Source: a bacterium (GTDB lineage: Bacteria; Patescibacteriota; Minisyncoccia; Phycocordibacterales; CAIZLB01). Taken from it: a stretch of 64,000 nucleotides of DNA. Position 1 is the first letter of the stretch, and the number at the start of each line of letters is the position of its first letter. The position numbers were made by a program, and so were the translations under genes. This document shows positions 1 through 64,000 of the stretch, in pieces. The DNA lies in NCBI GenBank assembly GCA_043745355.1, contig JAYTSY010000011.1:16822-80821 (forward strand), given 5' to 3'. The notes beneath the pieces are model-generated. The model did not search any database. It was not told the DNA's origin and worked only from the letters and a program-made list of their open reading frames with translations.

Positions 1-352
1 CCTTTTGCGATATTGATTCCTGCGGTGGACATGAGACCTGAAATAGTTTTGCTCTCGTCAGTGAACCAGCAAATCCTGTTTGGTTGATTCCATTATCTCT
101 TTGAAAATTCAAGACTGCTGTCCTCGTCAGATTTCCGTAATAACCTGTAGGAGAAACTGTTAAATATTTATTCAAAAATAAGTAAGTTTGTAATTTTGTC
201 ACTTCCCCATTGGTCCGAGCATCGCCATATTTGTAGCCTAAACTATTTGTCAGGGTGACACACTGAGTCTGTGGTATCGTCGCTGCGCTTACAGAAAAAA
301 ACGTTAACATAAACATACCTGCCATTACCCCACATATAAGTGTAAATTTCAT
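1..352 (-). CDS. Secreted protein with peptidoglycan-binding-like repeats; 5'-partial in the window (start codon at 350-352, runs off the left edge)
   Basis: Minus-strand translation from the ATG at 352 gives MKFTLICGVMAGMFMLTFFSVSAATIP (signal peptide), then GYYGNLTRTAVLNFQRDNGINQTG, which resembles the PG_binding_1 repeat. There is no stop before the window edge. Confidence 0.4.
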   Translation of the reverse strand, partial: MKFTLICGVMAGMFMLTFFSVSAATIPQTQCVTLTNSLGYKYGDARTNGEVTKLQTYLFLNKYLTVSPTGYYGNLTRTAVLNFQRDNGINQTGFAGSLTRAKLFQVSCPPQESISQK

Positions 353-408
353 ATCCAATATTATACAACTTTTTAGACTAAAAGCAGGCGTTGGAGTGGA
401 ATTTTATT

Positions 409-1656
409 TTAATAATTCTTCAATCGATTGATCTTCTCGTGCTGACGAATCTTTTCATGAGCCTTTGCTTCGATCTGTCGAATACGTTCACGAGTTACGC
501 CAAACATCTTGCCTACCTCTTCAAGGGTATGCTGAATACCGTCAGCGAGTCCATGTCGGAGCGCGAGAATTTCTCGTTCTTTTTCTGAGAGGTCATTGAG
601 GATTTCTCGAACCTGATCTGCGAGGATTCGCCTCGATGATTCCTGATCAGGAGAAAGAATTTTGTCATCTGAAATAAAGTCACCGTAGGTAGACTTGTCT
701 TCATCCTCGCCTACCGGGGTATCGAGCGATACAGTGTTTTGGTCAATCTTTTCAATAGTATAAATTTTCTCAACATCAAGTCCCATTTCAGTGGCAATTT
801 CTTCAGGCAATGGCTCACGGCCGAGATCTTGAAACAATCGCCGCACAACTTGCTTGTATTTTGCAATCGTTTCTACCATGTGCACAGGGACGCGGATAGT
901 TCGAGATTGGTCAGCAAGCGCACGAGTGATCGATTGTCTAATCCACCATGTCGCATATGTAGAGAATTTGAATCCTTTTGACCAATCGAATTTATCTACG
1001 GCTTTAAAGAGTCCCAGATTTCCTTCTTGAATGAGGTCGAGCAATGTAAGGTCAGGACTGCGGTTCGCATATTTTTTGGCGATGGACACGACGAGTCGCA
1101 AGTTTGCTTTTGCAAGTAAATTCTTGGCCTCATCATCCCCTACCTCAATACGCTTAGCCAACTCTTTTTCTTCGTGTGCACCGATAAGTGGGTACTGACC
1201 AATCTCTTTGAGATACATCTGAATTGAGTCATAGCTTGAGTCGCTTCGATGACCCTGCGCATATTTCTTGAGCATTTCTTCTTCATCATTTTTTACATCG
1301 AGGAGTCCTCCCCCTTCGAGCACATCAACGCCTGAAACAGAAAGCTTTTCGTAAAGAGTTTCGAGGAAAAGAACATCGTTTTCAATGTTTGGGAATTCCT
1401 TCAAAATTTCATCATAGGTGATGAATCCACGCTCCTTTCCCTTTTTGAGGAGCACATCTGCCTTGGCTTCGAGGTTTACCCCGCCTTTTTTTGCCGGCTT
1501 CTGTGGTTTCTTTCCACTCGCTATTACCTTAGTCACAACTTTTTTTGTAGGCTTTGCTTTTTTCGGAGAAAGTTTTGATGAAGACTTCGATTTAACAGCA
1601 GTCTTTTTTACAAATTTCTTCACTTTCTTTTCATTTTTCTTTGATGTTTTTTTCAC
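409..1656 (-). CDS. rpoD: RNA polymerase sigma-70 factor RpoD with an unusual lysine-rich N-terminal tail
   Basis: Region 2 signature [40 protein letters not shown]; region 4 [24 protein letters not shown]. The N-terminal ~60 aa are KKxxKK-rich. Confidence 0.9.
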
Positions 1657-1725
1657 AGGCGGTTTTAAATTAATTCTTAATTATGTATGATTTTTTATTT
1701 AAACATTTATCGATTTCTCTTTCTC

Positions 1726-3435
1726 TCATTTTTTACTTTTCTTTATATTTAATTCAGAGATCTTTCTTGAGAGCTCCTGACATGTCTTGAATAATTCTGT
1801 AGCATGTTCTTTCTCCCCTTTTCGTTCGGCGATACTGAGTTCTGTCATCGAGGTCGAGTAACTGGATTTGAGAAGTCTTTCTTCGAGTTCAAAGAATAGC
1901 TCGTCAATATCTTTATCAATATGTTTGCTATCGGAGTAAATCATCTCAGCCTCAAAAGCCAAGGCGTCATTGTTGGCTTCAACTGACACATGACTTGTGC
2001 CTGTGACGTCTTGGATGCGAGCATGGATCGAATCTGAAAGATCAGATTTCCATGCGGCAATACCCACGAGTCGTTCAATGACTCCTTGGCTATTCAATTT
2101 GTCTCCAGGAACTATGGCGCGCGCAGGCAGAGAATTTTCCGCGGGGAGTGCCTCGCGACCCTCGCCTACTGCTTTTGTTTTATGTAATTGTTCCCGAAGT
2201 GATTCCTCTGGAATACCTGTTTGTAAACTGATTGTCGCTAAAAAATGCGATTTTTGTATAGCGCTCTCAAGTGCGGCAACAAATGGTAATATTTCCATCT
2301 CTACTGCTTGCCACAGTTTCCTGTCGGCAAGTCCCTGCTTCATGAGCCAGTCGAACTGGTACTCAATAATATGTTTTGAATGCTTTAAAGCTTCTTTAAA
2401 TTTCTCCTTATCAACGAGGATAAGTGACGCCGGATCTTCGCCCTTGGGCAATGCGGCTATTTTTACATCCATACCAATAGAGAGGGCGGCCGTCCACGCA
2501 CGTAGCGTTGCTTTGAGGCCTGCCGAGTCTGCATCGTATACGATCATTAAATTATCCGATAATTTCTTTAATTTTGCAAGGTGCGCAAGTGTGAGTGAAG
2601 TTCCAGATGTAGCCACGGCGTTCGTGAAGCCCGCTTGGTGGCACATGAGCAAATCCATTTGACCCTCGACGAGTATTGCATATTTCCATTGCCTGATGCC
2701 CTCCTTGGCCTTGTGATAGCCATACAGGACATCAGATTTGTTAAATAAGGGCGTATCCGGGCTATTGAGGTACTTTGGACCTTCAGTGTCAGGAACGCCA
2801 AATAATCGGCCTGAGTAGCCGATTACTCTACTAGACGCATCAAAGAGGGGGAATATTACACGACTGCGAAATCGGTCATATACCCCATCCCCTTTCTCGG
2901 ACTTTTTGATGAGTCCAACAGTTTCCATATCTGCGTCTGTCACGCTCTTCAGGGAATCATGGAGCCTCCGCCATTCATTCGGTGCAAAACCGATCCGCCA
3001 GTCTTTTATGGTTTCCGCGGTGAGTCCTCTCCCGGTTAAATATTCATATTCCTTTGAACCTTTGTTTAATTGATCTTGAAAATAATTAGTAGCGCGGTCG
3101 AGAATTGATCGCAATCTTTCCATTTCAGTATTTGCCGCACTGTCAGATTTGTACTGTGTCAATTCAACACCGGCTTTATCCGCAAGCATCTTAAGTGCAC
3201 CTATGAAATCAACCTTCTCGAATTCTTGAACGAATGTGAAAATGTCACCTTTGGCACCACAGCCGAAACAGTAATACGAATTACGCCCCGGGGATATCAT
3301 AAATGACGGAGTCTTTTCGTGATGAAACGGACATTTTGCTTTGTAATTTGCGCCAGCCTTTTCCAATTTTATGTACGAACCTACCACATCAGCGATGCTC
3401 AGTCTGTCTTTAATTAGTTCGGATGAGGATGACAT
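1726..3435 (-). CDS. dnaG: DNA primase DnaG
   Basis: CHC2 zinc finger CPFHHEKTPSFMISPGRNSYYCFGCGAKGD; Toprim region EGQMDLL...VYDADSAG. Confidence 0.9.
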   Translation of the reverse strand: MSSSSELIKDRLSIADVVGSYIKLEKAGANYKAKCPFHHEKTPSFMISPGRNSYYCFGCGAKGDIFTFVQEFEKVDFIGALKMLADKAGVELTQYKSDSAANTEMERLRSILDRATNYFQDQLNKGSKEYEYLTGRGLTAETIKDWRIGFAPNEWRRLHDSLKSVTDADMETVGLIKKSEKGDGVYDRFRSRVIFPLFDASSRVIGYSGRLFGVPDTEGPKYLNSPDTPLFNKSDVLYGYHKAKEGIRQWKYAILVEGQMDLLMCHQAGFTNAVATSGTSLTLAHLAKLKKLSDNLMIVYDADSAGLKATLRAWTAALSIGMDVKIAALPKGEDPASLILVDKEKFKEALKHSKHIIEYQFDWLMKQGLADRKLWQAVEMEILPFVAALESAIQKSHFLATISLQTGIPEESLREQLHKTKAVGEGREALPAENSLPARAIVPGDKLNSQGVIERLVGIAAWKSDLSDSIHARIQDVTGTSHVSVEANNDALAFEAEMIYSDSKHIDKDIDELFFELEERLLKSSYSTSMTELSIAERKGEKEHATELFKTCQELSRKISELNIKKSKK

Positions 3436-3517
3436 TATTTAAATGAGAATTACGATATCAGGAGTGAGGACAAACCGTTTGCCCTCACATCCTCGTATAA
3501 TAATTTAAACGAACAAA

Positions 3518-6500
3518 CTATATCTCCTGTCCACCACGTCTACTCATCTCACCCTGCAACTGTTCAATCATCTTCTGTTTTTCAGAGCCTTTGAATCCAG
3601 TTCCCGCAGGAATCAACCGTCCGATAATGACGTTTTCCATAATACCGTACAATGGGTCTTTGTTGGCCTTCAAAGATGCGCTAATGAGCATTCGGTTTGT
3701 GTGCTGGAAAGACGCAGCTGAAAGGAAACTCCGACGGTTCAGTGATGCTTCAGCGATACCCATAACTACAGGCACTGCTTTTGCTTCGAGACCACCAGCA
3801 TCCTTGGCATCACCATTAATTTCGTCAAAAAGGAATTTCTCCACAACTTCGCCGATTGAAAATGGTGTATCTCCTACTTCCTTGATCTTGACGCGTGAGA
3901 ACATTTCTCGTACCACAACTTCAATGTGTTTTCGTGATACGTTTTCTCCTTGCAATTCGTAGAGTTTCTTAACTTCAGAAATAATATATTCCTGAGCTCG
4001 CTCCTTGCCCGCGTATTCGAAGAGTTCATCAACATCGAGTGATCCGTCCGTGAGGGCATCGCCCTTTGTGACATGATCGCCGATTTTCACCAGTGGAATA
4101 CGAGCATAGTGCACAGTGTATTCGAGTTCGCTTCCCTTCTTGGCCGTCGTCTTGTGAGGCACATCTGGGAGAAGTTTGATGACTCGTTCCTTACCCACTT
4201 CTTTTACATCAGTAATCATGCCGTCAACACTCGCGATGGCACCTGGATTTTTCGGTCGTCTGTTGTCAAATACTTCTTCTACTCGAGGAAGTCCTTGAGT
4301 GATGTCACCTCCTACGGTTGCTACTCCTCCGGCATGGAAGGTACGCATAGTGAGCTGTGTACCCGGTTCACCGATCGCCTGTGCGGCAACGGTGCCTACT
4401 GCTTCGCCGACTTCGATCATCTTGTTCTTGCCGAGGTCATTACCATAGCAATGGGCGCAAATACCTTGTGGCGTGCGGCAAGTAAGAGGTGATCGTACGG
4501 TTACTTCATTGATGCCTTCTTTTTCGATGACAAATGCATTGTCTTTTGAAATCATGTGATTTCGCTTGAACATCACTTCTCCCGCTTTGTTCATGACATC
4601 CTTGGCGAGGATTCGTCCTGAAGCGCTCTTTACGAGTGATGTCTCAATTCCAGATGCACCTATCTTTGAAACGATTACGCCTTCCTTTGTTCCGCAATCT
4701 TCTTCGGTGACCATAACGCTCTGCGCTACTACGAAGAGTCGTCGTGTGAGGTATCCGGCACGCGCTGTGTTAAGAGCGGTGTCAGTCATACCCTTACGAG
4801 CACCGTGAGTCGAAATGAAGTACTCAATAGGAGTGAATCCTTCCTTGAAAGATGAGACGATAGGAAGTTCAATTGTCTCTCCTTGAGCGTTCGCAATGAG
4901 ACCTTTCATACCTACCATCTGTGTGAGGTTACCGAGTGATCCTCGGGCACCTGACATCACCATGTCGTATACTGAGCCATTCTTGTCAAGTGTATCAGGG
5001 ATGAGTTTTTCAATTTCAGATTTAGCGTTCTGCCAAATTTCGATAATTTTTCGAGTTTTTTCTTCAGATGAGAGGAGTCCTTCATCATACTGCTCGCTCA
5101 CTGTGAGCGCTTTTTTCTCAGCAGCTTCGACGACTTTGCCCTTTCCTTCTGGGATAACAACGTCATCAATTCCCCACGTCGTACCTGAAATTGTTGCATA
5201 ATAGAATCCGAACTTTTTGAGATCGTCGATCAATTGCGGAACATTTTCAATACCTCGGTGAGTGATGATGTCATCCACAATAGTACTCATCACAGACTTG
5301 GTGACTTCCTTGTTGATAAATGGGTAATCGAGTGGGAGCGCATTGTTGAAGAGGATGCGTCCAACTGTTGTTTCAAACACACCTCCGTCAAATGCTTTGT
5401 ATTTGGTAGTTTCAGGTGCCATCACTTTGATAGTCGCACGATATGAGATGACATCATAATTTTTAGCAGCGATCGCATCTTCAGGGCATGCGAATATTTT
5501 ACCTTCGCCTTTGTCGCCAGAAACTACTTTTGTCATCCAGAATGCACCGAGTACAATGTCGAGCATTTTGTTCGTAACTGTAGGCTCACCTGTTCCTGGC
5601 TTCAAGATGTTCTTGTCAGCAGCCATGATTTCAGCCGCCTCTTTCTGAGCTTCTTCTGAAAGTGGCACGTGGATTGCCATTGTATCTCCGTCGAAGTCAG
5701 CGTTGAACGGTGAACATACGAGTGGATGCACTTGGATAGCATTTCCTTCGATGAGGATAGGCTTGAATGCCTGGATTGAGAGACGGTGGAGGGTCGGAGC
5801 ACGGTTCAGGAGCACATATTTGTGTTCAATAACCTGTTCGAGGATTGCCCACACTTCTGGAATACCGTCGTCAATAAGACGGGATGCGCCACGGATGTTG
5901 AATGCGAGTTCTCGTTTCAAGAGTTCTGAAATGACGAATGGTCGGAAGAGTTCCAATGCCATGTGCTTTGGCACACCACACTGATTCAATTTAAGATCAG
6001 GACCTACGATGATCACAGATCGTCCAGAATAGTCTACTCGCTTTCCGAGGAGGTTCTGTCGGAAGAGTCCACGCTTACCTTTCAGTCCATCAGCAAGTGA
6101 CTTGAGTGGACGACGTTGTGCGGCATTGAGGCCTGCAAAAACCGTTCCACCGTGTCGGATTGAGTTGTCGATAAGAGCGTCAACGGCTTCCTGCAAGATT
6201 CGCTTTTCATTTCGAAGGATCACATCTGGTGCATGAATTTCCTTGAGCTTCTTCAAACGATTATTTCGGTTGATAACACGTCGGTAAAGGTCGTTCACGT
6301 CAGATGTTGCATGTCGTCCACCATCGAGTGCAACCATAGGTCGGAGCGCTGCTGGGATAACGGGAAGAGCAGTAATGAACATCCATTCAGGTCGAATGTT
6401 TGCTCGTACCATAGACTTCACAAGACTGATTCGCTTGTAAAGTTTTTCTCGTTCTGCAGCACCAGCCTTGAGAAGATCTGCTTCGAGAGTTTCGAGCAAT

Positions 6501-7216
6501 TTCTTTGTGTCGAGATTTTTGAAAATATTGAATACCGCCTCTGCCCCGATACCTGCTTCGAAGCATGTACCGTATTTGAGTGAGAATTTGTGGTACTGCA
6601 CTTCATCGAGCACTTTTCCAACTTGGATCATTTCGATGTCATGCTTTGTTGAAAGCAACAAATCACTCATTGCTTCTTTTGTCTTTTCGTCCTGAAGTGA
6701 TTTGACCTTGCTCTTGTATTCCCCATCGAGTTCTTTGAGGAGATTTGCCTTTTCAACTTCATTTACTTTTGTAATGAGGTATCCAGCAAAGTACACTACT
6801 TTTTCGATTTCACCTGCGTTCATGCCGAGTATATGTGCAACTCGTGAAGGCATAGTTCGAAGGTACCAAATATGTGCCACTGGAACAGAGAGTTCAATAT
6901 GGCCCATTCGTTCACGTCGTACGATTGATCGTGTGAGTTCTACTCCACACTTTTCACAGACGATGCCCTTGTATCTAATTCCCTTGTACTTTCCGCAATA
7001 ACATTCATAGTCTTTTTCTGGGCCGAAGATTTTCTCATCAAACAGTCCATTCTTTTCAGAACGCTGGGTTCGATAGTTCATTGTTTCCGGCTTTGTAACT
7101 TCACCGTAAGACCATTCTCGAATACGCTCAGGAGATGCGAGCTTCAATACTACTGCATCGAAGTCATCAACTGATGGCTGGCGAGCGTCCTTTGGCATTG
7201 CATTTTTGTAGTTCAT
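3518..7216 (-). CDS. rpoC: DNA-directed RNA polymerase beta' subunit
   Basis: 1232 aa; NADFDGD catalytic motif; zinc-binding CYCGKYKG...CEKCGVE N-terminus. Confidence 0.95.
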   Translation of the reverse strand: MNYKNAMPKDARQPSVDDFDAVVLKLASPERIREWSYGEVTKPETMNYRTQRSEKNGLFDEKIFGPEKDYECYCGKYKGIRYKGIVCEKCGVELTRSIVRRERMGHIELSVPVAHIWYLRTMPSRVAHILGMNAGEIEKVVYFAGYLITKVNEVEKANLLKELDGEYKSKVKSLQDEKTKEAMSDLLLSTKHDIEMIQVGKVLDEVQYHKFSLKYGTCFEAGIGAEAVFNIFKNLDTKKLLETLEADLLKAGAAEREKLYKRISLVKSMVRANIRPEWMFITALPVIPAALRPMVALDGGRHATSDVNDLYRRVINRNNRLKKLKEIHAPDVILRNEKRILQEAVDALIDNSIRHGGTVFAGLNAAQRRPLKSLADGLKGKRGLFRQNLLGKRVDYSGRSVIIVGPDLKLNQCGVPKHMALELFRPFVISELLKRELAFNIRGASRLIDDGIPEVWAILEQVIEHKYVLLNRAPTLHRLSIQAFKPILIEGNAIQVHPLVCSPFNADFDGDTMAIHVPLSEEAQKEAAEIMAADKNILKPGTGEPTVTNKMLDIVLGAFWMTKVVSGDKGEGKIFACPEDAIAAKNYDVISYRATIKVMAPETTKYKAFDGGVFETTVGRILFNNALPLDYPFINKEVTKSVMSTIVDDIITHRGIENVPQLIDDLKKFGFYYATISGTTWGIDDVVIPEGKGKVVEAAEKKALTVSEQYDEGLLSSEEKTRKIIEIWQNAKSEIEKLIPDTLDKNGSVYDMVMSGARGSLGNLTQMVGMKGLIANAQGETIELPIVSSFKEGFTPIEYFISTHGARKGMTDTALNTARAGYLTRRLFVVAQSVMVTEEDCGTKEGVIVSKIGASGIETSLVKSASGRILAKDVMNKAGEVMFKRNHMISKDNAFVIEKEGINEVTVRSPLTCRTPQGICAHCYGNDLGKNKMIEVGEAVGTVAAQAIGEPGTQLTMRTFHAGGVATVGGDITQGLPRVEEVFDNRRPKNPGAIASVDGMITDVKEVGKERVIKLLPDVPHKTTAKKGSELEYTVHYARIPLVKIGDHVTKGDALTDGSLDVDELFEYAGKERAQEYIISEVKKLYELQGENVSRKHIEVVVREMFSRVKIKEVGDTPFSIGEVVEKFLFDEINGDAKDAGGLEAKAVPVVMGIAEASLNRRSFLSAASFQHTNRMLISASLKANKDPLYGIMENVIIGRLIPAGTGFKGSEKQKMIEQLQGEMSRRGGQEI

Positions 7217-7234
7217 ATGTTTGTATATTGCGGA

Positions 7235-10200
7235 TTATTTGTTTGTATCTGAAGTAGATACTGCATCGTCGACCAATGATGCGTCTTTTGCGAGTTCAAC
7301 GTCGATGCCGAGTCCTCGAAGGTTCGACAAGAGTACGTTGAATGACGCCGGTGAATTTGGCTCCAGCAAGGCTTGACCTTTAACAATCGCGTCGAAAGCC
7401 TGTGATCGTCCCTGAATATCGTCAGACTTGATCGTAAGCATTTCTCGCAGTGCGTGCGCTGCGCCATATCCAGCGAGTGCCCACACTTCCATTTCTCCGA
7501 ATCGCTGACCTCCTCCTTGCGCCTTTCCTCCTAGAGGTTGCTGCGTGATGAGTGAGTAGGGCCCGATTGATCGCATGTGAATCTTGTCTTCAACCATGTG
7601 GTGAAGTTTCAACATATACATGTATCCAACGGCAACATCTTGTGCAAATTTTTCACCCGTGCGTCCATCAAACAATGTCATCTTTCCATTTGAATTGAAT
7701 CCAGCCTTTACCAATTCTTCTTTAACTTCTTCTGCAGACGCTCCTGTAAATGGTGGAACGATTGCCTGATAGTTCAATTTTTCTGCTGCGAGTCCGAGGT
7801 GAAGTTCGAGGATTTGTCCGAGGTTCATACGTGATGGTACGCCGAGTGGTGTGAGGATCATATCCACTGGAGTTCCATCTGCTCGGAATGGCATATCTTC
7901 TACAGGAAGTACTCGTGAGATAACACCCTTGTTTCCGTGACGTCCAGCGAGTTTGTCACCCACTGACAATTTTCGAAGGAGCGCAACCTCAACGTGAATT
8001 CGCTTGATGATTCCTGATTCAAGTTTGTCACCCTTTTCTCGTGAGAATACTTTGACCCCGATAATTCGTCCGCGCTTTCCGTTTTCCAATCGCTTCGATG
8101 TGTCTTTTACGTCTCGTGATTTCTCACCGAAGATTGACCTGAGGAGTCGTTCTTCTGGAGTGAGCTGTGTTTCTGATTTTGGAGTAATTTTTCCGACGAT
8201 GATATCGCCTGGGCGCACTTCAGCTCCCACACGTACGATACCGTCAACATCGAGATTCTTGAGGCGGTTTTCACCAACGTTTGGAATATCGTGTGTTGTT
8301 ACTTCGGGACCGAGCTTGGTATCTCGTACATTTATAACAAATTCTTCAATGTGAATAGATGTAAACTTTGATTCTTTTACAAGTCTCTCTGACACGATGA
8401 TGGCATCTTCATAGTTGGCGCCGCTCCATGCCATAAAGGCAACGAGCACGTTCTGGCCGAGGGCCATTTGTCCACCTTCTGATGTAGAGGTGTCCGCGAG
8501 CACGTCACCACGCTTAACTTTCTGATTGAGTTCAACGGTTGGTCGCTGGTGGAAAGCAGTAAACTGGTTTGTTCGGTTAAATGACACGAGTCGATATTCG
8601 TGGTCTTTCTTTGTGCCCTTTACGATTACTTTGCTTGCATCAACATATGACACCACACCGTCTTCGGGAGCTACGATAACACGTCCAGTGTCGAGCGCTG
8701 CTTTGTCTTCAATACCTGTAGCAACGAGAGGAGCTTCGGGGATGATACAAGGAGTAGCTTGTTTCTGCATGTTGGAACCCATGAGTGCACGGTTCGCATC
8801 ATCGTGGTTTAGGAATGGGATCATAGAAGTAGACACTGAAAATGCTTGCTCAGTTGCAACGTCGATATAGTCCACATCTTCACGCTTGATCATGATCGGC
8901 TTTCCTTTCATTCGCACTTCAAGAATTTCTTCAGTGATCTTGCCTTCTTTGTCATAGGCAGTGGCCGCGTGAGCAATCTTGTGACCTTCTTCTTCGAGGG
9001 CATTCAAATATTCAACTTCTTTTGTGATCTTTCCGTTCTTCACTTTTACGTACGGTGTCTCAATCATACCGAAATGGTTGATACGAGCGTATGTCGCAAG
9101 TTGAAGTACGAGACCGATGTTCTGACCTTCAGGTGTGTGAATCGGGCAAATACGTCCGTAGTGAGATGGGTGCACGTCTCGGACTTCGATACCAGCTCGT
9201 TCTCGTGTGAGACCGCCGGGACCAAGTGCAGAAATACGGCGCAAGTGCTCGAGTTCAGCAAGGATGTTTTCCTGACTCATGAACTGTGACAACTGGTTTG
9301 TAGTAAAGAATTCTTTGACACGAGCCTGAAGTGGTCGAGGAATAATAAATTGTACAGGGAGAGTCGCATCAGTATCAATCGTCGACATTCGGTTCTGAAT
9401 GTTTCGACGGATCTGTGTCATACCGACACGCACTTTTTGCTGGAGAAGTTCACCGACGAATCGCACGCGTCGTGAACCCATGTGGTCAATATCATCTTTT
9501 TCTGCAGCTGGGTTGTGGTTGAGTTCGATGAGGTGAGAAATTGTTATGACGAGGTCCTCAATAGAAAGAGTCATTTTTTTCAAATCCTTTTCTTCCATAC
9601 CCTTTTCGAAGCGCTGGTTGAATCGGAAACGTCCTACAGGAGAGAGATCATATCGATCACTGCTCATGAGACCATCTACGAATTCCTTTGCGTTCTCAGC
9701 TGTTGCGAGATCGCCGTCTCGAAGTCGTTTGTGGATTTCAATATATGCATCTTCTGTTGTCTTTGCGTGATCCTTTGCGAGAGTTGTATCAATATATGAC
9801 TTTGCAAATTCACTTTTCTTGAAAAGTGCTTGAATTTCGGAATCTGTGGTTGCTCCGAATACTCGTAGAAGTGAAGAAACTGGAAACTTTCGCTTTCGGT
9901 CAATACGTACATATATCGCACCGTCTGCATCGGATTCGATTTCGATCCACGCACCTCGTGCTGGGATGATCTTTGCGCCGAAATAGTTCTTGCCTTTTGT
10001 TTCTTGAGATGTGAAAAATACCCCGAACGAACGAGCGAGCTGGGGTACGATGAGTCGTTCAATACCGTTGATGATGAATGTTCCGTGATCGGTCATCAAT
10101 GGGAAATCCGCCATAAAAATCTCCTGTTCTTTTACAGAACCGAGGATCTTATTCTTTAAACGCACCATGACTTTGAGGGTTGCCTCATAGTTCATCTTAT

Positions 10201-10429
10201 TCTCCTTGGCAAAGAATTCGTCGTGCTTTGGTTTATCGAGATGAAAACCAGTGAAGTCGAGTTCGAACTTCTTGTCAGAATAATCCTTGATAGATGAGAA
10301 TTCACCGAACACTTCCTTGAGGCCCTTTTCGAGGAGCCATTGGAAGGAAACCAACTGTGCCTCAACGAGGTTTGGAAGCGGCGCGAGCGGCTCCTTGAAT
10401 CGTGAGAAGTACTTTTTCTGGCGGATCAT
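7235..10429 (-). CDS. rpoB: DNA-directed RNA polymerase beta subunit
   Basis: 1064 aa; conserved RpoB blocks (GPGGLTRERAGIEVRDVHPSHYGRICPIHTPEGQNIGLV; GEMEVWAL). Confidence 0.95.
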   Translation of the reverse strand: MIRQKKYFSRFKEPLAPLPNLVEAQLVSFQWLLEKGLKEVFGEFSSIKDYSDKKFELDFTGFHLDKPKHDEFFAKENKMNYEATLKVMVRLKNKILGSVKEQEIFMADFPLMTDHGTFIINGIERLIVPQLARSFGVFFTSQETKGKNYFGAKIIPARGAWIEIESDADGAIYVRIDRKRKFPVSSLLRVFGATTDSEIQALFKKSEFAKSYIDTTLAKDHAKTTEDAYIEIHKRLRDGDLATAENAKEFVDGLMSSDRYDLSPVGRFRFNQRFEKGMEEKDLKKMTLSIEDLVITISHLIELNHNPAAEKDDIDHMGSRRVRFVGELLQQKVRVGMTQIRRNIQNRMSTIDTDATLPVQFIIPRPLQARVKEFFTTNQLSQFMSQENILAELEHLRRISALGPGGLTRERAGIEVRDVHPSHYGRICPIHTPEGQNIGLVLQLATYARINHFGMIETPYVKVKNGKITKEVEYLNALEEEGHKIAHAATAYDKEGKITEEILEVRMKGKPIMIKREDVDYIDVATEQAFSVSTSMIPFLNHDDANRALMGSNMQKQATPCIIPEAPLVATGIEDKAALDTGRVIVAPEDGVVSYVDASKVIVKGTKKDHEYRLVSFNRTNQFTAFHQRPTVELNQKVKRGDVLADTSTSEGGQMALGQNVLVAFMAWSGANYEDAIIVSERLVKESKFTSIHIEEFVINVRDTKLGPEVTTHDIPNVGENRLKNLDVDGIVRVGAEVRPGDIIVGKITPKSETQLTPEERLLRSIFGEKSRDVKDTSKRLENGKRGRIIGVKVFSREKGDKLESGIIKRIHVEVALLRKLSVGDKLAGRHGNKGVISRVLPVEDMPFRADGTPVDMILTPLGVPSRMNLGQILELHLGLAAEKLNYQAIVPPFTGASAEEVKEELVKAGFNSNGKMTLFDGRTGEKFAQDVAVGYMYMLKLHHMVEDKIHMRSIGPYSLITQQPLGGKAQGGGQRFGEMEVWALAGYGAAHALREMLTIKSDDIQGRSQAFDAIVKGQALLEPNSPASFNVLLSNLRGLGIDVELAKDASLVDDAVSTSDTNK

Positions 10430-10708
10430 ATATTTTTTCGTGCGTAAAAAATACCGACTTAATAATATGATTAGTGCATAAATTATTTTATTGCTCTAAA
10501 ACGCTAGAGCGTCTTAAAACAACAATCTCGACAGCCGCTGCATGCACTTCAAAATTCTATAGTGGAATACTGAAGTGCCTGCACAGACAGCAAAAAACAG
10601 CCGAGTAGCTGCTTTTTGTTGTGAGTTTATATATGCATTAACCGGTTTTGTGAGGAAACGTTTCCGCGAAGAGTCGGCAAAAACTCAATCGTCTTACGCA
10701 GGAACCTC

Positions 10709-10737
10709 ACTATATTCGATTTATCCACAGCTGTCAA
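10709..10737 (-). promoter_or_regulatory. Candidate sigma-70 promoter (TTGACA-17-TATAGT on minus strand) giving a ~270-nt leader for rpoB
   Basis: Minus strand reads TTGACAgctgtggataaatcgaaTATAGT; spacing is 17 bp and it is oriented toward rpoB. Confidence 0.35.
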
Positions 10738-10822
10738 CTGATTTTCATTGACAATTAATGTAGATTCCCGCTCGGCCTAAAGGACATATCCCCAGGCGGC
10801 TTTGACTTTTATGAAAATCACC

Positions 10823-11128
10823 CTATTTAGAGGCGACTGGGACTATTGCTATTTTTAAGCCAACACCCTTCAGGATTTTATTCAAAAATCCAATGGTGGG
10901 ATTAAGGGCTTTCCCTGACTCCATACGCGCAAGTGCGGACTGGGTAATGCCGATCCTTTTTGAAAACTCGCGTTGGGTGAGTTTTTTTGCCTCACGAGCA
11001 TCGATGATCGCTCGAATGATACTGCGGTCAATCTCCCTCTGACCTTCGAGTGCTATGTATTCTGGGTCATTCTCTATTTCACTCCATAGCTCATTATCAG
11101 TTACAAATTTTAAATCTTCTTTTTTCAT
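10823..11128 (-). CDS. higA: HigA-like antitoxin, XRE-family HTH
   Basis: HTH LTQREFSKRIGITQSALARMESGK; lies directly downstream of the HigB-like toxin gene. Confidence 0.7.
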   Translation of the reverse strand: MKKEDLKFVTDNELWSEIENDPEYIALEGQREIDRSIIRAIIDAREAKKLTQREFSKRIGITQSALARMESGKALNPTIGFLNKILKGVGLKIAIVPVASK

Positions 11129-11142
11129 AATTACATGATACC

Positions 11143-11463
11143 TTATATGCTATCAGAATGCAAGTGTATTTTAATTTTTCTTGCATACTCTAAATCTAAA
11201 TTATCCAATTTCTGGCTTTTTTTAATGATTCCGTGTATTACATAAATACTTCCGTTATGAAAACAATAAATCAACCTTACTGAAACATTCCCCAACAATC
11301 TCAATTCAAATAGCCCGTCCCCTAGAGCTCTTGATAGAGGCATTTCGAGTTTGTACTCTTTCTCTTTGAGGAATTCTCGCGCGACATTTATTTTCGATTT
11401 TGTCTTGGAATCAAGCCCCCTTATAAAGTTCTTTACCGTGTCCAAATATATAATTTCCACCAC
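11143..11463 (-). CDS. higB: HigB-like toxin (RelE/ParE superfamily, Gp49-type addiction module killer)
   Basis: LGDGLFELRLLGNVSVRLIYCFHNGSIYVIHGIIKKSQK matches the HigB/Gp49 family pattern; toxin-first gene order is typical of higBA. Confidence 0.7.
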   Translation of the reverse strand: MVEIIYLDTVKNFIRGLDSKTKSKINVAREFLKEKEYKLEMPLSRALGDGLFELRLLGNVSVRLIYCFHNGSIYVIHGIIKKSQKLDNLDLEYARKIKIHLHSDSI

Positions 11464-11522
11464 CCCACCTTAACTCGCGAGATGTTATAGAAACTCAAAT
11501 AAACGATAAAATTAATGTGAAG

Positions 11523-12236
11523 CTACAGACTTTTCTTTTTCTTTGAAAAAGGTGCTTGAGTTCCCCTCCACCCTTCGATCTTTGCATGGTGCCCGCTTGT
11601 CAGGAGCTTCGGTACTCTATATTTCTTCTTTTTAAACTCTACAATCTCAGGTCGAGTGTATACATCTTTTGACGCGGCCCGTGATTCTTCCCTGCTATCA
11701 AAATTGCCGAGTACTCCAGGGACATGTCGTGAAATTGCATCAATCATAATCATGGCCGGCAATTCCCCACCAGTTGTCACAAATGGTCCGACAGAGATAT
11801 CAGTCATCTCGAACATCTTTTTGATACGTGCATCAATCCCTTCGTATCGTCCACAGATAATAATAATGTCTGAATGTGTATCAGCGTCTTTTATTGCCAT
11901 TTCATTATTAAACTGTTTTCCTGAGGGAGAAAGAAAAAATATTTGGTATTTACCTTTTACCTTTTTGATTGCGGCATCGATTGCTTTAGCAACCGGAAGT
12001 GCCTGCATGACCATTCCTGGACCTCCGCCATACGGTTTGTCATCAATACGTAGATATGGCTTTTCCTTGAAACGTTGATTGCCCGTCGGCTTCACAAAGT
12101 CGCGCGGGTTATAGAATTTCCAATCTATTTTTTTCTCCTTTTGACCTCGAGCGAGAATGGACTCACCGAGGTATGAGGAAAAACTCTCCGGAAAGAGTGT
12201 GATGAGGTGGAATGTAATGGGACGGGTCTTTTTCAT
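11523..12236 (-). CDS. trmD: tRNA (guanine37-N1)-methyltransferase TrmD
   Basis: SPOUT-fold TrmD motifs (ITLFPE, DDKPYGGGPGMVM, IIICGRYEGIDARI). The ORF track starts at a TTG at 12242; the ATG at 12236 is more likely. Confidence 0.85.
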   Translation of the reverse strand: MKKTRPITFHLITLFPESFSSYLGESILARGQKEKKIDWKFYNPRDFVKPTGNQRFKEKPYLRIDDKPYGGGPGMVMQALPVAKAIDAAIKKVKGKYQIFFLSPSGKQFNNEMAIKDADTHSDIIIICGRYEGIDARIKKMFEMTDISVGPFVTTGGELPAMIMIDAISRHVPGVLGNFDSREESRAASKDVYTRPEIVEFKKKKYRVPKLLTSGHHAKIEGWRGTQAPFSKKKKSL

Positions 12237-12240
12237 AAAC

Positions 12241-12274
12241 AAAAATCAGTGGCCTTATAGTGCCACTGATTTTT
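12241..12274 (-). terminator. Perfect 13-bp-stem hairpin with flanking A/T runs between the DUF378 gene and trmD
   Basis: aaaaatcagtggc-cttatagt-gccactgattttt; T-run on both strands. Confidence 0.45.
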
Positions 12275-12296
12275 GTTTAAGTCTAGAAACTGTGAT

Positions 12297-12533
12297 TTAC
12301 ATCATTGGTGCTGAAGAAGCAGGTGTTGTTGAGCAGCACTTGCAGTTTGCTTTGTGAGTAACGATCTCAGAGATTGCGGATAGGCCAACAAGTGTGTAAA
12401 TGATTCGAGCGACAATGGCAGCCTGTCCGCCAAAGATCATCGCGACGAGATCGTATTGGAAAAGACCGATGAGAAGCCAGTTCAACCCTCCGATAACGAG
12501 AAGGATAAACGTAACCATGTGTAATGATTTCAT
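12297..12533 (-). CDS. DUF378-family small membrane protein
   Basis: IGGLNWLLIGLFQYDLVAMIFGG matches the DUF378 GxNWGLxG core; two TM helices. Confidence 0.55.
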   Translation of the reverse strand: MKSLHMVTFILLVIGGLNWLLIGLFQYDLVAMIFGGQAAIVARIIYTLVGLSAISEIVTHKANCKCCSTTPASSAPMM

Positions 12534-12626
12534 AAACGTGAAGATTAAATTAATATTTACTACTTCTTCATTTTATCATCAGGAGAAATTAATGTGTGAA
12601 GTTATACACAACCTTCCTAACACCCC

Positions 12627-12944
12627 TTAGAGCTTGAGATCAGCCATAGCCTCGTCCACCGACTTCATCGCACTACCCTCTTTTCGAGGAGCACCACCTT
12701 CGGGTTCATTGATCTTGAGATTAACTCGAGCATTATTTTTCATACCCACTACTCGAAGGAGTGTTCGAATCGCTTTAGCGGTATTACCATCGCGGCCGAT
12801 AATCTTGCCCATATCCGCTGGGTCAACGACGAGAGTGAGGAGCACGCCCATTTCATCTACTGTTCGAACAATCTTGACCGCATCGGGGTTTTCAACAAGA
12901 GCCTTTATAACGTAATCAAGAAACTGTGTATCGCGTTCATTCAT
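12627..12944 (-). CDS. KH-domain RNA-binding protein (KhpA/YlqC-like)
   Basis: VVDPADMGKIIGRDGNTAKAIRTLL KH GxxG motif; classic position downstream of rpsP. Confidence 0.7.
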   Translation of the reverse strand: MNERDTQFLDYVIKALVENPDAVKIVRTVDEMGVLLTLVVDPADMGKIIGRDGNTAKAIRTLLRVVGMKNNARVNLKINEPEGGAPRKEGSAMKSVDEAMADLKL

Positions 12945-13047
12945 GGCTTTTCTGTAAATGTTAAAGTAATACGCTAATTATACAATGTGTGAGTGGGAGT
13001 GCAACAAAGAAAGCCTAATAACTTAAAAGTCCCCTTACTGAGGACTT

Positions 13048-13413
13048 TTAGGCTACTACTTCGGCTGCGGCAGGAGCCTCGGCCGGTGCTGACTCTGGTG
13101 CGGAGGCAACTGGTGCTTCTGCCGCTACTTCTTCTTTCTTTGGAACAGTTTTCTTTGGGAGAACGTTTCGCTTCTTTTCACTAATGATCTTGTGAGAGAC
13201 GAGGAGGTTGTGAGCAGTATCCGAAACCTGAGCACCTATACCAATCCAGTACAAAATACGCTCTTTGTTCAAAATCGTTCCATCCTTTCGAAAGTCGTGA
13301 GACCCGAGAATCTCTTGTGCCTTCTTTTTTGCGGCGTTTTTAGACTCAGTCAAAACGAGTCGGAATGCCGGCTCGTTCTTTCGTCCAATTCTCTGTAATC
13401 GAATAATCAACAT
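13048..13413 (-). CDS. rpsP: 30S ribosomal protein S16 with Ala/Pro-rich C-terminal tail
   Basis: MLIIRLQRIGRKNEPAFRLVLTESKNA is S16-like; C-terminal PKKTVPKKEEVAAEAPVASAPESAPAEAP extension. Confidence 0.9.
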   Translation of the reverse strand: MLIIRLQRIGRKNEPAFRLVLTESKNAAKKKAQEILGSHDFRKDGTILNKERILYWIGIGAQVSDTAHNLLVSHKIISEKKRNVLPKKTVPKKEEVAAEAPVASAPESAPAEAPAAAEVVA

Positions 13414-13459
13414 ATGTAGGTAGGATACTAACAGATATAGGGAATGTGGTCAAATGCTC

Positions 13460-13534
13460 GTTAAACACAGTACGGCCTCTCTCCTTGTATCCGTATCTGC
13501 GATATACAAGGAGAGAGGCCGTACTGTGTTTAAC
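13460..13534. repeat. Perfect 31-bp inverted repeat with a 13-nt loop, 46 bp upstream of the rpsP start
   Basis: gttaaacacagtacggcctctctccttgtat ... atacaaggagagaggccgtactgtgtttaac; the arms are exact reverse complements. Confidence 0.8.
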
Positions 13535-13568
13535 TTGTGGAGGTGACGGGAATTAAACCCGCTTACCC

Positions 13569-13752
13569 TGCGTGGTGAAGGCAGGGCCCCTATCTTAGGC
13601 ACCCCCATGACGTCGGTTACCAGCCTGCGTTCATCATTACTATATAAAAACACCCATTAAATACCGCTCAAAAAATACTAAATTTTCCATGAAAAAACCG
13701 CCCTCTCGGACGGTTTTTTCGGAACCTTGCCTTCACCACGCAATGTAAATAT
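13569..13752. ncRNA. Candidate structured RNA closed by a 15-bp long-range helix (strand and identity unresolved)
   Basis: tgcgtggtgaaggca (13569-13583) is exactly complementary to 13738-13752; an internal weak terminator-like hairpin aaaaaccgccctctcggacggtttttt lies at 13694-13722. No SRP, RNase P, tmRNA or tRNA consensus motifs were seen. Confidence 0.3.
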
Positions 13753-13779
13753 ATATCTCTTAATTTTCGAAGTCAAATT

Positions 13780-13804
13780 GGGGTCTGACCCCCTTTGTGA
13801 TAAT
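13780..13804 (+). promoter_or_regulatory. GGGGTCTGACCCCC palindrome abutting an extended -10 (TGTGATAAT), 11 nt upstream of the rnr ATG
   Basis: Palindrome at 13780-13793; tgtGATAAT at 13796-13804; ATG at 13816. This implies a near-leaderless transcript. Confidence 0.35.
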
Positions 13805-13815
13805 ATATAAAAACA

Positions 13816-15792
13816 ATGAACGTCATAGGCACCATAAGCCTCAACTCAAAAGGAAAAGGATTCATCACTCTCCCCGATGCCGCAAAAGATGCGGAGGATA
13901 TTGTGGTTATGCCCGAGGATATCGGTCTGGCCCTTTCTGGTGACACGATAGAAGCGACCAGTTTCAATGGATATAAAGGCGCACTGCAAGGAAAAGTGGT
14001 TAGAGTAATAGAACGAAAGAAGATCAAATATGCAGGGACTGTGACAAAGGGTATCAAAAACCCTAATAATTTCTATATCGAGGCTGATGATCATCGGGCG
14101 AATGTGACGATATATCTAAAAAATGCATCGGATTTCAAAGACCTAAAAGAAGGCCAGAAAGTATTTGCTGAGATAAATGTTGCGACATGGACCGCGGCAG
14201 ACGGACGCATTGCACCTGGTACACTTCTCGAAATCATCGGAAACAAAGGTGACAACAATACTGAAATGCGAGCTATCGTACTGGAGAGAGGTTTTGATAC
14301 TGAATTTGCGCCAGAGGTACTTGCGGGAGCTGAAGAAGCCAGCAAAAAACTTTCAAATATAACTCCCGAAGAGATAAAAGAACGACGAGATTTCCGCAAT
14401 ACATTTACCTGCACGATTGATCCAATAGACGCAAAGGATTTTGATGATGCATTGTCGATGAAGGATCTCGAGGAGAAGGATGAGCAAGGGCGACCACTCG
14501 TTGAAGTGGGCATACACATCGCGGACGTCGCACACTTCGTTGTCGAAGGCACTCCACTTGATACTGAAGCGCGTAAACGTGCCCTCTCGGTCTATCTCGT
14601 CGATCGTACTATTCCGATGCTCCCCCACGTTCTCTCAAACGGAGTGTGTAGTTTGAATCCAAACGAAGATCGTTTTGCATTTTCTGCTGTATTTGTTATG
14701 GATCGGGATGCCAATATCCGCGAACGATGGTTTGGGCGAACACTCATACACTCAAACAAAAGATTCACTTATGAAAACGCGCAGGAAGTACTGACTGCGA
14801 GTGCTGACGCTGGCGCACCGACTGGTGAATTCGCCAATGAACTTCTCGAGTTTAATCGTCTTGCAAAAATAATGCTTAAGCGTCGCAAGGAAAAGGGCGC
14901 GATTGATTTCGAGACAACTGAAATCAAATTCAAACTGGATGAAGACGGCAAACCGATTGCAGTGTTCAAGAAAGCGCGTATCGACACACACCGACTTGTT
15001 GAAGAGTTCATGTTGCTTGCAAACAAAGAAGTAGCTGAATTTATTTTCAATAAAAACAAAACTGCCACTGTACACATGGCGGGAGTCTATCGCGTACACA
15101 ATCTTCCCGATCCTGAAAAATTGCATGATCTCGCGACGTTCGTAAACGCGCTCGGACTTGATTTTCACCCGACAAAAGACATTACCCCAAAAGATGTGCA
15201 ACATCTCCTCGACCAGGCTATCGGCAATGGCGCAGAGGCTGCCATAAAAGTAGCGACACTTCGATCAATGGCAAAGGCTATTTACTCTACAAAAAATGTC
15301 GGACACTTTGGCCTCGCTTTTGAATTCTATACACACTTCACCTCTCCTATTCGACGATATCCTGACCTCTCAGTTCATCGTATCCTCGCCGATGTACTCA
15401 AGGGTAAATCAGTGACAACTCAAATGATGGCGACCCTTGAAAAAATTTGTCAGAACTCATCGAAACGTGAAGTAGAGGCTGCGGACGCAGAACGCGCATC
15501 CGTCAAATATAAACAAGTTGAGTTCATGCAGGATCGTGTTGGCAAAACATTTGATGCGATTATCTCAGGCATCACAGATTGGGGAATGTATGTCGAAGAG
15601 CCTGAAGCAAAAGCAGAAGGACTCATCCGACTCCGCGACCTTCCGGGAGATTTCTACGCAGTGGATCACAAGAATTATAAAATTGTCGGACAGCAAACAA
15701 AGAGAGAGTTCTGTTTGGGACAGGCGGTCAAAGTGCGCCTTGATGCAGCAGATTTAGATAATAGGATGTTGTCGTTTACGTTGGTTGAGTAA
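13816..15792 (+). CDS. rnr: Ribonuclease R / RNase II family exoribonuclease
   Basis: RNB signature HFGLAFEFYTHFTSPIRRYPDLSVHRIL; C-terminal S1 domain. Confidence 0.85.
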   Translation: MNVIGTISLNSKGKGFITLPDAAKDAEDIVVMPEDIGLALSGDTIEATSFNGYKGALQGKVVRVIERKKIKYAGTVTKGIKNPNNFYIEADDHRANVTIYLKNASDFKDLKEGQKVFAEINVATWTAADGRIAPGTLLEIIGNKGDNNTEMRAIVLERGFDTEFAPEVLAGAEEASKKLSNITPEEIKERRDFRNTFTCTIDPIDAKDFDDALSMKDLEEKDEQGRPLVEVGIHIADVAHFVVEGTPLDTEARKRALSVYLVDRTIPMLPHVLSNGVCSLNPNEDRFAFSAVFVMDRDANIRERWFGRTLIHSNKRFTYENAQEVLTASADAGAPTGEFANELLEFNRLAKIMLKRRKEKGAIDFETTEIKFKLDEDGKPIAVFKKARIDTHRLVEEFMLLANKEVAEFIFNKNKTATVHMAGVYRVHNLPDPEKLHDLATFVNALGLDFHPTKDITPKDVQHLLDQAIGNGAEAAIKVATLRSMAKAIYSTKNVGHFGLAFEFYTHFTSPIRRYPDLSVHRILADVLKGKSVTTQMMATLEKICQNSSKREVEAADAERASVKYKQVEFMQDRVGKTFDAIISGITDWGMYVEEPEAKAEGLIRLRDLPGDFYAVDHKNYKIVGQQTKREFCLGQAVKVRLDAADLDNRMLSFTLVE

Positions 15793-15806
15793 TGGGGTCA
15801 GGCACC
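15793..15806. repeat. Half-copy of the palindromic element (GGGGTCAGGCACC) immediately after the rnr stop
   Basis: Shares 13 nt with the 20706 hairpin arm. Confidence 0.5.
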
Positions 15807-15910
15807 AGTTTTCAATTTGCTGACTATGATCCGCTTCAATCGCATCTAATTTGTCATTTAGCGCAGATGATATATTTAGGCATGTAAATTTATGCCATAA
15901 TAAGCTAAAT

Positions 15911-15956
15911 GATAAAAAGTTCGGGCCACGACTATCGGTAAGGATAATCGTGGCCT
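15911..15956 (-). terminator. Rho-independent terminator for the 16007-16345 gene
   Basis: ggccacga...tcgtggcc 8-bp stem followed by a T-run on the minus strand. Confidence 0.45.
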
Positions 15957-16006
15957 GAATGTGTGAACTTATTTAGTTTGAATCGTTGTTAGTGGCCAGG
16001 TTCAGG

Positions 16007-16345
16007 TCAAGGATGAAGAATTTCAATTCGACGAGGGTGTGTTCCCCGTCGTTTCAATGCACGTAGATCGGCTTCTGATGGATGCTCTCGCTTCCAAACA
16101 AATGTCGAGGGGCGCTGATCAGGAGGTAATTCACCGAAGCTTTTATCGATGAAGTCAATTTTACTCGGCGAGACAGTAACGCCGGCAAGTACTTCATCTT
16201 CGTACTCTGCTGCGATGTCCGCTTTCGTAATTTTGACCACAATGACAATTCCGTCAGTGGTTACAATCGTCACTTGAACTTCTTCATCCGAAACAAGACT
16301 GACCAGCCAAAGACCGATTAACTGGTCGAGGAGTGGTAGGCTCAT
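16007..16345 (-). CDS. Hypothetical protein downstream of smc
   Basis: ORF only; no recognisable motif. Confidence 0.35.
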   Translation of the reverse strand: MSLPLLDQLIGLWLVSLVSDEEVQVTIVTTDGIVIVVKITKADIAAEYEDEVLAGVTVSPSKIDFIDKSFGELPPDQRPSTFVWKREHPSEADLRALKRRGTHPRRIEILHP

Positions 16346-16407
16346 GGTTGGGTCTAGTTAGCAATGCTAGCACAACCCTAAATGTTGGCAAGAAGAAAGG
16401 TGAATAA

Positions 16408-18690
16408 CTATTTCGCCACCGTAACTGCATCATCAAACGCAATAGAAAGAAGTTTCGAATGACCTTCACCACCCATAGTCACTCCATATATAACGCCAGC
16501 TCGAGACATAGTCTCACGATTGTGTGTAATCAAAATAAGTTGAGAATGTTTTGAAAGGGCCTCGATCATGTCGCCGTATTTACGCGAGTTGGCTTCATCA
16601 AGCGCTGCGTCTGTTTCATCGAGAATAATAAATGGCGGAGGATTCACTTGTGACATGGCAAAAAGGAGCGCGATCGAAGTGAGCGCTCGTTCTCCACCGG
16701 AGAGCATCATCAGACCTTTGGTTCGTTTGTGTGGGAGTGCAACATAAATATCAATTCCCTCTTGTATCGGTTCGTCTTCGGTATTTTCTGAGGCACCTGC
16801 AAGTTCATCGCCGAGCTCATCTGATTTTCGGCGGCGGCGGCGCTCCTCCCGAACAATATCAAGGCGCGCCTCGCCGCCGCCGAACATCAATCGGAAAAAC
16901 TTATCAAACTCTGTGTTTATTTTCTTGATACCTTCCTTGAACATAACATCCAATTTCTCCGTCAGCTCTAAAATCATAGCGGTCAGTGCGTCACTCGAAA
17001 GCTTCAGGTCTTCTAACTCTCGTGCCAAAAAAGTATCACGTTCTTCTGCTTCTTTAAATTCTCGCATCACTTCATCCCCGCCTGCTCCGCCCATTTCCTC
17101 CAATCGAATCTTATTTTTTTCGATTGCACGACGCCTCTCCGTCTGTACTTCGCGAGGCTCCACTTCGATAGTATGCTTCACATCATCTGGCATTGTCGAA
17201 AGTTCGATCTTTTCATACGCAATTGCATCGCGATTTACGATCATCACTGCCTCCTCCATATCACGCTTCCAATCCTCATCCCCTAAACGCAATCGCTCCT
17301 CTCGGAATCGCAATTGTTCCATTGTATTATGCAATTCATTCTGACGAGACATGATCTTCAAAATCGCCTTCTCTGATTCAACATTTTTATCTTTCTCCTT
17401 ATCAATATCAGTTTTAATACGAGAATATTCATCCGCTTGTTTACTCTCAGCAGTCTGGACTGCCACAAGTTCTGATTCAAATCGCTTCATGTCCGAGCTT
17501 ACTCTCTCAATCTCGGCTTGCTCATTATTTATATCAACTGCGGCCTCAGTTGATTTGTGGTATTTCAAAAACTCTCCCCACATTGATTGCACCTGCGAGA
17601 GCGCAATTCGGAGCTGTGCCACGTCTTCAATCAAAAGGGCCGAGGCAACTTTACTATCAATCTCCCGACTCAATTTTTCAACTTCTGCGAGGTATATTTG
17701 CTTCTGGCTCGCCTCGGCCGCATCTCGTTGCTTTTTTTCGATCGCACGCTTCAAGTATGCGAGCTCACCTTCAAGGCGTCCGAGCTCACGAGTGAGCGAA
17801 TCTTTCTTGCCACGAGTTTCGCGAATCTGACTGTCGAGGGTAATCAAATCAGAACTTTTTGAATTCTCTTTCTGTGCCTCTGCGAGCAATGCTTTATGTT
17901 CACTCAATTCACGCTGCAATTTTTGCAATTCGTCACCTGGCGCGGTCTTGTCGCCAATGATGCGATCACGCTCGATCTTTATGTATGCCTCCTCACGGCG
18001 AAAATATTCTTGGTACAGTGCGATCAATTCTTGTTTCAAAGTCTGCGCCTTTTCAATTTTCTCCACCTGCTTTCTCAAAAATTTTATGTGCGGTGCGATT
18101 TCACGTCGAAGCGACTCGACTTCTTTCATATGTTCCGCTGTCTTTTGGAGCTTCTTTTCGCTCTCTTCTTTTTTATATTGAAATACTTTGAGGCCGAGAG
18201 CGTCTTCTATCATCTCGCGTCGCTCGAGTGGCTGAGCACTGAGCAATCGATCCGCTTCACCTTGTGAAATGATGTGGTGCCCTGATGAGCCGATATTTGC
18301 ATGTGCCAAAAGTTCAGCAACGTCCTTGAGTCGCACCTGCGTGCCGTTTATAAAATACTCATTGATACCGTCGCGATGCACCACTCGCTCGAGAGAGACT
18401 TCATCGAAGTCCACATTGAACATGCGGTTAACATTATCAAAAACTACTTTGACTGACGCACGATTAGACCGAGAAATATCTTTACCTCCATTAAAAATCA
18501 AATCCTCTCCCTTCTTGCCTCGCATCGATTTGATTGACTGCTCACCAAGCACAAATCGAAACGACTCCGCTACATTTGATTTTCCAGAGCCATTCGGGCC
18601 TACAATAGAAGTAATGGAGGAATTGAACTCCAAAGACCCTTTCTTAGCAAAAGATTTGAAGCCGTTTATTTCAAGAGACTTGAGTTGCAT
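16408..18690 (-). CDS. smc: SMC chromosome-segregation ATPase, short (760 aa) hinge-less form
   Basis: N-terminal Walker A MQLKSLEINGFKSFAKK...VGPNGSGKSN; C-terminal signature LSGGERALTSIALLFAM and Walker B FIILDETDAALD; long coiled coil; rnc-smc synteny. Confidence 0.8.
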   Translation of the reverse strand: MQLKSLEINGFKSFAKKGSLEFNSSITSIVGPNGSGKSNVAESFRFVLGEQSIKSMRGKKGEDLIFNGGKDISRSNRASVKVVFDNVNRMFNVDFDEVSLERVVHRDGINEYFINGTQVRLKDVAELLAHANIGSSGHHIISQGEADRLLSAQPLERREMIEDALGLKVFQYKKEESEKKLQKTAEHMKEVESLRREIAPHIKFLRKQVEKIEKAQTLKQELIALYQEYFRREEAYIKIERDRIIGDKTAPGDELQKLQRELSEHKALLAEAQKENSKSSDLITLDSQIRETRGKKDSLTRELGRLEGELAYLKRAIEKKQRDAAEASQKQIYLAEVEKLSREIDSKVASALLIEDVAQLRIALSQVQSMWGEFLKYHKSTEAAVDINNEQAEIERVSSDMKRFESELVAVQTAESKQADEYSRIKTDIDKEKDKNVESEKAILKIMSRQNELHNTMEQLRFREERLRLGDEDWKRDMEEAVMIVNRDAIAYEKIELSTMPDDVKHTIEVEPREVQTERRRAIEKNKIRLEEMGGAGGDEVMREFKEAEERDTFLARELEDLKLSSDALTAMILELTEKLDVMFKEGIKKINTEFDKFFRLMFGGGEARLDIVREERRRRRKSDELGDELAGASENTEDEPIQEGIDIYVALPHKRTKGLMMLSGGERALTSIALLFAMSQVNPPPFIILDETDAALDEANSRKYGDMIEALSKHSQLILITHNRETMSRAGVIYGVTMGGEGHSKLLSIAFDDAVTVAK

Positions 18691-18744
18691 TAAGCTTTAT
18701 TTTAGCAGAAAATCACCGTTACTTCATCCCTACTTATCAAGGTT

Positions 18745-19431
18745 TTACCAGTGCTTCATTTCGAGCGCGGCTTCTGCTGCTTTCTGCTCTGCCTCTTGTT
18801 TTGATTTGCCATCGCCAGAGACGACGAGATCCTCGCTAAGGTACACCCCAACGGTAAATACTTTATTATGATCAGGTCCGCTTTCTTTGATCAATTTGTA
18901 TGCTGGGGTGACTCCCACTTTCTCCTGAGAACGCTCTTGGAAATGGCTCTTTGCATCGATGAATGCTTTATTGTCAACAATCCCCTCGATCAGACCGAAA
19001 AGCTGTGCTGCTATAAAGTCTCGCGCTGCGTCATATCCTTGATCGAGATAGAGCGCGCCAGTGAAAGATTCGAATGTGTTCGCAAGTATGTACTGGCGCG
19101 CTCGACCCGTATCTTTTGCCTCGCCTTTTGATAGAAGCAAAAATGAATTCATACCAAGCTTTTCTGCTGCTGCGGCCAATGTATTTGAATTAACAAGTGA
19201 CGATCGATACGCCGTCAATTCACCTTCAGCCTTATCAGCATATTTTTTATATAAATAATCAGTGATGACGAGTTCGAGTACTGCATCTCCCAAGAACTCA
19301 AGGCGTTCATTGTGCTCCATCTTGAGTCCACGATTTTCATTCAGGTATGAACGATGAATAAAAGCCTGCTTGAGCAGATTTTTGTCTCTGAAAACCACGT
19401 TTGCATTGCGTTCGAAAATACTGAAGTCCAT
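18745..19431 (-). CDS. rnc: Ribonuclease III
   Basis: ERLEFLGDAVLELVITDYLY signature; C-terminal dsRBD. Confidence 0.9.
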   Translation of the reverse strand: MDFSIFERNANVVFRDKNLLKQAFIHRSYLNENRGLKMEHNERLEFLGDAVLELVITDYLYKKYADKAEGELTAYRSSLVNSNTLAAAAEKLGMNSFLLLSKGEAKDTGRARQYILANTFESFTGALYLDQGYDAARDFIAAQLFGLIEGIVDNKAFIDAKSHFQERSQEKVGVTPAYKLIKESGPDHNKVFTVGVYLSEDLVVSGDGKSKQEAEQKAAEAALEMKHW

Positions 19432-19481
19432 ATGTTTGTTGGCCTAAACGTACCACCGAAATTCCCTTTTGACAATGTCGA

Positions 19482-20414
19482 CTATTTTTTGAGCAAAATG
19501 TTAATCGCCTTTGTGACAATCGGCAAAATATCGTTATAAAAATTGAGTGTCAAAATATCCTGCATCTTAAACCACTGTGCATCATCGAGTCCCCCTGAAG
19601 TGCCAAGTGTTAGTGGTCCGTATGATGCTTCAGCTAGGAAGTATTTAACTTGTTTGCGAATTTTTCCTTCTTCGGGGTGAGATGCGACATATTCATTGTT
19701 TGCCAACTCTTCTTGAACGGTGATGTCCACCCCCATTTCTTCCTTAATTTCACGCACTGTTCCCTGCTCTGCATTTTCGTCTCCTTCTAGTTTTCCTTTT
19801 GAAAGCGTCCAATGCCCAAACACATCATGCACCAACGCTAAATAAATTTGTTGACCATCCCGAGCGTAGACCACAGCCCCACCCAGAACCTTGATCGGCA
19901 TTTGATCGAAAGGCACGTCTTTTGGCTTTGTCTTTTTACGCGGTGACTGATCGTCTTTGCCTGGTTCGCCGAGCTCTTTATATACCGCACCGAGCACTCC
20001 GTTTACAAACTTACCAGATGTCTCACCTCCGAATGTTTTAGCGAGTTCGATTGCTTCGTTAATAGCAACTTTTGCAGGCACTTCTGATTTGTCAGCAAAG
20101 AGCAACTCGTAGAGACCAAGTCGGAGTACATTTCTATCAACAATTGAGATTTTTTTGATCGGCCATTCAGGTGCAGCCTTTTCAATAATATTATCGAGAT
20201 CAGTGCGCTTTTTGAGAATGCCGTCGGCTAGATTTTTAACAAAAGAAAAATCGCCCATACCAGGAGCGAACTCTTCAACATTTCTTTCCAACACCTTTGC
20301 GATCATAGAATCCTCGAGACTTCTAAAGTCCCACTCGAAGAGTGATTGCATAACTATTGATCGTGAAAGGTGCCTATTTGCCATTGTGGGGACTCGAACT
20401 GAGTACGGATTCAA
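19482..20414 (-). CDS. nusB: NusB antitermination factor fused to a C-terminal NUDIX hydrolase domain
   Basis: NusB-like residues 1-155 (LRLGLYELLF...INEAIELAKTFGGETSGKFVNGVL); Nudix box GKLEGDENAEQGTVREIKEEMGV in residues ~180-310. Confidence 0.8.
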   Translation of the reverse strand: MNPYSVRVPTMANRHLSRSIVMQSLFEWDFRSLEDSMIAKVLERNVEEFAPGMGDFSFVKNLADGILKKRTDLDNIIEKAAPEWPIKKISIVDRNVLRLGLYELLFADKSEVPAKVAINEAIELAKTFGGETSGKFVNGVLGAVYKELGEPGKDDQSPRKKTKPKDVPFDQMPIKVLGGAVVYARDGQQIYLALVHDVFGHWTLSKGKLEGDENAEQGTVREIKEEMGVDITVQEELANNEYVASHPEEGKIRKQVKYFLAEASYGPLTLGTSGGLDDAQWFKMQDILTLNFYNDILPIVTKAINILLKK

Positions 20415-20450
20415 GTATATCAGACCACTTCACGCTTGACTATCTCTTGA

Positions 20451-20666
20451 TTACTTTGCAGATGTTTTCTTTGCAGCCTTTTTGTCTGCAATAGCCTTCT
20501 TGTCGATGATAGTCTTACCCTTGTATTTACCACACTGTGCACACATAACATGCTTTCGTTTTGGCATTCCGCAATCAGCACAAAGAACAGTACCGCTCGC
20601 AGCTAGTGCGTGGTGACTTCGTCGTGTACCCGTTTGGTTACGGGTATGTCGCATGTGGTTAACCAT
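20451..20666 (-). CDS. rpmF: 50S ribosomal protein L32
   Basis: RRSHHALAASGTVLCADCGMPKRKHVMCAQCGKYKGK is the L32 zinc-ribbon pattern. The ORF track's 136-aa upstream extension is non-coding (hairpins). Confidence 0.8.
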   Translation of the reverse strand: MVNHMRHTRNQTGTRRSHHALAASGTVLCADCGMPKRKHVMCAQCGKYKGKTIIDKKAIADKKAAKKTSAK

Positions 20667-20705
20667 AGTCCCAACAGTATATATATTTTGCCAAAAAAGG
20701 CAAAT

Positions 20706-20745
20706 GGGGTCAGGCACCGATTTGTCCGGATCGGTGCCTGACCCC
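20706..20745. repeat. Extended palindromic hairpin GGGGTCAGGCACCGAT-N8-ATCGGTGCCTGACCCC
   Basis: 16-bp perfect stem with an 8-nt loop; a T-run follows on the minus strand; sits between the YceD-like gene and rpmF. Confidence 0.6.
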
Positions 20746-20756
20746 AAATGTGAAAA

Positions 20757-20781
20757 GGGCGGCCGTCGCAGACGGCCGCCC
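20757..20781. terminator. GC-rich hairpin gggcggccgtc-gcag-acggccgccc
   Basis: 11-bp near-perfect stem immediately 3' of the 20797-21489 gene. Confidence 0.45.
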
Positions 20782-20796
20782 TGTAAACAACTCGAC

Positions 20797-21489
20797 TCAT
20801 TCCTCCAGCTGATCCAAGACCCCCTGAAAAGCAGGATCCGTTGACGCAACCCTGAGAGCAACCCTCAGTGCATGCACGCCTTTGGAGGATAGGCGTTGAA
20901 GCAACCTCTTGCTAATCACCACCTCAAGAGGTGTGTAGAAGATTTCATTGATTCGCTTATGAGTCCGGCGATGATTCAAACTTCCCACGTACCCTTTCAC
21001 AAGGACCACACGAGTATCATCCTCGTCGATGACTGACCGATCCACCAATTCAGCCAACGACATTACCGCCCCGAGCTGTGCATTTACTTTGGCCACAGCA
21101 TGTGTCTGGGCATTTACATCCTCGCTATCGTTGATTTGACTTGGGAAGTAAATTTTTGGCTCATCTTTGCCCATACCGTACGGGACAAACACCACCACAC
21201 TAAATTTTTCCTTCGTCTTCAACAGCCGACGACTGAGAATGACAAAGATGCGATTATGGAAAGGATGTTTCTCAACCACCGCTTCTTGCGAGACTTCATC
21301 CGCCACTTTCGAGACAGGTGCCGTAACCTTCCTGTGTCTCTTTTTGTAATAGCTACTTTCATGACGATGCTTCTCATGCGAAACATGAGGAGCACCTGGC
21401 TCGACCACTGGGTCTGAAGGGACAAGAACAGCTGTGCGTGTACGCGACATTGGAAATAATTCTAAACGCTCAACCAGAGCATGTGCCAT
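20797..21489 (-). CDS. Hypothetical protein (possibly YceD/DUF177-like by position upstream of rpmF)
   Basis: Conserved yceD-rpmF synteny only; no Cys motifs seen. Confidence 0.35.
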   Translation of the reverse strand: MAHALVERLELFPMSRTRTAVLVPSDPVVEPGAPHVSHEKHRHESSYYKKRHRKVTAPVSKVADEVSQEAVVEKHPFHNRIFVILSRRLLKTKEKFSVVVFVPYGMGKDEPKIYFPSQINDSEDVNAQTHAVAKVNAQLGAVMSLAELVDRSVIDEDDTRVVLVKGYVGSLNHRRTHKRINEIFYTPLEVVISKRLLQRLSSKGVHALRVALRVASTDPAFQGVLDQLEE

Positions 21490-21557
21490 ATATAAGGTGC
21501 TGAAGCGTTACCAACAATAGGCAGGCATCTTTCGCTTATCCACTAGTGATATTATAT

Positions 21558-22196
21558 TCACTTATCTTTTGGTGCAAGAACTTGGGGGTCTGACCCCAAA
21601 TACGTTTTTCGGTGAACTTCACTTATTCCATGTTTTTTTATTGCTTGCATATGCAATTGCGTGCCATATCCTTTGTGTCTTTCAAAACCATATTGTGGAT
21701 ATTTTCTTGCCATCCGAATCATCAATCGATCACGTTCAACTTTTGCATATATAGAAGCAAATGAAATGATTGGTTCCTTATCATCTCCACCAATAATCGT
21801 TTCTTGATGAATATACTCAGCAGGTACTTTCAAACTACCATCGAGGAGTATCAACACTTCTTCGGGTTTTACGTTCAACTTTTTTAAATTTTTTTGAATT
21901 AAACTTCTGATGCAAACGGCAATTCCTTTTTTATCTATTTCTTTTGCGGAGGCGTAACTTAACTGAAAAGTAATATTATCTTTCAAAACTTCATACCACA
22001 CTTCCCTTCCTTTTTCTGTTAAACGTTTTGAATCACGCAGTTTTGGCAAATCCTTAAATTTATTTACACTTTTTGACTTTAAACGGACATTATCAAATCT
22101 AACCATTGCAGCGCAAACTGCGACAGGACCAGCAACGGGACCACGGCCGACTTCGTCGATGCCGATGAGGTGTTTAAAAGTTTTATATTTTTTCAT
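21558..22196 (-). CDS. rnhB: Ribonuclease HII
   Basis: GIDEVGRGPVAGPVAVCAAMV and RDSKRLTEKGR motifs. The ATG overlaps the RT stop by 14 nt. The 3' end contains a GGGGGTCTGACCCC copy (21584-21597). Confidence 0.85.
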   Translation of the reverse strand: MKKYKTFKHLIGIDEVGRGPVAGPVAVCAAMVRFDNVRLKSKSVNKFKDLPKLRDSKRLTEKGREVWYEVLKDNITFQLSYASAKEIDKKGIAVCIRSLIQKNLKKLNVKPEEVLILLDGSLKVPAEYIHQETIIGGDDKEPIISFASIYAKVERDRLMIRMARKYPQYGFERHKGYGTQLHMQAIKKHGISEVHRKTYLGSDPQVLAPKDK

Positions 22197-23193
22197 TATT
22201 TATATTATAAATCAGATGGATCTTCTTTCTTATTCTATATGTATTTCCATGGCTGATTAAGCCAATGTAAGACTGAATGGTTTCCTTACTCTGGTTTACT
22301 TTAAGCCTTGAAAACATTCTTCTTTTGGTTGCAGTCCTCAATATCTTACAATGAGGAAAATGTACCCAGCCCAAGAAGTCTACTCCTGAAGCATAGGTTT
22401 TTATAAACACTTTATCAGGGTGTAACTCAAGTTTCAGTTTATTACTCAGGAACGCATCGATATTTAAAAGTATTAAATCAAGACTTTTTCTATCACTATC
22501 CATAAACACAAAATCATCGGCATAGCGTATATAAAACTTTGATTTAATGATGTGCTTGACGAACTGGTCAAATTCATTCATGTAGATGTTTACCAATAAT
22601 TGCGATGTGAGATTACCAAGCGGTAATCCTTTGCCATGTTCAGTAGTATGAAAGCTATCTATTATCTGCATAAGTAACCATGTGATATTTTTATCTGGTA
22701 TGTATTTACTTAATATTTCAATAAGAATTTTATGGTCAATTGAAGCAAAAAACTTCTTAATATCACACTTTAGGATCCATACTGTACATGTATTATTTTT
22801 ACTCACCTTGCGAGCATATATATCAAAACTTTTTATAGCCTCATGTGTCCCCTTACCTATTCTGCATGAATACGAATCGTAAATAAATCTCTTATCAAAA
22901 TAGGGGTACAATTTTCTATATAAAGCATGATGCAGTAACCTATCCCTCACCTTCGCTTTATGGATGTTTCTCGGCTTTGGGTCTGAAATATTAAATGCTT
23001 CGTAAACTGAATGTATATATGTTTTATCAGCCAAATCATTGTGAAGCGAGATTATGTTAGACATCAGATTCCTCTCAAATTCTTGAACATCTTTTCGGCT
23101 TTTCTTGCCCAAGACGAACCCATTCCATGCTTCAAGCAGGTTTTCTAAAGAGATGATATGCTCGTATGTACTATCAAATTTAGTGACTGACAT
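22183..23193 (-). CDS. Diversity-generating retroelement reverse transcriptase
   Basis: RT motifs WILKCDIKKFFASIDH, GLPLGNLTSQLL (DGR-specific GxxxSQ), YIRYADDFVFM and GVDFLGW; 336 aa with no maturase or endonuclease domain; adjacent TR/VR pair. Confidence 0.85.
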   Translation of the reverse strand: MSVTKFDSTYEHIISLENLLEAWNGFVLGKKSRKDVQEFERNLMSNIISLHNDLADKTYIHSVYEAFNISDPKPRNIHKAKVRDRLLHHALYRKLYPYFDKRFIYDSYSCRIGKGTHEAIKSFDIYARKVSKNNTCTVWILKCDIKKFFASIDHKILIEILSKYIPDKNITWLLMQIIDSFHTTEHGKGLPLGNLTSQLLVNIYMNEFDQFVKHIIKSKFYIRYADDFVFMDSDRKSLDLILLNIDAFLSNKLKLELHPDKVFIKTYASGVDFLGWVHFPHCKILRTATKRRMFSRLKVNQSKETIQSYIGLISHGNTYRIRKKIHLIYNINNEKI

Positions 23194-23206
23194 ATCATGA
23201 AATCTA

Positions 23207-23216
23207 CCCCCCCCCC
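23207..23216. repeat. C10 homopolymer (G10 on minus strand) in the 31-bp gap between the RT and avd start codons
   Basis: cccccccccc at 23207-23216; RT ATG at 23193 (minus strand), avd TTG at 23225 (plus strand). Confidence 0.9.
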
Positions 23217-23224
23217 GAGAATTT

Positions 23225-23593
23225 TTGCAACAACCTAAACTACTCCCTCTATTACAGAAAGTAAAAACTGTATATATCTTGTGGTACGGCTATTATCAGA
23301 CACTGCCGAAGCTACACAGACACTCACTTGGACAACGAATTGACTCCCTTTTTATAGAAACAATGGAAGCAATCAGTGTGGCGAGTTTTTTACAAAAAGA
23401 AGAAAAATTGCCGTGGGTAAAAGTGGCCATACGAAAGATTGACACTGTAAAACTATTACTTATGGTACTTTGGGAGACTAAATCACTCGATGAAAAGAAA
23501 TACATCTTGCTATCTCTTCAACTAGAAGAGATCGGGAAAATGCTTGGTGGTTGGAATGGTCAGATTTCAAAACAAAACTCCCCCGCCATATAG
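23225..23593 (+). CDS. avd: Avd-like accessory variability determinant (four-helix-bundle / 23S rRNA IVS protein family)
   Basis: C-terminal LQLEEIGKMLGGW resembles the family's EIGKMLNGL motif; helix-rich 122 aa; TTG start; opposite strand to the RT and target. Confidence 0.6.
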   Translation: MQQPKLLPLLQKVKTVYILWYGYYQTLPKLHRHSLGQRIDSLFIETMEAISVASFLQKEEKLPWVKVAIRKIDTVKLLLMVLWETKSLDEKKYILLSLQLEEIGKMLGGWNGQISKQNSPAI

Positions 23594-23614
23594 GCAGAGG
23601 AGAGATGAAGAGAT

Positions 23615-23743
23615 TTGCGACGGAAGATCCAGAGGTTGTCAGGATTCCACTGATTGTCGGGGTTGGCATAATTGGCGTTGAGCCACATGCCATTCGAGTC
23701 GTGTTCGAGGTTGAACACGTTTGGATTACGGTCGGAGTCGATT
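23615..23743 (-). repeat. DGR template repeat (TR), 129 bp
   Basis: Aligns with 24121-24249 with 20 mismatches, all at plus-strand T (template A). Translation of the TR is Asn-rich (NPNVFNLEHDSNGMWLNANYANPDNQWNPDNLW). Confidence 0.85.
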
Positions 23744-23980
23744 GTGCATTGTCCCATCTTTTCCACCACCACTTGATTACTCTCGTGGTTGTATTTTATT
23801 CGTGATCTATAATCACAGAGGACTATGCACCAAGTATCTTCATTTTTTGAAGTGTCTACATACACCACTCTACCCTAAACCTTGGTCGAGAATATTCTGG
23901 ATGTATGGATACTGGATTCGGTAGGAAGAAACCGTGATCTCTCCCGTATTCACCTACTACCGTTTTTAACTTTATCATAA

Positions 23981-24014
23981 ATACAAAAATCCCGAACACG
24001 TATTGTGTTCGGGG
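23981..24014 (-). terminator. Hairpin cccgaacac-gtatt-gtgttcggg plus T-run downstream of the DGR target gene and VR
   Basis: 9-bp stem followed by a T-run on the minus strand. Confidence 0.5.
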
Positions 24015-24104
24015 GCAGGTTTAGAGATGTACCTTGCTTTAACTTACTTTTGGCGCCGAAGGGCAAAGTTCAAAGGGTCAGAGTAGACCACAGTGGACAA
24101 GTCC

Positions 24105-24788
24105 TTAGGGCTTAGTGATCTTGCGACGGAAGATCCAGAGGCGGTCAGGATCCCACTGAAGGCCGGGGTAGGCACAATTGGCGCGGAGCCACATGCCAAG
24201 CGAGTCGTGTCCGAGGCGGAACACGTCCGGATCACGGTCGGAGTCGATGATTGGCTTCATGCCGACACGAATCCATTCGTCCAAAGGTTGGTCGTTGTAG
24301 GCGAGCCTCAGGTAGAATGCGTCGCTCGGTTTGCACAGCTCAAGCCCATGCTGTGCCAAGAACTCTTCGTTGAGGAAGACTTGTGTCTCCGTGTTCTCAT
24401 CTAACCCGAACAGATCGTGGAGGCTTCCCTTCACGAACTCCACCCCCTCTTCTTTCTCGGTCGGGAACGTGCATTCGGGCTTGCCTGCGATGTCGAGGGC
24501 CCAGTCGCTGGCTTTCATGCCCGTCTTTGTTCCGTCTTTGACCTTGTAGGTCGCCTCCTTGAACTTGGAGAGAAGCTGTTCTTTGGTGTCTCCACCGACG
24601 ATCAGCATCATCCAGAGCTTGAGGGCGGCCTCCTTGATCAATTGAATGAGGGTTTGAGGTTGCATCCGAAGTGCGAGCTTGACTGCTTCCAGCCAGCTTG
24701 CACCGTTTTTGCCCGACAGTTTGTCGAGCAGGACTTTCATCGGTCCAGCCACATCGGCAAGAGCGATATCCGAGCATATATTACTCAT
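24105..24788 (-). CDS. DGR target protein with C-terminal variable region
   Basis: 227 aa; C-terminus IIDSDRDPDVFRLGHDSLGMWLRANCAYPGLQWDPDRLWIFRRK is the VR-encoded counterpart of the TR; the VR ends 16 nt before the stop. Confidence 0.8.
   Translation of the reverse strand: MSNICSDIALADVAGPMKVLLDKLSGKNGASWLEAVKLALRMQPQTLIQLIKEAALKLWMMLIVGGDTKEQLLSKFKEATYKVKDGTKTGMKASDWALDIAGKPECTFPTEKEEGVEFVKGSLHDLFGLDENTETQVFLNEEFLAQHGLELCKPSDAFYLRLAYNDQPLDEWIRVGMKPIIDSDRDPDVFRLGHDSLGMWLRANCAYPGLQWDPDRLWIFRRKITKP
24121..24249 (-). repeat. DGR variable repeat (VR) at the 3' end of the target gene
   Basis: See TR; the changes are adenine-specific. Confidence 0.85.
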
Positions 24789-24994
24789 GGTCAGTTTGTC
24801 TTTCTTGGTTTCTAACGTTTTGAATGCTGTATTGGTTTGGCCAAAGGTTTCACCACAGCAGAGAAAATCCTTAAAGATCCTCTATGCTGAGGTGAAATCG
24901 CATTTTTTCAAAGTCCTAAACTATTCGTAGTATATCACTTTTGATACAAAAAGTCAATATCCTTAACTTTCCATAAAAAACATATAATGAATCA

Positions 24995-27900
24995 ATGAGC
25001 TCACGCTTCGTCCACCTCCACACACACTCTCATTATAGCTTGCTCCAGGCCCTTCCTAAAATCAAAGCCCTCGTCAAAGCCGCCGTTGACCGTGGCATGC
25101 CCGCGCTCGCACTCACCGACGCTGGCAATATGTATGGTGCTATCGAATTCTACAAGGAATGTCAGAAGCAAGGTATCAAACCAATACTCGGTGTAGATTT
25201 TTACGTTGCTGCTCGTACCCGCAGGGACAAAGAACCCCGCATTGACAACAGACGTTCGCGTCTCGTTGTTTTAGCAAAAAATATTGCCGGGTACAAAAAC
25301 CTTATCAAACTTGTCACCGATTCCCAACTCGAAGGTTTCTACTACAAGCCACGTATCGACAAAGAACTGATTGAAAAATACCACGAAGGACTTGTAGTCA
25401 TTAGTCCGTCATTTAGCGGAGAGTTGATGCAATCAATTAAAGCTTCAAATACTGAAAACGCCAAAACGATCGCAGATTGGTACAAAAATATATTCGGTGA
25501 TGACTTCTACATGGAGATCACACATCATCCAGAACTCGACGGTCATGAAGCAAATATGAAAAAGCTAATCGACTTTGCTAAGACAGAAAACATTCCCCTT
25601 GTCGCAGCGCATGATACCTATTATCTGAACCGTGAGGATAAAGCCGCGAGAGAAACACTTGTCTCCATTCAGGACCAGTTTAGCGAGCGAAATACTGATG
25701 ACGAAGCAGACTTTTCTTTCATTACTCCCAATGAAGCTGAAGAATTTTTCAAAGACATTCCTGAATCACTCGACAATTGCCAGAAAATTGCTGAGAAGTG
25801 CAACCTCGAACTCGAACTCGGTAAATGGCTCTTCCCGGACTTCATTGTTGAGAGTGGTAAGAGCGCCGACGACGAATTGCATGATCTTGCATATGCAGGG
25901 CTTGAACGTCGGCGCGTGGAACTCACACCCGATGTCAAAGAACGCCTCGACTATGAACTCCAAGTTATCAAAACAAAAGGTTACTCACCCTACTTCCTCA
26001 CCGTAGCCGACCTCCTCGCTTATGCTCACAAGCACGGCATTCTCACCAACATTCGAGGGTCCGTCGCGGGTTCCATGACCACATATCTCACAGGTATTAC
26101 CAATGTAAACCCTCTTGAATACAAATTACCGTTCGAACGATTTTTAAATCCTGAGCGACCTTCAGCGCCGGACATCGATATGGATTTTGCGGACAACAGG
26201 CGCGATGAAATGATCGAATATTCTCGTCAGAAATATGGTCGTGACAAAGTAGCACAAATCGGAACATTCGGAACCATGATGGCGAGAGGTGCAGTGCGTG
26301 ACGTTGCACGTGCGATGAAATTCCCCTATACGCTGGGAGACAGGATTGCCAAACTCATTCCCATGGGTCAACAAGGTTTTGCAATGACCATCGATCGAGC
26401 ACTCGACATGACACCTGAGCTGAAAGACATGTATGAAAAAGAAGCGGATGTGAAATCAGTGATTGATATGGCTAAAAAAATCGAAGGATGTGCTCGGCAT
26501 ATTTCCGTGCACGCTGCGGGTGTTGTCATCTCCCCCATTCCACTCACCGATATCGTTCCCCTTCAGCTTGATCCAAAAAGTAATGGTGAAGACGGCTCGA
26601 CACGTATCATCACCCAGTACGATATGCGATCTGTTGATGAAAATAATGCCGGACTGCTCAAATTCGATTTTCTTGGAATTAAAAACCTCTCACAACTTGC
26701 AGATGCAGTCTCGCTCGCTGAAATAATTGAAGGTGTCAAAGTAGATCTCGAAAATATTCCGATCGATGACAAGAGGACATACGAAATGCTCGCTCGCGGT
26801 GAGACCGAAGGCCTTTTCCAATTGAACGGAAGTGGCATGACTCGCTATCTCAAGGAGCTCAAACCAAGTTCAATTCATGACATCAATGCTATGGTTGCTC
26901 TCTATCGTCCAGGCCCAATGGAAACTATTCCTGAATATATTAAACGAAAAAACGATCCGTCGCTCATAAAATACGAAGATCCTCGTATGGAAAAATTCCT
27001 CAAAGAATCATATGGCCTCATTGTGTACCAAGACGATCTCCTCTTCTGTGCTATCGACCTCGCTGGATATTCATGGCTCGAGGCTGATAAATTCCGAAAA
27101 GCGGTAGGTAAAAAGATTCGCGAAGAAATGGCGGCGCAAAAAGAGAAACTAACAAAAGGCATTGTTGCAAACGGCCAAACAAAAAAGTTTGCGGAACATC
27201 TCTGGAAACTCTTCGAGCCGTTTCAGGCGTATGGGTTTAATAAGGCCCACGCGGCAAGTTACGGACGTCTCGCCTATCAAACTGCATACATGAAAGCCAA
27301 TTTCCCTGCTATTTATATGGCAGCGGTTTTGACAGGAGCGCACGGTGATGTAGAAGAAATCTCAATCTATATCAATGAATGTAAGCGCATGAAAATCCCC
27401 GTCCTCCCTCCAAACATCAATGAATCATTCGGAAATTTCACCGTCATAAAAGGCGGCGGTATGGATGCGAGTGGCAACCCAATCCCTGACAAGATCCGAT
27501 TCGGACTTTTCAGTATCAAAAACTTTGGTGAAGGCATTGGCAACACGATTATCGAGGAGCGAAAAAAGAACGGCAAATATAAATCTCTCGAGGATTTTCT
27601 GAACCGTATCAAAGACAAAAATCTCAATAAGAAATCACTCGAGGCACTCGTCAAAGCCGGAGCAATGGATGAGTTTGCAGATCGAGGTGTCATGCTTGCG
27701 AACCTCCCTGATATTCTTGAATACAATAAAGAACAACACAAACAAAGTGAAAATCAGGACTCCCTCTTCGGACTTGGCGGTACAGGTGAGAGTCACTTGC
27801 GACTTGTGGCCGAGGGTAAAGCCACACAGAGTGAGAAACTCGCCTGGGAAAAAGAATTGCTCGGACTTTATATTACAGGGCATCCGCTCGATAAGTACAA

Positions 27901-28210
27901 AGAAATACTTGAAAAACGAGATATCAATATTGAGAAAATAAAAGAAGAAGCTAAAGATGAAAAAGTATACATTCTTGCTGGCATCATTGAAGAAGCAAAG
28001 GAGATCATTACAAAAAAGGACTCAAAACGTATGATGTTTCTGCGTATTGCTGACCTCTCAGGATCAGTTGAGGCCGTGGTGTTTCCTAAAACTTATGAAC
28101 TTTATAAAGACGTACTCGTGCCTGAAAAATGCATTGTCGTTAAGTGTAAATTCTCAGACAGAAATGGTAGTCCGAGTTTGTTGATTGAGACGGTGAAGGC
28201 ACTAGCTTGA
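24995..28210 (+). CDS. dnaE: DNA polymerase III alpha subunit
   Basis: PHP domain HLHTHSHYSLLQA; 1071 aa; TATAAT at 24983-24988 lies only 6 nt before the ATG. Confidence 0.95.
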   Translation: MSSRFVHLHTHSHYSLLQALPKIKALVKAAVDRGMPALALTDAGNMYGAIEFYKECQKQGIKPILGVDFYVAARTRRDKEPRIDNRRSRLVVLAKNIAGYKNLIKLVTDSQLEGFYYKPRIDKELIEKYHEGLVVISPSFSGELMQSIKASNTENAKTIADWYKNIFGDDFYMEITHHPELDGHEANMKKLIDFAKTENIPLVAAHDTYYLNREDKAARETLVSIQDQFSERNTDDEADFSFITPNEAEEFFKDIPESLDNCQKIAEKCNLELELGKWLFPDFIVESGKSADDELHDLAYAGLERRRVELTPDVKERLDYELQVIKTKGYSPYFLTVADLLAYAHKHGILTNIRGSVAGSMTTYLTGITNVNPLEYKLPFERFLNPERPSAPDIDMDFADNRRDEMIEYSRQKYGRDKVAQIGTFGTMMARGAVRDVARAMKFPYTLGDRIAKLIPMGQQGFAMTIDRALDMTPELKDMYEKEADVKSVIDMAKKIEGCARHISVHAAGVVISPIPLTDIVPLQLDPKSNGEDGSTRIITQYDMRSVDENNAGLLKFDFLGIKNLSQLADAVSLAEIIEGVKVDLENIPIDDKRTYEMLARGETEGLFQLNGSGMTRYLKELKPSSIHDINAMVALYRPGPMETIPEYIKRKNDPSLIKYEDPRMEKFLKESYGLIVYQDDLLFCAIDLAGYSWLEADKFRKAVGKKIREEMAAQKEKLTKGIVANGQTKKFAEHLWKLFEPFQAYGFNKAHAASYGRLAYQTAYMKANFPAIYMAAVLTGAHGDVEEISIYINECKRMKIPVLPPNINESFGNFTVIKGGGMDASGNPIPDKIRFGLFSIKNFGEGIGNTIIEERKKNGKYKSLEDFLNRIKDKNLNKKSLEALVKAGAMDEFADRGVMLANLPDILEYNKEQHKQSENQDSLFGLGGTGESHLRLVAEGKATQSEKLAWEKELLGLYITGHPLDKYKEILEKRDINIEKIKEEAKDEKVYILAGIIEEAKEIITKKDSKRMMFLRIADLSGSVEAVVFPKTYELYKDVLVPEKCIVVKCKFSDRNGSPSLLIETVKALA

Positions 28211-28471
28211 TTATCGATACACATCATGACTCCCAATTTTCAATAAGTATATTTCTCCTTCTCTGCCAAATTCAAACACAACTCTAACACTCATATCTAC
28301 TGAGAATGAATAAAATTTAGATAACTGACCATGTAACTTATGCACATTGAGGGAAGGGTGCTTCTGATTATCTTTAAACAAATTAACCTTCTTTAATGCG
28401 AGCGTCTGCATTTTTTCTGGCAACTTCTCAAATTGTGATACAAACTTTTCTGTAAAAAATATATTAACCAT
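28211..28471 (-). CDS. RelE/ParE-family toxin
   Basis: 86 aa; VRVVFEFGREGEIYLLKIGSHD; 8-nt overlap with the upstream RHH gene. Confidence 0.65.
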   Translation of the reverse strand: MVNIFFTEKFVSQFEKLPEKMQTLALKKVNLFKDNQKHPSLNVHKLHGQLSKFYSFSVDMSVRVVFEFGREGEIYLLKIGSHDVYR

Positions 28472-28694
28472 TCTTCTTACGGTTTTTAAGAATTGAAGCT
28501 AATTCACCACGATATACTCTCCCTTGCTCAACCTGTCGTGAAGCTTCGAATATTTCATTGATTTCCATCTCTTCTTGCATCAAGCGAATAGCACTGCGAA
28601 CAGCTTGCGCGCGATTCTCAGCTACGCCCGTTTTAATAAGCGAATCAACGAAATCTAAAAGGATTTTTGGCAATGGAATTGATATGGTAGTCAT
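28464..28694 (-). CDS. Ribbon-helix-helix (CopG/ParD-like) antitoxin
   Basis: 76 aa; RHH-like N-terminus ISIPLPKILLDFVDSLIKTGVAENRAQAVRSAIR. Confidence 0.6.
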   Translation of the reverse strand: MTTISIPLPKILLDFVDSLIKTGVAENRAQAVRSAIRLMQEEMEINEIFEASRQVEQGRVYRGELASILKNRKKNG

Positions 28695-28847
28695 GATAGG
28701 TATATTATAATCTAATATAAAGTATTATATTGTCATATATTTGCCTGTCAACACCACTTTTTACTTCTTTTTAATAATAAGTGAAGTCTACTACTGAGAC
28801 ATGAATACTCCGTGAGTTTTTGATAAAAATCTGATAAGATATGCCTT

Positions 28848-30602
28848 ATGTCACACAACGAACTGGAACACATACGCCACTCACTCGCCCACCTCTTGGC
28901 AGCAGCTATTTTGGAGCTTTATCCTAAGGCCCTAAACACCATCGGCCCCGCTGTTGAAAACGGCTTTTACTATGACTTCGACTTTTCGTCTACTGGCTCA
29001 ACCATCTCAGAAAAAGAGTTCCCACTTATCCAAAAGAAGATGCGAGAAATCCTAAAAACATGGAAGACTTTCACACAGAAAGAAGTCTCCACAGATGAGG
29101 CAAAAGTATTTTTTGCTGACAATCCATACAAGCTCGAGCTCATTGACGACATCGCCGCAAAAGGTGAAAAAATCACCCTCTACACATCAGGACTTTTCAC
29201 TGACCTCTGTCGTGGTGGACACGTCGAGGATACGACTGATATCAAACCAGATTCATTCAAACTCGCACGGGTGGCTGGCGCGTATTGGAAAGGAAGCGAG
29301 GATAATAAAATGCTTACGCGTATTTATGGGTTGGCTTTTAACACAAAAGATGAGTTAGACGCATATGAAAAAATGATGGTGGAGGCAGAAAAAAATGATC
29401 ATAGAAAGTTAGGAAAAGAGCTAGAACTTTTTGCATTTGACGAAGACGTAGGACCTGGTCTCCCTCTCTGGCTTCCACGGGGCGCAGTCATCGTAGAGGA
29501 GCTTGAAAAACTTGCCAAAGAGACAGAGTTCAAGGGTGGCTATGATCGAGTGCGTACACCTCACCTCGCAAAAGAATCAATGTATTTGAAAAGTGGACAT
29601 CTTCCCTACTATGAAGAGTCAATGTACCCTCCGATGGAATACGAAGGTGGCAAATATTATTTGAAGGCGATGAATTGCCCGCATCACCATAAGATTTTTT
29701 CTGCAGTACCTCGTAGCTACAAACACTTGCCCCTCCGACTTGCTGAATACGGTACCTGCTATCGTCATGAAAAATCAGGTGAACTTTTCGGTCTTATGCG
29801 TGTCCGAACTCTACAGATGAATGATGCACATATATATTGTACAAAAGAACAATTTGCTGACGAGTTCCGAAAAGTAAATGACATATATCTCCACTATTTC
29901 AAAATATTCGGTGTTACCAAATACCGCATGCGTCTCTCAACTCATGATCCTAAAAAGCTCGGTGAGAAATTCGTAAACGAACCAGCACTCTGGAAAGAAA
30001 CTGAGGACATGGTTCGAAATGTGCTTATTGATTCAAAGATTGATTACATAGAGGTCGCGAACGAAGCCGCTTTTTATGGGCCAAAGATTGATGTGCAAGT
30101 ATGGAGCGCAATTGGCAGAGAGTTCACACTTGCCACAAATCAAGTCGACTTTGCAGTGCCAAAACGTTTTGACCTCACATTCACAAACAACAAAGGCGAA
30201 CAAGAAACTCCACTCTGTATTCACCGCGCACCACTTGGCACACACGAGCGATTTATCGGATTCCTCATTGAGCACTACGGTGGCAACTTCCCTCTCTGGC
30301 TCTCACCTATCCAAGTTAAAATCCTCCCTATCCGCGAACAGCACAATGCTTTTGCTCGTGAAATATATGACATGTTGCGAGACAAAGGAGTGCGTGCTGA
30401 AATAGATGACTCTGATGAAGGACTGGGTAAAAAAGTACGTGCGGCCAAAAATCAACGTGCGTTTTACTTCCTTGTGATTGGTGACAAGGAACTTGAGGCA
30501 AAAACTATCACAGTAGAATCTCGGGATGCTGGTAACCTAGGGGCGCAGACTGTTGAGGAATTTATTGCAAAAGTTTCAAAAGATATCCAAGATAGAGTTT
30601 AG
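28848..30602 (+). CDS. thrS: Threonyl-tRNA synthetase (lacks the N-terminal TGS domain)
   Basis: Class II motifs (MNCPHHHKIF; FGLMRVRTLQMNDAHIYC); editing-domain HxxxH near the N-terminus; anticodon-binding C-terminus. Confidence 0.9.
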   Translation: MSHNELEHIRHSLAHLLAAAILELYPKALNTIGPAVENGFYYDFDFSSTGSTISEKEFPLIQKKMREILKTWKTFTQKEVSTDEAKVFFADNPYKLELIDDIAAKGEKITLYTSGLFTDLCRGGHVEDTTDIKPDSFKLARVAGAYWKGSEDNKMLTRIYGLAFNTKDELDAYEKMMVEAEKNDHRKLGKELELFAFDEDVGPGLPLWLPRGAVIVEELEKLAKETEFKGGYDRVRTPHLAKESMYLKSGHLPYYEESMYPPMEYEGGKYYLKAMNCPHHHKIFSAVPRSYKHLPLRLAEYGTCYRHEKSGELFGLMRVRTLQMNDAHIYCTKEQFADEFRKVNDIYLHYFKIFGVTKYRMRLSTHDPKKLGEKFVNEPALWKETEDMVRNVLIDSKIDYIEVANEAAFYGPKIDVQVWSAIGREFTLATNQVDFAVPKRFDLTFTNNKGEQETPLCIHRAPLGTHERFIGFLIEHYGGNFPLWLSPIQVKILPIREQHNAFAREIYDMLRDKGVRAEIDDSDEGLGKKVRAAKNQRAFYFLVIGDKELEAKTITVESRDAGNLGAQTVEEFIAKVSKDIQDRV

Positions 30603-30611
30603 CGTATAAAC

Positions 30612-30648
30612 AAAAAAGCGCCCGCGTACGCGGGCGCCTTTTTGTTTT
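30612..30648. terminator. Bidirectional intrinsic terminator between thrS and the sortase-substrate gene
   Basis: aaaaaagcgcccgcgtacgcgggcgcctttttg. Confidence 0.6.
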
Positions 30649-30657
30649 ATTTTTTAA

Positions 30658-32244
30658 TTACATTCCCAACTTTGACTTGTTTGTCATCTTGAAGATTTCA
30701 GCCTTTGTCATACCTGATGCAATTTGAGTTGATTGCACACCTGCTGTTGCAAGAACATTCTTGTTCTTACGTCGAGCGATAAGCATAAATGCTACGAATG
30801 CACTCCAGATAGTAAGTCCAACAAGGAAGAATACTGTCTTCATACTGAGGTCGATACCTGTTGCAGGAATCTGGCTCAAGTACACACCCGATACCGGAGT
30901 TCCATTTGAAGGTTCTCGGATCACAGTGACATTTGATACTGCACCTCCGACAGTTGTGTTACAAGTCGCTACGACACTTTGTCCGTTTGAGAACACAGTG
31001 ACCGATGCAGTCTTGTATCCAGGATTGTTGTAGTTCATGTAGACGCTCTGATTGTATCCCGAGAGACCATCAGTTCCGCTCCATGAGTAGGTGTAGTTAC
31101 CGACATTGTTATTGTAGTTATTGTTGTACGAGTTATTTGCATATCCTGAAGGATATACCGTCCATGTAACGCTCTGGTTCACACCTGCGTTTGTTGGGCT
31201 CGCGACACAATAAGCTGACAAGCTATTGTTGTTATTGTTTTGAACATTTACTGAACATGTTCGGCTGATAGACTGATTACCAGACTGTATAGTTACAGTC
31301 GCTGTTTTTGAGCCGTATGAGCTGAAGTGTCCTGTGAATGACTGACCCGAACTTGAGATACCGTCAGAACCTGACCATGAGTATGTATAGTTTCCATTTC
31401 CGCCAGTTGCAGAGGCTGAAAAGTATACATCCTGATTGATACCGACAGAGTTTGGGTTGATCGTACAATATCCTTCGAGGCCTGGAGTTGCAGGAGGAGT
31501 ATTTGTATTAGATGTTCCAGAAGGAACATTTACGACAACAGTATTATTGTTGACGTTATTGTTTGTGATGTTTCCAACGCTTGAGCTTGAATTCGCGCTT
31601 GAGCTTGAATTAGAAGTGTTTGCATTGTTGTTAGCAGCAGTGTTTGAGCTGTACACATATGAAGGAGTGGTATATGAAGAACCACCACAACTTGATCCAC
31701 AGCTAGGAGTCGTGTTGGGAACGTATCGAGGAGTTGAATATGAACTTCCGCAAGATGATGTACACCCTGCAATATAGCGTGATGTCGCGGGAACATATGA
31801 GTAGCTTGATCCACCACAAGACGAACATCCTGAGCTAGGAACATACGAAGGCGTATTGCTGTATGTATCATATCCATATGAAGGTGTAACACTGTATGTG
31901 TCATAACCATATGAAGGTGTCACACTGTACGTATCATAAGAATACGAAGGTGTAACACTGTAATATCTACTTTCAGGAACTATGTCCTTACCATCTTTAG
32001 AGCTATCCTTGCTATAATCCCTACCATAACCATCATCTGCTCCCGCATCAAATGCAGGACCTGAATAATAACTTGTACTTGCACCTTGGTCATAAAAGCC
32101 ATAACCCTCTTCATCCCATGCAAATGCGTGCGATGGTATAACCATAGCTGCCACAAAAAGAAACGCAAACGCGAATGTAATCTGGGCAAAGCCAATATTT
32201 TTTGTAATTGTTTTCATATTCATAATGTTAGTATTATATACCAA
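30658..32244 (-). CDS. Asn/Ser-rich repetitive surface protein with a C-terminal sortase-type sorting signal (IPATG + TM + RRKNK)
   Basis: Signal peptide; 3x YSVTPSYGYDT repeats (33-bp DNA repeats); C-terminal IPATGIDLSMKTVFFLVGLTIWSAFVAFMLIARRKNKN. Confidence 0.5.
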   Translation of the reverse strand: MVYNTNIMNMKTITKNIGFAQITFAFAFLFVAAMVIPSHAFAWDEEGYGFYDQGASTSYYSGPAFDAGADDGYGRDYSKDSSKDGKDIVPESRYYSVTPSYSYDTYSVTPSYGYDTYSVTPSYGYDTYSNTPSYVPSSGCSSCGGSSYSYVPATSRYIAGCTSSCGSSYSTPRYVPNTTPSCGSSCGGSSYTTPSYVYSSNTAANNNANTSNSSSSANSSSSVGNITNNNVNNNTVVVNVPSGTSNTNTPPATPGLEGYCTINPNSVGINQDVYFSASATGGNGNYTYSWSGSDGISSSGQSFTGHFSSYGSKTATVTIQSGNQSISRTCSVNVQNNNNNSLSAYCVASPTNAGVNQSVTWTVYPSGYANNSYNNNYNNNVGNYTYSWSGTDGLSGYNQSVYMNYNNPGYKTASVTVFSNGQSVVATCNTTVGGAVSNVTVIREPSNGTPVSGVYLSQIPATGIDLSMKTVFFLVGLTIWSAFVAFMLIARRKNKNVLATAGVQSTQIASGMTKAEIFKMTNKSKLGM

Positions 32245-32284
32245 GAAACATATTAAGTCAAGTGCTATCCTCCTATAGGTTTAA

Positions 32285-32998
32285 TTAACCCTTAATATTG
32301 GCCATACTGACGTAATCCCCCTCTACGACATACCTATCTGCTTTGGTACCGAAACTATCGCATGTTGATAGAGTAATCATATTTGAAGAACCGTCAAATC
32401 GTACCCATGTATCATTCTTGTCCACCTTCTTTACGGTGCGTACTTTGTAGGTATATATACGGGTACCACTGTAAACAAGAATTTGATCTCCTGCTACTAG
32501 TGAGTGAATATCATTGAAAGCTTTGTATGCCTGATTCTGGACAACTGCGTAACCGGTGCTGTGTCCAAAGATGAACATATTCCCCGCTCCAGGATATCCT
32601 GAGCCTGGATAACGAACGACACCCCGTGTGAGTTCTTTGTCCAAATATTCAGGATTAGTTGATGAAGGATTCAAGATATTAATATCAACCTCCGCTTTCG
32701 GAATGACGATTCGAGTCGGTTGTTCAGCCGCGATAGTATGAGCTGATGGCTTTACTATCGTAGTATTAGACGCTGTGACCTTAGGAGATTGGATAGGCGC
32801 AGTAGGCGTATCATCAACCTTTGTCCCCATGACAAAAAGCTGTGCCCGCTCGAGAATACTCAAGTTGCCAGTATGTTCTTCGAACTCGCTCGGGAGCAAA
32901 TTGAATAGGGCAAGCACTGCCACGGTTCCGAGGAAGATCCCCGCAAACCAACCTATAAATTGCAATTCATGCTTTTGAAATAAGCCTTTGTTCATCAT
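32285..32998 (-). CDS. Sortase-family transpeptidase
   Basis: N-terminal TM anchor; His (FIFGHSTGY); catalytic Cys in ITLSTCDSFG (TLxTC); Arg in ADRYVVEG. Confidence 0.7.
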   Translation of the reverse strand: MMNKGLFQKHELQFIGWFAGIFLGTVAVLALFNLLPSEFEEHTGNLSILERAQLFVMGTKVDDTPTAPIQSPKVTASNTTIVKPSAHTIAAEQPTRIVIPKAEVDINILNPSSTNPEYLDKELTRGVVRYPGSGYPGAGNMFIFGHSTGYAVVQNQAYKAFNDIHSLVAGDQILVYSGTRIYTYKVRTVKKVDKNDTWVRFDGSSNMITLSTCDSFGTKADRYVVEGDYVSMANIKG

Positions 32999-33041
32999 TA
33001 AATTATACTACCTTTATTAAAAATAGTCAATCTTGCTCCAT

Positions 33042-33069
33042 TTGACATATGCATATTATATGATATAAT
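33042..33069 (+). promoter_or_regulatory. Consensus sigma-70 promoter TTGACA-16-TATAAT upstream of the CARDB gene
   Basis: TTGACA 33042-33047; TATAAT 33064-33069; ATG at 33079. Confidence 0.5.
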
Positions 33070-33078
33070 CACCGTATT

Positions 33079-34260
33079 ATGGAAAATCAAAATAATACAT
33101 ACAGCGTCTTGCGAGTTTTGGTCATTGGAGGAATCCTCGCCATCCTCGTATTTTTGAGTATTGGTATCGTTCGTGTCATTCCACGAGCCCTTAACACACT
33201 CGCCTCAGCGAGCGTCTCACTCGGATCATTTTTCCGCACTTCAACAACTACTCCAGCAACATCTGGTGGATTCACAGAGACTACCCCACCAAGAGATGCA
33301 ACCACAACTATCTATATGCAAACTCCCGCAGCAACATCAACGTCTCCTGTTCCGAATCCGACACCCTACTCACCTCGCCCAGCAAACTCAGGTTTAACTG
33401 CGACACCTCATCCGTCATACGTGAACGGTACACCCGATCTCGCAGTGAGTATTCTTTCTCAAGGAATTACGGACAAGACAACGGGTCGCTTTGTCGCAAC
33501 AAATACATTTACCACAAGCGATACGGTAGTCGTAAAGTTCAAAGTTGAAAACCGAGGGACCGCACCCACTGGTACTTGGTCACTTCATGTAGTCATGCCT
33601 TCACAAAATACTGCTGACCAGATTCGTAATGTTTCAAATGTAGGTTCACTTCCTCCTGGATCTGCAGTAGAAGGGCAGGTCAATTTTGATCAGCCTACTG
33701 CAGGATCTCCTACTGTCACTCTCAGTGTTCAGACTGTTCTCCCTGCTCCAGAACTAAGCACAGCAAACGATACCGCTTCAACAGTTCTCTCTGTAAGTGG
33801 ATATAACAATGGAAATGGTAATGGCACTATTAATACTGGCTCACAGCCAGATCTGAGCGCTCGCGTTGTTGCTGTGGGAATTTTGAATAGCAATAATCAG
33901 TTCGTGCCAACATCTGTGTTCCATAGCTATGACCGCATCGCAGTCAAATTTGCTGTTTCAAACACAGGCTCAAACGCTACAGGTGCATGGAGTTTCCGTG
34001 CTGACATGAATGGCAATGGATATAATAACAACAATTACAATGGTAGTTACAACAACCAGAATTACAATAGTGGAAGCAAGACATACACATCTAACGAAAC
34101 AAGCATTTCAGGAAATACAACGTTAAATTACATCGTCGCGTTCGACAATGTCGCACAGGGTTACAACACGCTCAATATTTTACTCGATACATTCAATCAA
34201 GTGAGTGAATCGAATGAAGGAAACAATACATTGAATACTTCAGTAAATGTTACTTACTAA
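33079..34260 (+). CDS. Membrane-anchored surface protein with a Thr/Pro-rich linker and two CARDB-like domains
   Basis: N-terminal TM; PDLAVSIL... and PDLSARVVAV... repeats typical of CARDB. Confidence 0.55.
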   Translation: MENQNNTYSVLRVLVIGGILAILVFLSIGIVRVIPRALNTLASASVSLGSFFRTSTTTPATSGGFTETTPPRDATTTIYMQTPAATSTSPVPNPTPYSPRPANSGLTATPHPSYVNGTPDLAVSILSQGITDKTTGRFVATNTFTTSDTVVVKFKVENRGTAPTGTWSLHVVMPSQNTADQIRNVSNVGSLPPGSAVEGQVNFDQPTAGSPTVTLSVQTVLPAPELSTANDTASTVLSVSGYNNGNGNGTINTGSQPDLSARVVAVGILNSNNQFVPTSVFHSYDRIAVKFAVSNTGSNATGAWSFRADMNGNGYNNNNYNGSYNNQNYNSGSKTYTSNETSISGNTTLNYIVAFDNVAQGYNTLNILLDTFNQVSESNEGNNTLNTSVNVTY

Positions 34261-34267
34261 ATAATAT

Positions 34268-34301
34268 AAAAAAACAGCCCGCGTAAGCGGGCTGTTTTTT
34301 T
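34268..34301. terminator. Bidirectional terminator cagcccgc-gtaa-gcgggctg with A/T runs; core similar to the 30612 terminator
   Basis: aaaaaaacagcccgcgtaagcgggctgttttttt. Confidence 0.6.
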
Positions 34302-34310
34302 ATATTATAA

Positions 34311-34322
34311 GGGTTTGACCCC
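34311..34322. repeat. Degenerate copy of the palindromic element (GGGTTTGACCCC) just 3' of the gyrB stop
   Basis: Matches the GACCCC half exactly. Confidence 0.4.
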
Positions 34323-34324
34323 GA

Positions 34325-36430
34325 TTAAATATCGATGTTTGCGAGTTTTGCGTTGGTTTGAATGAACGTCTTTCGAGAAGGAACATCATTGCCCATCAGT
34401 ACTTCGATAATTTTGTCTGCCTCAGTTGCATCATCAACAGTTACCCGTTTCAATATACGTCGATTGATATCCATAGTTGTCTCGCCGAGCTCCTCGGCAT
34501 TCATCTCTCCGAGACCTTTGTATCGCTGAATGTGGACTTTAGGAGTACTCTTTACTTTACCCTTTGCATCTCCTTCATCTGTTCCCTCCTCTCCCTCCGC
34601 TGCCTCATCTTGAGTCTCGTTGTCAGTATCAGCAGTCTCTAGCTCCTCAGCCTTGATTCCCTCTTTCTTCAAGAATGAGTTTTTCTCATCGTCATTATAG
34701 AAATACATCACCTCTTTTCCTTTCTTCACTTTGTATAGTGGCGGTTGCGCAATATAAATAAATCCTCCATCGATAAGTGGTCTGAAATATCGATAGCAAA
34801 GTGTCAAAATGAGTGTACGAATGTGTGCACCGTCCACATCGGCATCTGTCGCGATAATGATTTTGTGGTATCGGAGTTTTGTAATATCAAATGTGTCGCC
34901 AATCGCAGTACCGAGCGCAACGACAAAGTTGCGGATCTGTTCTGAAGCGAGCATCTTGTCGAGTCGTGCTCGTTCAATGTTCAAGATCTTACCTCGAAGT
35001 GGAAGCACAGCTTGGGTGCGTCGATCTCGTCCCATTTTGGCGGTACCACCCGCAGAGTCTCCCTCCACAATGAAGAGTTCTGATTCCTCAGCACGACGAC
35101 TCGAGCAGTCGGCAAGCTTACCTGGGAGTGTCATACCTTCGAGTGCACCCTTTCGCAACACCGAGTCCTTGGCAGCCTTTGCGGCCTTGCGAGCTCGCAT
35201 AGCGAGAAGTCCCTTGTTAATGATAGCCTTGGCGTCATCGGGATTTTCTTCGAGAAATGCACTAAACGCTTCGCCGAAAACTGTTCCTGTTGCGCCTTGT
35301 GCCTCAGTCGATCCGAGTTTTGCTTTTGTCTGACCTTCGAACTGAATCTCGGGCATCTTGATGGAAACCACCGCAACGAGGCCTTCTTGTACATCATCTC
35401 CGGTCAAAGAATCGTTATCACCATCCTTGATGATATTATTTTTCTTTGCGTATGAATTGATGATGCGAGTGAGTGCAGTTTTGAATCCAGAAATATGAGT
35501 ACCTCCCTCAGAGTTAAAAGTGTTGTTCGCAAACGCAACGATCTTTACGTTGATATCATCAATGTATTGCAATGCTACTTCCACAGCGACATTACCCTGT
35601 TCTTTTTCTATATAGAAAATATTTTTGTGAAGCGGCTTCTGTGATTGATTGTAAAAAGCAACGAGCGATCGAAGACCTCCTTCGAAATAGAAGTTCATGG
35701 ACGGCATGTCTATCATTTCGTCCTTGAGGAAAAAAGTATCCTCAAGGACACGATCTATAATTTTTGCCTCAACACCACGTACATCGAGCACGTTGATTTC
35801 CAACCCCTTAACGAGATATGCTTGCTGTCGCAAATGATTCATGACCTTGCTCCAATCGTAAATAACACCTTCCTTGAAAATCTCGGCATCTGCCTTGAAC
35901 ATTACGATTGAACCACTCAGTTTTGTTTTGCCAGTCTGCTTTACTTTTGCAACCGGTTTACCGATCTTGTATTCCTGCATATAAATACCGCCGTCTTTAT
36001 GCACAGTAACTTTTGTGTGAACAGAGAGCGCGTTCACCACCGATGCGCCCACTCCATGAAGTCCTCCTGAAACCTTGTACCCCTCACCACCGAATTTTCC
36101 TCCCGCGTGAAGTGTGGTCATGATAGTTTCGAGGGCCGAAACTTTTGTCTTGGAGTGCATATCAACTGGAATACCTCGTCCATTGTCTACGACGCGAATG
36201 TATCCATCTGGGAGGAGTGCAACTTCAATACGGTTACAGTGGCCACCCATAGCTTCGTCACGAGAGTTATCAAAGATCTCAGTAATGAGATGGTGGAGAC
36301 CATCGGGTCCTGTCGTACCGATGTACATACCAGGACGTTTTCGAACAGGCTCGAGACCTTCGAGGACAGTGATCTCTTCGGCTCCATAATGAGGAACCTT
36401 AGGCTTTTTTTCGTCTTTTTCCTTTGCCAT
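34325..36430 (-). CDS. gyrB: DNA gyrase subunit B
   Basis: GHKL ATPase (HHLITEIFDNSRDEAMGG...VVDNGRGIP); Toprim EGDSAGG; acidic insert near the C-terminus. Confidence 0.95.
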   Translation of the reverse strand: MAKEKDEKKPKVPHYGAEEITVLEGLEPVRKRPGMYIGTTGPDGLHHLITEIFDNSRDEAMGGHCNRIEVALLPDGYIRVVDNGRGIPVDMHSKTKVSALETIMTTLHAGGKFGGEGYKVSGGLHGVGASVVNALSVHTKVTVHKDGGIYMQEYKIGKPVAKVKQTGKTKLSGSIVMFKADAEIFKEGVIYDWSKVMNHLRQQAYLVKGLEINVLDVRGVEAKIIDRVLEDTFFLKDEMIDMPSMNFYFEGGLRSLVAFYNQSQKPLHKNIFYIEKEQGNVAVEVALQYIDDINVKIVAFANNTFNSEGGTHISGFKTALTRIINSYAKKNNIIKDGDNDSLTGDDVQEGLVAVVSIKMPEIQFEGQTKAKLGSTEAQGATGTVFGEAFSAFLEENPDDAKAIINKGLLAMRARKAAKAAKDSVLRKGALEGMTLPGKLADCSSRRAEESELFIVEGDSAGGTAKMGRDRRTQAVLPLRGKILNIERARLDKMLASEQIRNFVVALGTAIGDTFDITKLRYHKIIIATDADVDGAHIRTLILTLCYRYFRPLIDGGFIYIAQPPLYKVKKGKEVMYFYNDDEKNSFLKKEGIKAEELETADTDNETQDEAAEGEEGTDEGDAKGKVKSTPKVHIQRYKGLGEMNAEELGETTMDINRRILKRVTVDDATEADKIIEVLMGNDVPSRKTFIQTNAKLANIDI

Positions 36431-36500
36431 AATGTCTCATTATTATAACAAAAATCCACTCACATCTATAGTTGACGGAGTGGATTTTGCGTTGCAAATA

Positions 36501-37226
36501 CTAGTTCTTCTTGCAATACAGAAGCGCTACGTATGGGTCCATGATATTAAATGCTTGTCCTCCTCCAGCGACGGTGCTGGTACGTTGTTCTGTACCATTT
36601 ATTCCACTGACATCAGGTCCTGCCTTGGCACGGCCTCCAGCGTTAGCACTCGTTACGTCATGAGTGTGAGCAACAAGTTCAGCGAGAGTCTGAATGTGCT
36701 TTTCCTCACCACCAGTTGATCCTCTCGCATGAGCCACATTAGTACCAATGATATTTCGGCCTGCTGCTGCTCCATAAGCTGACCACCCCGTAGGACATGC
36801 AGCGAGATCAAAAGGCAGAACTGCGCCAGCTGGGACCAAGCCATCACTACTAGTTGTTCCTCCAGACCCACCAGTCAAACCATTTGCATCGACACACACT
36901 GTTCCATCCTTATTACAATACTTGTCGGCTCCAATATTACCATCCGCAAGAACTTTCATACCTGCAGGAATTGGTAATGATGGATTGGAAGTCACTTTCA
37001 ATGTTGTATCAAAAATTGCATCAAAAAGAGAACGAAAGCCTGTTACTCGGAGAACTCCTTGCTTCTCCTGAACATTTGCACTCACATTGAGTGGGGCGTC
37101 TGCATTGTTTGTGGGAGGAGAAGAAGGGCGCGGATTCCACACGCTTGAGGCAACAGCATAATTGACTCCGAGAACTAATGCGATGATTCCTACTAAAACG
37201 GCTAATTGTTGAATGTGTTTGATCAT
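36501..37226 (-). CDS. Secreted/anchored protein with a phage tail-collar (MdpB-like) C-terminal domain
   Basis: N-terminal TM; ACPTGWSAYGAAAGRNIIGT...GGEEKHIQTLAELVAHTHDV...GGGQAFNIMDPYVALLYCKK matches the tail-collar domain pattern. Confidence 0.6.
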   Translation of the reverse strand: MIKHIQQLAVLVGIIALVLGVNYAVASSVWNPRPSSPPTNNADAPLNVSANVQEKQGVLRVTGFRSLFDAIFDTTLKVTSNPSLPIPAGMKVLADGNIGADKYCNKDGTVCVDANGLTGGSGGTTSSDGLVPAGAVLPFDLAACPTGWSAYGAAAGRNIIGTNVAHARGSTGGEEKHIQTLAELVAHTHDVTSANAGGRAKAGPDVSGINGTEQRTSTVAGGGQAFNIMDPYVALLYCKKN

Positions 37227-37247
37227 ATATTAATATTACTATTCCTA

Positions 37248-37526
37248 TTATTTTTGTAAATCGCTTTGAAAGTTACTTTTTTGCGAAGAACTCATCGTCC
37301 TCGTGCCCTTCGAATTGATCAGTGATCCTTGCAGGGCAGATGTATCACCCATAACGACGGTCGAGCTTGCCTCAAGGTCGCGATGCAGACTCTCCTCTCG
37401 AGTAAGTGCCTGCGGTGTACGATCAATCGAAACATAGTAACCTACTGTACCGAGAATGATTCCAACAATAATAATAATGATCATTATCGATGTCACTTTT
37501 GATGTTGATGACTTGGTAGGTTGCAT
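37248..37526 (-). CDS. Small membrane protein
   Basis: Single TM (IMIIIIIVGIILGTVGYYV). Confidence 0.35.
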   Translation of the reverse strand: MQPTKSSTSKVTSIMIIIIIVGIILGTVGYYVSIDRTPQALTREESLHRDLEASSTVVMGDTSALQGSLINSKGTRTMSSSQKSNFQSDLQK

Positions 37527-37538
37527 AGTAGTTGGTAA

Positions 37539-38738
37539 TTAAAATTCGGTGACGTTAGGATTCATACTGCACACTGCACTTTTTGAAACGCTGACACCTT
37601 TTGAGTTTTGGCAGGTCATCTTATAGCTTGCAGTGTGTGTGATTGGAGGTGTAAGGGAGTTTCTACTTGAAATATCTACGTCAAAAGGACTCGAATAACC
37701 TGCGCCTGTAATGTTACAAGCCGAGGCGTTTGTAACTACCCACACCATCTTGCAACTGTCATTTTTATTGACGATGCCCGGTGACATAGAAAAACTATTT
37801 ATTTCTGGTGGAGGTACGACAACCGGACACACGCTCGTTGATGGAATGACCGAACCGTCAGGGCAAGTGATTGTTGTAACCCCCTCGCAAGTTCCATTGG
37901 TTGTGGCAGATTTTGTAACTGATGGGATACTTTCTGTTGCAACGCCACCGCTTGTGACAAATGAAGTCACATAGAATGAATAATTAGTTCCACCAATGCC
38001 TGTAAACGTATAATCTACGATTCCACTTGCTGAGTAAATTGGACCATTTTTTACTAAGACAGAACCCGCTGCGGAGCTTTTGGAGTACACGTAGTATCCC
38101 GTGGCTCCGGAAACTGCATTCCAATGCATATTGACCTTACCGCAATCGCTACCTGTCTCTACAGTAAATCCATCTGGTGTGCCAGGTGGGACAACAGCCG
38201 CTCCAAATGTCACTCCACTAAAATCTACCCAACCGACAACGTTAGACCCCCATGCATAACCCCCGAAAGTTTTTGTGCCTCCGTCAAAAGTGACACCATC
38301 AAGACTGATCCAACCATCGAAGCCGTCAGTCCGTCCTGCACTTTGACAATCCTTATTTGTAGTGCCTGTACAGACGCGCGCCCACCCGCTCAAACCAGAA
38401 AGATTCATAGTTGCTGTACAACCGCTACCTCCAGCAGGACAACCACCGAGATCAGTCTGATTGAAACTTACCCAGCCAACGTTTGAGGACCATGCATAAC
38501 CTGAAATATTACCTGTTGAGTCAACAGTAACTCCATTCATATCAATCCACCCAATATTTGAGGACCAGGCATATCCATTGAGAGCACCGCTCGGAACAGT
38601 TGTCTGTGCTTTTGTGGGAGATGACACTAATGAGAAATATATGACAAGGCTCGCGATAAAAAGACCAAAGACCGCTCCCATAATTGCCTTCCCCGCGTGT
38701 GGTGCTTTCATTAAAATAATTGTACCACGAGTATGCAC
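37539..38738 (-). CDS. Secreted repeat protein (3x GYAW(S/G)SN(I/V)GW motif) with an FN3-like domain
   Basis: Signal/TM at N-terminus; repeats GYAWSSNIGWIDMNGV, GYAWSSNVGWVSFN and GYAWGSNVVGWVDFSGV; PGTPDGFTVE...YYVYSKS is FN3-like. Confidence 0.5.
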   Translation of the reverse strand: MHTRGTIILMKAPHAGKAIMGAVFGLFIASLVIYFSLVSSPTKAQTTVPSGALNGYAWSSNIGWIDMNGVTVDSTGNISGYAWSSNVGWVSFNQTDLGGCPAGGSGCTATMNLSGLSGWARVCTGTTNKDCQSAGRTDGFDGWISLDGVTFDGGTKTFGGYAWGSNVVGWVDFSGVTFGAAVVPPGTPDGFTVETGSDCGKVNMHWNAVSGATGYYVYSKSSAAGSVLVKNGPIYSASGIVDYTFTGIGGTNYSFYVTSFVTSGGVATESIPSVTKSATTNGTCEGVTTITCPDGSVIPSTSVCPVVVPPPEINSFSMSPGIVNKNDSCKMVWVVTNASACNITGAGYSSPFDVDISSRNSLTPPITHTASYKMTCQNSKGVSVSKSAVCSMNPNVTEF

Positions 38739-38762
38739 GTGGAAAATTGCCGCTGTTGATAA

Positions 38763-40742
38763 CTAACGTACTTGCCAACCTTCTTTTAAATTCATTTCTT
38801 CCGTTATTTTATTCATGATTTTATTTGCTTCATCATCAGTGAGAGTACGATCAGTTGCTTGGAATACAAGGCGGAAGGCGTATGAGGTGCGGACCGGCTC
38901 ACCTTCTTTTCTCTTGGTAAACGTATCGAAGAGTCCGGTCCGCACCAACAAATCACTTCCGTGGGATTCAATAATGGAAAGTGGTTCATGCTCATTACCT
39001 ACTTCCCCAGGAACAAACACTGCAATGTCGCGCACCATAAAAGGAAAGGCTGATATCTTTTTGAATGTTGTATGCGAAAGTGGCGGGAATGCAATAATCG
39101 CGTCCAGCGCAGGCTCTGGTAGCGCATCGATCACTTTTCCGAGATCGAATTCCATTACTCCATCAATTCTATTTATTTCGCCAATCGATTTATTGTCCAG
39201 TATGATAATTCCTCCAGTATCGTCGATCGTGCACGTTGTCTGAATATTTGTGCCCAATGATTCAATGAGATGTTCACGGATATTGCGGACCTGTTCATTG
39301 ACCGAATCCCCCTTCGTTTTTTTTGGCTCCGCGATGCCCACTGCTAATGACCAACGTTCTTTTTTGTCTTTAAAAACTTTTCCAATCTCGAATATCTTGA
39401 CGCTGGATTCTCCGATCATATCTATTTTACGCAAATTAAATTCAAATTTTTCTACGATAGTTGATGACAGATCATTTCGTAGACTGCCCCGCTCAATATT
39501 CAATGGATTTTCCAGAATCATGTCCCCTCCATCCTTCAATGTATACGTATAAATCTCAGAAAACCCTTTGTCTACAAGATATTTTCTTGCGAGATTCATA
39601 TAATAAAAATTCTTATTTTGTGGCTGATCAAATTCAGGTGTTGGAATACGCACTGGCACATTTTCATATCCATAGAGTCGACCGATTTCATCTGCAATAT
39701 CCTCGATAGCACGTAAATCAGGACGATAAACTGGGACGGTCAATGACAATATATCAGCAGTCTTTTTGTCTACACCAATCTTGCACCATTTCAACATATC
39801 CATCATTTCATCGCTTGGAATGGAACAGCCGAGCAAAGTATTGATACGAGCCACGGAGACTTCGAAAATCCTTTCTGTAACGGGTGTGGAGTGAATATCA
39901 ACTATCTTTCCAAATGTGGCTTTTGGCAGATCCGCATAAATAAAACTGCACACCATATCCATCGCAAGCTCTGCGCGTTCAGGCGTCACATCATTCTCAA
40001 ACCGTTTTGATGATTCATTGCGAATGCCTACAGATTGTGATGTCCGTCTAATATTGGCCGCTTTAAAATTTGCCGCTTCGATGATGATTCGTTTTGTAGA
40101 TAGTGAAATCTCAGCGCGTTTGCCACCTTTGACGCCGGCGATGGCGAGCGGTCCGACCTCGTCGGCAATGACAAGCATCGCCGGCGTCAATTTCACTGTT
40201 GTTCCGTCGAGGATAACGATTTCCTCCCCTGCGTTCGCCGGTCGAACGACGATACCCCCTTCTACTTTGTCGGCGTCGAACGCATGGAGTGGCTGACCGG
40301 TATCAAGCATCACATAGTTGGTGTAATCAACAATATTATTTATAGAACGCTGGCCCACTGCTTCGAGTCGCTTCGTGAGCCATGCAGGCGACGCCACAAT
40401 ATCAATACTCTCGACGACGCGCCCCATGTATCGCCGACACAATTCATTATCTGAAATGGTGATTGAAACACTAGGCACACTACTTGAAACAGATACGACA
40501 ACGACTTCAGGCAAAATCATTTCTTCCCGAATAATCGCCCCGATCTCTTGTGCAATATAACGGTGTGACAAACAATAAGGACTTCGGTCGGGCAACACTT
40601 TTATATCAAAAATTGTATCGTCACCTTTTGTGTGAGTATCTTCCACTTCAAATGCCTTCATCGTTAAAAGCTCCACCAAATCAGATGGCTGTGGCAAGGT
40701 TTTTTTGAAATATGATTGAAGCCATTTATAAGAGACGATCAT
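38763..40742 (-). CDS. pheT: Phenylalanyl-tRNA synthetase beta subunit
   Basis: N-terminal IVSYKWLQSYF; B3/B4 and B5 regions; follows pheS. Confidence 0.9.
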   Translation of the reverse strand: MIVSYKWLQSYFKKTLPQPSDLVELLTMKAFEVEDTHTKGDDTIFDIKVLPDRSPYCLSHRYIAQEIGAIIREEMILPEVVVVSVSSSVPSVSITISDNELCRRYMGRVVESIDIVASPAWLTKRLEAVGQRSINNIVDYTNYVMLDTGQPLHAFDADKVEGGIVVRPANAGEEIVILDGTTVKLTPAMLVIADEVGPLAIAGVKGGKRAEISLSTKRIIIEAANFKAANIRRTSQSVGIRNESSKRFENDVTPERAELAMDMVCSFIYADLPKATFGKIVDIHSTPVTERIFEVSVARINTLLGCSIPSDEMMDMLKWCKIGVDKKTADILSLTVPVYRPDLRAIEDIADEIGRLYGYENVPVRIPTPEFDQPQNKNFYYMNLARKYLVDKGFSEIYTYTLKDGGDMILENPLNIERGSLRNDLSSTIVEKFEFNLRKIDMIGESSVKIFEIGKVFKDKKERWSLAVGIAEPKKTKGDSVNEQVRNIREHLIESLGTNIQTTCTIDDTGGIIILDNKSIGEINRIDGVMEFDLGKVIDALPEPALDAIIAFPPLSHTTFKKISAFPFMVRDIAVFVPGEVGNEHEPLSIIESHGSDLLVRTGLFDTFTKRKEGEPVRTSYAFRLVFQATDRTLTDDEANKIMNKITEEMNLKEGWQVR

Positions 40743-40751
40743 AAAAATAAA

Positions 40752-41468
40752 TTAAAATTGATTAACGAATCGCAGATCACCAGAATACATCAGGCGAATA
40801 TCGTCGATGGCATATTTGAGCATGACCATGCGATCGAGTCCCATTCCAAAAGCAAATCCACTCCACTCTGTTGAATCGATATTGCCTGCCTTCAAAACAT
40901 TTGGATGAACGAGGCCAGCCCCAAGTACTTCAAGCCATTTGCCTTTCCATCTAATATCAAGCTCTATGCCAGGTTCGACGAATGGAAAGAAACTTGGTCG
41001 AAAACGAAACTCAGTCGTCTTACCGAAAAACTCTTCAACGAAAAATTGCAGTGTGCCTTTTAAATCGCTCATCGAAACATCCTTGCCAACCATCAGCCCT
41101 TCAATTTGGTAAAATTCCGCTTCATGAGTTGCGTCTGTTGCCTCATTTCGAAACACTTTTCCTGGAGCAAGGATGCGAAACGGAGGTTTATGGGATTCCA
41201 TGTATCTGATTTGTACTGGCGATGTGTGAGTCCGTGGCAAAATTCGCTCCCCTTTTGGGCCCTGATCCTTCAACCAAAAAGTATCCTGCATATCACGAGA
41301 AGGGTGATCCTTGGCTGTCCCTAAGGCATCAAAATTGTAATATTCAGTCTCGACCTCAGGACCTTCCGCAACCGTGAAGCCCATTTTGGAGAAAATCCGA
41401 ACGATTTCGTTGATTACCTGTGTGGTCGGATGGAGGTGTCCGACTGTGGCCGATACGTTTTCTGTCAT
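40752..41468 (-). CDS. pheS: Phenylalanyl-tRNA synthetase alpha subunit (short form)
   Basis: FRILAPGKVFRNEATDATHEAEFYQIEGLMVG class II motifs. Start chosen at MTENVS (41468); the track's 41576 start would overlap the divergent GT2 gene. Confidence 0.85.
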   Translation of the reverse strand: MTENVSATVGHLHPTTQVINEIVRIFSKMGFTVAEGPEVETEYYNFDALGTAKDHPSRDMQDTFWLKDQGPKGERILPRTHTSPVQIRYMESHKPPFRILAPGKVFRNEATDATHEAEFYQIEGLMVGKDVSMSDLKGTLQFFVEEFFGKTTEFRFRPSFFPFVEPGIELDIRWKGKWLEVLGAGLVHPNVLKAGNIDSTEWSGFAFGMGLDRMVMLKYAIDDIRLMYSGDLRFVNQF

Positions 41469-41529
41469 AGGATAAAAGTATAGCGTATATTGATAAAAAT
41501 CGGAAATTGTGCAATAATATGGCCCTTCT

Positions 41530-42780
41530 ATGGGAATTGCCCTCACTCTCATTTCCTCGTCTCTCGTCTTCACCATGGTCTATTTTCAGGTCTTTTTACT
41601 CCTGACCATATTTGAAAGGGACGAAGACTCCGAACAAGCATCTTCGGCGTGTTTGACACGTAAGCCCACAATCACCATTTTGGTCCCCGTATTTAACGAA
41701 GAATTGACAGTCGAAAAGACCATCGAGTCATTGCTCAAGCTCGACTACCCAAAAGATAAGATATCCATCATGATCGTCGACGACGGATCGACTGATAATA
41801 CATGGAATGTCATCCAAAAATTCAAATCATTTCCTCATATCGTTTTTCATCAAAAAGAAAATGGTGGAAAATACACCGCCCTCAATTACGGAATCGAGCA
41901 TTGCGAATCTGAATTTATCGGATGCCTCGATGCCGATTCATTCGTCGATGCGCAAGCGCTAAACCATATTATTCCTTATTTTGATGATGCGGAAACCGTG
42001 GCAGTCACTCCGTCTCTAAAAATACTCAATCCTGACAATATTCTAGGGCTCATGCAAAACGCGGAATATAATATGGGTGTCTTCACCCGCAAAATGTTTA
42101 GTCTTCTTGATGCTCAATACGTCACACCCGGGCCATTCTCAATTTTCCGTAAAGAAATATTTAAAAAAGTGGGGTTGTATCGTCACGCACACAATACCGA
42201 AGACCTCGAAATGGCCCTTCGTTTACAAAAGCATCATTATAAAATAACCAATGCTCATAAAGCTGTAGTCTATACCGTTGGACCGCGCACTCTCTACAAA
42301 CTTTACAGACAGCGTGTGCGATGGACCAGTGGATTCATTCAAAATGTGATCGATTATCGTACTATTATTCTCAATCCAACATATGGAAACTTCGGCGTGC
42401 TTATTCTTCCCGCGGCAATCTATAGTATTCTCGGAACACTCATATTTCTCACATATTCACTCTATAAAATCATCATCAGCGTCAATGATGAATATCATAA
42501 CTTGCAAAACATCAATTGGGATATCAAATGGAATTTTCATGTGGCGTTTTTTAATAGCAATTGGTGGTATTACAATGTTGAACCACGTTTTTTGCTTATT
42601 CTATTTACCAGTGCCATTATCGCCTTTGCAGTTTGGTATGGTAAAAGACTGACGGGGACCAAAGACAAAAAAATAGTGGATGTGCTCTTTTTTCTCCTGT
42701 TATATTCACTCGTTTCTCCCCTCTGGCTAATCACATCAGTTTATAATACAATCCGAAGACGCGATGCCGCATGGCGATAA
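41530..42780 (+). CDS. Processive family-2 glycosyltransferase (membrane-embedded, QxxRW type)
   Basis: ILVPVFNEE...IMIVDDGSTDNT; DAD; QRVRWTSG; TM helices at both ends. Confidence 0.75.
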   Translation: MGIALTLISSSLVFTMVYFQVFLLLTIFERDEDSEQASSACLTRKPTITILVPVFNEELTVEKTIESLLKLDYPKDKISIMIVDDGSTDNTWNVIQKFKSFPHIVFHQKENGGKYTALNYGIEHCESEFIGCLDADSFVDAQALNHIIPYFDDAETVAVTPSLKILNPDNILGLMQNAEYNMGVFTRKMFSLLDAQYVTPGPFSIFRKEIFKKVGLYRHAHNTEDLEMALRLQKHHYKITNAHKAVVYTVGPRTLYKLYRQRVRWTSGFIQNVIDYRTIILNPTYGNFGVLILPAAIYSILGTLIFLTYSLYKIIISVNDEYHNLQNINWDIKWNFHVAFFNSNWWYYNVEPRFLLILFTSAIIAFAVWYGKRLTGTKDKKIVDVLFFLLLYSLVSPLWLITSVYNTIRRRDAAWR

Positions 42781-42786
42781 CCTTTT

Positions 42787-43524
42787 ATGATCAACTCCCC
42801 CTCACGAAAATCACTTGATTGGAAGAAGTATATTCTGGCTTTTATCATTACAGCTGTCATCTTCGGCATAGGTATATATATCAATAATAAATTAGATCAG
42901 AAAAGATTCGCTGATATTCAGAATGTGCAGGATCAAATATCACTTGATTTGCTCTCGTCAGAGACGCAATTTGATCTCCTCAAGCAAAGTACTTGTACAA
43001 CGGACGGCAGTTCATCAATCCTCTCTCAAGAACTCAATTCCCTTAGCAGTAAACTCTCATATATGGAAGCCAATAGCGCAAATGGCACAAGCGGCGAACT
43101 CCTCAGTGTCAAGAAATACTACTCCCTGCTTGAGATCAAGGACTACTTACTGATGAAGCAACTGAGTACTGAGTGCAGATCAAAGCCGATCAGCGTGCTC
43201 TACTTTTATGGGAACAAAAATGACTGTCCCGAGTGCGAAAAAATGGGCTTTGTCCTGACTTATTTGCGTGAACAATATCCTGAGCTACGTATTTATTCTT
43301 TTGATAATAATCTCTCTCTTTCAGCCATTACGACCCTCAACTCTCTCTACAAAATTGACCGTCGTGCACTCCCCGCGCTTGTCATTGGAGACAAGACATA
43401 TGTTGGCTTCCGCGATATTAATGCGATCAAAGAACTCATTCCTCAATTGGTAAAAATAGACAAAGAGCGCGTGGCAAGCTCAACAAAGAGTAGACTAACA
43501 AATACCGCTTCTAGTACACAGTAG
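42787..43524 (+). CDS. Membrane-anchored thioredoxin-like thiol-disulfide oxidoreductase
   Basis: N-terminal TM; CPEC active-site motif; cis-Pro region ALPALVIGDKTYVGF. Confidence 0.55.
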   Translation: MINSPSRKSLDWKKYILAFIITAVIFGIGIYINNKLDQKRFADIQNVQDQISLDLLSSETQFDLLKQSTCTTDGSSSILSQELNSLSSKLSYMEANSANGTSGELLSVKKYYSLLEIKDYLLMKQLSTECRSKPISVLYFYGNKNDCPECEKMGFVLTYLREQYPELRIYSFDNNLSLSAITTLNSLYKIDRRALPALVIGDKTYVGFRDINAIKELIPQLVKIDKERVASSTKSRLTNTASSTQ

Positions 43525-43528
43525 ATAA

Positions 43529-44047
43529 TTATTGAGTCTTTTTAAATTTCAGAAAAACGGCCGTCGAAAACAATTTTTTAGTAGAATAATCTTGGGGTTT
43601 AAAAAATGAGGTGGCAAAAAACTTCTTCCCGCGAGGAGAAAGGATAGACCCTGAGGCATCCGTCAGTGTGGTTCCTGTCCCAGGCTGGTTTCCATAGGTA
43701 TAGTTATTAGTGATATCAACACATTCGGAATAGACTAAAATACTACAATACTCACCGCCGTTCGAGTATGTGCCGAGTTGATAAGTACCGCTCGTATTGT
43801 AATAACTATAAAATATTGACTGGCCGCTCTGCTCGTATAATGATAAGACGTTATTAGTTTTGTAATCAAGAACATATGTGGTATTACCTCCGCAATCGCA
43901 TACAGCTGCGCCCCAATGCAATATTTCCATACCTCCAAAGGCTGATTCCCCACTTGCACTTTGAGCGTGAGAAATAAGTGGAAAGATTAAAAAGACACTT
44001 CCTATTAATAGACCTGCGAATAATTTATTTTGAAGTAATTTATTCAT
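43529..44047 (-). CDS. Secreted hypothetical protein
   Basis: Signal peptide MNKLLQNKLFAGLLIGSVFLIFPLISHA. Confidence 0.4.
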   Translation of the reverse strand: MNKLLQNKLFAGLLIGSVFLIFPLISHAQSASGESAFGGMEILHWGAAVCDCGGNTTYVLDYKTNNVLSLYEQSGQSIFYSYYNTSGTYQLGTYSNGGEYCSILVYSECVDITNNYTYGNQPGTGTTLTDASGSILSPRGKKFFATSFFKPQDYSTKKLFSTAVFLKFKKTQ

Positions 44048-44050
44048 GAT

Positions 44051-44842
44051 TTATATACCAGTTAATAAATTAATTGTGGCAGTCACAGCATTGCTAGTTC
44101 CCTTCTCATTTTTGACAGATATCGCAACGGGAACATGATTACCATGCATGCCGTCTTTTTCTTCTGCAGATTTTGATACCTTTTCAAGAATGGCATCACG
44201 GATTCTTGGACTAAGTTTGCTCAAGTTTTCTTTTAATTTTGATGAAACGCTGCTACTGAAAGTAACTTCCATGTATGTACTGGAAGCTGCTATAACATTG
44301 GTATATCTATCGGGAAAATCTATTGAAAATAATACTGTATTTATCGGTGAAAAATTTCTTCCTGTGATACCAATTGTCTGCCCGTTTTGGAGAGTAGTCG
44401 TTGAAAGCGAAGTAATCACTGGAGCATCAACAGCAGATGGCACTTGTAGAGGTGGGGACGGAAATATGAATGGTACAGACACAGTGGGAATTGACAAAGA
44501 ATTCAACTTTTTTCTCGTCAAAGTGCCGACATACCCCGTACCATTTACCAGGCCTGATGGGACAAGTATTTCATTTCTATATAATTCTTGAAATTTTATA
44601 ACTGCTACCTTTGTGGCAGATCCAAAATATGATGTCTCAAAGCCTCGAGAACCGCGGCCCGTCAAAGAAACAGTCGTGGAAGCGTTGCTGTTTAAAATTT
44701 TCTGTAATGCTTGCACATCGGGACCGACATCGGTCATTCCAAGATTTCTGTAAAAAAGATCCCCTGCCGAAAGAGATGTAACGGGGAAAAAAACAATCGC
44801 AAGGCTGAGAAAAAACAATGAATGAAAGTACTTCATCTTCAT
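44051..44842 (-). CDS. Secreted protein with a peptidoglycan-binding domain
   Basis: Signal peptide; GMTDVGPDVQALQKILNS...YFGSATKVAVIKFQ is PG_binding_1-like. Confidence 0.5.
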   Translation of the reverse strand: MKMKYFHSLFFLSLAIVFFPVTSLSAGDLFYRNLGMTDVGPDVQALQKILNSNASTTVSLTGRGSRGFETSYFGSATKVAVIKFQELYRNEILVPSGLVNGTGYVGTLTRKKLNSLSIPTVSVPFIFPSPPLQVPSAVDAPVITSLSTTTLQNGQTIGITGRNFSPINTVLFSIDFPDRYTNVIAASSTYMEVTFSSSVSSKLKENLSKLSPRIRDAILEKVSKSAEEKDGMHGNHVPVAISVKNEKGTSNAVTATINLLTGI

Positions 44843-44884
44843 ACTCGAATTATACCATCATCTATAAAAAGGTGCCTGATTCTA

Positions 44885-44960
44885 TGGAGCCGCTTCTCAG
44901 ATTCGAACTGAGGACCTTCACTTTACAAAAGTGTTGCTCTACCAACTGAGCTAAAGCGGC
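44885..44960 (-). tRNA. tRNA-Thr (anticodon UGU)
   Basis: Minus strand GCCGCTTTAGCTCAGTTGGTAGAGCAACACTTTTGTAAAGTGAAGGTCCTCAGTTCGAATCTGAGAAGCGGCTCCA; 7-bp acceptor stem, GG in the D-loop, TTCGAAT T-loop, anticodon loop TTTGTAA, encoded CCA. Confidence 0.85.
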
Positions 44961-44971
44961 GCATTGCTATA

Positions 44972-45340
44972 CTACCTGATTTCCTTAACATCTTCAACAT
45001 TCTTGAGAAAGAATGATACTGAACCTCTATTCTTTGGAATATCCTTGCCTCGGACCATATCTCCAATTCTTCCGAATTTTTTGCCCAATTTGACAAAGAT
45101 GGCGAGGAAAAAATTCTCAAATGCTACGAGTAAGTTGTGTAGGGTATTTTTGAGAGACTTGTAACTTACGTGGGTAATCTGATACATCGTCCTTTCAAAC
45201 CACCACGAGAGGCGTGCGTCTCGCTCAGGGGTTGAAAGCGAGAACATAGCCTGTCCACCAGACAACTGCACAGACTTACTCCACAGGATTGCAATCATTC
45301 CGATGAACGATAGGAGGACAATAACGAGTGCAGTGATCAT
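44972..45340 (-). CDS. Hypothetical membrane protein
   Basis: N-terminal TM; no recognisable domain. Confidence 0.35.
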   Translation of the reverse strand: MITALVIVLLSFIGMIAILWSKSVQLSGGQAMFSLSTPERDARLSWWFERTMYQITHVSYKSLKNTLHNLLVAFENFFLAIFVKLGKKFGRIGDMVRGKDIPKNRGSVSFFLKNVEDVKEIR

Positions 45341-45354
45341 AAATGTTATGTGAT

Positions 45355-45951
45355 TTATTTAGAGAGAACGTTGAACCTTGTGAATCGGGCAACTTGGATC
45401 TTTTCTCCGAATTTCTGAGTCGCATTATCGATCAATTGCTGGATGGTGAGATCAGGATTCTTGATGAATGGCTGATCAAGCAAGATCATATCCTTGAAAT
45501 ATGCCTCGAGCTTGCCTGCGAGAATCTTTTCTACGAGATCAGCCGGCTTGCCCTTGACCTCCTCCTGAAAGACTTCCATCGCCTTTTCCTTGGCAGCTTC
45601 CGTTACTTGATCCTTGCTTGTAAAGTCAGGATTTGTTGCAGAGATGTGCATTGCTATGTCATACGCGAGAGATTTGAATCCCTCGTTCTTTGATACAAAA
45701 TCTGTCTCACATACGAGCTCAATCAATACACCTATAGTGTTGTTTGAATGAATATAAGCCTGAACGACACCCGCACCTAGCTCTCTGTCCCCTTTTTTGG
45801 CAGCAATTTCAGCGCCCTTCTTGCGAAGGAGCACAAGCGCCTTCTCTTCATCCCCGCCAGCTTCCTCGAGTGCCTTCTTGCACTGCATAACAGAAATGCC
45901 AGTCTTGTCTCGAAGTGCCTTGATTTGATCCATGTTGATTTCTGATGCCAT
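45355..45951 (-). CDS. tsf: Elongation factor Ts
   Basis: IKALRDKTGISVMQCKKALEEAGGDEEKALVLLRKKG UBA-like N-terminus; rpsB-tsf synteny. Confidence 0.9.
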   Translation of the reverse strand: MASEINMDQIKALRDKTGISVMQCKKALEEAGGDEEKALVLLRKKGAEIAAKKGDRELGAGVVQAYIHSNNTIGVLIELVCETDFVSKNEGFKSLAYDIAMHISATNPDFTSKDQVTEAAKEKAMEVFQEEVKGKPADLVEKILAGKLEAYFKDMILLDQPFIKNPDLTIQQLIDNATQKFGEKIQVARFTRFNVLSK

Positions 45952-46013
45952 AAATATAGGGGTTAGAAACTAAGTATACCGCGAAATAACAGCGGTTAAT
46001 AGGGGGCAATTAG

Positions 46014-46769
46014 CTAATTTGAAACAGTCGGCTTGACAGGCGTAGCAATTGGCGCTGGTGCGACAATTGATTTTTTGCCTTCTTGGTATGCTGCCGCGAT
46101 TGCTTTTGCGAAGTATTCAATACTTGAAATAGCTGCATCATTGGCGATAATTGGGTATTTGAGGAGACTGATATCACAATCTGACCCAGCGAGAGCAACA
46201 ACTGGAATCTTCATGTCACGAGCTTCAGCAACTGCGATAAATTCTTTCTTTGAGTCGATAACGAATAGTGCACCTGGAAGTTTGTCCATACTAGTAATAC
46301 CGTTGAAGAGCGCATTCAGTCGATCGATCTCTCGGTCAATCATAAGTCGCTCTTTCTTTGTGTACTTTGTGAGCTCGCCTTTCTCTCGCTGGCTCGTAAG
46401 GTCGAGAAGTTTTTCAACTCGCTTTCGAATGTTTCCGAAGTTTGTAAATGTTCCACCCACCCATCGAGATGCGACAAATGGCTGTCCAACGCTCTCAGCA
46501 GCGGCCTTTACGGCTTCTTTTGCTTCGCTCTTGCCTCCTGCAAAAACGACCTGCTTTCCAGAAGCTGCGATCTTCTTTACGAACTCAATAGCTGCCTGGA
46601 GCTGCTCTTCTGTCTTTTCGAGATTAAAAATCTCAACTTTGTTCTTTGTACCGAAAATAAACGGCTTCACTGTAGGGTGACGTCGTGATTTGATGAATCC
46701 GTAATGTGCGCCGACAGCAAACATTGCTTCAACGGCTGGGTCTGATGGCTTTTTTGTATGGTCTGACAT
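46014..46769 (-). CDS. rpsB: 30S ribosomal protein S2
   Basis: MFAVGAHYGFIKSRRHPTVKPFIFG... is S2-like; start at the internal ATG MSDHTKK. Confidence 0.9.
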   Translation of the reverse strand: MSDHTKKPSDPAVEAMFAVGAHYGFIKSRRHPTVKPFIFGTKNKVEIFNLEKTEEQLQAAIEFVKKIAASGKQVVFAGGKSEAKEAVKAAAESVGQPFVASRWVGGTFTNFGNIRKRVEKLLDLTSQREKGELTKYTKKERLMIDREIDRLNALFNGITSMDKLPGALFVIDSKKEFIAVAEARDMKIPVVALAGSDCDISLLKYPIIANDAAISSIEYFAKAIAAAYQEGKKSIVAPAPIATPVKPTVSN

Positions 46770-46814
46770 AGGTAAATGAGAGTTTAGCATAGAGGATGAC
46801 AGTGTGCAAATCAA

Positions 46815-46862
46815 AAACCCGCAGCATATGTCTGGTGCTGCGGGGGGTGTCTTTTGGCCAAC
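46815..46862 (-). terminator. Terminator hairpin cccgcagca...tgctgcggg plus T-run after the TrpF-like gene
   Basis: 9-bp stem with a T-run on the minus strand. Confidence 0.45.
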
Positions 46863-47732
46863 TCAAGCTTCGTATTCCTTAAACAAGGCTGCCGAACGTT
46901 CAAGGTAAGCTTCAACAAACCTCCAATCAATCGGCTGTTTGCAATCCCTGCTAGGACGCATGCCGCCTTGAGCGTTGATGCTCAGGCCTGGAAATTTCTC
47001 CAGAAGCGGAATAAGGATATCGAGATTATTTGGCCCCAATCCTCCCGCAACAGCGATCCGAAGCTTCGAAAAAGATTTTGAGATCTCGTCGATGTGATTA
47101 GCGAGAAATTTAATATCCATCAACTTCCCCTCGCCCATACTCTGATCGAGGAGAACTGCGTCGATGACATCTTCGTAATCCCCCAACCTATCAGCAACCC
47201 GGATCGGATCACTGTTTACTTCTTCAAACGCTTGCCGGCCGACTTGGAGTACAACCCCGATTGGTCTCCGTTGTGCATGGATGGCACTCGCGATCATTCC
47301 CGGATCCGGCCACGTCATATCGAGTTGAATGGCATGGAGGTTTGGCCCCGCGCAATCCATCGCTTTCGATAGGCTATAGAAAAGATTCTGCTCGTCGGGC
47401 CAGCCTGCCGGATCGTGGAAGTCAGCGTAGTGAAGAGTGTTCAAGACACCTGCGTCATAGGCGGGAAAAATCTTCGGCAGACGATCTTTCAGGGGGAATA
47501 CCCCATCCCACTGGGACGGGATATTCCAAAGCGTTTTAAAGCTTATCATGATGCCGACCATAAGGACGGGTGGCACGTTCATGCCCTTGCAGGCCTTAGC
47601 GAGAACATCTCGCATTTTGATAGCCTGTTCTTCTTGCGTGAAGTCGCAGACGCCGACATAGCGTGGCACTAAATAGATGTATTCCTTTTGCATAGGGACC
47701 TTTCTGTTTGTTTGGGTTGGTTGTTGTGACAA
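46863..47732 (-). CDS. TrpF-like (phosphoribosylanthranilate isomerase family) TIM-barrel protein
   Basis: C-terminal IAVAGGLGPNNL...GLSINAQGGMRPSRDCKQPID resembles the TrpF LAGGLxxDNV...GVDxSSGVExxPGxKD block; no other trp genes nearby. Confidence 0.4.
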   Translation of the reverse strand: MSQQPTQTNRKVPMQKEYIYLVPRYVGVCDFTQEEQAIKMRDVLAKACKGMNVPPVLMVGIMISFKTLWNIPSQWDGVFPLKDRLPKIFPAYDAGVLNTLHYADFHDPAGWPDEQNLFYSLSKAMDCAGPNLHAIQLDMTWPDPGMIASAIHAQRRPIGVVLQVGRQAFEEVNSDPIRVADRLGDYEDVIDAVLLDQSMGEGKLMDIKFLANHIDEISKSFSKLRIAVAGGLGPNNLDILIPLLEKFPGLSINAQGGMRPSRDCKQPIDWRFVEAYLERSAALFKEYEA

Positions 47733-47777
47733 AGAGTCTAGATCAACAGTACAACAAAAGGAGAATTTGTCTACAAG

Positions 47778-48662
47778 TTAACGATTTTTCTTCTTCTGAA
47801 CTTTTAAAAAATTCTGTTTTGTAACGATCGAGCGTTTTAGGCGCTTCTCAAGCGATTTTCTTGCGCCGCCTGCAATATTTCCTCCAGCTTTCGCATCTGC
47901 CTTTAATTTTGGAATACCTTTTGAATTCTCATTCCGATGAATTTCGGTGGTTGACCTCTCTCCGAGCATTGTAAAAATAAGTTCAAAATCATCCATGTGA
48001 TCTCGGAGGTTTTGTTGCTCTAGACCCTTTAGATTTTTGTATTCTTGCGGAGTAACACCAAAAGTGGCTTTGGATATTTCTGAAGTCAGTATCTCATAAT
48101 CCTTGTTTTCCTTAGCTCCTCGGTTTTTCCATTCATCAGTTAATTCTTCTCGGATTGCAATGCCACGCATCCGCTTTTCGATCCAATCATCATTGTACCC
48201 TTTGAGTTTATAGAGCATCCGAGTACGTTTTGTAGCCAGCTCAGGATTCTCGATCTCTTGTACTCGTTCAAAACCTACTTTTGCGAGCCATCTCTTAAAT
48301 GGCTCAGCTTTTGGCGAGGGTATCGATTGAATAATACGGAAGATGCCTTCAATGTCAGCACAATCAGTTTCGTAGAATTTACCATCTTCTGCTGCTAGTT
48401 TCAGTTGTACCCAAAATGGGGACAACTGGTTCAGTTGTCCGATTTTTGCGGACAACTCATTATTACTCTCTTCCAATAGTTTTACTTTAAGGTCGCTCCA
48501 ATATTTTCTTGGTCTGTCACTACCTGTAAGCGCTTCCACTACATCCACCACCGAAAACCACCACTCTCCATTGTGAAGCACCCTTCGAATCTTCTGGTTT
48601 TTGAATATTGCGATTTGGGTTGAATCCATATTATAATTATATTCCTTTTTATTTTGTTGCAA
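47778..48662 (-). CDS. Bro-N domain protein (DinD / phage antirepressor / RhuM-like)
   Basis: IRRVLHNGEWWFSVVDVVEALTGSDRPRKYW is Bro-N-like; C-terminal part is RhuM-like. Confidence 0.55.
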   Translation of the reverse strand: MQQNKKEYNYNMDSTQIAIFKNQKIRRVLHNGEWWFSVVDVVEALTGSDRPRKYWSDLKVKLLEESNNELSAKIGQLNQLSPFWVQLKLAAEDGKFYETDCADIEGIFRIIQSIPSPKAEPFKRWLAKVGFERVQEIENPELATKRTRMLYKLKGYNDDWIEKRMRGIAIREELTDEWKNRGAKENKDYEILTSEISKATFGVTPQEYKNLKGLEQQNLRDHMDDFELIFTMLGERSTTEIHRNENSKGIPKLKADAKAGGNIAGGARKSLEKRLKRSIVTKQNFLKVQKKKNR

Positions 48663-48720
48663 TCTAGATATAAATTGTAAATATGTTGTTGTCAGAATAT
48701 TCAGAATTATTTCTGAATAT

Positions 48721-48927
48721 TTACTGATTTTCCTTAATAAAATCTTCCATTGAAGTCTTATTCACCAGTTCGGGGTTTATCTTCATCTCTACTCCTGAAT
48801 TAGCAATATGATCATAAATAAACTCGGCAGTAACATGATAATTGCCCTCAATAAGCTTATTGAGCAACGCGGCAAGCTCCCTCTTGCAGTGTTTTAGTTT
48901 AGTATTTGTTACGTTTTTTGTATCCAT
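48721..48927 (-). CDS. Hypothetical small protein
   Basis: ORF only. Confidence 0.3.
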   Translation of the reverse strand: MDTKNVTNTKLKHCKRELAALLNKLIEGNYHVTAEFIYDHIANSGVEMKINPELVNKTSMEDFIKENQ

Positions 48928-48936
48928 ACATTTAAA

Positions 48937-49926
48937 TTATTCATCCTCCGACGAGTTTTCCTCCCCCTCCACAACCACTCCGTTTGCCCTATCTTGTAAT
49001 GCACTAAAGATAGGTCCGATATTCCCGAGGAATATCCCTTCGATGTTGTGCCATGATTGCTTGAGGCGATGATCAGTGACACGATCCTGGAGGACGTTGT
49101 AGGTCCGGATTTTCTCGGACCGATCCCCTGTTCCAATTTGGTCTTTACGGTTTTGCGCGAATTTCTTTGCCTCTTCTTCTTCCTTAAGCAGTGCCAATTT
49201 AGCGGTTAAAATTGACATGGCCTTTTCCCGGTTCTTGAGCTGGCTCCGCTCTGATGTCGATCGTACATCGATACCTGTCGGCTTGTGAATGAGTCGCACA
49301 GCAGTTTCTACCTTGTTTACATTCTGTCCTCCAGCACCACCAGAACGAGAAAATTCCATTTCTATGTCTGCTGGGTTTATTTCAAAATTCAATTTTTTAC
49401 GAATGGGAAGGACCGCTACTGACGCAGTGGATGTGTGAATACGACCTGATTTCTCGGTCGCTGGCACACGTTGTACACGATGCACCCCAGTCTCATATCT
49501 AAAGTATTTATAAATCTCGGGTCCTCGTAATTCATATGAGGCTTCTTTAAATCCCCCAATCGCCGTCTCAGACGAGTCGACAAGTCGTGCTGACCAGTTC
49601 TGAGTCACCGCATATTTCTGATACATGTCCGCTAGTTGCGATGCAAATAACGCCGCTTCATCACCTCCCGCACCTGCCCGCACTTCGAGAATAATTTCTG
49701 AAGGATATTCGTCGGCAACTTCATCAGCTTTCATTATTTCCTTTAATTTTTCTTCAACTCCTCTGATTTGTTCGTTGAGGGTCAGAAGTTCCTCTTTTGC
49801 CATTTCAGCCATATTCGGGTCCTCAGCCATAGCATCAACCTCTTTTTTCTGACCCAAAAGCTTCTCGTATTCATACGCGTAATAGCTGGTCTTGTGATTT
49901 TGTTTTAATTCATCGAGATTTTCCAT
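48937..49926 (-). CDS. prfA: Peptide chain release factor 1
   Basis: GGQ motif [11 protein letters not shown]; RF1-type PAT tripeptide in RVQRVPATE. Confidence 0.85.
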
Positions 49927-50000
49927 GTGTATTTAGGCTCTATTATTGTAGCAAAAGAAAAAGCCACATGTATTAAATGGTGGCTTTTTCTTTAACCTAG

Positions 50001-50222
50001 CTACTTCTTCTTTGTAACTTTTGTGCTCGCTGCTCGTGCCTTGAACTTTTCTACTCGTCCAGCTGTGTCGAGGATCTTTTCGTTACCAGTATAGAATGGG
50101 TGACAATTTGAACAGATTTCAATTGCAATCTTTTCCTTTGTAGAACCCATGACATAGACCGCCCCACAAGCGCAGGTAACGGTTGCTTTGTCGAAGTATT
50201 TTGGGTGGATTACTGCTTTCAT
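50001..50222 (-). CDS. rpmE: 50S ribosomal protein L31 (zinc-ribbon type)
   Basis: [10 protein letters not shown]...CACG...[10 protein letters not shown]. Confidence 0.9.
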
Positions 50223-50261
50223 AGTTCAAGTAATATAGCACAGGGGCAAAAAAAGACAAAT

Positions 50262-50300
50262 AGGGTCAGACCCCTCCGACAAGAAAGGGGGTCTGACCCC
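50262..50300. repeat. Two inverted copies of GGGTC(A/T)GACCCC forming a 12-bp-stem hairpin with a 13-nt loop
   Basis: agggtcagacccc-tccgacaagaaag-ggggtctgacccc between the MltB-like gene and rpmE. Confidence 0.6.
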
Positions 50301-50304
50301 ATAT

Positions 50305-51660
50305 TTATTGCGCATTCTGGAGGATATCAATATTGGTCTGCAACGTCTGAACCCGACCCATCACCTGATCCCCATAGAATGAATTACTACCGCTACATGA
50401 GCGTCCTGAATAATATTTGCAGGCAGCATTACGCTGTGCGCTATATGTGCCGCCTGATGCTCCGAGATCACCCAAATAGAACGCAGAGGCCATGAACGCA
50501 TCTCTCGGGTTCCATGGGTCGGCTGGAGCAACACCGGTACTTGCCTCAATCCTGCTCTCGTTCAAAACCCACGTCGAAGGAATAAACTGTGCAGGACCCA
50601 TTGCTCCACCGTATCCAGTCGAGAATGGACATGATACGAGCGTCTTGTAGGGATCCCTACCGAGAGATTTTGTTATATCCAAAAATGGCTGAACATCGCG
50701 ACTCAGCTTCATGAGATTGGCAACACTCGCTCCGCTACTTTTGCGCGTCCCGGAACCCGTCGTTGCGTCAGCAAGATAACAGGTGCCGACATTAGCTCCG
50801 AGATTACTCTCTTGCTGAATGATAGCCAAGATGAACGCAGCAGGAACGCCCGTTTTTGCAGAGGCGTTGCGGGCATAGACTACCGCATCTCCGAATTTGA
50901 TGGCGGTAGAGTCACGTAATTGAAAAAGGGCGTTGCGGATCTTTGTGGCCTCTGCCTGCTTGTTTGCAATCTGTGTCTTGTATGTCTGTTGATCGTTTGC
51001 ATTCAACGCAAGTAGGCGCTGCTTCTCTGTTTGATTGGCCTGTACTTTTATCTTTTCACTTTCAATGCCCTTCTTTAAATCTAGCTCCTGACTACGCTTG
51101 GTGCTCAATTCATTCTTTACTTGCTCGGCCTGTGCCTTATTTTCTTTGACAACATCAAGCTTCTGTTGGAGAGATTGCTTGATTGATGCGAACGCATCTA
51201 CATCGATGAAAAATTCCATGAGAGTCTTGTTACTCAAAAAAGCTTCGGCGACAGAAAGATTATCTATTTCTCTCCCCCTCTCGAGGATGCGACCGATTGA
51301 TTCATGATCCTGATCGATCTGACCAGTGAGCGCTGTGATGGTGTTAGTTTTGACCGTAATATCCTTGCCGAGATTTGCGATGGAGAGTTCGTGGGCTTTG
51401 ATTTTCAGTTGAGCTTGTTTGATTTGGAGATCAAGTACCTGCTTGTCGCGGGAAAGTGATGTCCCCTCCTGCTTCTTGCTTCCAAGTTGAATCCCTAGAT
51501 CAGCGATCTGCTGTTCGGTCTGCGCAAGGAGATTTGTACATGCTTGCTTTTCCTCAGGAGTCACACATTGGTAATCATCAGCAAAGACAGAACTCGCCCG
51601 AAGTCCGAATACTGCGAGCAACAATATTAAAGAAATAAAAAAAACATTCCGTATGCGCAT
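50305..51660 (-). CDS. Secreted coiled-coil protein with a C-terminal MltB-like lytic transglycosylase domain
   Basis: Signal peptide; long coiled coil; AFILAIIQQESNLG and GAMGPAQFIPSTW resemble MltB/SLT_2 motifs. Confidence 0.55.
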   Translation of the reverse strand: MRIRNVFFISLILLLAVFGLRASSVFADDYQCVTPEEKQACTNLLAQTEQQIADLGIQLGSKKQEGTSLSRDKQVLDLQIKQAQLKIKAHELSIANLGKDITVKTNTITALTGQIDQDHESIGRILERGREIDNLSVAEAFLSNKTLMEFFIDVDAFASIKQSLQQKLDVVKENKAQAEQVKNELSTKRSQELDLKKGIESEKIKVQANQTEKQRLLALNANDQQTYKTQIANKQAEATKIRNALFQLRDSTAIKFGDAVVYARNASAKTGVPAAFILAIIQQESNLGANVGTCYLADATTGSGTRKSSGASVANLMKLSRDVQPFLDITKSLGRDPYKTLVSCPFSTGYGGAMGPAQFIPSTWVLNESRIEASTGVAPADPWNPRDAFMASAFYLGDLGASGGTYSAQRNAACKYYSGRSCSGSNSFYGDQVMGRVQTLQTNIDILQNAQ

Positions 51661-51684
51661 CTCCCTATTATAACAGAGTATTGT

Positions 51685-52338
51685 TTATTTTTCTGGTGTA
51701 GCTTCTGTAGTAGCGTCTACACCTTCTTCATCCTTCTTTCCCTTCTTTTCAGAAAGCTCGATATTTGCAACATCAACTGGAACTACCTCTTCAACTTCTT
51801 CTTTTGGAGCCGCGGTGAGAGCAACAACTTCTTCAGCTTCGAGGAGCAATGTTACACCTGCTGGGAGGACGATGTCACCCGCTTTGATCTGACTCTCAAA
51901 TGTAGTAAGAGATGAGATATCAACACTGATAGAGTGCGGAAGATCCTTTGGAAGAGCCTCGATTTCAACTTCGTGGAGTACCTTGATGAGAGCACCTCCC
52001 AAATCTTTGACAGCGGGAGAAACACCGACGAATTCGAGTGGAATGCCTACCTTCACTTTCTTGCCCTTTTCAATAACATAAAAGTCAGCATGACGGATAG
52101 TGCCGGTAACTGGGTCTCGGTCAATGTCATGGATGAGTGCGTCGTGCTCCTCATCGACACCGTTCAAGGTGATAATACTTGATTCACCGGCCTGTTTCCA
52201 GACTCGTAGGAAATCGCCTTCGTTTATTGCAATAGAAGTAGTAGGCGCTTTTGGACCATAAAATACCGCAGGGACTTTACCTGCAAGACGTGTTGCAGCA
52301 AGGCTTTCTGTTCGTTTCTCAACTGTAAGATTTATCAT
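51685..52338 (-). CDS. rplY: 50S ribosomal protein L25 / general stress protein Ctc
   Basis: MINLTVEKRTESLAATRLAGKVPAVFYG L25 N-terminus; Ctc-type C-terminal extension. Confidence 0.85.
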   Translation of the reverse strand: MINLTVEKRTESLAATRLAGKVPAVFYGPKAPTTSIAINEGDFLRVWKQAGESSIITLNGVDEEHDALIHDIDRDPVTGTIRHADFYVIEKGKKVKVGIPLEFVGVSPAVKDLGGALIKVLHEVEIEALPKDLPHSISVDISSLTTFESQIKAGDIVLPAGVTLLLEAEEVVALTAAPKEEVEEVVPVDVANIELSEKKGKKDEEGVDATTEATPEK

Positions 52339-52400
52339 AGGACTCGATTATATATATATTATGAAAAAAGGCAACTCTCTCACAAAGTAAAAATAGCTGA

Positions 52401-53084
52401 CTAAGGGATGAGGGCTCCTGTTGCACCATTATCAACAGTAACAACTTGATCGACGGTGCGATTGGTCCCAGAGGATAGATAAGGAGGCTGGCCATTTTGA
52501 GTGTTGAGAACCGGAAATGTACTTTGCGCAGATGAACCTCCTTTTGAATATGAATCTGTCGAAACATCTATCAATGCGGTGAAATCGTTCTTTCCCACAA
52601 CTACTCCCACTTTTTTATTTAAAATAGTTCCAATACTATCCGCATAAGTTTCCCCCTCGAGGGTTGTAAAAAAACCTGCGATACTAGTCCCCAATACTGC
52701 TCCACCAGAATCGTATTTATAGCAAGTATTTTGCCCATCATCGCTCGGGTCGCGCTGCACTGCGCCTAATAGACCGGCGGTAACAAGAACCTTTGAGGCA
52801 TTAACGGCTGCTTTGCAAAGAGGATTTGTATGACTAGCATCAACGGTGACAACATCGTAAGTGGGATATGCACCATTCTTCAAATAATACAATTCAAGTG
52901 CCGCCTGCATCTGTCGTACATCAGAGATTCGCTGTGCATCACGGCCTTTAATTCGAGCGGTCTTCAGGGAAACTAGTACAATCGAAGAGAGAAGAGAAAT
53001 AATTGCAATAACAACAAGTAGTTCAATAAGTGTGAATCCTTTTGTCTTTAGTCGTGAGTGAAATTGCTTTTTCATAGTATTCAA
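52401..53084 (-). CDS. Type IV pilin-like protein
   Basis: Prepilin leader and N-methylation motif KGFTLIELLVVIAIISLL. Confidence 0.7.
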   Translation of the reverse strand: MNTMKKQFHSRLKTKGFTLIELLVVIAIISLLSSIVLVSLKTARIKGRDAQRISDVRQMQAALELYYLKNGAYPTYDVVTVDASHTNPLCKAAVNASKVLVTAGLLGAVQRDPSDDGQNTCYKYDSGGAVLGTSIAGFFTTLEGETYADSIGTILNKKVGVVVGKNDFTALIDVSTDSYSKGGSSAQSTFPVLNTQNGQPPYLSSGTNRTVDQVVTVDNGATGALIP

Positions 53085-53094
53085 AATAATTCAA

Positions 53095-53319
53095 TTAAAG
53101 GCTTTGTATCGGCGCGGCGGCAAAAGAAAAATGAGCGAGATAAATTGCCACAATTATAATGAGAACAACCAAGCCAATCAGAAAATATTGAGCTTGTTCC
53201 TCTGTCTTTACTACCCCTATATTCATTAAGGCTCGTATTACTGCTGGAACTTGTTTACTCTTTTGGAATCGACTGTATAAAAAACGTTCTTGGTCGCTTT
53301 CAAATTGAAGTTCAGACAT
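53095..53319 (-). CDS. Hypothetical small membrane protein
   Basis: C-terminal TM LIGLVVLIIIVAIYL. Confidence 0.3.
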   Translation of the reverse strand: MSELQFESDQERFLYSRFQKSKQVPAVIRALMNIGVVKTEEQAQYFLIGLVVLIIIVAIYLAHFSFAAAPIQSL

Positions 53320-53374
53320 GATGAGTACATTATGACTGTTTTATGAAAATCACACAACAGGCTGCTGTGGTTAA

Positions 53375-54253
53375 CTATAGACGATTCATAACACGGAGCT
53401 TTGACTCTACAACAGCCTCGACTGCTGTGATTGTGGGAGCTGTTATGCGATACGGAGCTACCTCATCTGGATGTTCCGCAATCGATGCTTTTAGCGCGTC
53501 TCGATACGCCACACGAAGCTCAGTATTATAATGAACGATCGTAATGCCCGCTTCAACCGCCTGTAAAAGTTCTTCTTGGCTAATACCTGACGCACCGTGA
53601 AGAACGAGGGGCACTCCCGCTGATCCAGCAATCTCTCGGATCCGATCAATATTTAATTTAGGATTTCCACCACGTACTAATCCATGGACATTTCCAACTG
53701 ATGGAGCAAAAAGATCTATGCCCGTTTCTCGAACAAACTTGGCTGCATCTGATGCAGAAGTGAGCGAAGCAGGATCAACTCCGACCCCATCTGGCAATGC
53801 ATCCAGAATTTTTGATGATGTGCCGATGTATCCGAGTTCAGCTTCTATGAGTACCTCTCTGCCCGTCGAAGCCTTGATTGACTGAGCGTATTCCACACAC
53901 AACCGAGTCATTTTTACATTTTCATCAAATGATAACTTTGCGCCGTCGATAATGACCGCGTCGTACCCCGCATCAATCGCCTCTTTGACACGCTCAAATG
54001 AATACGTATGGTCGGCATTGATAAATATGGGGTAACTATCGCGTTCGCGGACCGCTTTGACTATTGCTGCCGCTTCCTGAACGCCAACAAAATCGCGTTC
54101 ACCTTCTGAGACGCCAATGATTACCGGAACGTTCAATTTGCGAGCAGCGTTGTAGATTGCGTGGAAGTTTTCTAAGTTTGAAATGTTAAAATGACCGACC
54201 GCCACGCCTTTTTCGATTGCCTGCGCCAAAGTTTTTTTCAGTGTATAATTCAT
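53375..54253 (-). CDS. fba: Class II fructose-bisphosphate aldolase
   Basis: FbaA/tagatose-bisphosphate aldolase family motifs (GHFNISNLE; LHGASGIS). Confidence 0.9.
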   Translation of the reverse strand: MNYTLKKTLAQAIEKGVAVGHFNISNLENFHAIYNAARKLNVPVIIGVSEGERDFVGVQEAAAIVKAVRERDSYPIFINADHTYSFERVKEAIDAGYDAVIIDGAKLSFDENVKMTRLCVEYAQSIKASTGREVLIEAELGYIGTSSKILDALPDGVGVDPASLTSASDAAKFVRETGIDLFAPSVGNVHGLVRGGNPKLNIDRIREIAGSAGVPLVLHGASGISQEELLQAVEAGITIVHYNTELRVAYRDALKASIAEHPDEVAPYRITAPTITAVEAVVESKLRVMNRL

Positions 54254-54288
54254 GCGTTCAATAATATCACATCTAAAATTGATTTCCT

Positions 54289-56724
54289 GTGGCTAAGTAT
54301 ATCTCCTCTCGCACATACGAATTATTTCTTCGATTACTGCGCCATCCTCTCACAATGATTGTCGTACTCGGAGCTGGGTTGTATTTTTTTCAATACACCT
54401 TCTTAACGACCTACCTTCACTACGGACCATTGGTGGGTGACGACAGCAGTGGGCATGCAGCAATCGGTAGGTATTATGCCGATAATATTTTTCCAGACAT
54501 TTGGGGTTGGGCGCCACGATGGTTTGGAGGACTTGCCTTTCCTCAATTCTATCCACCGTTATTTTATTTCCTTGTCGCCCTCATATATAAAGTAACGAAT
54601 CTCTCATACGCAGTGGTATTTACTGGAGTTATTTTCACTACTATTCTCATTCTGCCAGGTCTTGTCGCTGCGGTCACTTTGCGCATAAGCAAGTCCGCGC
54701 TCGCTGCGTGGATAGCTGGAATTTTCTATCTACTTATTGAATGTACTTTTCGATCTTATGACGAATCACTTTTTGGGGGCACCGTGCAATCAACGGTGAA
54801 TGTTGGGCTGATAACTCAACAACTTGGGTTATGTTGTTTCCTCGTATGGCTTTACTTTTTTGTAGATAAGGAAAAAAACTGGTATCGGCAATTTATTACC
54901 GTGTTACTTCTTGCCGTCTCATTAGTCTCAAACACATTCATCCCTCCATTATTACTATTTTGCATGATTGCTTTTTTTATCGCGGAATTTCCTTATCAAT
55001 CACATTGGAGATCTAGGCTCACCTATGTAGGTTCATATATCATTCAAGGTATCATTCCACTTTTAATTGTGGCAATGTGGTATATACCATTACTCACTCA
55101 TCAGCAATTTGCATCGTCAGTATCACAACGACGGTTTGATCTTACAGTTCTCATCAATGCGTGGCGACCCCTCCTGATTGTGTTTTCGCTTGCATTATAC
55201 AATATTCGAAAAACAAAGAACAAAAAAATTTGGGCGGTACTTATTCTTTTTATATTTCTATTTTTGCCGACTGTTGTGCCTTTGGAGCAATGGTTTCCAA
55301 ACAGCCCGATCCAAAGCTATAGACTGCTCAGCGGATTGCTTATCTGTATTTCAATAGTCGTAGGGTGTTCTGTCACTGAACTACGTTCGCGCTTTAATCG
55401 GAGCTCCGAGCAGTTTTTTGTTGCCCTATACTCTCTGTTGATCCTATTTTGTGTTTCTATTTTCTACGTAACTGGTATCGAATATCAGAACTACTCTCAT
55501 TTCTATACGCAGTACGAACGCGACCAAGTAAAAGAAACTTCCGAGACACTTCCTCCAAATTCAGGTCGTATCAGCACCGAAGCAGGACTCGGTAGTTATA
55601 ACGGAGAACGCTCATATAACTATGCACTTCTTGATCCTGGGCTCGGGAATGGAAACCTTGAAAGTGACTACATTGTGCTCACCGACTCCTCCCTTTCGTC
55701 TGCCTTTATGCTTGCATCTCGTAATTCATTTTCTCGCAATCAAGAATTCCTTACAGGGACTTCATACATTGCAAACGATGAAAGATTTCTAAAGCAACCA
55801 ATTGCTTACAGAATAGATCGAGCAAAATATTTGGGAATAAAATATATTTTTACCAATAATGCATCTTCTACACGTGTACTTTTGCAAAGCCCCGAAGTGA
55901 GTCGTGCAGAATGGGGCCGGTGGAATATGTTTGCTATTAAAGACGCAGTCCATCTTGCTGAGGTTCCATCTTTTACTCCAACATTGCTTTTTGCTGAATT
56001 AAAGACAAAAAACAGACCATACGACTCATATGATTTTTTGCATTTTCAAGAAGAATTGTTTATCGGACCACATCGCAATATCATATTTACCGCGCCACAA
56101 GACGCTTATATCGATTCATCGAATGATTTTGCTCGTTTTCCCACGGTTGTCATATCAAATTATCAATATCACGATATTCAGGCAGCCTATCAACAACTAG
56201 CTACTTATTCAGAAAAAAATAATCTTATTTTGATGGAAAGTTCAAATCCTCTATTTACAATTCTGACCAAACGTCTCTTGAATCATTCTCACAAAATCAC
56301 GATCATTCCTACTGAAAGTCCTGCGAACACTGTCTACTATGCGACCAGGAACTCAATTAAACTGGCATTCAAGGCAATCGAGGAGGTACAGTCAGTAACG
56401 GCCCCACAGGTTTCCGTGCAAAATATACAAGCCCATGGTTCAACAATTGAAATACAGCTATCAGCAAAACCCACAACACCGGTTCCTGTGCTCATTCGAT
56501 ATTCCTATTTCCCTACGTGGAAAGCTGTCGGCATTGCTTCCTCCACAGCTGTTTATTTGGCCACACCTACTTTTATGCTTGTGTTTGCTACCGAACAGCA
56601 TGTCACCTTGACGTTTGAAAAAGATAGTTCCGTAAACGTGGGATACATTTTAAGTATTATAGGTTTTTTGCTCCTCATTGTTAGATTCTTGTTTAGCATG
56701 AAGCACGTGCAGAGAAAGAAATGA
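54289..56724 (+). CDS. Large polytopic membrane protein with extracytoplasmic C-terminal domain (GT-C/YfhO-like glycosyltransferase candidate)
   Basis: More than 10 predicted TM helices in the first ~400 aa; soluble C-terminal half; terminal TM. Confidence 0.4.
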   Translation: MAKYISSRTYELFLRLLRHPLTMIVVLGAGLYFFQYTFLTTYLHYGPLVGDDSSGHAAIGRYYADNIFPDIWGWAPRWFGGLAFPQFYPPLFYFLVALIYKVTNLSYAVVFTGVIFTTILILPGLVAAVTLRISKSALAAWIAGIFYLLIECTFRSYDESLFGGTVQSTVNVGLITQQLGLCCFLVWLYFFVDKEKNWYRQFITVLLLAVSLVSNTFIPPLLLFCMIAFFIAEFPYQSHWRSRLTYVGSYIIQGIIPLLIVAMWYIPLLTHQQFASSVSQRRFDLTVLINAWRPLLIVFSLALYNIRKTKNKKIWAVLILFIFLFLPTVVPLEQWFPNSPIQSYRLLSGLLICISIVVGCSVTELRSRFNRSSEQFFVALYSLLILFCVSIFYVTGIEYQNYSHFYTQYERDQVKETSETLPPNSGRISTEAGLGSYNGERSYNYALLDPGLGNGNLESDYIVLTDSSLSSAFMLASRNSFSRNQEFLTGTSYIANDERFLKQPIAYRIDRAKYLGIKYIFTNNASSTRVLLQSPEVSRAEWGRWNMFAIKDAVHLAEVPSFTPTLLFAELKTKNRPYDSYDFLHFQEELFIGPHRNIIFTAPQDAYIDSSNDFARFPTVVISNYQYHDIQAAYQQLATYSEKNNLILMESSNPLFTILTKRLLNHSHKITIIPTESPANTVYYATRNSIKLAFKAIEEVQSVTAPQVSVQNIQAHGSTIEIQLSAKPTTPVPVLIRYSYFPTWKAVGIASSTAVYLATPTFMLVFATEQHVTLTFEKDSSVNVGYILSIIGFLLLIVRFLFSMKHVQRKK

Positions 56725-56736
56725 TATACTTAAGTT

Positions 56737-57747
56737 ATGTTCTCACTTTTCAACACCAAACATTCAGCATCATTCATTGCAATCGGCGACGTCGTCATCG
56801 ATGCTTTCATCAAACTACAGAACGCACACGAAGTCCCTGTTGGAAACACGGGCACCAGTGAACTTTGTATGCCATTTGCGGACAAGATCCCTTTTGAATT
56901 TGCAGAAGAGTTGCCAGCAGTTGGCAATAGCGCAAACGCAGCGGTCTCTGCTGCGCGACTCGGCCTCGCCTCAGCCCTCGTTGCCAATGTCGGAGATGAT
57001 CAACACGGACAAGAGTGCATTACTCAACTGCACAAAGAGCATGTCAACACACATTTCATTACCGTTCACAAAGGTTTGAAAACCAACTATCACTATGTAT
57101 TGTGGTTCGAAAAAGAACGCACTATTCTCATCAAGCACGAAAAATATCCTCTCGCCCTACCGAATGTCGGCAATCCTGAATGGCTGTATCTGAGTTCTCT
57201 TGGAGAAAATTCTTTTGAGTTTCATACTGTCATCGAAGACTATCTTGATAAACATCCAAATATCAAACTTGTATTTCAACCTGGTACGTATCAAATGAAA
57301 TTCGGGGCGGCAGCGCTTGCTCGGTTATATAAACATACCGAAATATTTTTCTGTAATCTTGAAGAGGCACAGCGCATCCTAGGAATCACCACGCGTAACA
57401 TTGGTGAACTCCTCGATGGATTACGCGCACTCGGTCCTAAACTTCCAGTCATTACAGACGGGCCAAAGGGTTCATATACATATATAGATAATCGCCCTGT
57501 GTTTATGCCCGCGTATCCTGATACGAAACCACCCTATGAACGAACAGGTGCAGGAGATGCATATGCATCCACGTTCACAGTCGCACTGGCACTGGGTCAA
57601 AAAATAGAAACGGCAATGAAGTGGGGTTCGGCAAACTCAATGAGTGTATGCCAATTTGTCGGAGCTCAAAAAGGATTATTAGGGCGTGGAGAGATTGAGA
57701 AACTTGTTGCAAATGCGCCATCTGAGTGGCAACTCGAGGTCCTTTGA
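56737..57747 (+). CDS. PfkB-family carbohydrate/nucleoside kinase (ribokinase-like)
   Basis: IAIGDVVIDAF N-terminus; TGAGDAYASTF anion-hole motif. Confidence 0.75.
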   Translation: MFSLFNTKHSASFIAIGDVVIDAFIKLQNAHEVPVGNTGTSELCMPFADKIPFEFAEELPAVGNSANAAVSAARLGLASALVANVGDDQHGQECITQLHKEHVNTHFITVHKGLKTNYHYVLWFEKERTILIKHEKYPLALPNVGNPEWLYLSSLGENSFEFHTVIEDYLDKHPNIKLVFQPGTYQMKFGAAALARLYKHTEIFFCNLEEAQRILGITTRNIGELLDGLRALGPKLPVITDGPKGSYTYIDNRPVFMPAYPDTKPPYERTGAGDAYASTFTVALALGQKIETAMKWGSANSMSVCQFVGAQKGLLGRGEIEKLVANAPSEWQLEVL

Positions 57748-57760
57748 ATATAAAATACAA

Positions 57761-58783
57761 TTACTTACGTAAGATGACTTTAAAGATCGCGGCACGAATG
57801 TGCTTTTCTCCCATGCCATAGTATTCAATGAGTTCGTCTGGTGTTCCTGATTGACCGAAACGATCGTGTACGCCGATGAACTCAATTGGTACAGGACAAC
57901 TCGATGCGAGTGCTTCAGCAACCGCACTTCCAACACCTCCCATTATTTGATGTTCTTCAATGGTGACAACGGCACCGGATTCACGTGCGGTTGCGGCGAT
58001 CGTCGACACATCAAGAGGCTTGATCGTCGCTAGGTTGACGACGATCGCTGCAACGCCCTCATTTTCCAACTCGTGAGCAACTTTCAATGCCTTATAGACG
58101 AGCGCACCACTTGCAATCAATGTCACATCCATTTTGTCTTTAGCCATCTTTGCGAGATCTGCTCGGAAAAATACTTGTGCCTTCCCTATCTCAAACGGAG
58201 TTTCCTCGGTCGTTATGACAGGAGTCTTTTCACGAGCTAATCGAATGTACACCGACGTTTTCACACCGCCCTCATCTGCCGTGAGCGCGGCAGCAATTGT
58301 TGCCTTACGTGCCTCGATTGCATCGCACGGTGAAATAACAGTCATGTGCGGAATGACACGCGTAATTGCAATATCCTCGATCGCTTGGTGCGTCCCTCCA
58401 TCGGGCCCCACAGAAACACCTGCATGCGACCCAGCAATAATAACTTTTCGATCATTGTAACAAATAGTGGTGCGAATCTGCTCCCAATTTCGCCCAGGGC
58501 TAAACATTGCATATGATGTGATGAATGGAATTTTACCCATTGCTGCCATGCCAGATGCGACAGATGCGAGATTCTGCTCTGCGACCCCCATTTCAATAAA
58601 TCTTTTTGGAAACTTTTCCTTGAACAAATTCATTTGTGTCGATTCTGTGAGATCGGCACATAGCCCCACAACATTCTCATTGTGAATACCGGCCGCAAGC
58701 AAACCTTGTCCGAACCCTTTTCGAATCGGCAATTGCTCGACGTCAGCATCAAATATTTTATTGTTTAGTGGTATAGTGTTCAT
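57761..58783 (-). CDS. Transketolase, C-terminal (pyrimidine-binding) subunit
   Basis: FIEMGVAEQNLASVASGMA...GPDGGTHQAIEDIA; start set at MNTIPL (58783). Confidence 0.8.
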   Translation of the reverse strand: MNTIPLNNKIFDADVEQLPIRKGFGQGLLAAGIHNENVVGLCADLTESTQMNLFKEKFPKRFIEMGVAEQNLASVASGMAAMGKIPFITSYAMFSPGRNWEQIRTTICYNDRKVIIAGSHAGVSVGPDGGTHQAIEDIAITRVIPHMTVISPCDAIEARKATIAAALTADEGGVKTSVYIRLAREKTPVITTEETPFEIGKAQVFFRADLAKMAKDKMDVTLIASGALVYKALKVAHELENEGVAAIVVNLATIKPLDVSTIAATARESGAVVTIEEHQIMGGVGSAVAEALASSCPVPIEFIGVHDRFGQSGTPDELIEYYGMGEKHIRAAIFKVILRK

Positions 58784-58945
58784 ATAAATATATTTGAAAC
58801 GATAATAATCATAACGATAGGCATCCACACCCAGAAAAGTTTTTCACCATATTCAATAATAAATGCACTGAGGGGTTTGGGAGCTTCCACATAATGGAGA
58901 GTAAATCCGATAGCATTCATTGTATTTTCTCTGACGGCTTTCATA

Positions 58946-59866
58946 TTATTTCAAAGTAGCATGAGCATTAATAGTTTCCGCAATAGCATCCAATTCCTTA
59001 AGTGCCGCCGCTCCTTGCTCCGCCTTCGGCGGAGCACCTTTCACATCTGAAAGGCCTGGCGGCGTGCCGTGCCACTCGAATCTATTTTCCATGAACGAAA
59101 CGCCTTTTCCTGGAATAGTGTGGGCGATGATCATCGTCGGCTTTTGATGATTTGCCTTTGCCGCATCCACCGCACCAACAATCGCTTGCATATCATGTCC
59201 GTCGATCTCAATTACATACCAACCAAACGCCTTCCATTTATCATACAACGGATGTAACGGCATAATATCCTCGGTGAATCCATCAATCTGAATGTTATTG
59301 CGGTCAATGAACGCAATGAGATTGCTCAACTTTTCTTTGCCGGCAAGAAGTCCTGCTTCCCAGATCTGTCCTTCGTCGTGTTCCCCATCAGAAAGCATGG
59401 CATAAAAGAATTTTGAACCGAATTGATCTCCGTTCATACGAGATGCGATCGCCATGCCAACAGCCTGAGAAAGCCCTGAGCCGAGGGGGCCCGAACTCGT
59501 CTCGAGCATTGGTAAAAACTCTCGGTGTGGATGGCCTTGGAGTCGTGAGCCAAACTTGCGGAGTGTTTTCAATTCATCGATAGGAAAATATCCAGCGTGT
59601 GCCATGGCAGCATACATGACAGGGCAAATATGACCATTCGAAAGTACCAATCTGTCACGATCAAGCCAATGAGGATTTTTCGGATCGTGTTTTAAGATAT
59701 GAAAATAGAGTGCAGCAAAGATATCAGACATACCGAGAGGCCCCGCGGTGTGTCCGGATTTTGCCTCAAGAAGCATTTCAATGATCGAACGGCGAATATC
59801 ATTCGCTTTTATTTCAAGATCTATTATCTGTTCGTGTGTCAAAGCCATCGTGCATTTATTATACAC
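58946..59866 (-). CDS. Transketolase, N-terminal (TPP-binding) subunit
   Basis: GHTAGPLGMSDIFAALYF...SNGHICPVMYAAMA...DGEHDEG. Confidence 0.85.
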   Translation of the reverse strand: MYNKCTMALTHEQIIDLEIKANDIRRSIIEMLLEAKSGHTAGPLGMSDIFAALYFHILKHDPKNPHWLDRDRLVLSNGHICPVMYAAMAHAGYFPIDELKTLRKFGSRLQGHPHREFLPMLETSSGPLGSGLSQAVGMAIASRMNGDQFGSKFFYAMLSDGEHDEGQIWEAGLLAGKEKLSNLIAFIDRNNIQIDGFTEDIMPLHPLYDKWKAFGWYVIEIDGHDMQAIVGAVDAAKANHQKPTMIIAHTIPGKGVSFMENRFEWHGTPPGLSDVKGAPPKAEQGAAALKELDAIAETINAHATLK

Positions 59867-59876
59867 GATTTATCGT

Positions 59877-60320
59877 CTACGCAACGATGGAAGTCTCCAT
59901 TTCTTGCAGTTCCTTAAATGTTTTAGCGGTAGAGCGTGCGAGCCCATCAAATCTTCCGTTCATATCACTATGCATATCACTTACTCTAGTCGCCAAATCA
60001 CCATACATGCGGAAACTATTTTCAGAAAAAATAGTAATCATTGATTCCACCTTGCCAAATCTTTGATCCATTCTGTATTCTAATTTATCAAACCTATCTT
60101 CAAACTTTTGATCCATTTGTTCAAACTTTTGATCAATTTGCTCAAATTTGTGATCCATTTGCTTAAACCTTTCTTCAAATTTTTGATCCATTTGCTTAAA
60201 CCTCTTATCGAAGTTTTGACCCATTTGTTCCATCTTGCCATTGAAATTTCCATTAATTTCTTCAAACTTCTTGTCAAAATATTCTCTATTCATAGCAGTG
60301 TGTGTTAATTTGATATACAA
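59877..60320 (-). CDS. Coiled-coil protein built from 8-aa (24-bp) KFEQMDQK tandem repeats
   Basis: FDKRFKQMDQKFEERFKQMDHKFEQIDQKFEQMDQKFEDRF; 24-bp DNA periodicity. Confidence 0.45.
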   Translation of the reverse strand: MYIKLTHTAMNREYFDKKFEEINGNFNGKMEQMGQNFDKRFKQMDQKFEERFKQMDHKFEQIDQKFEQMDQKFEDRFDKLEYRMDQRFGKVESMITIFSENSFRMYGDLATRVSDMHSDMNGRFDGLARSTAKTFKELQEMETSIVA

Positions 60321-60340
60321 ATTATAATACTTGCAGGAGA

Positions 60341-61048
60341 TTAAAGAAACTTCAAGAAAGCATCAAATTGTTCTATAGTATTTTTGATAGAGTCACCTGT
60401 ATTAAGTGCTGATCCCACGATTACACGGCCTACTCCAACGTTAGAAATTGACTCGATAGTATCGAAATTGACTCCCCCATCAACTGTAATAATGGTCTCG
60501 GGGAATGATTTTTTAAATTCGACGAGAGTGTCGAGGACGCCATTATCAAAAGGCTCGCCTTGATGACCGATTTGTTTGATGCCCATAAATTGAATGAAAT
60601 CAATACGAGATTGATTGCTTGAATAGAAATCACGAATCGTTTCAAAAGGCGTCTCTCTACCGAAGGCGAGACCGGTCTCAATCCCCTTTTCTTTGATTGA
60701 TGCGAGGGTCATCGTGATTTCGGTGGGCGCCGCGCTCTCATAATGAACAACAATGCGCGCGGCGCCCGCCGCTATCCATCTATCTGATTCCGTTTGAGGA
60801 TTCAATGTCATTAAATCAATTTCAAAATCCAATTCCTCCCACGATGGAAATCCTTCTGTCTGATCGATGATCTTCAAAAAATCTTTATCCTGTATTTGTT
60901 TATACGGCCAGCTTTTTGTCTGGACAAATTTGCCGTCCATCACATCTATTTGAACCATCCCTACTACACCTTCAAACCGCTGCATTTGCGAGCACAATTC
61001 TTCGAATGTCTTTGGCATTATTGCCGGTATAACAATTTGTTCGTTCAT
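60341..61048 (-). CDS. rpe: Ribulose-phosphate 3-epimerase
   Basis: IDVMDGKFV; VDGGVNFDTIESISNVGVGRVIVGSAL. Confidence 0.8.
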   Translation of the reverse strand: MNEQIVIPAIMPKTFEELCSQMQRFEGVVGMVQIDVMDGKFVQTKSWPYKQIQDKDFLKIIDQTEGFPSWEELDFEIDLMTLNPQTESDRWIAAGAARIVVHYESAAPTEITMTLASIKEKGIETGLAFGRETPFETIRDFYSSNQSRIDFIQFMGIKQIGHQGEPFDNGVLDTLVEFKKSFPETIITVDGGVNFDTIESISNVGVGRVIVGSALNTGDSIKNTIEQFDAFLKFL

Positions 61049-61051
61049 ATA

Positions 61052-61555
61052 TTAGAAGAGGTTCTTTGTTTGATCAGTAGTTTCGTCAATCTTGTGAATA
61101 CGGCGTACATGTCGCTCATCACCAGAAAAAGCTGTGGCGAGCCATTTCGTGACTGCGTGTGCCGCCTGCTTATCGCTCAAAAATCTTGCTCCCAAAGAAA
61201 GAATATTTGCATTGTTATGTTTACGTGACAGTGTCAAAATCTCTTCAGGTGCCCCATAATAAAGAGCTGCTCGAACTGCTTCGTATTTATTTGCCATAAT
61301 CGCCTCGCCTTGTCCTGATCCGCCGATGACAATACCCCTCACTTCCGGTGCATCTTCAGGAATTGCACCGACTCGCCGTGCAATTTCAGCCTCAGAGACA
61401 TCACGAGCTGCCTTTGCAATATATTGTGGGTAATCATCTCCCTCGACGAGTTCATGCGCGCCACAATCGATAATTTCATGATCGGTCTTCAAATGATCGA
61501 TTAAAAACTTCTTGAGTTCGAATCCTGCGTGGTCCGCGGCAATGAATATCTTCAT
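61052..61555 (-). CDS. rpiB: Ribose-5-phosphate isomerase B
   Basis: MKIFIAADHAGFELK...GIVIGGSGQGEAIMANK. Confidence 0.85.
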   Translation of the reverse strand: MKIFIAADHAGFELKKFLIDHLKTDHEIIDCGAHELVEGDDYPQYIAKAARDVSEAEIARRVGAIPEDAPEVRGIVIGGSGQGEAIMANKYEAVRAALYYGAPEEILTLSRKHNNANILSLGARFLSDKQAAHAVTKWLATAFSGDERHVRRIHKIDETTDQTKNLF

Positions 61556-61557
61556 AG

Positions 61558-62592
61558 CTATTTTAAAAACGTAGCAGCCTTCATAACATGCGCCAAAAGT
61601 GCATGTGTATACCCCATTTCATTGTCGTACCATGCCAATATCTTTACCAAATTTCCATCAACAACTCGAGTGAATTTGAGGTCTGCGATTGACGCGTGAG
61701 GATTGCCGACAATATCTCGCGATACATATTCTTCGTTCGATGCGGTAAACGTTCCCTTCCATCTTGGATCTGCTGCTGCTTTTTCCAAAACCGCATTCAC
61801 CTCTTCCTTTGTAGTAGGTCTCTTTGTAATAAATGTCACATCAACGATAGATCCTGTAATCACAGGCACTCGCATCGATACTCCGTCGAACTTTCCAGCA
61901 AGTTCTGTCATTACTTTGGTAACTGCGATAGCAGCACCGGTCGATGATGGCACTATATTCATCGCCGCAGCGCGGCCTTCGCGCCAATCCTTCTTGTTTG
62001 GAGCATCAACAAGAGCCTGACTTGCGGTGTATCCATGAACAGTGTTCAAGATCGCTTTCTCGATACCGATCGCTTCATCGATAATTGAAATTACAGGACT
62101 TGCGGCGTTGGTCGTACATGATGCATTCGAGCTCATCGAGCACGTCGCGAGTTCCTCTTCATTCAATCCCATAAGAACAGTTACACCTTCAACCGTCGAT
62201 CCTGGTTCATCTTTTGCAGGAGCCGAAAGCACCACTCGTTTTGCTCCTGCCTTTATATGCGCAGACGCCTTTTCATACGATGTAAAGAATCCTGTTGATT
62301 CAATCACAATATCAACTGCATTATCTTTCCATGGAAGCAATGCAGGATCTTTCTCGCTCAAATATTTAACTTCCTTTCCATTAATTATCAAAACTCCCTT
62401 TGCTTTATCTGCTTTGATATCGAGGTCGCTGCGTCCGTACGCGCTGTCGTACTTCATTAAGTATGCGATATTCTCAATATCCGCAAGATCATTGATAGCC
62501 ACCACCTCAAGTGAAGCTTCTTTTGATGCTAATTTGAGAAATGCTCGCCCTATTCGTCCTGCGCCGTTTATCGCTACTCGTGTTGTACTCAT
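61558..62592 (-). CDS. gap: Glyceraldehyde-3-phosphate dehydrogenase
   Basis: VAINGAGRIGR NAD-binding; SNASCTTN catalytic cysteine. Confidence 0.9.
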   Translation of the reverse strand: MSTTRVAINGAGRIGRAFLKLASKEASLEVVAINDLADIENIAYLMKYDSAYGRSDLDIKADKAKGVLIINGKEVKYLSEKDPALLPWKDNAVDIVIESTGFFTSYEKASAHIKAGAKRVVLSAPAKDEPGSTVEGVTVLMGLNEEELATCSMSSNASCTTNAASPVISIIDEAIGIEKAILNTVHGYTASQALVDAPNKKDWREGRAAAMNIVPSSTGAAIAVTKVMTELAGKFDGVSMRVPVITGSIVDVTFITKRPTTKEEVNAVLEKAAADPRWKGTFTASNEEYVSRDIVGNPHASIADLKFTRVVDGNLVKILAWYDNEMGYTHALLAHVMKAATFLK

Positions 62593-62654
62593 ATATATGT
62601 ATGTCTTATGTTCTGTATAAATTGATTAATGCAATGCCCCTCATTATATATGAG

Positions 62655-63980
62655 CTATTGTGTTCCGCCACTACTTTGTGCCGGAGGTGTTTCTACGCCT
62701 ACAGGTGAAGGTGCTGCTGCCTGTGCAGGAGGAGCAGAAGTCTCTCCGCTCCCGGTAGTAGCTGGTGATAATGTATTCACTCCTTCTGTACCGCCATTGT
62801 TAAGGGGTGTTGTACTTGATCCATTTTCCCCACCACCTATTCCAGTTTCTGTCGACGTGCCGACATTATTTCCTCCGGTCGAGGTTCCTGTGCTAGAACT
62901 TTCACCTGAAGTCCCACCAATGGGTGATCCGTGCGCACCGCCTGCATTTAACAACAATGTCTTCAATTGATCCTTGTCAATACACACGTCATCGACACAC
63001 AATTTTTCAGTATGAATCTCTTTGGCGGTAATTTTGTCTGTGATGAATTCTTTTACCGCAAGTATCTGATCCTTAACAGCGAGAGCTATCCTTGCAAAGA
63101 ATCCACTTACACCATCCGCGGAAATATTGTCTATTTCCCTAAAGCCCGTGTTAACGAACACCATTACCTTTCCGACAGCATCAGAGCTTGATGCGTTGTA
63201 TGAACTAAGGGCCATACCTATGACATTTGTAGAGCTTGTCGCTTTCATGGCTACTCCTGCAACATCCGAGGCTGTCAGGAAATCACCTCTTTTTATGGAA
63301 CCCCCCTTCATATTAACCTTGACCGGTACTCTTCCAGAAAGGGCCACTTTTTTCCATTCTGCACCTGTTTCACCTCCGAGAGTCAAAGCAGCATTGGTTG
63401 AAATGACACCAAGTACTGGTACTCCCACCCTATCAGATTTCTTTATGTATTCATCAGCGGAAGCATCAACATCTATAGTTACTACATCCCCTGATTCCAT
63501 TCCAAGATCACTTGTCTGATATTGTTCCGCTACGTCGAAACCTCCAGAAAGAGTTGATACGAGTGCCTTTATATTGATACTGTAAATATTGTTGAAATAT
63601 GCTGATGCATTATCACCAATATCGCCTGACGGAGTATGTACCATGTAACTATCACCTGTGGCGTTTCCTGAAATAGTATCAGTCAAAGCAAGTAAATAAT
63701 GCGTGCTTCCTCCACCGTCAACGCATGACGTAACTGTAGTAATGCGCGAGTGACGATTGCGGGTAGTGTTGTAGAAAATATCACCAGTCGTAGGTGCTAC
63801 TGTGGAAATATATGTGGCAAGAGCACTGGCATTTGCATTGACAATACAAGTTCCTGAGATAGTTGTATCAACAAGGGTACCGCTTGATTTCAATGTATTG
63901 AGGGCATTAAAATTTCCTCCGATATTTAACCCTCCAGCATCGGTAACTGAAAGAAGTGATGTGCCTGCGCTATTTGTCAC
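62655..63980 (-). CDS. Thr/Gly/Ser-rich surface protein (may extend beyond the right edge)
   Basis: Low-complexity C-terminus GGTSGESSSTGTSTGGNNVGTSTETG...; beta-rich N-terminal region. Confidence 0.4.
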   Translation of the reverse strand: MTNSAGTSLLSVTDAGGLNIGGNFNALNTLKSSGTLVDTTISGTCIVNANASALATYISTVAPTTGDIFYNTTRNRHSRITTVTSCVDGGGSTHYLLALTDTISGNATGDSYMVHTPSGDIGDNASAYFNNIYSINIKALVSTLSGGFDVAEQYQTSDLGMESGDVVTIDVDASADEYIKKSDRVGVPVLGVISTNAALTLGGETGAEWKKVALSGRVPVKVNMKGGSIKRGDFLTASDVAGVAMKATSSTNVIGMALSSYNASSSDAVGKVMVFVNTGFREIDNISADGVSGFFARIALAVKDQILAVKEFITDKITAKEIHTEKLCVDDVCIDKDQLKTLLLNAGGAHGSPIGGTSGESSSTGTSTGGNNVGTSTETGIGGGENGSSTTPLNNGGTEGVNTLSPATTGSGETSAPPAQAAAPSPVGVETPPAQSSGGTQ

Positions 63981-64000
63981 ATGAAATGCTTTCGTGGCAC

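Follow-up and report, generated by a model that had tools for sequence, protein, structure and literature searches.

A likely two-RNA insertion between rpsP and rnr of a patescibacterium: a tRNA-like RNA and its candidate antisense partner

On balance, we read the gap between rpsP and rnr in the 64-kb stretch of DNA analysed here (the window) as a lineage-specific insertion of about 320 bp that carries two small RNA genes on the minus strand, a tRNA-like RNA (RNA 1) and a partner sRNA (RNA 2), and that is not a leader of either flanking gene. The element probably belongs to a family of two-RNA modules that is widespread and, it seems, uncatalogued. The parts of the element lie on one strand, the 5' end of RNA 2 is complementary to RNA 1, and the two RNAs co-vary across the family. 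The suggestion of an independent small RNA in the initial annotation thus appears to be right in kind, in the form of two minus-strand sRNA genes; the 6S-like variant of that suggestion finds no Rfam match at E <= 10.

The insertion and its boundaries

In close relatives with the same synteny the rpsP-rnr gap measures about 85-160 bp, from which it follows that about 320 bp of the gap in the window is an insertion. The relatives compared encode an RNase R that is 75-77% identical, or an S16 that is 84-88% identical, to that of the window in a shared gene order. The elements of the insert are absent from six syntenic relatives, and no insert-like sequence was found in the relatives' short gaps; the alignment with their rpsP upstream regions, which the initial annotation had put forward as a source of compensatory changes, retains the promoter boxes and none of the structures. 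Likewise, blastn, nhmmer and a family covariance model (R1, described below) detected no similarity to the insert at 80 rnr loci from GTDB genomes, nor did they match it at loci from the relatives nearest in RNase R and S16, and the slightly longer gap of one relative (L160) displays no significant homology to it. As these searches recovered no orthologue of the window copy, the evidence from co-variation comes solely from distant family members. The insert sequence itself is identical across independent assemblies from other samples.

The left boundary of the inserted module is marked by the rpsP promoter (TTGACC-17-TGnTAGTAT, 13425..13453, minus strand), which lies outside the module and whose boxes are also present in the relatives L085, L087, L157, L158 and L160. 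This promoter sits between a 31-bp hairpin and the rpsP ATG at 13413, and its position predicts a transcription start about 5 nt before the ATG, and hence a near-leaderless mRNA. Further, it is downstream of all elements, which places 13456-13779 outside any leader made from it. An extended -10 box belonging to rnr itself precedes the ATG of that gene by about 10 nt. Upon alignment with the relatives' short gaps the extra DNA falls between two copies of a 7-bp direct repeat, GTCAAAT: the left copy (13449..13455, no strand assigned) is the rpsP -35 box read on the minus strand, and the right copy (13772-13778) is overlapped by the -35 box of P1, the promoter of RNA 2. Judged from sequence, the pair may represent a target-site duplication around the ~320-bp insert or a chance repeat. 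With respect to a MITE or IS origin, the direct repeat flanks the insert, yet coincides with two -35 boxes; terminal inverted repeats were not seen at the insert by eye, and the window contains no second copy of it. Nothing relevant turned up when the source contig was followed past the window, and blastn against GenBank phages gave no match to the insert. Exact-pattern scans of IMG/VR with the T arm and the loop core recovered only unrelated tRNAs or chance matches, and neither a first metagenome scan with a 20-mer nor a protein search with the spurious 67-aa ORF that spans the element produced a match. We also considered an invertible-DNA switch bounded by 24-bp repeats and rejected it, as no recombinase gene was noticed beside the gap.

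The hairpin is perfect, with 31 bp and a 13-nt loop (13460..13534, minus strand; predicted -60 kcal/mol), and the flawless inverted repeat described in the initial annotation is confirmed, the two 31-nt arms (13460-13490 and 13504-13534) being 100% complementary. It occurs once in the window and is the longest inverted repeat there, and none of 300 dinucleotide-shuffled versions of the gap attained its length. A separate Logan assembly from this species (L150), which is 100% identical, breaks off inside the hairpin at 13505. The hairpin begins at the base after the ACAA of the tRNA-like RNA and is not followed by a U-tract. We infer that it functions as a terminator or a 3'-processing element, possibly as an RNase III substrate, that would insulate the rpsP promoter. 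It had also been pointed out that an AAGGAG lies within this stem and that rpsP has no Shine-Dalgarno sequence; both statements hold, though the stem is upstream of the rpsP promoter.

The tRNA-like RNA and its partner

The tRNA-like RNA occupies 13535..13606 on the minus strand with a 69-nt core (13606->13538), and was recognized by the Rfam tmRNA model, a predicted cloverleaf and model R1. Its acceptor stem pairs 13606-13600 with 13545-13539 (7/7 pairs), has the sequence GGGGGUG/CACCUCC, which is identical to the tmRNA model consensus, and includes a G3:U70 pair formed by the G at 13604 and the U at 13541. The discriminator A73 at 13538 is followed by CAA instead of CCA, whereas the tRNA-Thr of the window encodes CCA. 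Nucleotides 8-9 are absent, and the acceptor stem is succeeded by a mini D arm, CCUA-AGA-UAGG, at 13599-13589 with a D loop of 3 nt (AGA). A long stem of 7 bp, in which 13587-13581 pairs with 13571-13565 (7/7 pairs), is capped by a 9-nt anticodon-like loop, CUUCACCAC (13580-13572), and a variable region of 2 nt leads to the T arm (13562-13546) with the loop UUUAAUU. Minimum-free-energy folding of 13606->13538 gives this cloverleaf, at -32.5 kcal/mol and with all four stems intact. The initial annotation had reported neither tmRNA nor tRNA motifs in the region; this is contradicted by the Rfam tmRNA model, the tRNA-like domain of which, and that domain only, aligns to 13606->13535 on the minus strand with 23.9 bits (E 1.9e-7). 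At the gathering score Rfam reports only the tRNA-Thr in the window, with no family reaching threshold on the element, and ARAGORN detects no tRNA or tmRNA at the site even at relaxed thresholds of 60-80%. Model R1, which was built without the window sequence, has a single match in the window, namely the tRNA-like RNA (48.7 bits, E 4e-8); as the family members were fished by a pattern from the window's own acceptor stem and T arm, both this score and the uniformity of G3:U70 across the main set are partly circular. Taken together, the acceptor stem and T arm of the tmRNA/tRNA-Ala type, the G3:U70 pair and A73 suggest that RNA 1 is of the alanine type.

In the terminator as in the acceptor, T and long stems, the G.U pairs form on the minus strand and would be A.C mismatches on the rnr strand, which speaks against the earlier idea of a switch for rnr. 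No convincing promoter of its own was found for RNA 1, and it may perhaps be made only by read-through of the terminator of RNA 2. The A+U-rich spacer from this terminator to the tRNA-like RNA (13607..13690, minus strand) contains weak -10-like boxes (TAGTAT, 13680->13675; TATAGT, 13644->13639). It also contains a frame of 16 codons from an AUG at 13689, followed by in-frame UAG UAA UGA UGA (13641->13630). We rejected this frame as a tmRNA tag, as ARAGORN finds nothing and an ending of the form ...GVFI is atypical for such tags.

The partner sRNA has a near-consensus promoter, P1 (TTGACT-17-TATATT, 10/12 matches; 13748..13776, minus strand), and an intrinsic terminator (13691..13720, minus strand) comprised of A6, the stem CCGUCC/GGGCGG with the loop GAGA, and U6; the predicted transcript runs from about 13742 to 13691 and is roughly 50 nt long. 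The hairpin that had been placed at 13694-13722 and called a weak terminator is indeed terminator-like, but lies at 13691-13720 and is not weak: it combines an A-tract, a G+C stem and a T-tract, and its 13-nt arms are 92% complementary. A U.G pair on the minus strand would be a C.A mismatch on the plus strand, and the genome uses the same terminator design at 12236-12279, 30608-30647, 34261-34308 and 49954-49993.

The 5' end of RNA 2 is an antisense segment, X (13719..13747, minus strand), complementary to nt 15-43 of the tRNA-like RNA, that is, to the entire stem-loop together with the D-arm 3' strand on one side and a single base of the variable region on the other. Over these 29 nt there are 23 Watson-Crick and 3 G.U pairs. 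At the core of this match is a perfect 15-mer between 13569-13583 and 13728-13742; hence the complementarity behind the long-range helix of the initial annotation is real, with the second arm 10 nt away from the position given for it (13738-13752). At 88% complementarity the match lengthens to 24 nt (13563-13586 with 13725-13748), and the inclusion of G.U pairs brings it to 29 nt. The closed domain of 184 nt that had been built on this helix is not borne out, as the intrinsic terminator lies between the two arms and related loci encode two RNAs with separate promoters. X is also able to form a hairpin of its own, and two of its three differences from the exact reverse complement are a compensatory pair within that hairpin. 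The cognate duplex of the window has a predicted energy of -42.1 kcal/mol, as against a mean of -21.8 and a best value of -32.2 kcal/mol with 24 foreign partners, and the complex of RNA 1 and RNA 2 is predicted to be about 19 kcal/mol more stable than the free RNAs.

A family of partnered modules in metagenomes

A structural pattern scan of metagenomes recovered at least 120 matches, and at least 26 two-part modules were found, ranging from Patescibacteria to Eremiobacterota. They include 24 distinct loci in which the partner RNA, of a median length of about 66 nt, lies 38-75 nt downstream between a promoter and a terminator of its own, and two further modules with other acceptor sequences. 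We define the family by a cloverleaf of 67-71 nt and a same-strand neighbour. In the cloverleaf a 7-bp acceptor stem is joined directly to a D arm with 2-5 bp; the anticodon-like stem has 7-9 bp and a loop of 7-9 nt, the variable region measures 0-2 nt, and the T stem has 5 bp and a loop of 7 nt. The neighbour is complementary, over its 5' ~25-35 nt, to the D arm, the loop and the 5' half of the long stem of its own tRNA-like RNA. The window copy shares the cloverleaf layout, G3:U70 and A73, the complementary neighbour, and the promoter and terminator of the partner; in the family this promoter is of the sigma-70 type, with the end of its -10 box 5-10 nt ahead of the complementary stretch, and P1 and the terminator of the window agree with this arrangement. 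It departs from the family in the position of the partner and in being without the near-invariant D-loop GG and T-loop C56 that make the elbow contact. The partner is downstream in all 26 other modules, and in the window it is upstream, its terminator ending 84 nt before G1 of the tRNA-like RNA, and also shorter; we regard the window copy as a permuted variant of the module. With D-loop GG, C56 and CCA missing and a loop of 9 nt, the window copy of the tRNA-like RNA could be degenerate.

Across the 24 loci, cognate duplexes average -47.6±7.5 kcal/mol, compared with -24.8±6.8 kcal/mol for non-cognate ones, and the cognate partner ranks first in 20 cases and second in the other 4. Transition mismatches in the duplexes are G.U-compatible in 56 instances and A.C in 15, an excess that speaks for pairing at the level of RNA rather than DNA, and so against the invertible-DNA switch. 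Within the tRNA-like RNA itself, compensatory changes are seen in the long stem and the T stem, and one contig (L172) carries three tandem modules, each with a specificity of its own. G3:U70 and A73 are retained in family copies with five other acceptor sequences, which are the only informative ones for G3:U70 and were found with a model that favours this pair. The partner promoters have at least 9/12 matches to consensus in 18 of the 24 related loci, with 7 at 12/12. The gene downstream of the partner terminator is convergent in 10 of the 11 loci examined, leaving nothing downstream for the partner to regulate.

A partner was detectable for only about a quarter of the 66-71-nt pattern matches. 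Most partnered members score 55-87 bits with R1, above the 48.7 bits of the window copy. Genes for an integrase, AbiE and DUF3800 proteins lie near several family loci, and smpB is linked in 1 of 120. No phage context was seen for the partnered modules: none of 21 matches in IMG/VR has a partner RNA. ARAGORN misses most of the family copies tested, and Rfam mostly yields sub-threshold tmRNA-like fragments; the sole look-alike without a partner to clear its gathering score (L224) does so by a small margin. Our search of the literature on tmRNA in Patescibacteria, or on RNA pairs of this type, returned nothing relevant.

Proposed mechanism, alternatives and known systems

From these parts we infer a scheme of transcription, processing, alanylation and control, in which RNA 1 has an activity in the cell. 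RNase P and 3' trimming would release RNA 1, which would be a substrate of alanyl-tRNA synthetase; the 31-bp hairpin would end or process it and shield the rpsP promoter. RNA 2, running from a strong promoter to an intrinsic terminator with its 5' 29 nt antisense to RNA 1, would nucleate on the exposed loop of RNA 1 and zip through the stem and the D arm, thereby unfolding the tRNA-like fold, and the resulting long duplex might be an RNase III substrate too. In this way RNA 2 would restrain the activity of RNA 1, like an RNA antitoxin or an antisense inhibitor. Among candidate activities, RNA 1 might divert SmpB, AlaRS or EF-Tu as a decoy, mis-decode as a tRNA or donate alanine. That the antisense sRNA neutralises an alanine-accepting tRNA-like RNA, with RNA 2 as the inhibitor, is a proposal we make tentatively, as one that falls just short of an even call; the stronger promoter of the partner, its pairing with regions that are buried in the folded tRNA-like RNA and the convergent gene beyond its terminator in 10 of 11 loci point in this direction. 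A bolder version, which we think improbable, is that the two RNAs form a toxin-antitoxin or defence-type pair that consists of RNA only and has yet to be described as a type. Here a stable, alanine-charged RNA 1 would harm the cell, either by inserting alanine at codons matched by its loop or by titrating SmpB, AlaRS or EF-Tu, and an antisense sRNA that is labile and strongly expressed would hold it in the unfolded state; arrays in which the pairs are orthogonal might then act as addiction or abortive-infection cassettes across phyla.

The roles of the two RNAs could also be the opposite, as in immunity or attenuation of the C4/CI type. The tRNA-like RNA, released by RNase P, would then be the antisense regulator and X its target, and their pairing would enforce termination at 13691-13720, auto-limiting read-through into the tRNA-like gene and perhaps into rpsP. 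The order of promoter, target, terminator and tRNA-like RNA in the window is comparable to that of satellite phage P4 (X51522, minus strand), where Rfam places the c4-a1b1 targets and the short terminated isrK (8705-8615) ahead of C4/CI (8507-8420), and RNA 1, having no good promoter, might depend on read-through. The P4 CI and P1/P7 C4 RNAs are RNase P substrates according to work cited in PMC5499578. We nevertheless consider this reading unlikely. The Rfam C4, c4-2 and c4-a1b1 models, for which P4 as a positive control gives 74.9 bits, have no match in 13000-14200 (E <= 10) or in 12 family loci (E <= 0.5), model R1 does not match P4, and there is no homology to P4 CI. The terminator is of a constitutive, bidirectional type for which no alternative anti-terminator fold was seen. 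In the 26 other modules the supposed target is a dead-end transcript with a strong promoter, facing the convergent gene in 10/11 loci, and an antisense regulator would not need conserved G3:U70 and A73.

A poorer prospect is that the insert is an inert relic, a decaying copy of the module such as the remnant of a tandem array, with the hairpin as a by-product of rearrangement. Its absence from relatives, the atypical gene order, the missing CCA, D-loop GG and C56, the 9-nt loop and an R1 score below that of most partnered members are all compatible with decay, and the family does contain tandem arrays from which a permuted remnant could arise. Yet the four stems are intact, with 7/7 pairs in both the acceptor and the long stem, P1 keeps its 10/12 matches, the terminator is intact, and the 29-nt complementarity is kept with differences that are G.U-compatible or compensatory. 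The identity of the sequence in independent assemblies from other samples likewise argues against decay.

We give very little credence to the possibility that the element is the organism's own ssrA, reduced to the tRNA-like domain (TLD) or rearranged, beside its partner RNase R. Its appeal lies in the tmRNA model being the best Rfam match, in the consensus acceptor with G3:U70 and A73, in the four stop codons that end the spacer frame, and in rnr often adjoining smpB, as does ssrA (PMC4131195). TLD-only tmRNAs also exist, as in mycobacteriophage DS6A (43.2 bits) and in many metagenome and IMG/VR examples (60-73 bits). However, the element's 23.9 bits fall short of the gathering score, 47, ARAGORN makes no call, pseudoknots and a credible tag frame are lacking, only 34 nt lie between the ends of the model match, and the terminator separates the putative P2a arm from the rest. 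A full-length stem-loop occupies the place where SmpB sits in tmRNA, the UGGnUUCGAC D-loop motif of TLD-only tmRNAs is absent, and tblastn with E. coli SmpB found no smpB in the window. A housekeeping gene is also unlikely to be a private insertion missing from relatives at this site, and the module occurs in Eremiobacterota as well, where an ordinary tmRNA would be expected.

Two further constructions were tried and rejected. A one-piece tmRNA beginning at GGGGGUC (13793) would start from a recurrent genomic palindrome upstream of P1 and need a D region of 38 nt, and the covariance model prefers 13606. A two-piece rearranged tmRNA with the sRNA as its coding piece would have a terminator between its parts and no credible tag, and the middle of the partner co-varies with the D arm and is not codon-like.

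The proposals of the initial annotation, an rpsP-operon leader or attenuator that RNase III would process or else a switch for rnr, can practically be dismissed: the region does lie between both genes, the 31-bp duplex would be a good RNase III substrate and rnc is nearby in relatives, but the conserved rpsP promoter (13453->13425) is downstream of all elements, relatives have the same genes without them, and the structured strand is opposite to rnr, which has its own extended -10 box.

If the two-RNA reading is true, a class of small-RNA gene pairs that ranges from ultra-small Patescibacteria to Eremiobacterota has escaped standard annotation. The family joins two usually separate things, the alanine identity set of tRNA-Ala and tmRNA and a co-evolving antisense partner. 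It thus makes several questions testable, namely whether bacteria control a chargeable tRNA mimic through RNA-RNA pairing, whether tRNA mimics disturb decoding or ribosome rescue, and whether tandem orthogonal pairs are selfish or defensive cassettes. It also holds a lesson for annotation, in that a big structured gap beside a ribosomal-protein gene is not necessarily a leader.

Among known RNAs, tmRNA (RF00023) resembles RNA 1 in the acceptor GGGGGUG/CACCUCC, G3:U70, A73, the T arm and the adjacency to rnr; RNA 1 differs in having no mRNA-like domain, tag frame or pseudoknots, in its sub-threshold score and in drawing no ARAGORN call. The DS6A-type TLD-only tmRNAs share with it a tmRNA-type acceptor with G3:U70, a T arm, a short hairpin that replaces the rest, a length of 60-83 nt and a match to the Rfam tmRNA model with the middle deleted. 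Such DS6A-like molecules are thought to inhibit trans-translation, perhaps via titration of SmpB (PMC4131195). They have a UGGnUUCGAC D loop and a tiny P2 hairpin, score 43-73 bits and occur among phage tRNA genes with no partner RNA. In RNA 1, which scores 23.9 bits and does have a partner, the mini D arm is base-paired and the anticodon-like arm is long. From canonical tRNA (RF00005) it is set apart by the 9-nt loop, the 3-nt D loop and the absence of nt 8-9. The irregular tRNAs, i.e. the allo-tRNAs (Mukai et al., PMC5389517) and the tRNA-Other of Bacillus cereus, have been put forward as missense suppressors and/or regulatory RNAs. They resemble the window family in a non-canonical tRNA shape, metagenomic occurrence, varied anticodon-like loops and, in some, alanine identity, and they are often near toxin-antitoxin or mobile genes. 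The allo-tRNAs have an 8/4 or 9/3 acceptor/T arrangement and a normal D arm, in contrast to the 7/5 arrangement, mini D arm and 7-9-bp stem of the window family, and a word search of PMC5389517 found no dedicated antisense partner described for irregular tRNAs.

The C4 (P1/P7) and CI (P4) RNAs (RF01695, clan CL00128), with their targets c4-a1b1 (RF03163) and isrK (RF01394), have in common with RNA 1 a small compact fold, an acceptor-like closing stem and a stem-loop that pairs, in the window by prediction, with a same-strand complement tens of nt away. Unlike RNA 1, they consist of a 17-bp stalk and two hairpins without a T arm or G3:U70, and their targets lie in the leader of a repressed operon, whereas the window partner is a putative free-standing sRNA with its own strong promoter. 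In type I toxin-antitoxin systems and in RNA-RNA pairs such as CreTA or SdsR/RyeA, adjacent RNAs are separately transcribed, and the one with the stronger promoter is antisense to the other. In contrast to such RNA-antitoxin systems, the "toxin" here would be a tRNA-like RNA and not an mRNA, and its toxicity is hypothetical. What the family shares with them is an adjacent RNA pair with the antisense RNA made from the stronger promoter, and it also has tandem arrays of orthogonal pairs.

An insertion between rpsP and rnr

A promoter scan of the gap between rpsP (13413 to 13048, minus strand) and rnr (13816-15792, plus strand) locates the rpsP promoter at 13453 to 13425 on the minus strand (TTGACC-17-TAGTAT, the -10 box preceded by a TG). 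Its predicted transcription start, only about 5 nt 5' of the ATG, accounts for the missing Shine-Dalgarno sequence that the initial annotation had rightly pointed out. An extended -10 box lies about 10 nt 5' of the rnr ATG. Both genes are apparently leaderless or near-leaderless, with no Shine-Dalgarno and a -10 box 10-12 nt from the ATG (13413-13453, 13796-13816), and their promoter boxes are kept in the related loci L085, L087, L157, L158 and L160. The closest available relatives (RNase R 75-79% identical or S16 84-88% identical), several of which share the gene order trmD, DUF378, KH, rpsP <> rnr, have gaps of 83-156 bp whose only contents are these two promoters, and the extra DNA of the window resembles no part of their loci. 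On this comparison the gap therefore contains a lineage-specific insertion of about 320 bp (approximately 13456-13779), placed upstream of the rpsP promoter. The 7-bp direct repeat GTCAAAT that flanks it (13449-13455 and 13772-13778) could be a target duplication, but its copies also coincide with two -35 boxes. Lying upstream of the promoter and absent from the relatives, the element fails as an rpsP leader, and the earlier reading of the region is not borne out. In two closer rnr relatives (RNase R 79% and 75% identical) the independent assemblies L081/L082 and L155/L156 all stop 30-100 bp upstream of rnr, where the gap content may be hard to assemble. In a Paceibacterota genome (L006, 1-1914) a group I intron interrupts the 16S rRNA gene adjoining rnr.

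A tRNA-like RNA and its antisense partner

Contrary to the initial view that the gap lacks tRNA or tmRNA motifs, both ends of the tRNA-like domain of the Rfam tmRNA model align to 13606 to 13535 on the minus strand (GGGGGUG ... GCGGGUUUAAUUCCCGU CACCUCC A CAA; 23.9 bits, E 1.9e-7, against a gathering score of 47), with 328 model positions reduced to 34 nt. The isolated 69-mer is predicted to fold as a cloverleaf (-32.5 kcal/mol) with a 7-bp acceptor stem bearing G3:U70 and A73, a reduced D arm (CCUA-AGA-UAGG) joined directly to it, a 7-bp long stem with the 9-nt loop CUUCACCAC, a variable region of two nt and a T arm of usual size. The G.U pairs of the acceptor, T and long stems would be A.C mismatches on the opposite strand, which assigns the RNA to the minus strand. 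Even with relaxed thresholds it escapes ARAGORN, and CCA is not encoded, whereas it is in the window's tRNA-Thr. A short way upstream (13630-13689, minus) lies a 16-codon frame, MENLVFFERYLMGVFI, ending in four successive in-frame stops, UAG UAA UGA UGA, which overlap a -10-like TATAGT and may hence be incidental.

The only other good promoter found by the scan of the gap besides that of rpsP, TTGACT-17-TATATT (13776 to 13748, minus, 10/12 matches), has its predicted start at about 13742, where a segment complementary to the tRNA-like RNA begins. About 20 nt beyond this start is a terminator hairpin (13720 to 13691, minus; A6, CCGUCC-GAGA-GGGCGG, U6; read on this strand, the stem contains a U.G pair) of the same design as those at 12236-12279, 30608-30647, 34261-34308 and 49954-49993. 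Together these signals define a predicted sRNA of roughly 50 nt. Its 5' 29 nt (13747 to 13719) are complementary to nt 15-43 of the tRNA-like RNA, with 23 Watson-Crick and 3 G.U pairs. The duplex is predicted at -42.1 kcal/mol, and joining the two RNAs in a complex is predicted to gain about 19 kcal/mol over folding them separately. Of the three positions that deviate from a perfect reverse complement, two make up a compensatory pair by which the sRNA keeps a hairpin of its own. The long-range complementarity reported initially is thus real, reaching 24 nt at 88%, but one arm had been misplaced: the perfect 15-mer 13569-13583 pairs with 13728-13742, not 13738-13752. The inner hairpin is likewise present, with revised coordinates of 13691-13720 and 13-nt arms between an A-tract and a T-tract. 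As the terminator falls between the complementary arms, the supposed helix-closed domain of 184 nt is better read as two terminator-separated transcription units in an antisense relationship.

The inverted repeat of 31 bp (arms 13460-13490 and 13504-13534, 13-nt loop) is as flawless as first described; it is single-copy in the 64-kb window and the longest inverted repeat there, and none of 300 dinucleotide shuffles of the gap reached it. A 100% identical Logan contig from this species ends within it, at 13505. The hairpin begins at the base that follows the ACAA of the tRNA-like RNA and stops 6 nt short of the rpsP -35 box, and might terminate or process the tRNA-like transcript, shielding rpsP. 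A short palindrome, GGGGTCTGACCCC, at 13780-13792 recurs at about 21584-21599 and 50253-50309; it scores as a bidirectional terminator-like site and could represent a terminator or repeat motif used throughout the genome.

A two-RNA family in metagenomes

As no orthologue of the window copy was found, we searched the metagenome contigs of JGI for a structural pattern (GGGGGTG, 25-41 nt, GGGTTNNANTCCC, NN, CACCTCCA) and obtained at least 120 matches. Those listed comprise 61-67-nt tmRNAs reduced to the tRNA-like domain (TLD-only), with UGGUUUCGAC and a tiny hairpin, which adjoin tRNA arrays and score 60-73 bits with the Rfam tmRNA model; ordinary small tRNAs; and elements of 66-71 nt with the cloverleaf of the window RNA, which score 29-48 bits, mostly under the gathering score, and most tested copies of which ARAGORN misses. 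Among the matches listed, 24 distinct members of the last group have a partner, a same-strand sequence complementary to loop and stem that lies 38-75 nt downstream; a partner is detectable for no more than about a quarter of the listed 66-71-nt matches. In 18 of these 24 loci a sigma-70 promoter of at least 9/12 precedes the partner (7 are perfect), its -10 box ending 5-10 nt ahead of the complementarity. The partner closes about 66 nt further on with a terminator of A-tract, stem and U-tract. The complementarity spans nt ~6-40 of the tRNA-like RNA, which comprise the D arm, the loop and the long stem's 5' strand, and in some members reaches into the acceptor 5' strand too.

In these 24 listed loci cognate duplexes average -47.6+-7.5 kcal/mol against -24.8+-6.8 for non-cognate ones, and the cognate partner ranks first in 20 and second in 4. 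Transition mismatches are G.U-compatible in 56 cases and A.C in 15, an excess that speaks for selection acting on RNA pairing in this orientation rather than for a DNA palindrome. The tRNA-like RNA shows many compensatory changes in the long stem and outer T-stem pairs. A covariance model (R1) of 21 family sequences, the window sequence left out, has exactly one match in the window (13606 to 13538, 48.7 bits, E 4e-8), although part of this score, like the shared acceptor stem and T arm, is built in because the scan pattern derives from the window element. R1 also recovers copies with the acceptors GGGGGCG, GGGGGAG, GGGCCUG, GGGGUUG and GGGGCUG, all of which keep G3:U70 and A73 and two of which have their own cognate partner. 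The contig L172 (Ga0100403_1003755, minus, about 10300-10900) carries three tandem modules, one truncated, in which every tRNA-like RNA has a complementary partner of its own, so that one array combines orthogonal specificities.

The window copy departs from the family in its upstream partner, partner length and loop size, and it lacks the family's D-loop GG and T-loop C56; it is nevertheless probably a member. At the site equivalent to the 31-bp hairpin other members have a flank-extended acceptor helix and U-run, followed by the partner gene. The hairpin's perfection suggests a recent origin, perhaps when the module was permuted by rearrangement; an array able to yield such a product does exist, in tandem form, on a metagenome contig. 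The rpsP-rnr element is real and more interesting than the initial annotation proposed: it is not a leader but a private insertion of a two-RNA module, whose family is widespread, absent from Rfam 15 and not found in literature searches.

Host contigs range from 32 to 72% G+C and include one Patescibacteria and one Candidatus Baltobacteraceae; none of 21 IMG/VR matches has a partner RNA. In nearly all loci the module lies on the strand opposite to both flanking genes. Within a few kb of the modules of L253, L276, L267, L190, L208, L221 and L176 are integrase/recombinase-like N-termini and accessory genes (AbiE-like, DUF3800 with an RNA motif, four-helix-bundle 'IVS' proteins, GIY-YIG), identified by eye from N-terminal sequences except for the Rfam DUF3800-V RNA match in L208. 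In the locus L211 a partnered member (415-482) lies about 230 nt downstream of the 16S rRNA 3' end (gene 1-188), a site usually occupied by tRNA-Ile and tRNA-Ala. In L242 a bona fide tmRNA gene (7619-7952, tag ANDAIYDQAVAA) is followed, about 340 nt downstream, by a tRNA-like element of 71 nt that has the same acceptor stem (8293-8363).

Possible function and known systems

Directly seen are two adjacent RNA genes with their signals, the complementarity between them, its co-variation across the family and the retained alanine identity elements. We favour the partner as inhibitor and the tRNA-like RNA as effector, because G3:U70 and A73 are kept in acceptor stems that otherwise vary, the promoter of the partner is the stronger one, the partner pairs with regions buried in the folded target, and in 10 of 11 examined loci its transcript is a dead end, the next gene being convergent. 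That it inhibits an alanine-accepting tRNA-like RNA is quite possible, and we propose it tentatively. The partner would dock on the exposed loop and then invade the stem and the D arm, so that the tRNA-like RNA unfolds and the duplex perhaps becomes accessible to RNase III. The effector might be a decoy for SmpB, AlaRS or EF-Tu, an option consistent with the data since inhibition of trans-translation has been reported for TLD-only molecules (PMC4131195). Equally consistent with the data are insertion of alanine at a loop-matched codon, suggested by the canonical 7-nt loops, U33 and purine at 37 of many members, and a role as a non-ribosomal alanine donor.

The chief competing model, which we consider unlikely, is a C4/CI-type circuit with the tRNA-like RNA as its regulator. 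In its favour, P4 has the order seen in the window (promoter, targets and short terminated RNA, then C4/CI RNA), and no good promoter of its own was found for the window's tRNA-like gene; against it, the terminator appears constitutive and models match in neither direction (C4/CI models against the window and 12 family loci, R1 against P4). The element fails the tests for a tmRNA (score, tag frame and pseudoknots), for a canonical tRNA and for the C4/CI family, and the 6S-like RNA once suggested finds no match to 6S RNA.

TLD-only genes of 61-67 nt that score above the Rfam tmRNA gathering score are common on metagenome and viral contigs, often beside tRNA arrays; those seen here (L167, L177, L187, L192, L213, L232, L237 and L245, and, in IMG/VR, L284-L286, L292, L299 and L301) all lack a partner RNA. 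The DS6A-type TLD-only tmRNAs resemble the window element but differ in the D region and long arm and lack a partner RNA. Allo-tRNAs, irregular, sometimes alanine-accepting and found near toxin-antitoxin genes (PMC5389517), also recall the window RNA; their acceptor/T geometry differs, and no partner RNA is described for them.

Follow-up and report, generated by a model that had tools for sequence, protein, structure and literature searches.

A short palindromic repeat at gene boundaries of a Patescibacteria genome and its probable place among TIR-type hairpin repeats

The palindrome and its loci

The window (the whole 64-kb stretch of DNA that was analysed) belongs to a streamlined Patescibacteria genome; it is 93% coding and includes the genes rpsP, rnr, rpmF, rnhB, gyrB and rpmE. 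A sequence-only reading had described a palindrome, GGGGTC(A/T)GACCCC, recurring in it at six or more sites, beyond chance expectation. This palindrome family is real. The exact 13-mer GGGGTCWGACCCC is present three times (positions 13780-13792, 21585-21597 and 50288-50300) and has no match in 100 shuffles. With up to two mismatches to GGGGTCWGACCCC there are eight units at six loci, i.e. three exact and five near ones; in the shuffles the mean count is 0.46 and the highest is 4. The palindrome is also the most over-represented 12-mer of the window. The motif coordinates of the sequence-only reading are correct within one base, and its gene calls (RNase R, L32, RNase HII and GyrB) are correct as well.

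Non-coding DNA makes up only 6.7% of the window, yet it wholly contains five of the six loci (P about 8e-6); the sixth is found among the last 13 codons of rnhB. There is about one unit per 8 kb, each at a gene boundary, and three units are 1-4 nt past stop codons. Chance or coding bias, e.g. a frequent GSDP peptide, can draw on nothing but the single coding copy and is refuted by the three exact copies against none in shuffles and by the seven units out of eight that are non-coding; its probability is practically nil.

Four units are singlets, and the others form two doublets with a spacing of 13-14 nt between units (Table 1). GGGGTCAG or its complement is present in six of the eight units; the degenerate two have AGGGTCAG and GGGGTCAA. 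A two-change variant, GGGGTCAGGCACC, is found both at 15794 and at 20706, with its complement at 20733. A lone unit had been thought unable to fold. It does fold, although weakly, with a 4-5 bp stem and a 3-5 nt loop; at z about -1.4, its energy of -9 to -11 kcal/mol does not stand out from shuffled sequence.

Table 1. Motif units and neighbouring promoters in the window.
Feature	Position	Strand	Sequence	Setting
Single exact unit	13780..13792	no strand	GGGGTCTGACCCC	between rpsP and rnr promoters
Solitary variant arm (inexact unit)	15794..15806	+	GGGGTCAGGCACC	1 nt past rnr stop TAA (15790-15792)
rpmF promoter	20676..20703	-	TTGCCT-N16-TATACT	9 nt, then ATG 20666; adjoins the repeat but is separate from it
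Doublet, perfect 17-bp stem	20705..20746	-	TGGGGTCAGGCACCGAT-N8-ATCGGTGCCTGACCCCA	then TTTGCCTTTTTT on the minus strand
Inexact unit	20706-20718		GGGGTCAGGCACC
Inexact unit	20733-20745		GGTGCCTGACCCC
Single exact unit	21585..21597	no strand		last 13 codons of rnhB (stop 21558-21560); encodes GSDP of the new tail
Degenerate single unit (inexact)	34310..34322	no strand	AGGGTTTGACCCC	2 nt past gyrB stop (34325-34327, minus strand)
rpmE promoter	50232..50259	-	TTGTCT-N16-TATATT, TG upstream	9 nt, then ATG 50222; neighbour of the repeat
Doublet	50262..50300	-	GGGGTCAGACCCC-N13-GGGGTCTGACCCT (minus-strand reading)
Inexact unit	50262-50274		AGGGTCAGACCCC

The unit between the rpsP and rnr promoters is the right edge of an approximately 310-nt block that is missing from relatives. 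Beside it is a minus-strand promoter-like site (TTGACT 13776-13771, N17, TATATT 13753-13748), and on its other side the extended -10 of rnr (TGATAATAT, 13798-13806), followed by 9 nt and the ATG at 13816. A Logan contig (L001) terminates within another hairpin of the rpsP-rnr spacer. The 13-mer past the rnr stop is identical to the left arm of the rpmF hairpin; the spacer after rnr is 122 nt here compared with 31 nt in the orthologue of one relative (L086), which does not have the motif.

The extended hairpin described upstream of rpmF is present, with 17-nt arms that are 100% complementary. These arms are not self-palindromic, yet they are perfectly complementary to one another. The hairpin (-40.4 kcal/mol, z -8.1) is the best terminator-like match and lies between an ancestral terminator (20749-20789, 3 nt away) and the conserved rpmF promoter. 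To judge from this promoter, the rpmF mRNA is predicted to be leaderless or near-leaderless. The doublet is missing in relatives L082, L084 and L086. The -10 and start region of rpmF is kept in three of three relatives, L084 reading TTGCCA-N16-TATACT.

The end of rnhB is encoded across the motif, as had been claimed, and the protein ends in YLGSDPQVLAPKDK. The tail is GSDPQVLAPKDK here, and the ancestral tails in relatives are KSLL, KNISH and KNISAKINAL; the motif has taken the place of the ancestral C-terminal tail. The degenerate unit past gyrB adjoins a bidirectional terminator (34261-34308).

The rpmE doublet begins 4 nt past the stop codon of an SLT-like gene (50305-50307), ends 2 nt short of the rpmE -35 and sits in a T-rich tract (-31.7 kcal/mol, z -5.0). 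It is missing in relatives L227, L228 and L230, all of which retain the rpmE promoter in the form TTGCCT or TTGCGT ... TGATATATT ... ACTATG.

Comparison with relatives and with other genomes

The relatives compared comprise ~117 kb of syntenic DNA, with RNase R 75%-79% and PrfA 83%-85% identical. A search of this DNA with up to two mismatches gave no copies of the motif; the copies of the window are lineage-specific. At both rpmF and rpmE, three relatives each keep the promoter and have no motif, so these promoters predate the doublets, and the two doublets are lineage-specific insertions of extra sequence beside them. The relatives are 15%-25% diverged in protein, so "insertion" here means a gain, with no route implied; no pair of empty and filled sites was seen among them. 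The identical sub-variants among the copies indicate that they were duplicated, not selected independently.

Elsewhere the identical 13-mer, for the most part in inverted doublets, is present in at least 120 metagenome stretches and in 9 viral ones (27%-73% G+C); 32 of the 129 motif loci listed have three or more exact units. Paired units are present in 9 viral stretches; the corresponding counts of the six matched control palindromes are 0, 0, 0, 0, 1 and 7. The outer 8 nt (GGGGTCAG...CTGACCCC) are invariant in the viral and metagenome loci, and inner changes are compensated between arms. The centre letters of the pairs in the loci listed are A...T in 75, T...A in 13, A...A in 25 and T...T in 23. 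Where pairs have a variant arm, 12 are compensated and 8 uncompensated; where both arms have a variant inner half, all nine pairs are compensated, including seven of seven two-base GGCACC/GGTGCC pairs. The outer flanks of paired units covary too, with the flank statistics biased by the AT prefix that the metagenome search pattern needed. This covariation argues that the selected signal is the hairpin, not two independent sites.

Y1 transposase open reading frames were searched for with a profile built from published RAYT/TIRYT sequences, with Pfam as confirmation. One contig (L175/L189) has a Y1 open reading frame with GGGGTCAGACCCC doublets on both flanks, a second (L133) has one with a doublet 23 nt upstream, and in a third (L219) it is flanked by AAATGGGGACATTCCTCATTT. 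Pfam Y1_Tnp (PF01797) E-values are 1e-12 to 1e-15, and the nearest relative of the L175 and L133 proteins is the S. maltophilia TIRYT 1152 (sml_1152). These are the only three independent transposase-bearing contigs among the 129 motif-selected loci listed, and the exact 13-mer is next to the Y1 gene in just two, L175/L189 and L133. A search of the 64-kb window and of 3.2 kb past its start gave no Y1 transposase open reading frame. A Nomurabacteria genome (L009) has a Y1 gene with flanking hairpins of its own, and thus such systems do occur in the candidate-phyla radiation.

TIRYT-flanking inverted repeats have the consensus GGGGWSAS, i.e. GGGG[AT][CG]A[CG], and form dimers and clusters (PMC3733652; PMC6006769). 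Those of S. maltophilia 1152 are self-complementary and closely paired (Di Nocera et al. 2013, BMC Genomics 14:522, PMC3733652). A survey of TnpA_REP subclass 2.1, applying criteria of its own, detected nothing REP-like in the vicinity of the genes of this subclass (Quentin et al. 2018, PMC6006769).

The repeat of the window resembles the TIR/TIRtron system (Di Nocera 2013) in its outer core GGGGTCAG, which fits this consensus, in being a repeated family with dimers whose self-complementary units come in close pairs, and in having the identical 13-mer beside sml_1152-like Y1 genes elsewhere. It differs in that the host is a streamlined Patescibacteria genome, in the 64 kb of which that were analysed no cognate transposase gene was seen, in the very short units (13-21 nt), and in its near-unchanged sharing across 27%-73% G+C and viral contigs, which is unreported in the TIR papers.

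Classical REP/REPIN-RAYT systems (E. coli, Pseudomonas) are likewise short extragenic palindromes, present as singlets and inverted hairpin-forming doublets that adjoin or overlap the 3' ends of open reading frames. They are presumed to be moved, as are the units here, by a Y1/HUH transposase that is present in single copy and works on hairpins of single-stranded DNA, and they can serve as terminators or mRNA stabilisers. Unlike them, the units here are below the usual 20-40 nt and have no GT[AG]G guide at the hairpin foot; a GTAG, GTGG or CGTC tag is beside none of the eight window units. REPIN families are lineage-specific in sequence, whereas the core described here recurs across phyla. In IS200/IS605 elements and their miniatures the Y1 transposase also recognises a subterminal hairpin and movement is by single-stranded DNA, but the hairpins bound a discrete element with left and right ends and a target tetranucleotide; here there is no cargo, no ends and no target.

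Alternative explanations

The palindrome may be read as an operator or activator site recognised by a dimeric regulator with a small regulon (rnr, rpmF, rpmE and a yceD-like gene), a 13-bp site at or just above the -35. It is a perfect palindrome with an odd centre and overlaps the -35 position at rnr, and at four minus-strand promoters (all four of the well-conserved sites) its centre is 43-47 nt upstream of the predicted start, which is compatible with an activator. Mycobacteriophage stoperators are comparable in being 13-bp multi-copy repressor sites in short intergenic gaps near gene ends; they are however asymmetric and orientation-dependent with a known repressor, unlike the present units, whose arms pair with each other and whose association is with a transposase. 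The operator reading, already raised from the sequence, does not hold up well: relatives keep the rpmF and rpmE promoters without the palindrome, two of the three units just past stop codons have no promoter behind them, and another copy is in a coding tail. The rpmF arms match each other and not themselves, and the two-change variant recurs at an unrelated locus. The linked DNA-binding regulator that had been suggested was not found in the window, nor is there a recurrent neighbour gene at the 129 other loci. Such a regulon is considered unlikely.

Another reading is that the copies arose where they stand, as plain intrinsic terminators or as hairpins that stabilise 3' ends, and resemble one another only because G4/C4 stems are favoured. 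It would account for the strong folding of the doublets, the T runs after them and the several copies directly past stop codons. But the stems of the other terminators in the window are unrelated (GGGCGGCCGTC, CAGCCCGC and GGCCACG), lone units do not stand out from shuffled sequence in their folding, and the rpmF doublet has an ancestral terminator already in place next to it. Five of the six control palindromes gave at most one paired match, and an invariant outer 8-mer over genomes of such different G+C is unexpected from structure alone. This origin is unlikely. Even less probable, and by a wide measure, is a DNA uptake signal read by the competence machinery, which is thought to supply nucleotides to these bacteria. 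A type IV pilin-like gene (N_methyl motif) is present in the window, and known uptake sequences are often inverted pairs in terminators. These occur at roughly one per kb, genes included, in contrast to the sparse units at gene boundaries only; in addition, close relatives are entirely without the motif, and the same 13-mer is in unrelated phyla and viruses.

Proposed origin and significance

The explanation we favour, with a probability of about 0.68, is that the motif forms the core of a family of short hairpin repeats, non-autonomous and of REP/REPIN type, within the "TIR" class that accompanies TIRYT genes (RAYT-like IS200-family Y1/HUH transposases; TnpA_REP subclass 2.1, RAYT group 1). 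The REP/MITE-like option of the sequence-only reading is supported by the lineage-specific gain, the identical sub-variants, the singlets together with inverted doublets, and the core beside Y1 (TIRYT) genes elsewhere. The family adds a further example to a known kind, the one linked to IS200-like tyrosine transposases, and is not a new regulatory code.

The replicating unit is likely the inverted doublet GGGGTCAG...CTGACCCC, forming a hairpin on single-stranded DNA, and the singlets would be half-copies or remnants of doublets. Mobilisation of TIR repeats by TIRYTs is presumed: a Y1 transposase encoded elsewhere in the genome, or formerly present, may have spread copies by recognition of the single-stranded hairpin. 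Copies would be placed where they are tolerated, i.e. past stops, in the gap from a terminator to the following -35 box, and in last codons. The recognition by protein that had been proposed is probable in this form, as binding of single-stranded hairpins by an HUH transposase, but not as a dimeric repressor on duplex DNA.

The two doublets probably double as terminators. Taking a stable G+C-rich hairpin with a U run directly after it as the mark of a terminator, both doublets fit by sequence and the four singlets do not. Of the processing or termination signal put forward earlier, the part that concerns the two doublets is plausible, and the part that concerns the singlets is not. With their T runs, the doublets may now serve as intrinsic terminators, shielding the leaderless promoters of rpmF and rpmE.

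To our knowledge, RAYT group 1 (TIRYT) is generally regarded as unconnected to REPIN-like populations. The present results offer sequence-level evidence tying these poorly studied transposases to repeat populations on a 13-nt core that is conserved among very different genomes. More tentatively, and as a possibility only, TIRYTs may maintain a near-universal, phylum-crossing miniature hairpin replicator (GGGGTCAG...CTGACCCC and a sister, GGGGACAG...CTGTCCCC), whose hosts may range from Acidobacteria-like soil bacteria to a candidate-phyla-radiation bacterium and include viral contigs. In this streamlined genome with leaderless mRNAs its copies may have been recruited as insulators of a terminate-and-restart kind, sited precisely between the stop codon and the next -35 box.

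Genomes of the candidate-phyla radiation are small and tightly packed and repeats are rare in them, so a proliferating hairpin family is unexpected. Such hairpins break assemblies, as in the Logan contig mentioned above, and they are an annotation hazard, being mistakable for operators or terminators. If the doublets do terminate transcription, a selfish repeat would have been reused to part transcription units in a genome where mRNAs must start at AUG.

Copies of the palindrome in the window

The exact 13-nt sequence GGGGTCWGACCCC is present at positions 13780, 21585 and 50288 of the window and gave no matches in 100 dinucleotide-preserving shuffles. Allowing up to two mismatches raises the number to eight copies (termed units) at six loci, compared to a shuffle mean of 0.46, and the motif is the most over-represented 12-mer of the window. 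The sequence-only reading had described a genuine repeat family at gene boundaries, and both the family and its location are borne out by these counts. Non-coding DNA makes up 6.7% of the window, yet all but one of the six loci lie entirely within it (P ~8e-6); together with the shuffles this excludes chance or coding bias as the source of the repetition. Three units are found 1–4 nt 3′ of stop codons (rnr, gyrB and an SLT-like gene). Two of the six loci are doublets, i.e. two inverted units. A sub-variant with two changes, GGGGTCAGGCACC, is common to the doublet arms at 20706 and 20733 and to the lone unit at 15794. A 3.2-kb extension at the left end of the window has no copies.

The proteins encoded in the window are reduced and divergent, e.g. 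RNase R is without its N-terminal part, SMC has 760 aa and NusB is fused to Nudix; the latter two are also present in relatives. In RNase R, the genome relatives nearest to the window, Patescibacteria of the Paceibacteria-type, show 57%–59% identity, and the closest database relatives 75%–79%. At most genes (e.g. 20666, 50222, 13816, 36430, 32998) a −10 box lies ~6–9 nt before the ATG, often with TG upstream and without a Shine-Dalgarno sequence, a pattern also present in relatives. Because of this arrangement, the mRNAs of the window appear to be mostly leaderless or nearly so. The window also has two small toxin-antitoxin-like pairs: a Gp49/HigB-like open reading frame with an Xre-type HTH open reading frame, and a RelE/HigB-like open reading frame with a small partner.

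Features of the window and of contigs carrying related repeats (L-numbers are handles for loci of other genomes or contigs)
Feature	Position	Strand	Remark
Unit	13780		rnr promoter side
Unit	15794		3′ of rnr
Doublet	20705-20746		arms 17 nt, fully complementary; upstream of rpmF
Unit	21585		within final 13 codons of rnhB
Unit	34310		gyrB
Doublet	50262-50300		two units, 13 nt apart; upstream of rpmE
Terminator	20749-20789		upstream of rpmF
rpsP-rnr spacer	13414-13815
Inverted repeat	13460-13534		perfect, 31 bp
tRNA-like domain	13535-13606	minus	72 nt; G3:U70 pair
Terminator-like hairpin	13691-13720
SMC	16408-18690
NusB-Nudix fusion	19482-20414
Diversity-generating retroelement	22183-24788		between rnhB and dnaE
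Reverse transcriptase ORF	22183-23193	minus
bAvd-like ORF	23225-23593	plus	score just under Pfam cut-off
128-nt repeat pair	23615-23742, 24121-24248		86% identical
ORF with repeat at C-terminus	24105-24788	minus
Toxin-antitoxin-like pairs	10823-11463, 28211-28694
Tandem repeat	59877-60320		21 nt, 8 copies; inside coiled-coil ORF
L175 and near-duplicate L189, Y1 gene			GGGGTCAGACCCC doublets on both sides
L133, Y1 gene			doublet 23 nt upstream
L219, Y1 gene			flanked by related repeat AAATGGGGACATTCCTCATTT, which begins GGGGACAT
L009, Y1-like ORF	20636-21370	minus	hairpin TCCCCTAGGGCGGACCTAGGGGA on both sides and third copy inside gene (region 20609-21365)
L121, seven CTCTCGGGGTCAGACCCCATGAAGA-like copies	5526-12141		one orientation

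The diversity-generating retroelement is an insertion relative to syntenic relatives. The second copy of its 128-nt repeat lies at the C-terminus of an open reading frame, and the differences between copies, compared by eye, are at T on the plus strand, i.e. A on the coding strand, as would be expected for adenine mutagenesis. The motif does not occur at variable-region or template-repeat ends, and a link to this neighbouring element, i.e. to its target-recognition sequence and hairpin, was rejected for that reason.

Comparison with syntenic relatives

No unit, even with two mismatches, was found in ~117 kb of syntenic relatives, comprising loci around rnr (L082, L084, L086, L088) and prfA (L227, L228, L230). 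The exact motif is missing from 80 Patescibacteria and Bacteroidota genome loci. Upstream of rpmF, the relatives have a terminator and then a promoter (TGTATACT, 9 nt, ATG). This terminator and promoter (TTGCCT-N16-TATACT) are also found in the window, where the 42-nt hairpin separates them as additional sequence. Upstream of rpmE, TTGCCT...TGATATATT...ACTATG is kept in relatives; the same promoter is found in the window, with a 39-nt doublet added after the stop codon, ahead of the −35 box. RNase HII of relatives is conserved through HRKTFLK with a short tail after it, and in the window there is a new tail, GSDPQVLAPKDK, opened by the motif. The spacer 3′ of rnr is 122 nt in the window versus 31 nt in L086.

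Since the relatives have no units and keep the promoters, the copies are gains in the lineage of the window, the adjoining promoters being older than the copies; on this comparison the motif is not a conserved regulatory site. Four predicted starts have the motif centre 43–47 nt upstream of them. This spacing is most simply explained if insertion is tolerated nowhere but in the stretch from a stop codon or terminator to the following −35 box.

The rpsP-rnr spacer is ~400 nt in the window, and its counterpart in relatives has ~100 nt. Within the additional block are an inverted repeat, a terminator-like hairpin and a tRNA-like domain, both ends of which match the tmRNA model (23.9 bits, under the gathering score); there was no ARAGORN call. 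A 13-nt segment at ~13728 is complementary to the loop of this domain.

The hairpin family and its link to Y1 transposases

A search with the paired pattern GGGGTCWGRCMCC-N5-30-GGKGYCWGACCC matched 9 viral-contig stretches and, with an AT prefix added for the metagenome scan, at least 120 metagenome stretches. Those metagenome stretches listed have 27%–73% G+C, and ordinary chromosomal genes are found in the stretches listed (thrA, ileS, ftsH, an RND pump and an Acidobacteria-type ADOP permease). For six matched control palindromes the numbers of viral stretches were 0, 0, 0, 0, 1 and 7, the last of these for GGGGACWGTCCCC. This sister palindrome, which fits GGGGWSAS, is found in viral contigs L098–L104 as pairs and tandem arrays, e.g. 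four copies with a 36-nt period in L103.

The 129 viral and metagenome loci listed have 282 exact units, with three or more in 32 loci. The centres of the first and second units show a strong preference for A...T, with 75 pairs, versus 13 for T...A, 25 for A...A and 23 for T...T. Among these loci the outer eight bases of the unit are fixed and the inner five vary (ACCCC, GCACC, GCCCC, ACACC). Among pairs in which an arm is variant, 12 show a compensating change in the other arm and 8 do not; where both arms have a variant inner half, every pair is compensated, as is the rpmF hairpin. Pairing and covariation extend to the bases flanking the units. By the fixed outer bases, compensated inner changes and flank covariation, the conserved object is a hairpin with the sequence-specific base GGGGTCAG/CTGACCCC, and not two independent duplex sites.

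A different usage of the 13-mer, unlike the doublets, is same-orientation copies followed by ATG, as recorded for L121, L138 and L153. In L121 (metagenome contig OBWY01000002.1, 41% G+C) ATG comes right after the motif in five of seven CTCTCGGGGTCAGACCCCATGAAGA-like copies and ATA in two; these ATGs are apparently start codons of consecutive genes beside a fucokinase gene.

A 48-nt consensus doublet gave no BLAST matches to plasmids and phages. Rfam, at gathering and permissive thresholds, gave generic hairpin matches only (miRNA and plastid 3′UTR models), and a full-text literature search with the 13-mer and 11-mer yielded only unrelated primers and viral sequences. Tn3 inverted-repeat tips, CtsR, NtrC or sigma-54 sites, a SECIS element, a 5S rRNA helix IV look-alike, restriction sites and integron attC were rejected on sequence grounds.

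RAYT-like tyrosine transposase genes termed TIRYTs have flanking inverted repeats with the consensus GGGGWSAS, which form repeated families, dimers and clusters (Di Nocera et al., PMC3733652). TIRYTs are TnpA_REP subclass 2.1 (RAYT group 1), with the consensus GGGG[AT][CG]A[CG] (Quentin et al., PMC6006769). Both GGGGTCAG and the sister core GGGGACAG fit the published consensus. A TIRYT profile was built from the sequences of Additional file 5 of PMC3733652 and searched against every open reading frame of 231 loci and the window (2.4 Mb total). There were five matches: L175, L189, L133, L219 and L009. The identical 13-mer is physically linked to the Y1 transposase genes of L175/L189 and L133. 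Pfam confirms Y1_Tnp for L175/L189, L133 and L219; the L009 match is weak (21.4 bits, under the cut-off). The arrangement in L009 (Candidatus Nomurabacteria MAG, CALRBJ010000002.1), a genome of the candidate phyla radiation, resembles a REPtron, and its repeat is not related to the window motif. Closest to the proteins of L175 and L133 is S. maltophilia TIRYT 1152 (44%–46% identity), whose repeats are self-complementary and closely paired (PMC3733652).

No Y1 gene was found in the 64-kb window or in the 3.2 kb adjoining its left end. It took the dedicated TIRYT profile to reveal the transposase link: clustering of open reading frames within 2 kb of the motif in the 129 loci listed showed no dominant neighbour family, and a Y1 screen with an IS200 seed and a regular expression gave only false leads.

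Origin and possible role of the repeats

The copies in the window are best explained as non-autonomous members of the REP/TIR-type repeats of Y1 transposases. A Y1 transposase of the TIRYT kind would have distributed them over the genome, and the analogy to IS200/IS605 and E. coli TnpA_REP suggests that such an enzyme may act on single-stranded hairpins during replication.

The sequence-only reading had offered a REP/MITE-like element, the operator of a dimeric regulator, or a processing or termination signal, and the first of these stands. An operator is unlikely, as the motif is missing at the conserved rpmF and rpmE promoters of relatives and occupies positions after stop codons and in the rnhB tail. 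Ordinary terminators that evolved in place would leave unexplained the fixed 8-mer across phyla, the transposase linkage and the presence of a further hairpin next to a terminator already there. For a DNA uptake signal the motif is too sparse, and it is missing from relatives.

The two doublets may have a secondary function in termination, because they fold strongly (−40.4 kcal/mol, z −8.1, and −31.7 kcal/mol, z −5.0) and each has a T run after it that passes into the next −35 box. They would halt read-through, with the next leaderless mRNA starting at its AUG. The folds of single units are no stronger than those of shuffles, and these units are probably inert remnants.

Neither literature account of TIRYTs (PMC3733652, PMC6006769) describes conservation of the core across phyla. 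The REP/TIR-type repeats of Y1 transposases are of a known kind; the host is unusual.

What the first reader, a model, noticed from the sequence alone, without database searches (positions are those of the whole stretch)
22183..24790. Complete diversity-generating retroelement: RT (GxxxSQ), Avd, a 129-bp TR/VR pair with 20 of 20 adenine-specific substitutions, and target gene
TR (23615-23743) and VR (24121-24249) align over 129 bp. Every one of the 20 mismatches sits at a plus-strand T of the TR, which is a template A on the coding minus strand. They change Asn-rich TR codons into D/R/G/L/C/P in the C-terminus of the 227-aa target protein. The adjacent 336-aa RT carries the DGR hallmark LGNLTSQ in place of the usual SP. 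An Avd-like four-helix-bundle gene lies between the TR and RT but on the opposite strand, which is non-canonical. The cassette sits between dnaE and rnhB in an otherwise housekeeping neighbourhood. DGRs are a known class, but this instance fits a minimal CPR-like genome with a small cytoplasmic-looking target that has no signal peptide.
Basis: seen in the sequence. Interest (0 to 1): 0.85.

Follow-up and report, generated by a model that had tools for sequence, protein, structure and literature searches.

The report
Ordinary CPR-type diversity-generating retroelement
This is a complete, probably recently active diversity-generating retroelement of the stereotyped kind already known to be common in Patescibacteria (CPR); it is ordinary, although its relatives show a conserved structured RNA in front of the template and a poly-G tract in front of the reverse transcriptase that deserve follow-up.

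Summary
All 19 sit at template adenines on the coding (minus) strand (P about 7e-13). The 336-aa RT carries LGNLTSQ and its best solved relative is the Bordetella phage DGR RT. The 122-aa protein on the opposite strand is an Avd. The VR ends the 227-aa target gene.

The features called unusual are the norm for this clade. TR-(avd)-RT is Wu et al.'s architecture B3, which accounts for 90% of CPR DGRs. Avd was reversed in 69 of 69 relatives here. CPR targets without a signal peptide or known domain were already reported by Roux et al. The target's fold search returns C-type-lectin-fold proteins, but weakly.

Near-identical sister cassettes differ almost only at VR positions templated by A, so the lineage is active.

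Three things are worth more than the DGR itself:
- A roughly 220-nt structured RNA abuts the TR 5' end, with strong covariation, in 56 of 58 assessable relatives.
- A leader-to-post-TR duplex is followed by a stem-loop.
- A G10 tract upstream of the RT is present in 61 of 68 relatives and varies in length between near-identical elements.

Verdict: new member of a known kind.

The parts
22219..24920 (.). Extent of the cassette shared with relatives (about 2.7 kb)
   Evidence: About 81% DNA identity to L001, L002, L003 and L011 over exactly this span. Identity drops to about 35% outside it.
22183..23193 (-). DGR reverse transcriptase, 336 aa, with LGNLTSQ (residues 192-198) and YADD
   Evidence: Pfam RVT_1, E 2e-24. 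The best PDB sequence hit is 8ub7 (328-aa reverse transcriptase, which I recognise as the Bordetella phage bRT) at E 3.6e-36 and 128 bits, against 73 bits for the best group II RT. More than 8000 homologues were found, and the named ones are all Patescibacteria.
23207..23216 (.). Homopolymeric tract: C10 on the plus strand, G10 on the RT strand, in the 31-nt gap between the divergent RT and avd start codons
   Evidence: It is the only G/C run of 8 or more in the window. A G run of 6-12 lies upstream of the RT in 61 of 68 relatives, against a background of 0.073 runs per kb. Its length differs by one between near-identical elements. Here it is followed by TAGATT and, 7 nt later, the RT ATG.
23225..23593 (+). 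avd (accessory variability determinant), 122 aa, TTG start, convergent with the TR
   Evidence: NCBIfam NF033474 DivGenRetAVD, E 4.1e-16, 59.2 bits (cut-off 80), profile positions 1-102 of 104. Pfam bAvd, E 1.5e-9, 38.7 bits (cut-off 40). Avd is on the opposite strand in 69 of 69 relatives.
23578..23602 (-). 10-bp stem-loop just 3' of the TR, followed by TTTTGTTTTG. It overlaps the avd stop codon and looks like a terminator.
   Evidence: Found by the terminator scan. Three pairs show compensatory changes in the six-sequence alignment. An equivalent hairpin is present in the relatives. Its position matches the 'Avd-binding stem-loop just downstream of TR' predicted in 207 of 278 DGRs by Handa et al..
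23605..23611 (-). Post-TR strand (TCTTCAT) of a long-range duplex with the leader motif ATGAAGA (23837-23843)
   Evidence: The duplex has 7-10 of 10 pairs in 36 elements, with compensatory variants in L035, L053, L067, L085, L054, L061, L066 and L082.
23615..23743 (-). Template repeat (TR), 129 nt, 37 A, 10 AAY codons
   Evidence: It is 95% identical to the relatives' TRs, while the coding parts are 77-79% identical.
23744..23961 (-). Conserved structured leader of the TR RNA. P1 is 23914-23961. P2 is 23859-23907. The almost invariant single-stranded motif CAAAAAATGAAGATACTTGG is 23830-23849. The P3 domain is 23744-23830 and abuts the TR.
   Evidence: 90% identical to the relatives. nhmmer gives E 3e-66 in the window and finds it in 56 of 80 RT-relative loci. 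46 of 56 predicted pairs show compensatory change. 96.6% of cells are paired against 80.5% in shuffles, and 408 double-change cells are seen against 103 +/- 12. The P3 domain gives a sub-threshold match to Rfam RT-16 (34.1 bits, gathering score 50).
23969..23977 (-). Extended -10-like element TGaTAAAGT, the putative promoter of the TR RNA
   Evidence: T13, A14 and T18 are invariant and the TG is mostly conserved in the 40-sequence alignment, whose consensus is TGnTAnAAT. The consensus promoter scan did not call it. Function is inferred.
23991..24013 (-). Terminator-like hairpin ending the target-gene transcript
   Evidence: In relatives with solo target genes, homology to the window stops at about 24025, near this hairpin.
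24121..24249 (-). Variable repeat (VR), which encodes residues about 180-222 of the target
   Evidence: The family alignment is variable exactly at the TR-Asn positions.
24105..24788 (-). Target gene, 227 aa, with no signal peptide or TM segment. The fold search returns C-type-lectin-fold proteins for roughly the C-terminal half.

Best explanation
This is a complete diversity-generating retroelement of the stereotyped Patescibacteria (CPR) type, with the gene order target(VR) - terminator - leader RNA - TR - (avd, reversed) - RT.

Proposed mechanism:
1. A discrete non-coding RNA of about 400 nt is transcribed on the minus strand, from a conserved extended -10 element (about 23977-23969) to a stem-loop and U-tract just past the TR (about 23570).
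2. The RNA consists of a structured leader of about 220 nt, the 129-nt TR, a short segment that pairs back to an almost invariant leader motif, and a stem-loop.
3. The RT and Avd bind this RNA and reverse-transcribe the TR, misincorporating opposite adenines.
4. The cDNA replaces the VR at the 3' end of the target gene. This recodes up to 10 Asn (AAY) codons and other A-containing codons in the target's C-terminal domain, whose nearest structural matches are C-type-lectin-fold proteins. The protein looks soluble.

Shown here: the parts, the adenine-only TR/VR differences, VR-only variation between near-identical sister cassettes, the conservation and covariation of the RNA, and the invariant architecture across relatives.

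Inferred from Bordetella phage biochemistry: formation of an RT-Avd-RNA particle, cis-primed cDNA synthesis, and retrohoming.

Unknown: the ligand and cellular location of the target.
For: TR and VR differ at 19 positions, all of them template adenines (P = 6.9e-13), and at no other base, which argues against long decay.

The RT is nearest to the Bordetella phage bRT among solved structures (128 bits against 73 for group II). It has the signature [I/V/L]GxxxSQ and the Arg equivalent to bRT R74. Both bRT I181 and R74 promote adenine mutagenesis (PMC7826257).

Avd matches two independent Avd models over its full length.

Sister cassettes are about 81% identical to this one. Among themselves, L001 and L005 differ at 21 positions over 2.76 kb: 19 in the VR, one G-tract indel and one substitution. 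Across this group, 19 of the 20 variable VR columns correspond to a TR adenine.

In 40 related loci with a repeat of at least 90 nt, the TR lies directly after the leader, with an A-biased VR 420-680 nt upstream.

The RNA structure is strongly supported by covariation.

The target's closest structural matches are C-type-lectin-fold proteins, including the DGR variable proteins TvpA and Mtd.
Against: There are no read-level data for this genome, so current activity is not shown. The target protein is known from a single contig.

Both Avd scores fall just under the curated cut-offs (59.2 against 80, and 38.7 against 40).

The promoter, the RNA ends and the priming site are inferred. The stem-loop with its U-tract could be an Avd-binding element, a terminator, or both.

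Host taxonomy rests only on the names attached to relatives of the cassette genes.
Confidence: 0.9

Rival explanations
1. It is a DGR relic. The cassette is structurally intact but no longer mobilises TR information, and the VR differences are fossils of past activity.
For: Some relatives carry solo target genes without TR, avd or RT but with diversified VRs (L012, L013, L014). L004 has a TR, but its avd/RT region shows no homology to this cassette. Loss of the machinery therefore happens in this family. No population data exist for this genome.
Against: All three ORFs are intact and the catalytic YADD and LGNLTSQ motifs are present. There are no non-adenine TR/VR differences over 129 nt. The leader RNA matches the family model at E 3e-66. 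Sister cassettes show fresh VR-only variation.
Confidence: 0.08
2. The RT belongs to a group II intron or a retron, and the 129-nt repeat is an unrelated partial gene duplication.
For: The best NCBIfam hit is the group II RT/maturase model (143.8 bits). Some sources label homologues 'retron-type' or 'maturase'.
Against: That score is far below the model's cut-off of 300. The protein is only 336 aa. Rfam finds no group II intron or retron RNA in the window. The nearest solved relative is the DGR RT. The motif is SQ, not SP. An adenine-only mismatch pattern has P = 6.9e-13 by chance and recurs in 40 relatives.
Confidence: 0.01
3. The cassette is carried on a phage or other mobile element and diversifies a receptor-binding protein of that element, not a cellular protein.
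For: In L001, L002, L005 and L007 the cassette lies next to a large serine recombinase. Depending on the locus, GIY-YIG nuclease, DNA methyltransferase and defence-type genes (GmrSD, SIR2, DUF87) are also nearby.
Against: In this window it is flanked by rnhB, dnaE, rpmF, nusB and rnc, with no recombinase or phage structural gene. In L008 it lies between a tRNA synthetase gene and tsaD. The best phage RT hit is below 40% identity. Roux et al. place Patescibacteria DGRs in an almost entirely cellular clade.
Confidence: 0.03

Closest known systems
CPR/Patescibacteria DGRs: architecture B3 of Wu et al. 2018 (PMC5758913) and clade 2 of Roux et al. 2021 (PMC8144416)
   Same: The order is TR-(avd)-RT with avd on the opposite strand and a single upstream target with a C-terminal VR. 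The target is small and has no TM segment, signal peptide or known domain. The RT is 60-70% identical to hundreds of Patescibacteria RTs.
   Different: Nothing essential differs. This exact target subfamily is small (16 clusters at 52% identity or more), but it belongs to a superfamily of at least 2030 cluster representatives.
Bordetella phage BPP-1 DGR (mtd-avd-TR-brt), the biochemically and structurally characterised prototype
   Same: Both have an RT with [I/V/L]GxxxSQ and the R74 equivalent, an Avd, adenine-specific TR-to-VR differences, and a VR at the 3' end of the target. Both have a stem-loop just 3' of the TR and a duplex between sequences upstream and downstream of the TR.
   Different: [quoted passage not shown] The bulk of the conserved RNA structure (about 220 nt) lies 5' of the TR instead of 3'. 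The upstream/downstream duplex comes before the stem-loop, not after it. The upstream strand is about 90 nt from the TR, not adjacent to it. The element is cellular, not phage-borne. The target is a 227-aa soluble-looking protein, not a tail-fibre tip.
DGR variable proteins with a C-type lectin fold (TvpA 2y3c, Mtd 1yu0) and the FGE/EgtB-type CLec domains
Rfam RF03019 RT-16 RNA and the other RT-1 to RT-19 motifs (Weinberg et al. 2017, PMC5737381)
   Same: RT-16 is a candidate structured RNA found next to RT genes. Its model aligns to the P3 domain of the leader (23746-23829) with an outer helix, a conserved AUAAAAUACA stretch and an inner hairpin. The authors showed that RT-10 is the BPP-1 spacer and speculated that other RT motifs belong to DGRs.
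   Different: The score is 34.1 bits against a gathering score of 50. No RT-16 hit reaches the gathering score in 20 related loci. RT-16 (158 positions) does not cover P1, P2 or the invariant single-stranded motif.

Membership tests
Diversity-generating retroelement (DGR) | Reverse transcriptase of the DGR lineage with the signature [I/V/L]GxxxSQ in place of QGxxxSP | tested here: met
   LGNLTSQ is at residues 192-198 and aligns with bRT IGSLTSQ. bRT is the best solved relative (E 3.6e-36). The motif is invariant in 12 CPR RTs. The motif definition comes from PMC7826257.
Diversity-generating retroelement (DGR) | A TR/VR near-repeat whose differences are confined to adenines of the TR | tested here: met
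   19 of 19 mismatches are at TR A (37 A among 129 nt), P = 6.9e-13.
Diversity-generating retroelement (DGR) | The VR lies at the 3' end of a protein-coding target gene, and the TR adenines are concentrated at codon positions 1 and 2 (AAY codons) | tested here: met
   The VR ends 14 nt before the stop codon. 17 of 19 changes are at codon positions 1 or 2. There are 10 AAY codons and 9 are changed.
Diversity-generating retroelement (DGR) | Accessory protein Avd (present in most DGRs, not all) | tested here: met
   NF033474 gives E 4.1e-16 over profile positions 1-102 of 104. Pfam bAvd gives E 1.5e-9. Both bit scores are just under the curated cut-offs (59.2 against 80, and 38.7 against 40). phmmer with this protein finds an Avd next to the RT in 69 relatives.
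Diversity-generating retroelement (DGR) | An IMH element at the 3' end of the VR, an IMH* in the TR, and a GC-rich inverted repeat downstream of the VR | tested here: inconclusive
   The last 21 nt of the TR and VR are identical (23615-23635 and 24121-24141), and the flanks diverge immediately beyond. No sequence definition of IMH exists for this clade. The nearest strong hairpin after the VR is the terminator-like one about 110 nt downstream. Wu et al. found such repeats in only 34% of DGRs.
Diversity-generating retroelement (DGR) | Ongoing diversification: VR heterogeneity at A-templated positions within populations | not testable with these tools
   No reads are available for this genome. 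As a proxy, near-identical sister cassettes from different samples differ almost only in the VR, and 19 of 20 variable VR columns correspond to a TR adenine.
Diversity-generating retroelement (DGR) | The variable region is displayed on a C-type lectin (or Ig) fold | tested here: inconclusive
DGR architecture B3 (Wu et al. 2018) / Patescibacteria DGR clade 2 (Roux et al. 2021) | Core order TR-(avd)-RT with avd on the reverse strand | tested here: met
   On the minus strand the order is the TR (23743 to 23615), then avd on the plus strand (23225-23593), then the RT (23193 to 22183). 69 of 69 relatives share it.
DGR architecture B3 (Wu et al. 2018) / Patescibacteria DGR clade 2 (Roux et al. 2021) | The RT falls in the Patescibacteria-restricted clade | tested here: inconclusive
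   Every named close homologue is from Patescibacteria. No tree with the Roux reference RTs was built, and the host genome was not classified.
Group II intron | An RT with maturase/X domain at the family's score, plus intron RNA domains | tested here: not met
   TIGR04416 scores 143.8 bits against a cut-off of 300. Rfam finds no intron RNA in the window. The protein is 336 aa.
Retron | A retron RT plus an adjacent msr/msd RNA | tested here: not met
   NF038233 scores 60.4 bits against a cut-off of 235. There is no retron RNA family hit.
Rfam RF03019 (RT-16 RNA) | A score at or above the gathering threshold of 50 bits | tested here: not met
   The score is 34.1 bits, E 0.002, covering model positions 39-150 of 158. 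None of 20 related loci reaches the gathering score.

The most novel reading that the evidence does not exclude
Two features of this DGR clade may be undescribed in the papers I could search.

(1) The DGR RNA may be 'permuted' relative to the Bordetella paradigm. A covariation-supported scaffold of about 220 nt (P1, P2, an invariant motif that pairs with the sequence just 3' of the TR, and a P3 domain abutting the TR) lies 5' of the template. The 3' side is reduced to one stem-loop ending in a U-tract.

(2) A conserved G9-11 homopolymer sits immediately upstream of the RT. In this subgroup it is directly followed by a -10-like hexamer placed 7 nt before the ATG. It may be a slipped-strand switch that turns RT expression, and with it hypermutation, on and off, which would be a phase-variable mutator.
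Probability: 0.3. Interest if true: 0.6.

Novelty: new member of a known kind. Interest (0 to 1): 0.33.

Why it matters
As a DGR it adds one more instance to a clade with thousands of members, so it matters little by itself.

The comparative work it prompted gives two testable handles on how CPR DGRs work, about which nothing is known experimentally:
- A well-defined RNA of about 400 nt, with base pairs supported by covariation, could be used to reconstitute a CPR RT-Avd-RNA particle. It could also be used to ask whether the Bordetella priming and stop mechanisms are conserved when the scaffold lies on the other side of the template.
- A homopolymeric tract at the RT start could couple hypermutation to phase variation.

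The confident model of the target, and a superfamily of about 2000 clusters with no Pfam model, also bear on an open question raised by Roux et al.: whether CPR DGR targets are truly not membrane-bound.

Tried and rejected
- The Rfam gathering scan of the window and of 20 related loci found no curated family at the DGR. It found only tRNAs and one LOOT RNA in L022.
- The first AF2 model, from 16 sequences, had pLDDT 65.9 and was replaced by a 79-sequence model.
- Foldseek against the PDB gave nothing significant. The afdb50 library was not available.
- Pfam on all 79 aligned family members gave no family.
- The genome-contig scan with the target family returned one locus only, identical to L008.
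- I tested whether adjacency to rnhB (the RT stop overlaps the rnhB start by 14 nt) or to dnaE is a conserved functional link. No homologue of either is within 4 kb in 80 relatives, so I rejected the idea.
- A search for further VR copies of the TR in the window found none.
- The consensus promoter scan is no better than shuffles and did not call the TR-RNA promoter. I could not identify a convincing -35 for the putative RT promoter. The -10-like hexamer after the G tract is clear only in a subgroup.
- The long-range helices from the six-sequence RNAalifold were not all kept. Only the leader/post-TR duplex survived inspection in 36 elements.
- Paul et al. 2017 and the 2026 'Minerva' preprint are not held, so I could not check whether they describe the leader or the G tract.
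- A phage origin was considered and rejected.


Full report
**Observation.**
- On the minus strand there is a 227-aa ORF (24788 to 24105), then a non-coding stretch, then a 336-aa ORF (23193 to 22183).
- A 122-aa ORF lies between them on the plus strand (23225-23593).
- rnhB (21558-22196, minus) and dnaE (24995-28210, plus) flank the set.

The repeat finder and a direct alignment give one ungapped repeat, 23615-23743 against 24121-24249. I count 19 mismatches, not 20 (18 if the boundary base is dropped). Every one is a plus-strand T in the copy at 23615-23743, which is an A on the coding strand. That copy has 37 A among 129 positions, so the chance that all 19 fall on A is 6.9e-13.

Seventeen of the 19 are at codon positions 1 or 2. 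Nine of the ten AAY codons are changed. The twelve amino-acid changes are N to D, R, L or Y, E to G, Y to C and D to G. No other copy of the TR exists in the window.

**The proteins.**
- *RT.* It hits Pfam RVT_1. Among solved structures its best relative is 8ub7, a 328-aa reverse transcriptase that I recognise as the Bordetella phage bRT (E 3.6e-36, 128 bits). The best group II intron RT scores 73 bits and retron RTs score lower still. LGNLTSQ aligns with bRT IGSLTSQ, and the Arg of PKPR aligns with bRT R74. Handa et al. showed that R74 and I181, the first residue of the signature [I/V/L]GxxxSQ, promote adenine mutagenesis (PMC7826257).
- *NCBIfam and the RT.* NCBIfam returned no DGR RT family for this protein. 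Its top hit is the group II RT/maturase model at 143.8 bits, far below that model's cut-off of 300. Rfam finds no intron or retron RNA in the window.
- *Avd.* The 122-aa protein matches NCBIfam DivGenRetAVD (E 4.1e-16, full length) and Pfam bAvd (E 1.5e-9). Both scores are just below the curated cut-offs.

The element therefore meets the defining features of a DGR.

**Is it unusual?** It is not.
- Wu et al. 2018 define architecture B3 as TR-(avd)-RT, with parentheses meaning the reverse strand. [quoted passage not shown]
- The RT has more than 8000 homologues, hundreds of them 60-70% identical, and every named one is from Patescibacteria.
- I fetched 80 metagenomic loci encoding such RTs. Avd was found in 69 of them and is always on the strand opposite the RT.
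- In 40 loci a TR of about 100-147 nt lies between the leader and avd, with an adenine-biased VR 420-680 nt upstream on the RT strand.
- Roux et al. 2021 place Patescibacteria DGRs in a nearly purely cellular clade. They note that these targets, unlike most cellular targets, typically have no recognisable transmembrane or other conserved domain (PMC8144416).

**The target.**
- It has no Pfam, NCBIfam or PDB sequence match.
- Word-based search finds only 16 clusters, the named ones from Patescibacteria. Their alignment is conserved in the N-terminal 180 residues and variable exactly where the TR has Asn codons.
- A profile search of 1.84 billion cluster representatives finds 2030 relatives (559 at E of 1e-10 or better), mostly about 200 aa long. 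None of the 79 I aligned hits Pfam.
- The family HMM, mainly its C-terminal half, hits the target in 13 of 40 related DGR loci.
- With the 79-sequence alignment, AlphaFold gives pLDDT 93.9.
- A crude hydropathy scan finds no transmembrane-like segment in 78 of 79 members, this protein included.

**Activity and mobility.**
- About 2.7 kb (24920 to 22219) is about 81% identical in DNA to cassettes in L001, L002, L003 and L011. Identity collapses at both ends.
- In L001, L002, L005 and L007 the cassette lies next to a large serine recombinase. GIY-YIG, methyltransferase or defence-type genes are also nearby, depending on the locus. In L008 it lies between a tRNA synthetase gene and tsaD.
- L012 has the target alone at what looks like the same kind of position as the full cassette in L008, beside tsaD. 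L013 and L014 also carry solo targets. Homology to the window in L012 and L014 stops at about 24025, near the target gene's terminator hairpin.
- Within the sister lineage, L001 and L005 differ at 21 positions over 2.76 kb: 19 in the VR, one G-tract indel and one substitution. Across the group, 19 of 20 variable VR columns correspond to a TR adenine.

The lineage was therefore diversifying when sampled. For the window's own copy, the only evidence is the clean adenine-only pattern and the intact parts.

**The RNA (beyond the finding).** The 241 nt between the target's terminator hairpin (24013-23991) and the TR are 90% identical to the relatives. The coding parts are 77-79% identical.
- An nhmmer model of this leader finds it in 56 of the 80 RT-relative loci. 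That is all but two of those with enough upstream DNA. It is always on the RT strand and ends where the TR begins.
- In a 40-sequence alignment, RNAalifold predicts 56 pairs, 46 of them with compensatory changes.
- 96.6% of cells are paired, against 80.5% in shuffles. There are 408 double-change cells against 103 +/- 12 in shuffles, and at most 79 when the partners are slid.
- In window coordinates the elements are an extended -10-like TGaTAAAGT (23977-23969), P1 (23961-23914), P2 (23907-23859), an almost invariant single-stranded motif CAAAAAATGAAGATACTTGG (23849-23830), and a P3 domain (23830-23744) abutting the TR.
- Three nucleotides after the TR, TCTTCAT (23611-23605) can pair with the leader's ATGAAGA. 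The duplex is present in 36 elements, with compensatory variants in at least eight.
- A 10-bp stem-loop followed by TTTTGTTTTG comes next (23602-23578) and overlaps the stop codon of the convergent avd.

*What was already known.* Handa et al. (bioRxiv 10.1101/2023.10.23.563531) predicted, in 207 of 278 DGRs from taxa including CPR, a stem-loop just downstream of the TR and a duplex between sequences upstream and downstream of the TR. These two elements are therefore anticipated.

*What may be new.* I could not find a description of the large 5' scaffold. Its P3 domain gives only a sub-threshold match to Rfam RT-16 (34.1 bits against a gathering score of 50). RT-16 is one of the RT-associated motifs that Weinberg et al. 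speculated might belong to DGRs. No relative reaches the gathering score. Compared with BPP-1, the scaffold appears to lie on the other side of the template. This fits with avd occupying the place of the spacer.

**The G tract (beyond the finding).** The 31-nt gap between the divergent RT and avd start codons holds C10 on the plus strand (23207-23216). It is the only G/C run of 8 or more in the window.
- A G run of 6-12 (mode 10) lies upstream of the RT in 61 of 68 relatives. The background is 0.073 runs per kb.
- In the window and at least 15 relatives, the run is followed by a -10-like hexamer (TAGATT here) and the RT ATG 7 nt later.
- Its length differs by one between near-identical pairs: L001 against L005, and L047 against L048. 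In the second pair it is one of only two real differences in 4.1 kb.
- This suggests slipped-strand variation of an RT promoter spacer. Homopolymer lengths are error-prone in assemblies, however, and I could not define a -35.

**Composition.** Target body GC is higher than flank GC, which is higher than RT and avd GC. This holds here (0.54, about 0.43 and 0.34) and in 33 of 33 relatives (means 0.557, 0.45 and 0.40). VR GC exceeds TR GC, as A-to-N mutagenesis predicts. The high GC of the whole target body is unexplained.

**Verdict.** This is a correct call of a DGR, overrated for novelty. It is a new member of the well-described Patescibacteria DGR type. The leader RNA and the G tract are the parts worth pursuing.

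Noticed in passing
window 23744-23986 (minus strand); also L016-L095: A conserved, structured leader RNA of about 220 nt lies directly 5' of the TR, preceded by a conserved extended -10-like element. It is present in 56 of 58 assessable CPR DGR loci and has very strong covariation (46 of 56 pairs compensatory). It gives only a sub-threshold match to Rfam RT-16.
   Followed up: yes
window 23578-23611 and 23837-23843 (minus strand): The sequence just 3' of the TR (TCTTCAT) pairs with an almost invariant leader motif (ATGAAGA), with compensatory variants in several relatives. A 10-bp stem-loop plus U-tract follows and overlaps the stop codon of the convergent avd. These are probably the counterparts of the upstream/downstream duplex and Avd-binding stem-loop of Handa et al., but in a different order.
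   Followed up: partly
window 23207-23216; 61 of 68 related loci: A G10 (C10 on plus) homopolymer sits between the divergent RT and avd start codons. It is conserved across the clade (length 6-12, mode 10) and is 1 nt longer or shorter between near-identical elements. In this subgroup it abuts a -10-like hexamer placed 7 nt before the RT ATG. It may be a phase-variable control of the RT.
   Followed up: partly
window 22183-24788; L016-L085: GC content is layered: target body (0.54 here, mean 0.557) > host flanks (about 0.45) > avd and RT (0.34-0.38 here, means 0.42 and 0.40). The target body exceeds the RT in 33 of 33 relatives. The high GC of the whole target gene, not just the VR, is unexplained.
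   Followed up: partly
L012, L013, L014; L004: Solo target genes with diversified VRs occur without TR, avd or RT. In L012 and L014, homology to the window ends near the target's terminator hairpin (about window 24025). L012 lies beside tsaD, as the full cassette in L008 does. L004 keeps a shortened target (202 aa) and a TR, but its avd/RT region is not homologous.
   Followed up: partly
L001, L002, L005, L007, L011: In sister genomes the same 2.7-kb cassette lies next to a large serine recombinase (L001, L002, L005, L007). Nearby, depending on the locus, are GIY-YIG nuclease, HTH and N6/N4 methyltransferase genes (also in L011), or GmrSD, SIR2 and DUF87 genes. This suggests carriage on integrative or defence islands. 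How the bare cassette reached the rnhB-dnaE gap here is unknown.
   Followed up: no
window 22183-22196: The RT stop codon (22183-22185) lies inside the first 14 nt of rnhB (start codon at 22194-22196), so the RT and RNase HII are co-oriented and overlapping. No rnhB homologue is near the RT in 80 relatives, so this looks incidental.
   Followed up: yes
window 20797-21489 (minus strand): A 230-aa ORF with no Pfam hit and raised GC (about 0.50) lies immediately upstream of what looks like rpmF (L32). By position it could be a divergent YceD/DUF177-like gene. I did not examine it.
   Followed up: no
L022 5018-5153: A LOOT RNA (RF03000, 69.5 bits) lies about 1.7 kb downstream of the RT gene in one related locus.
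   Followed up: no
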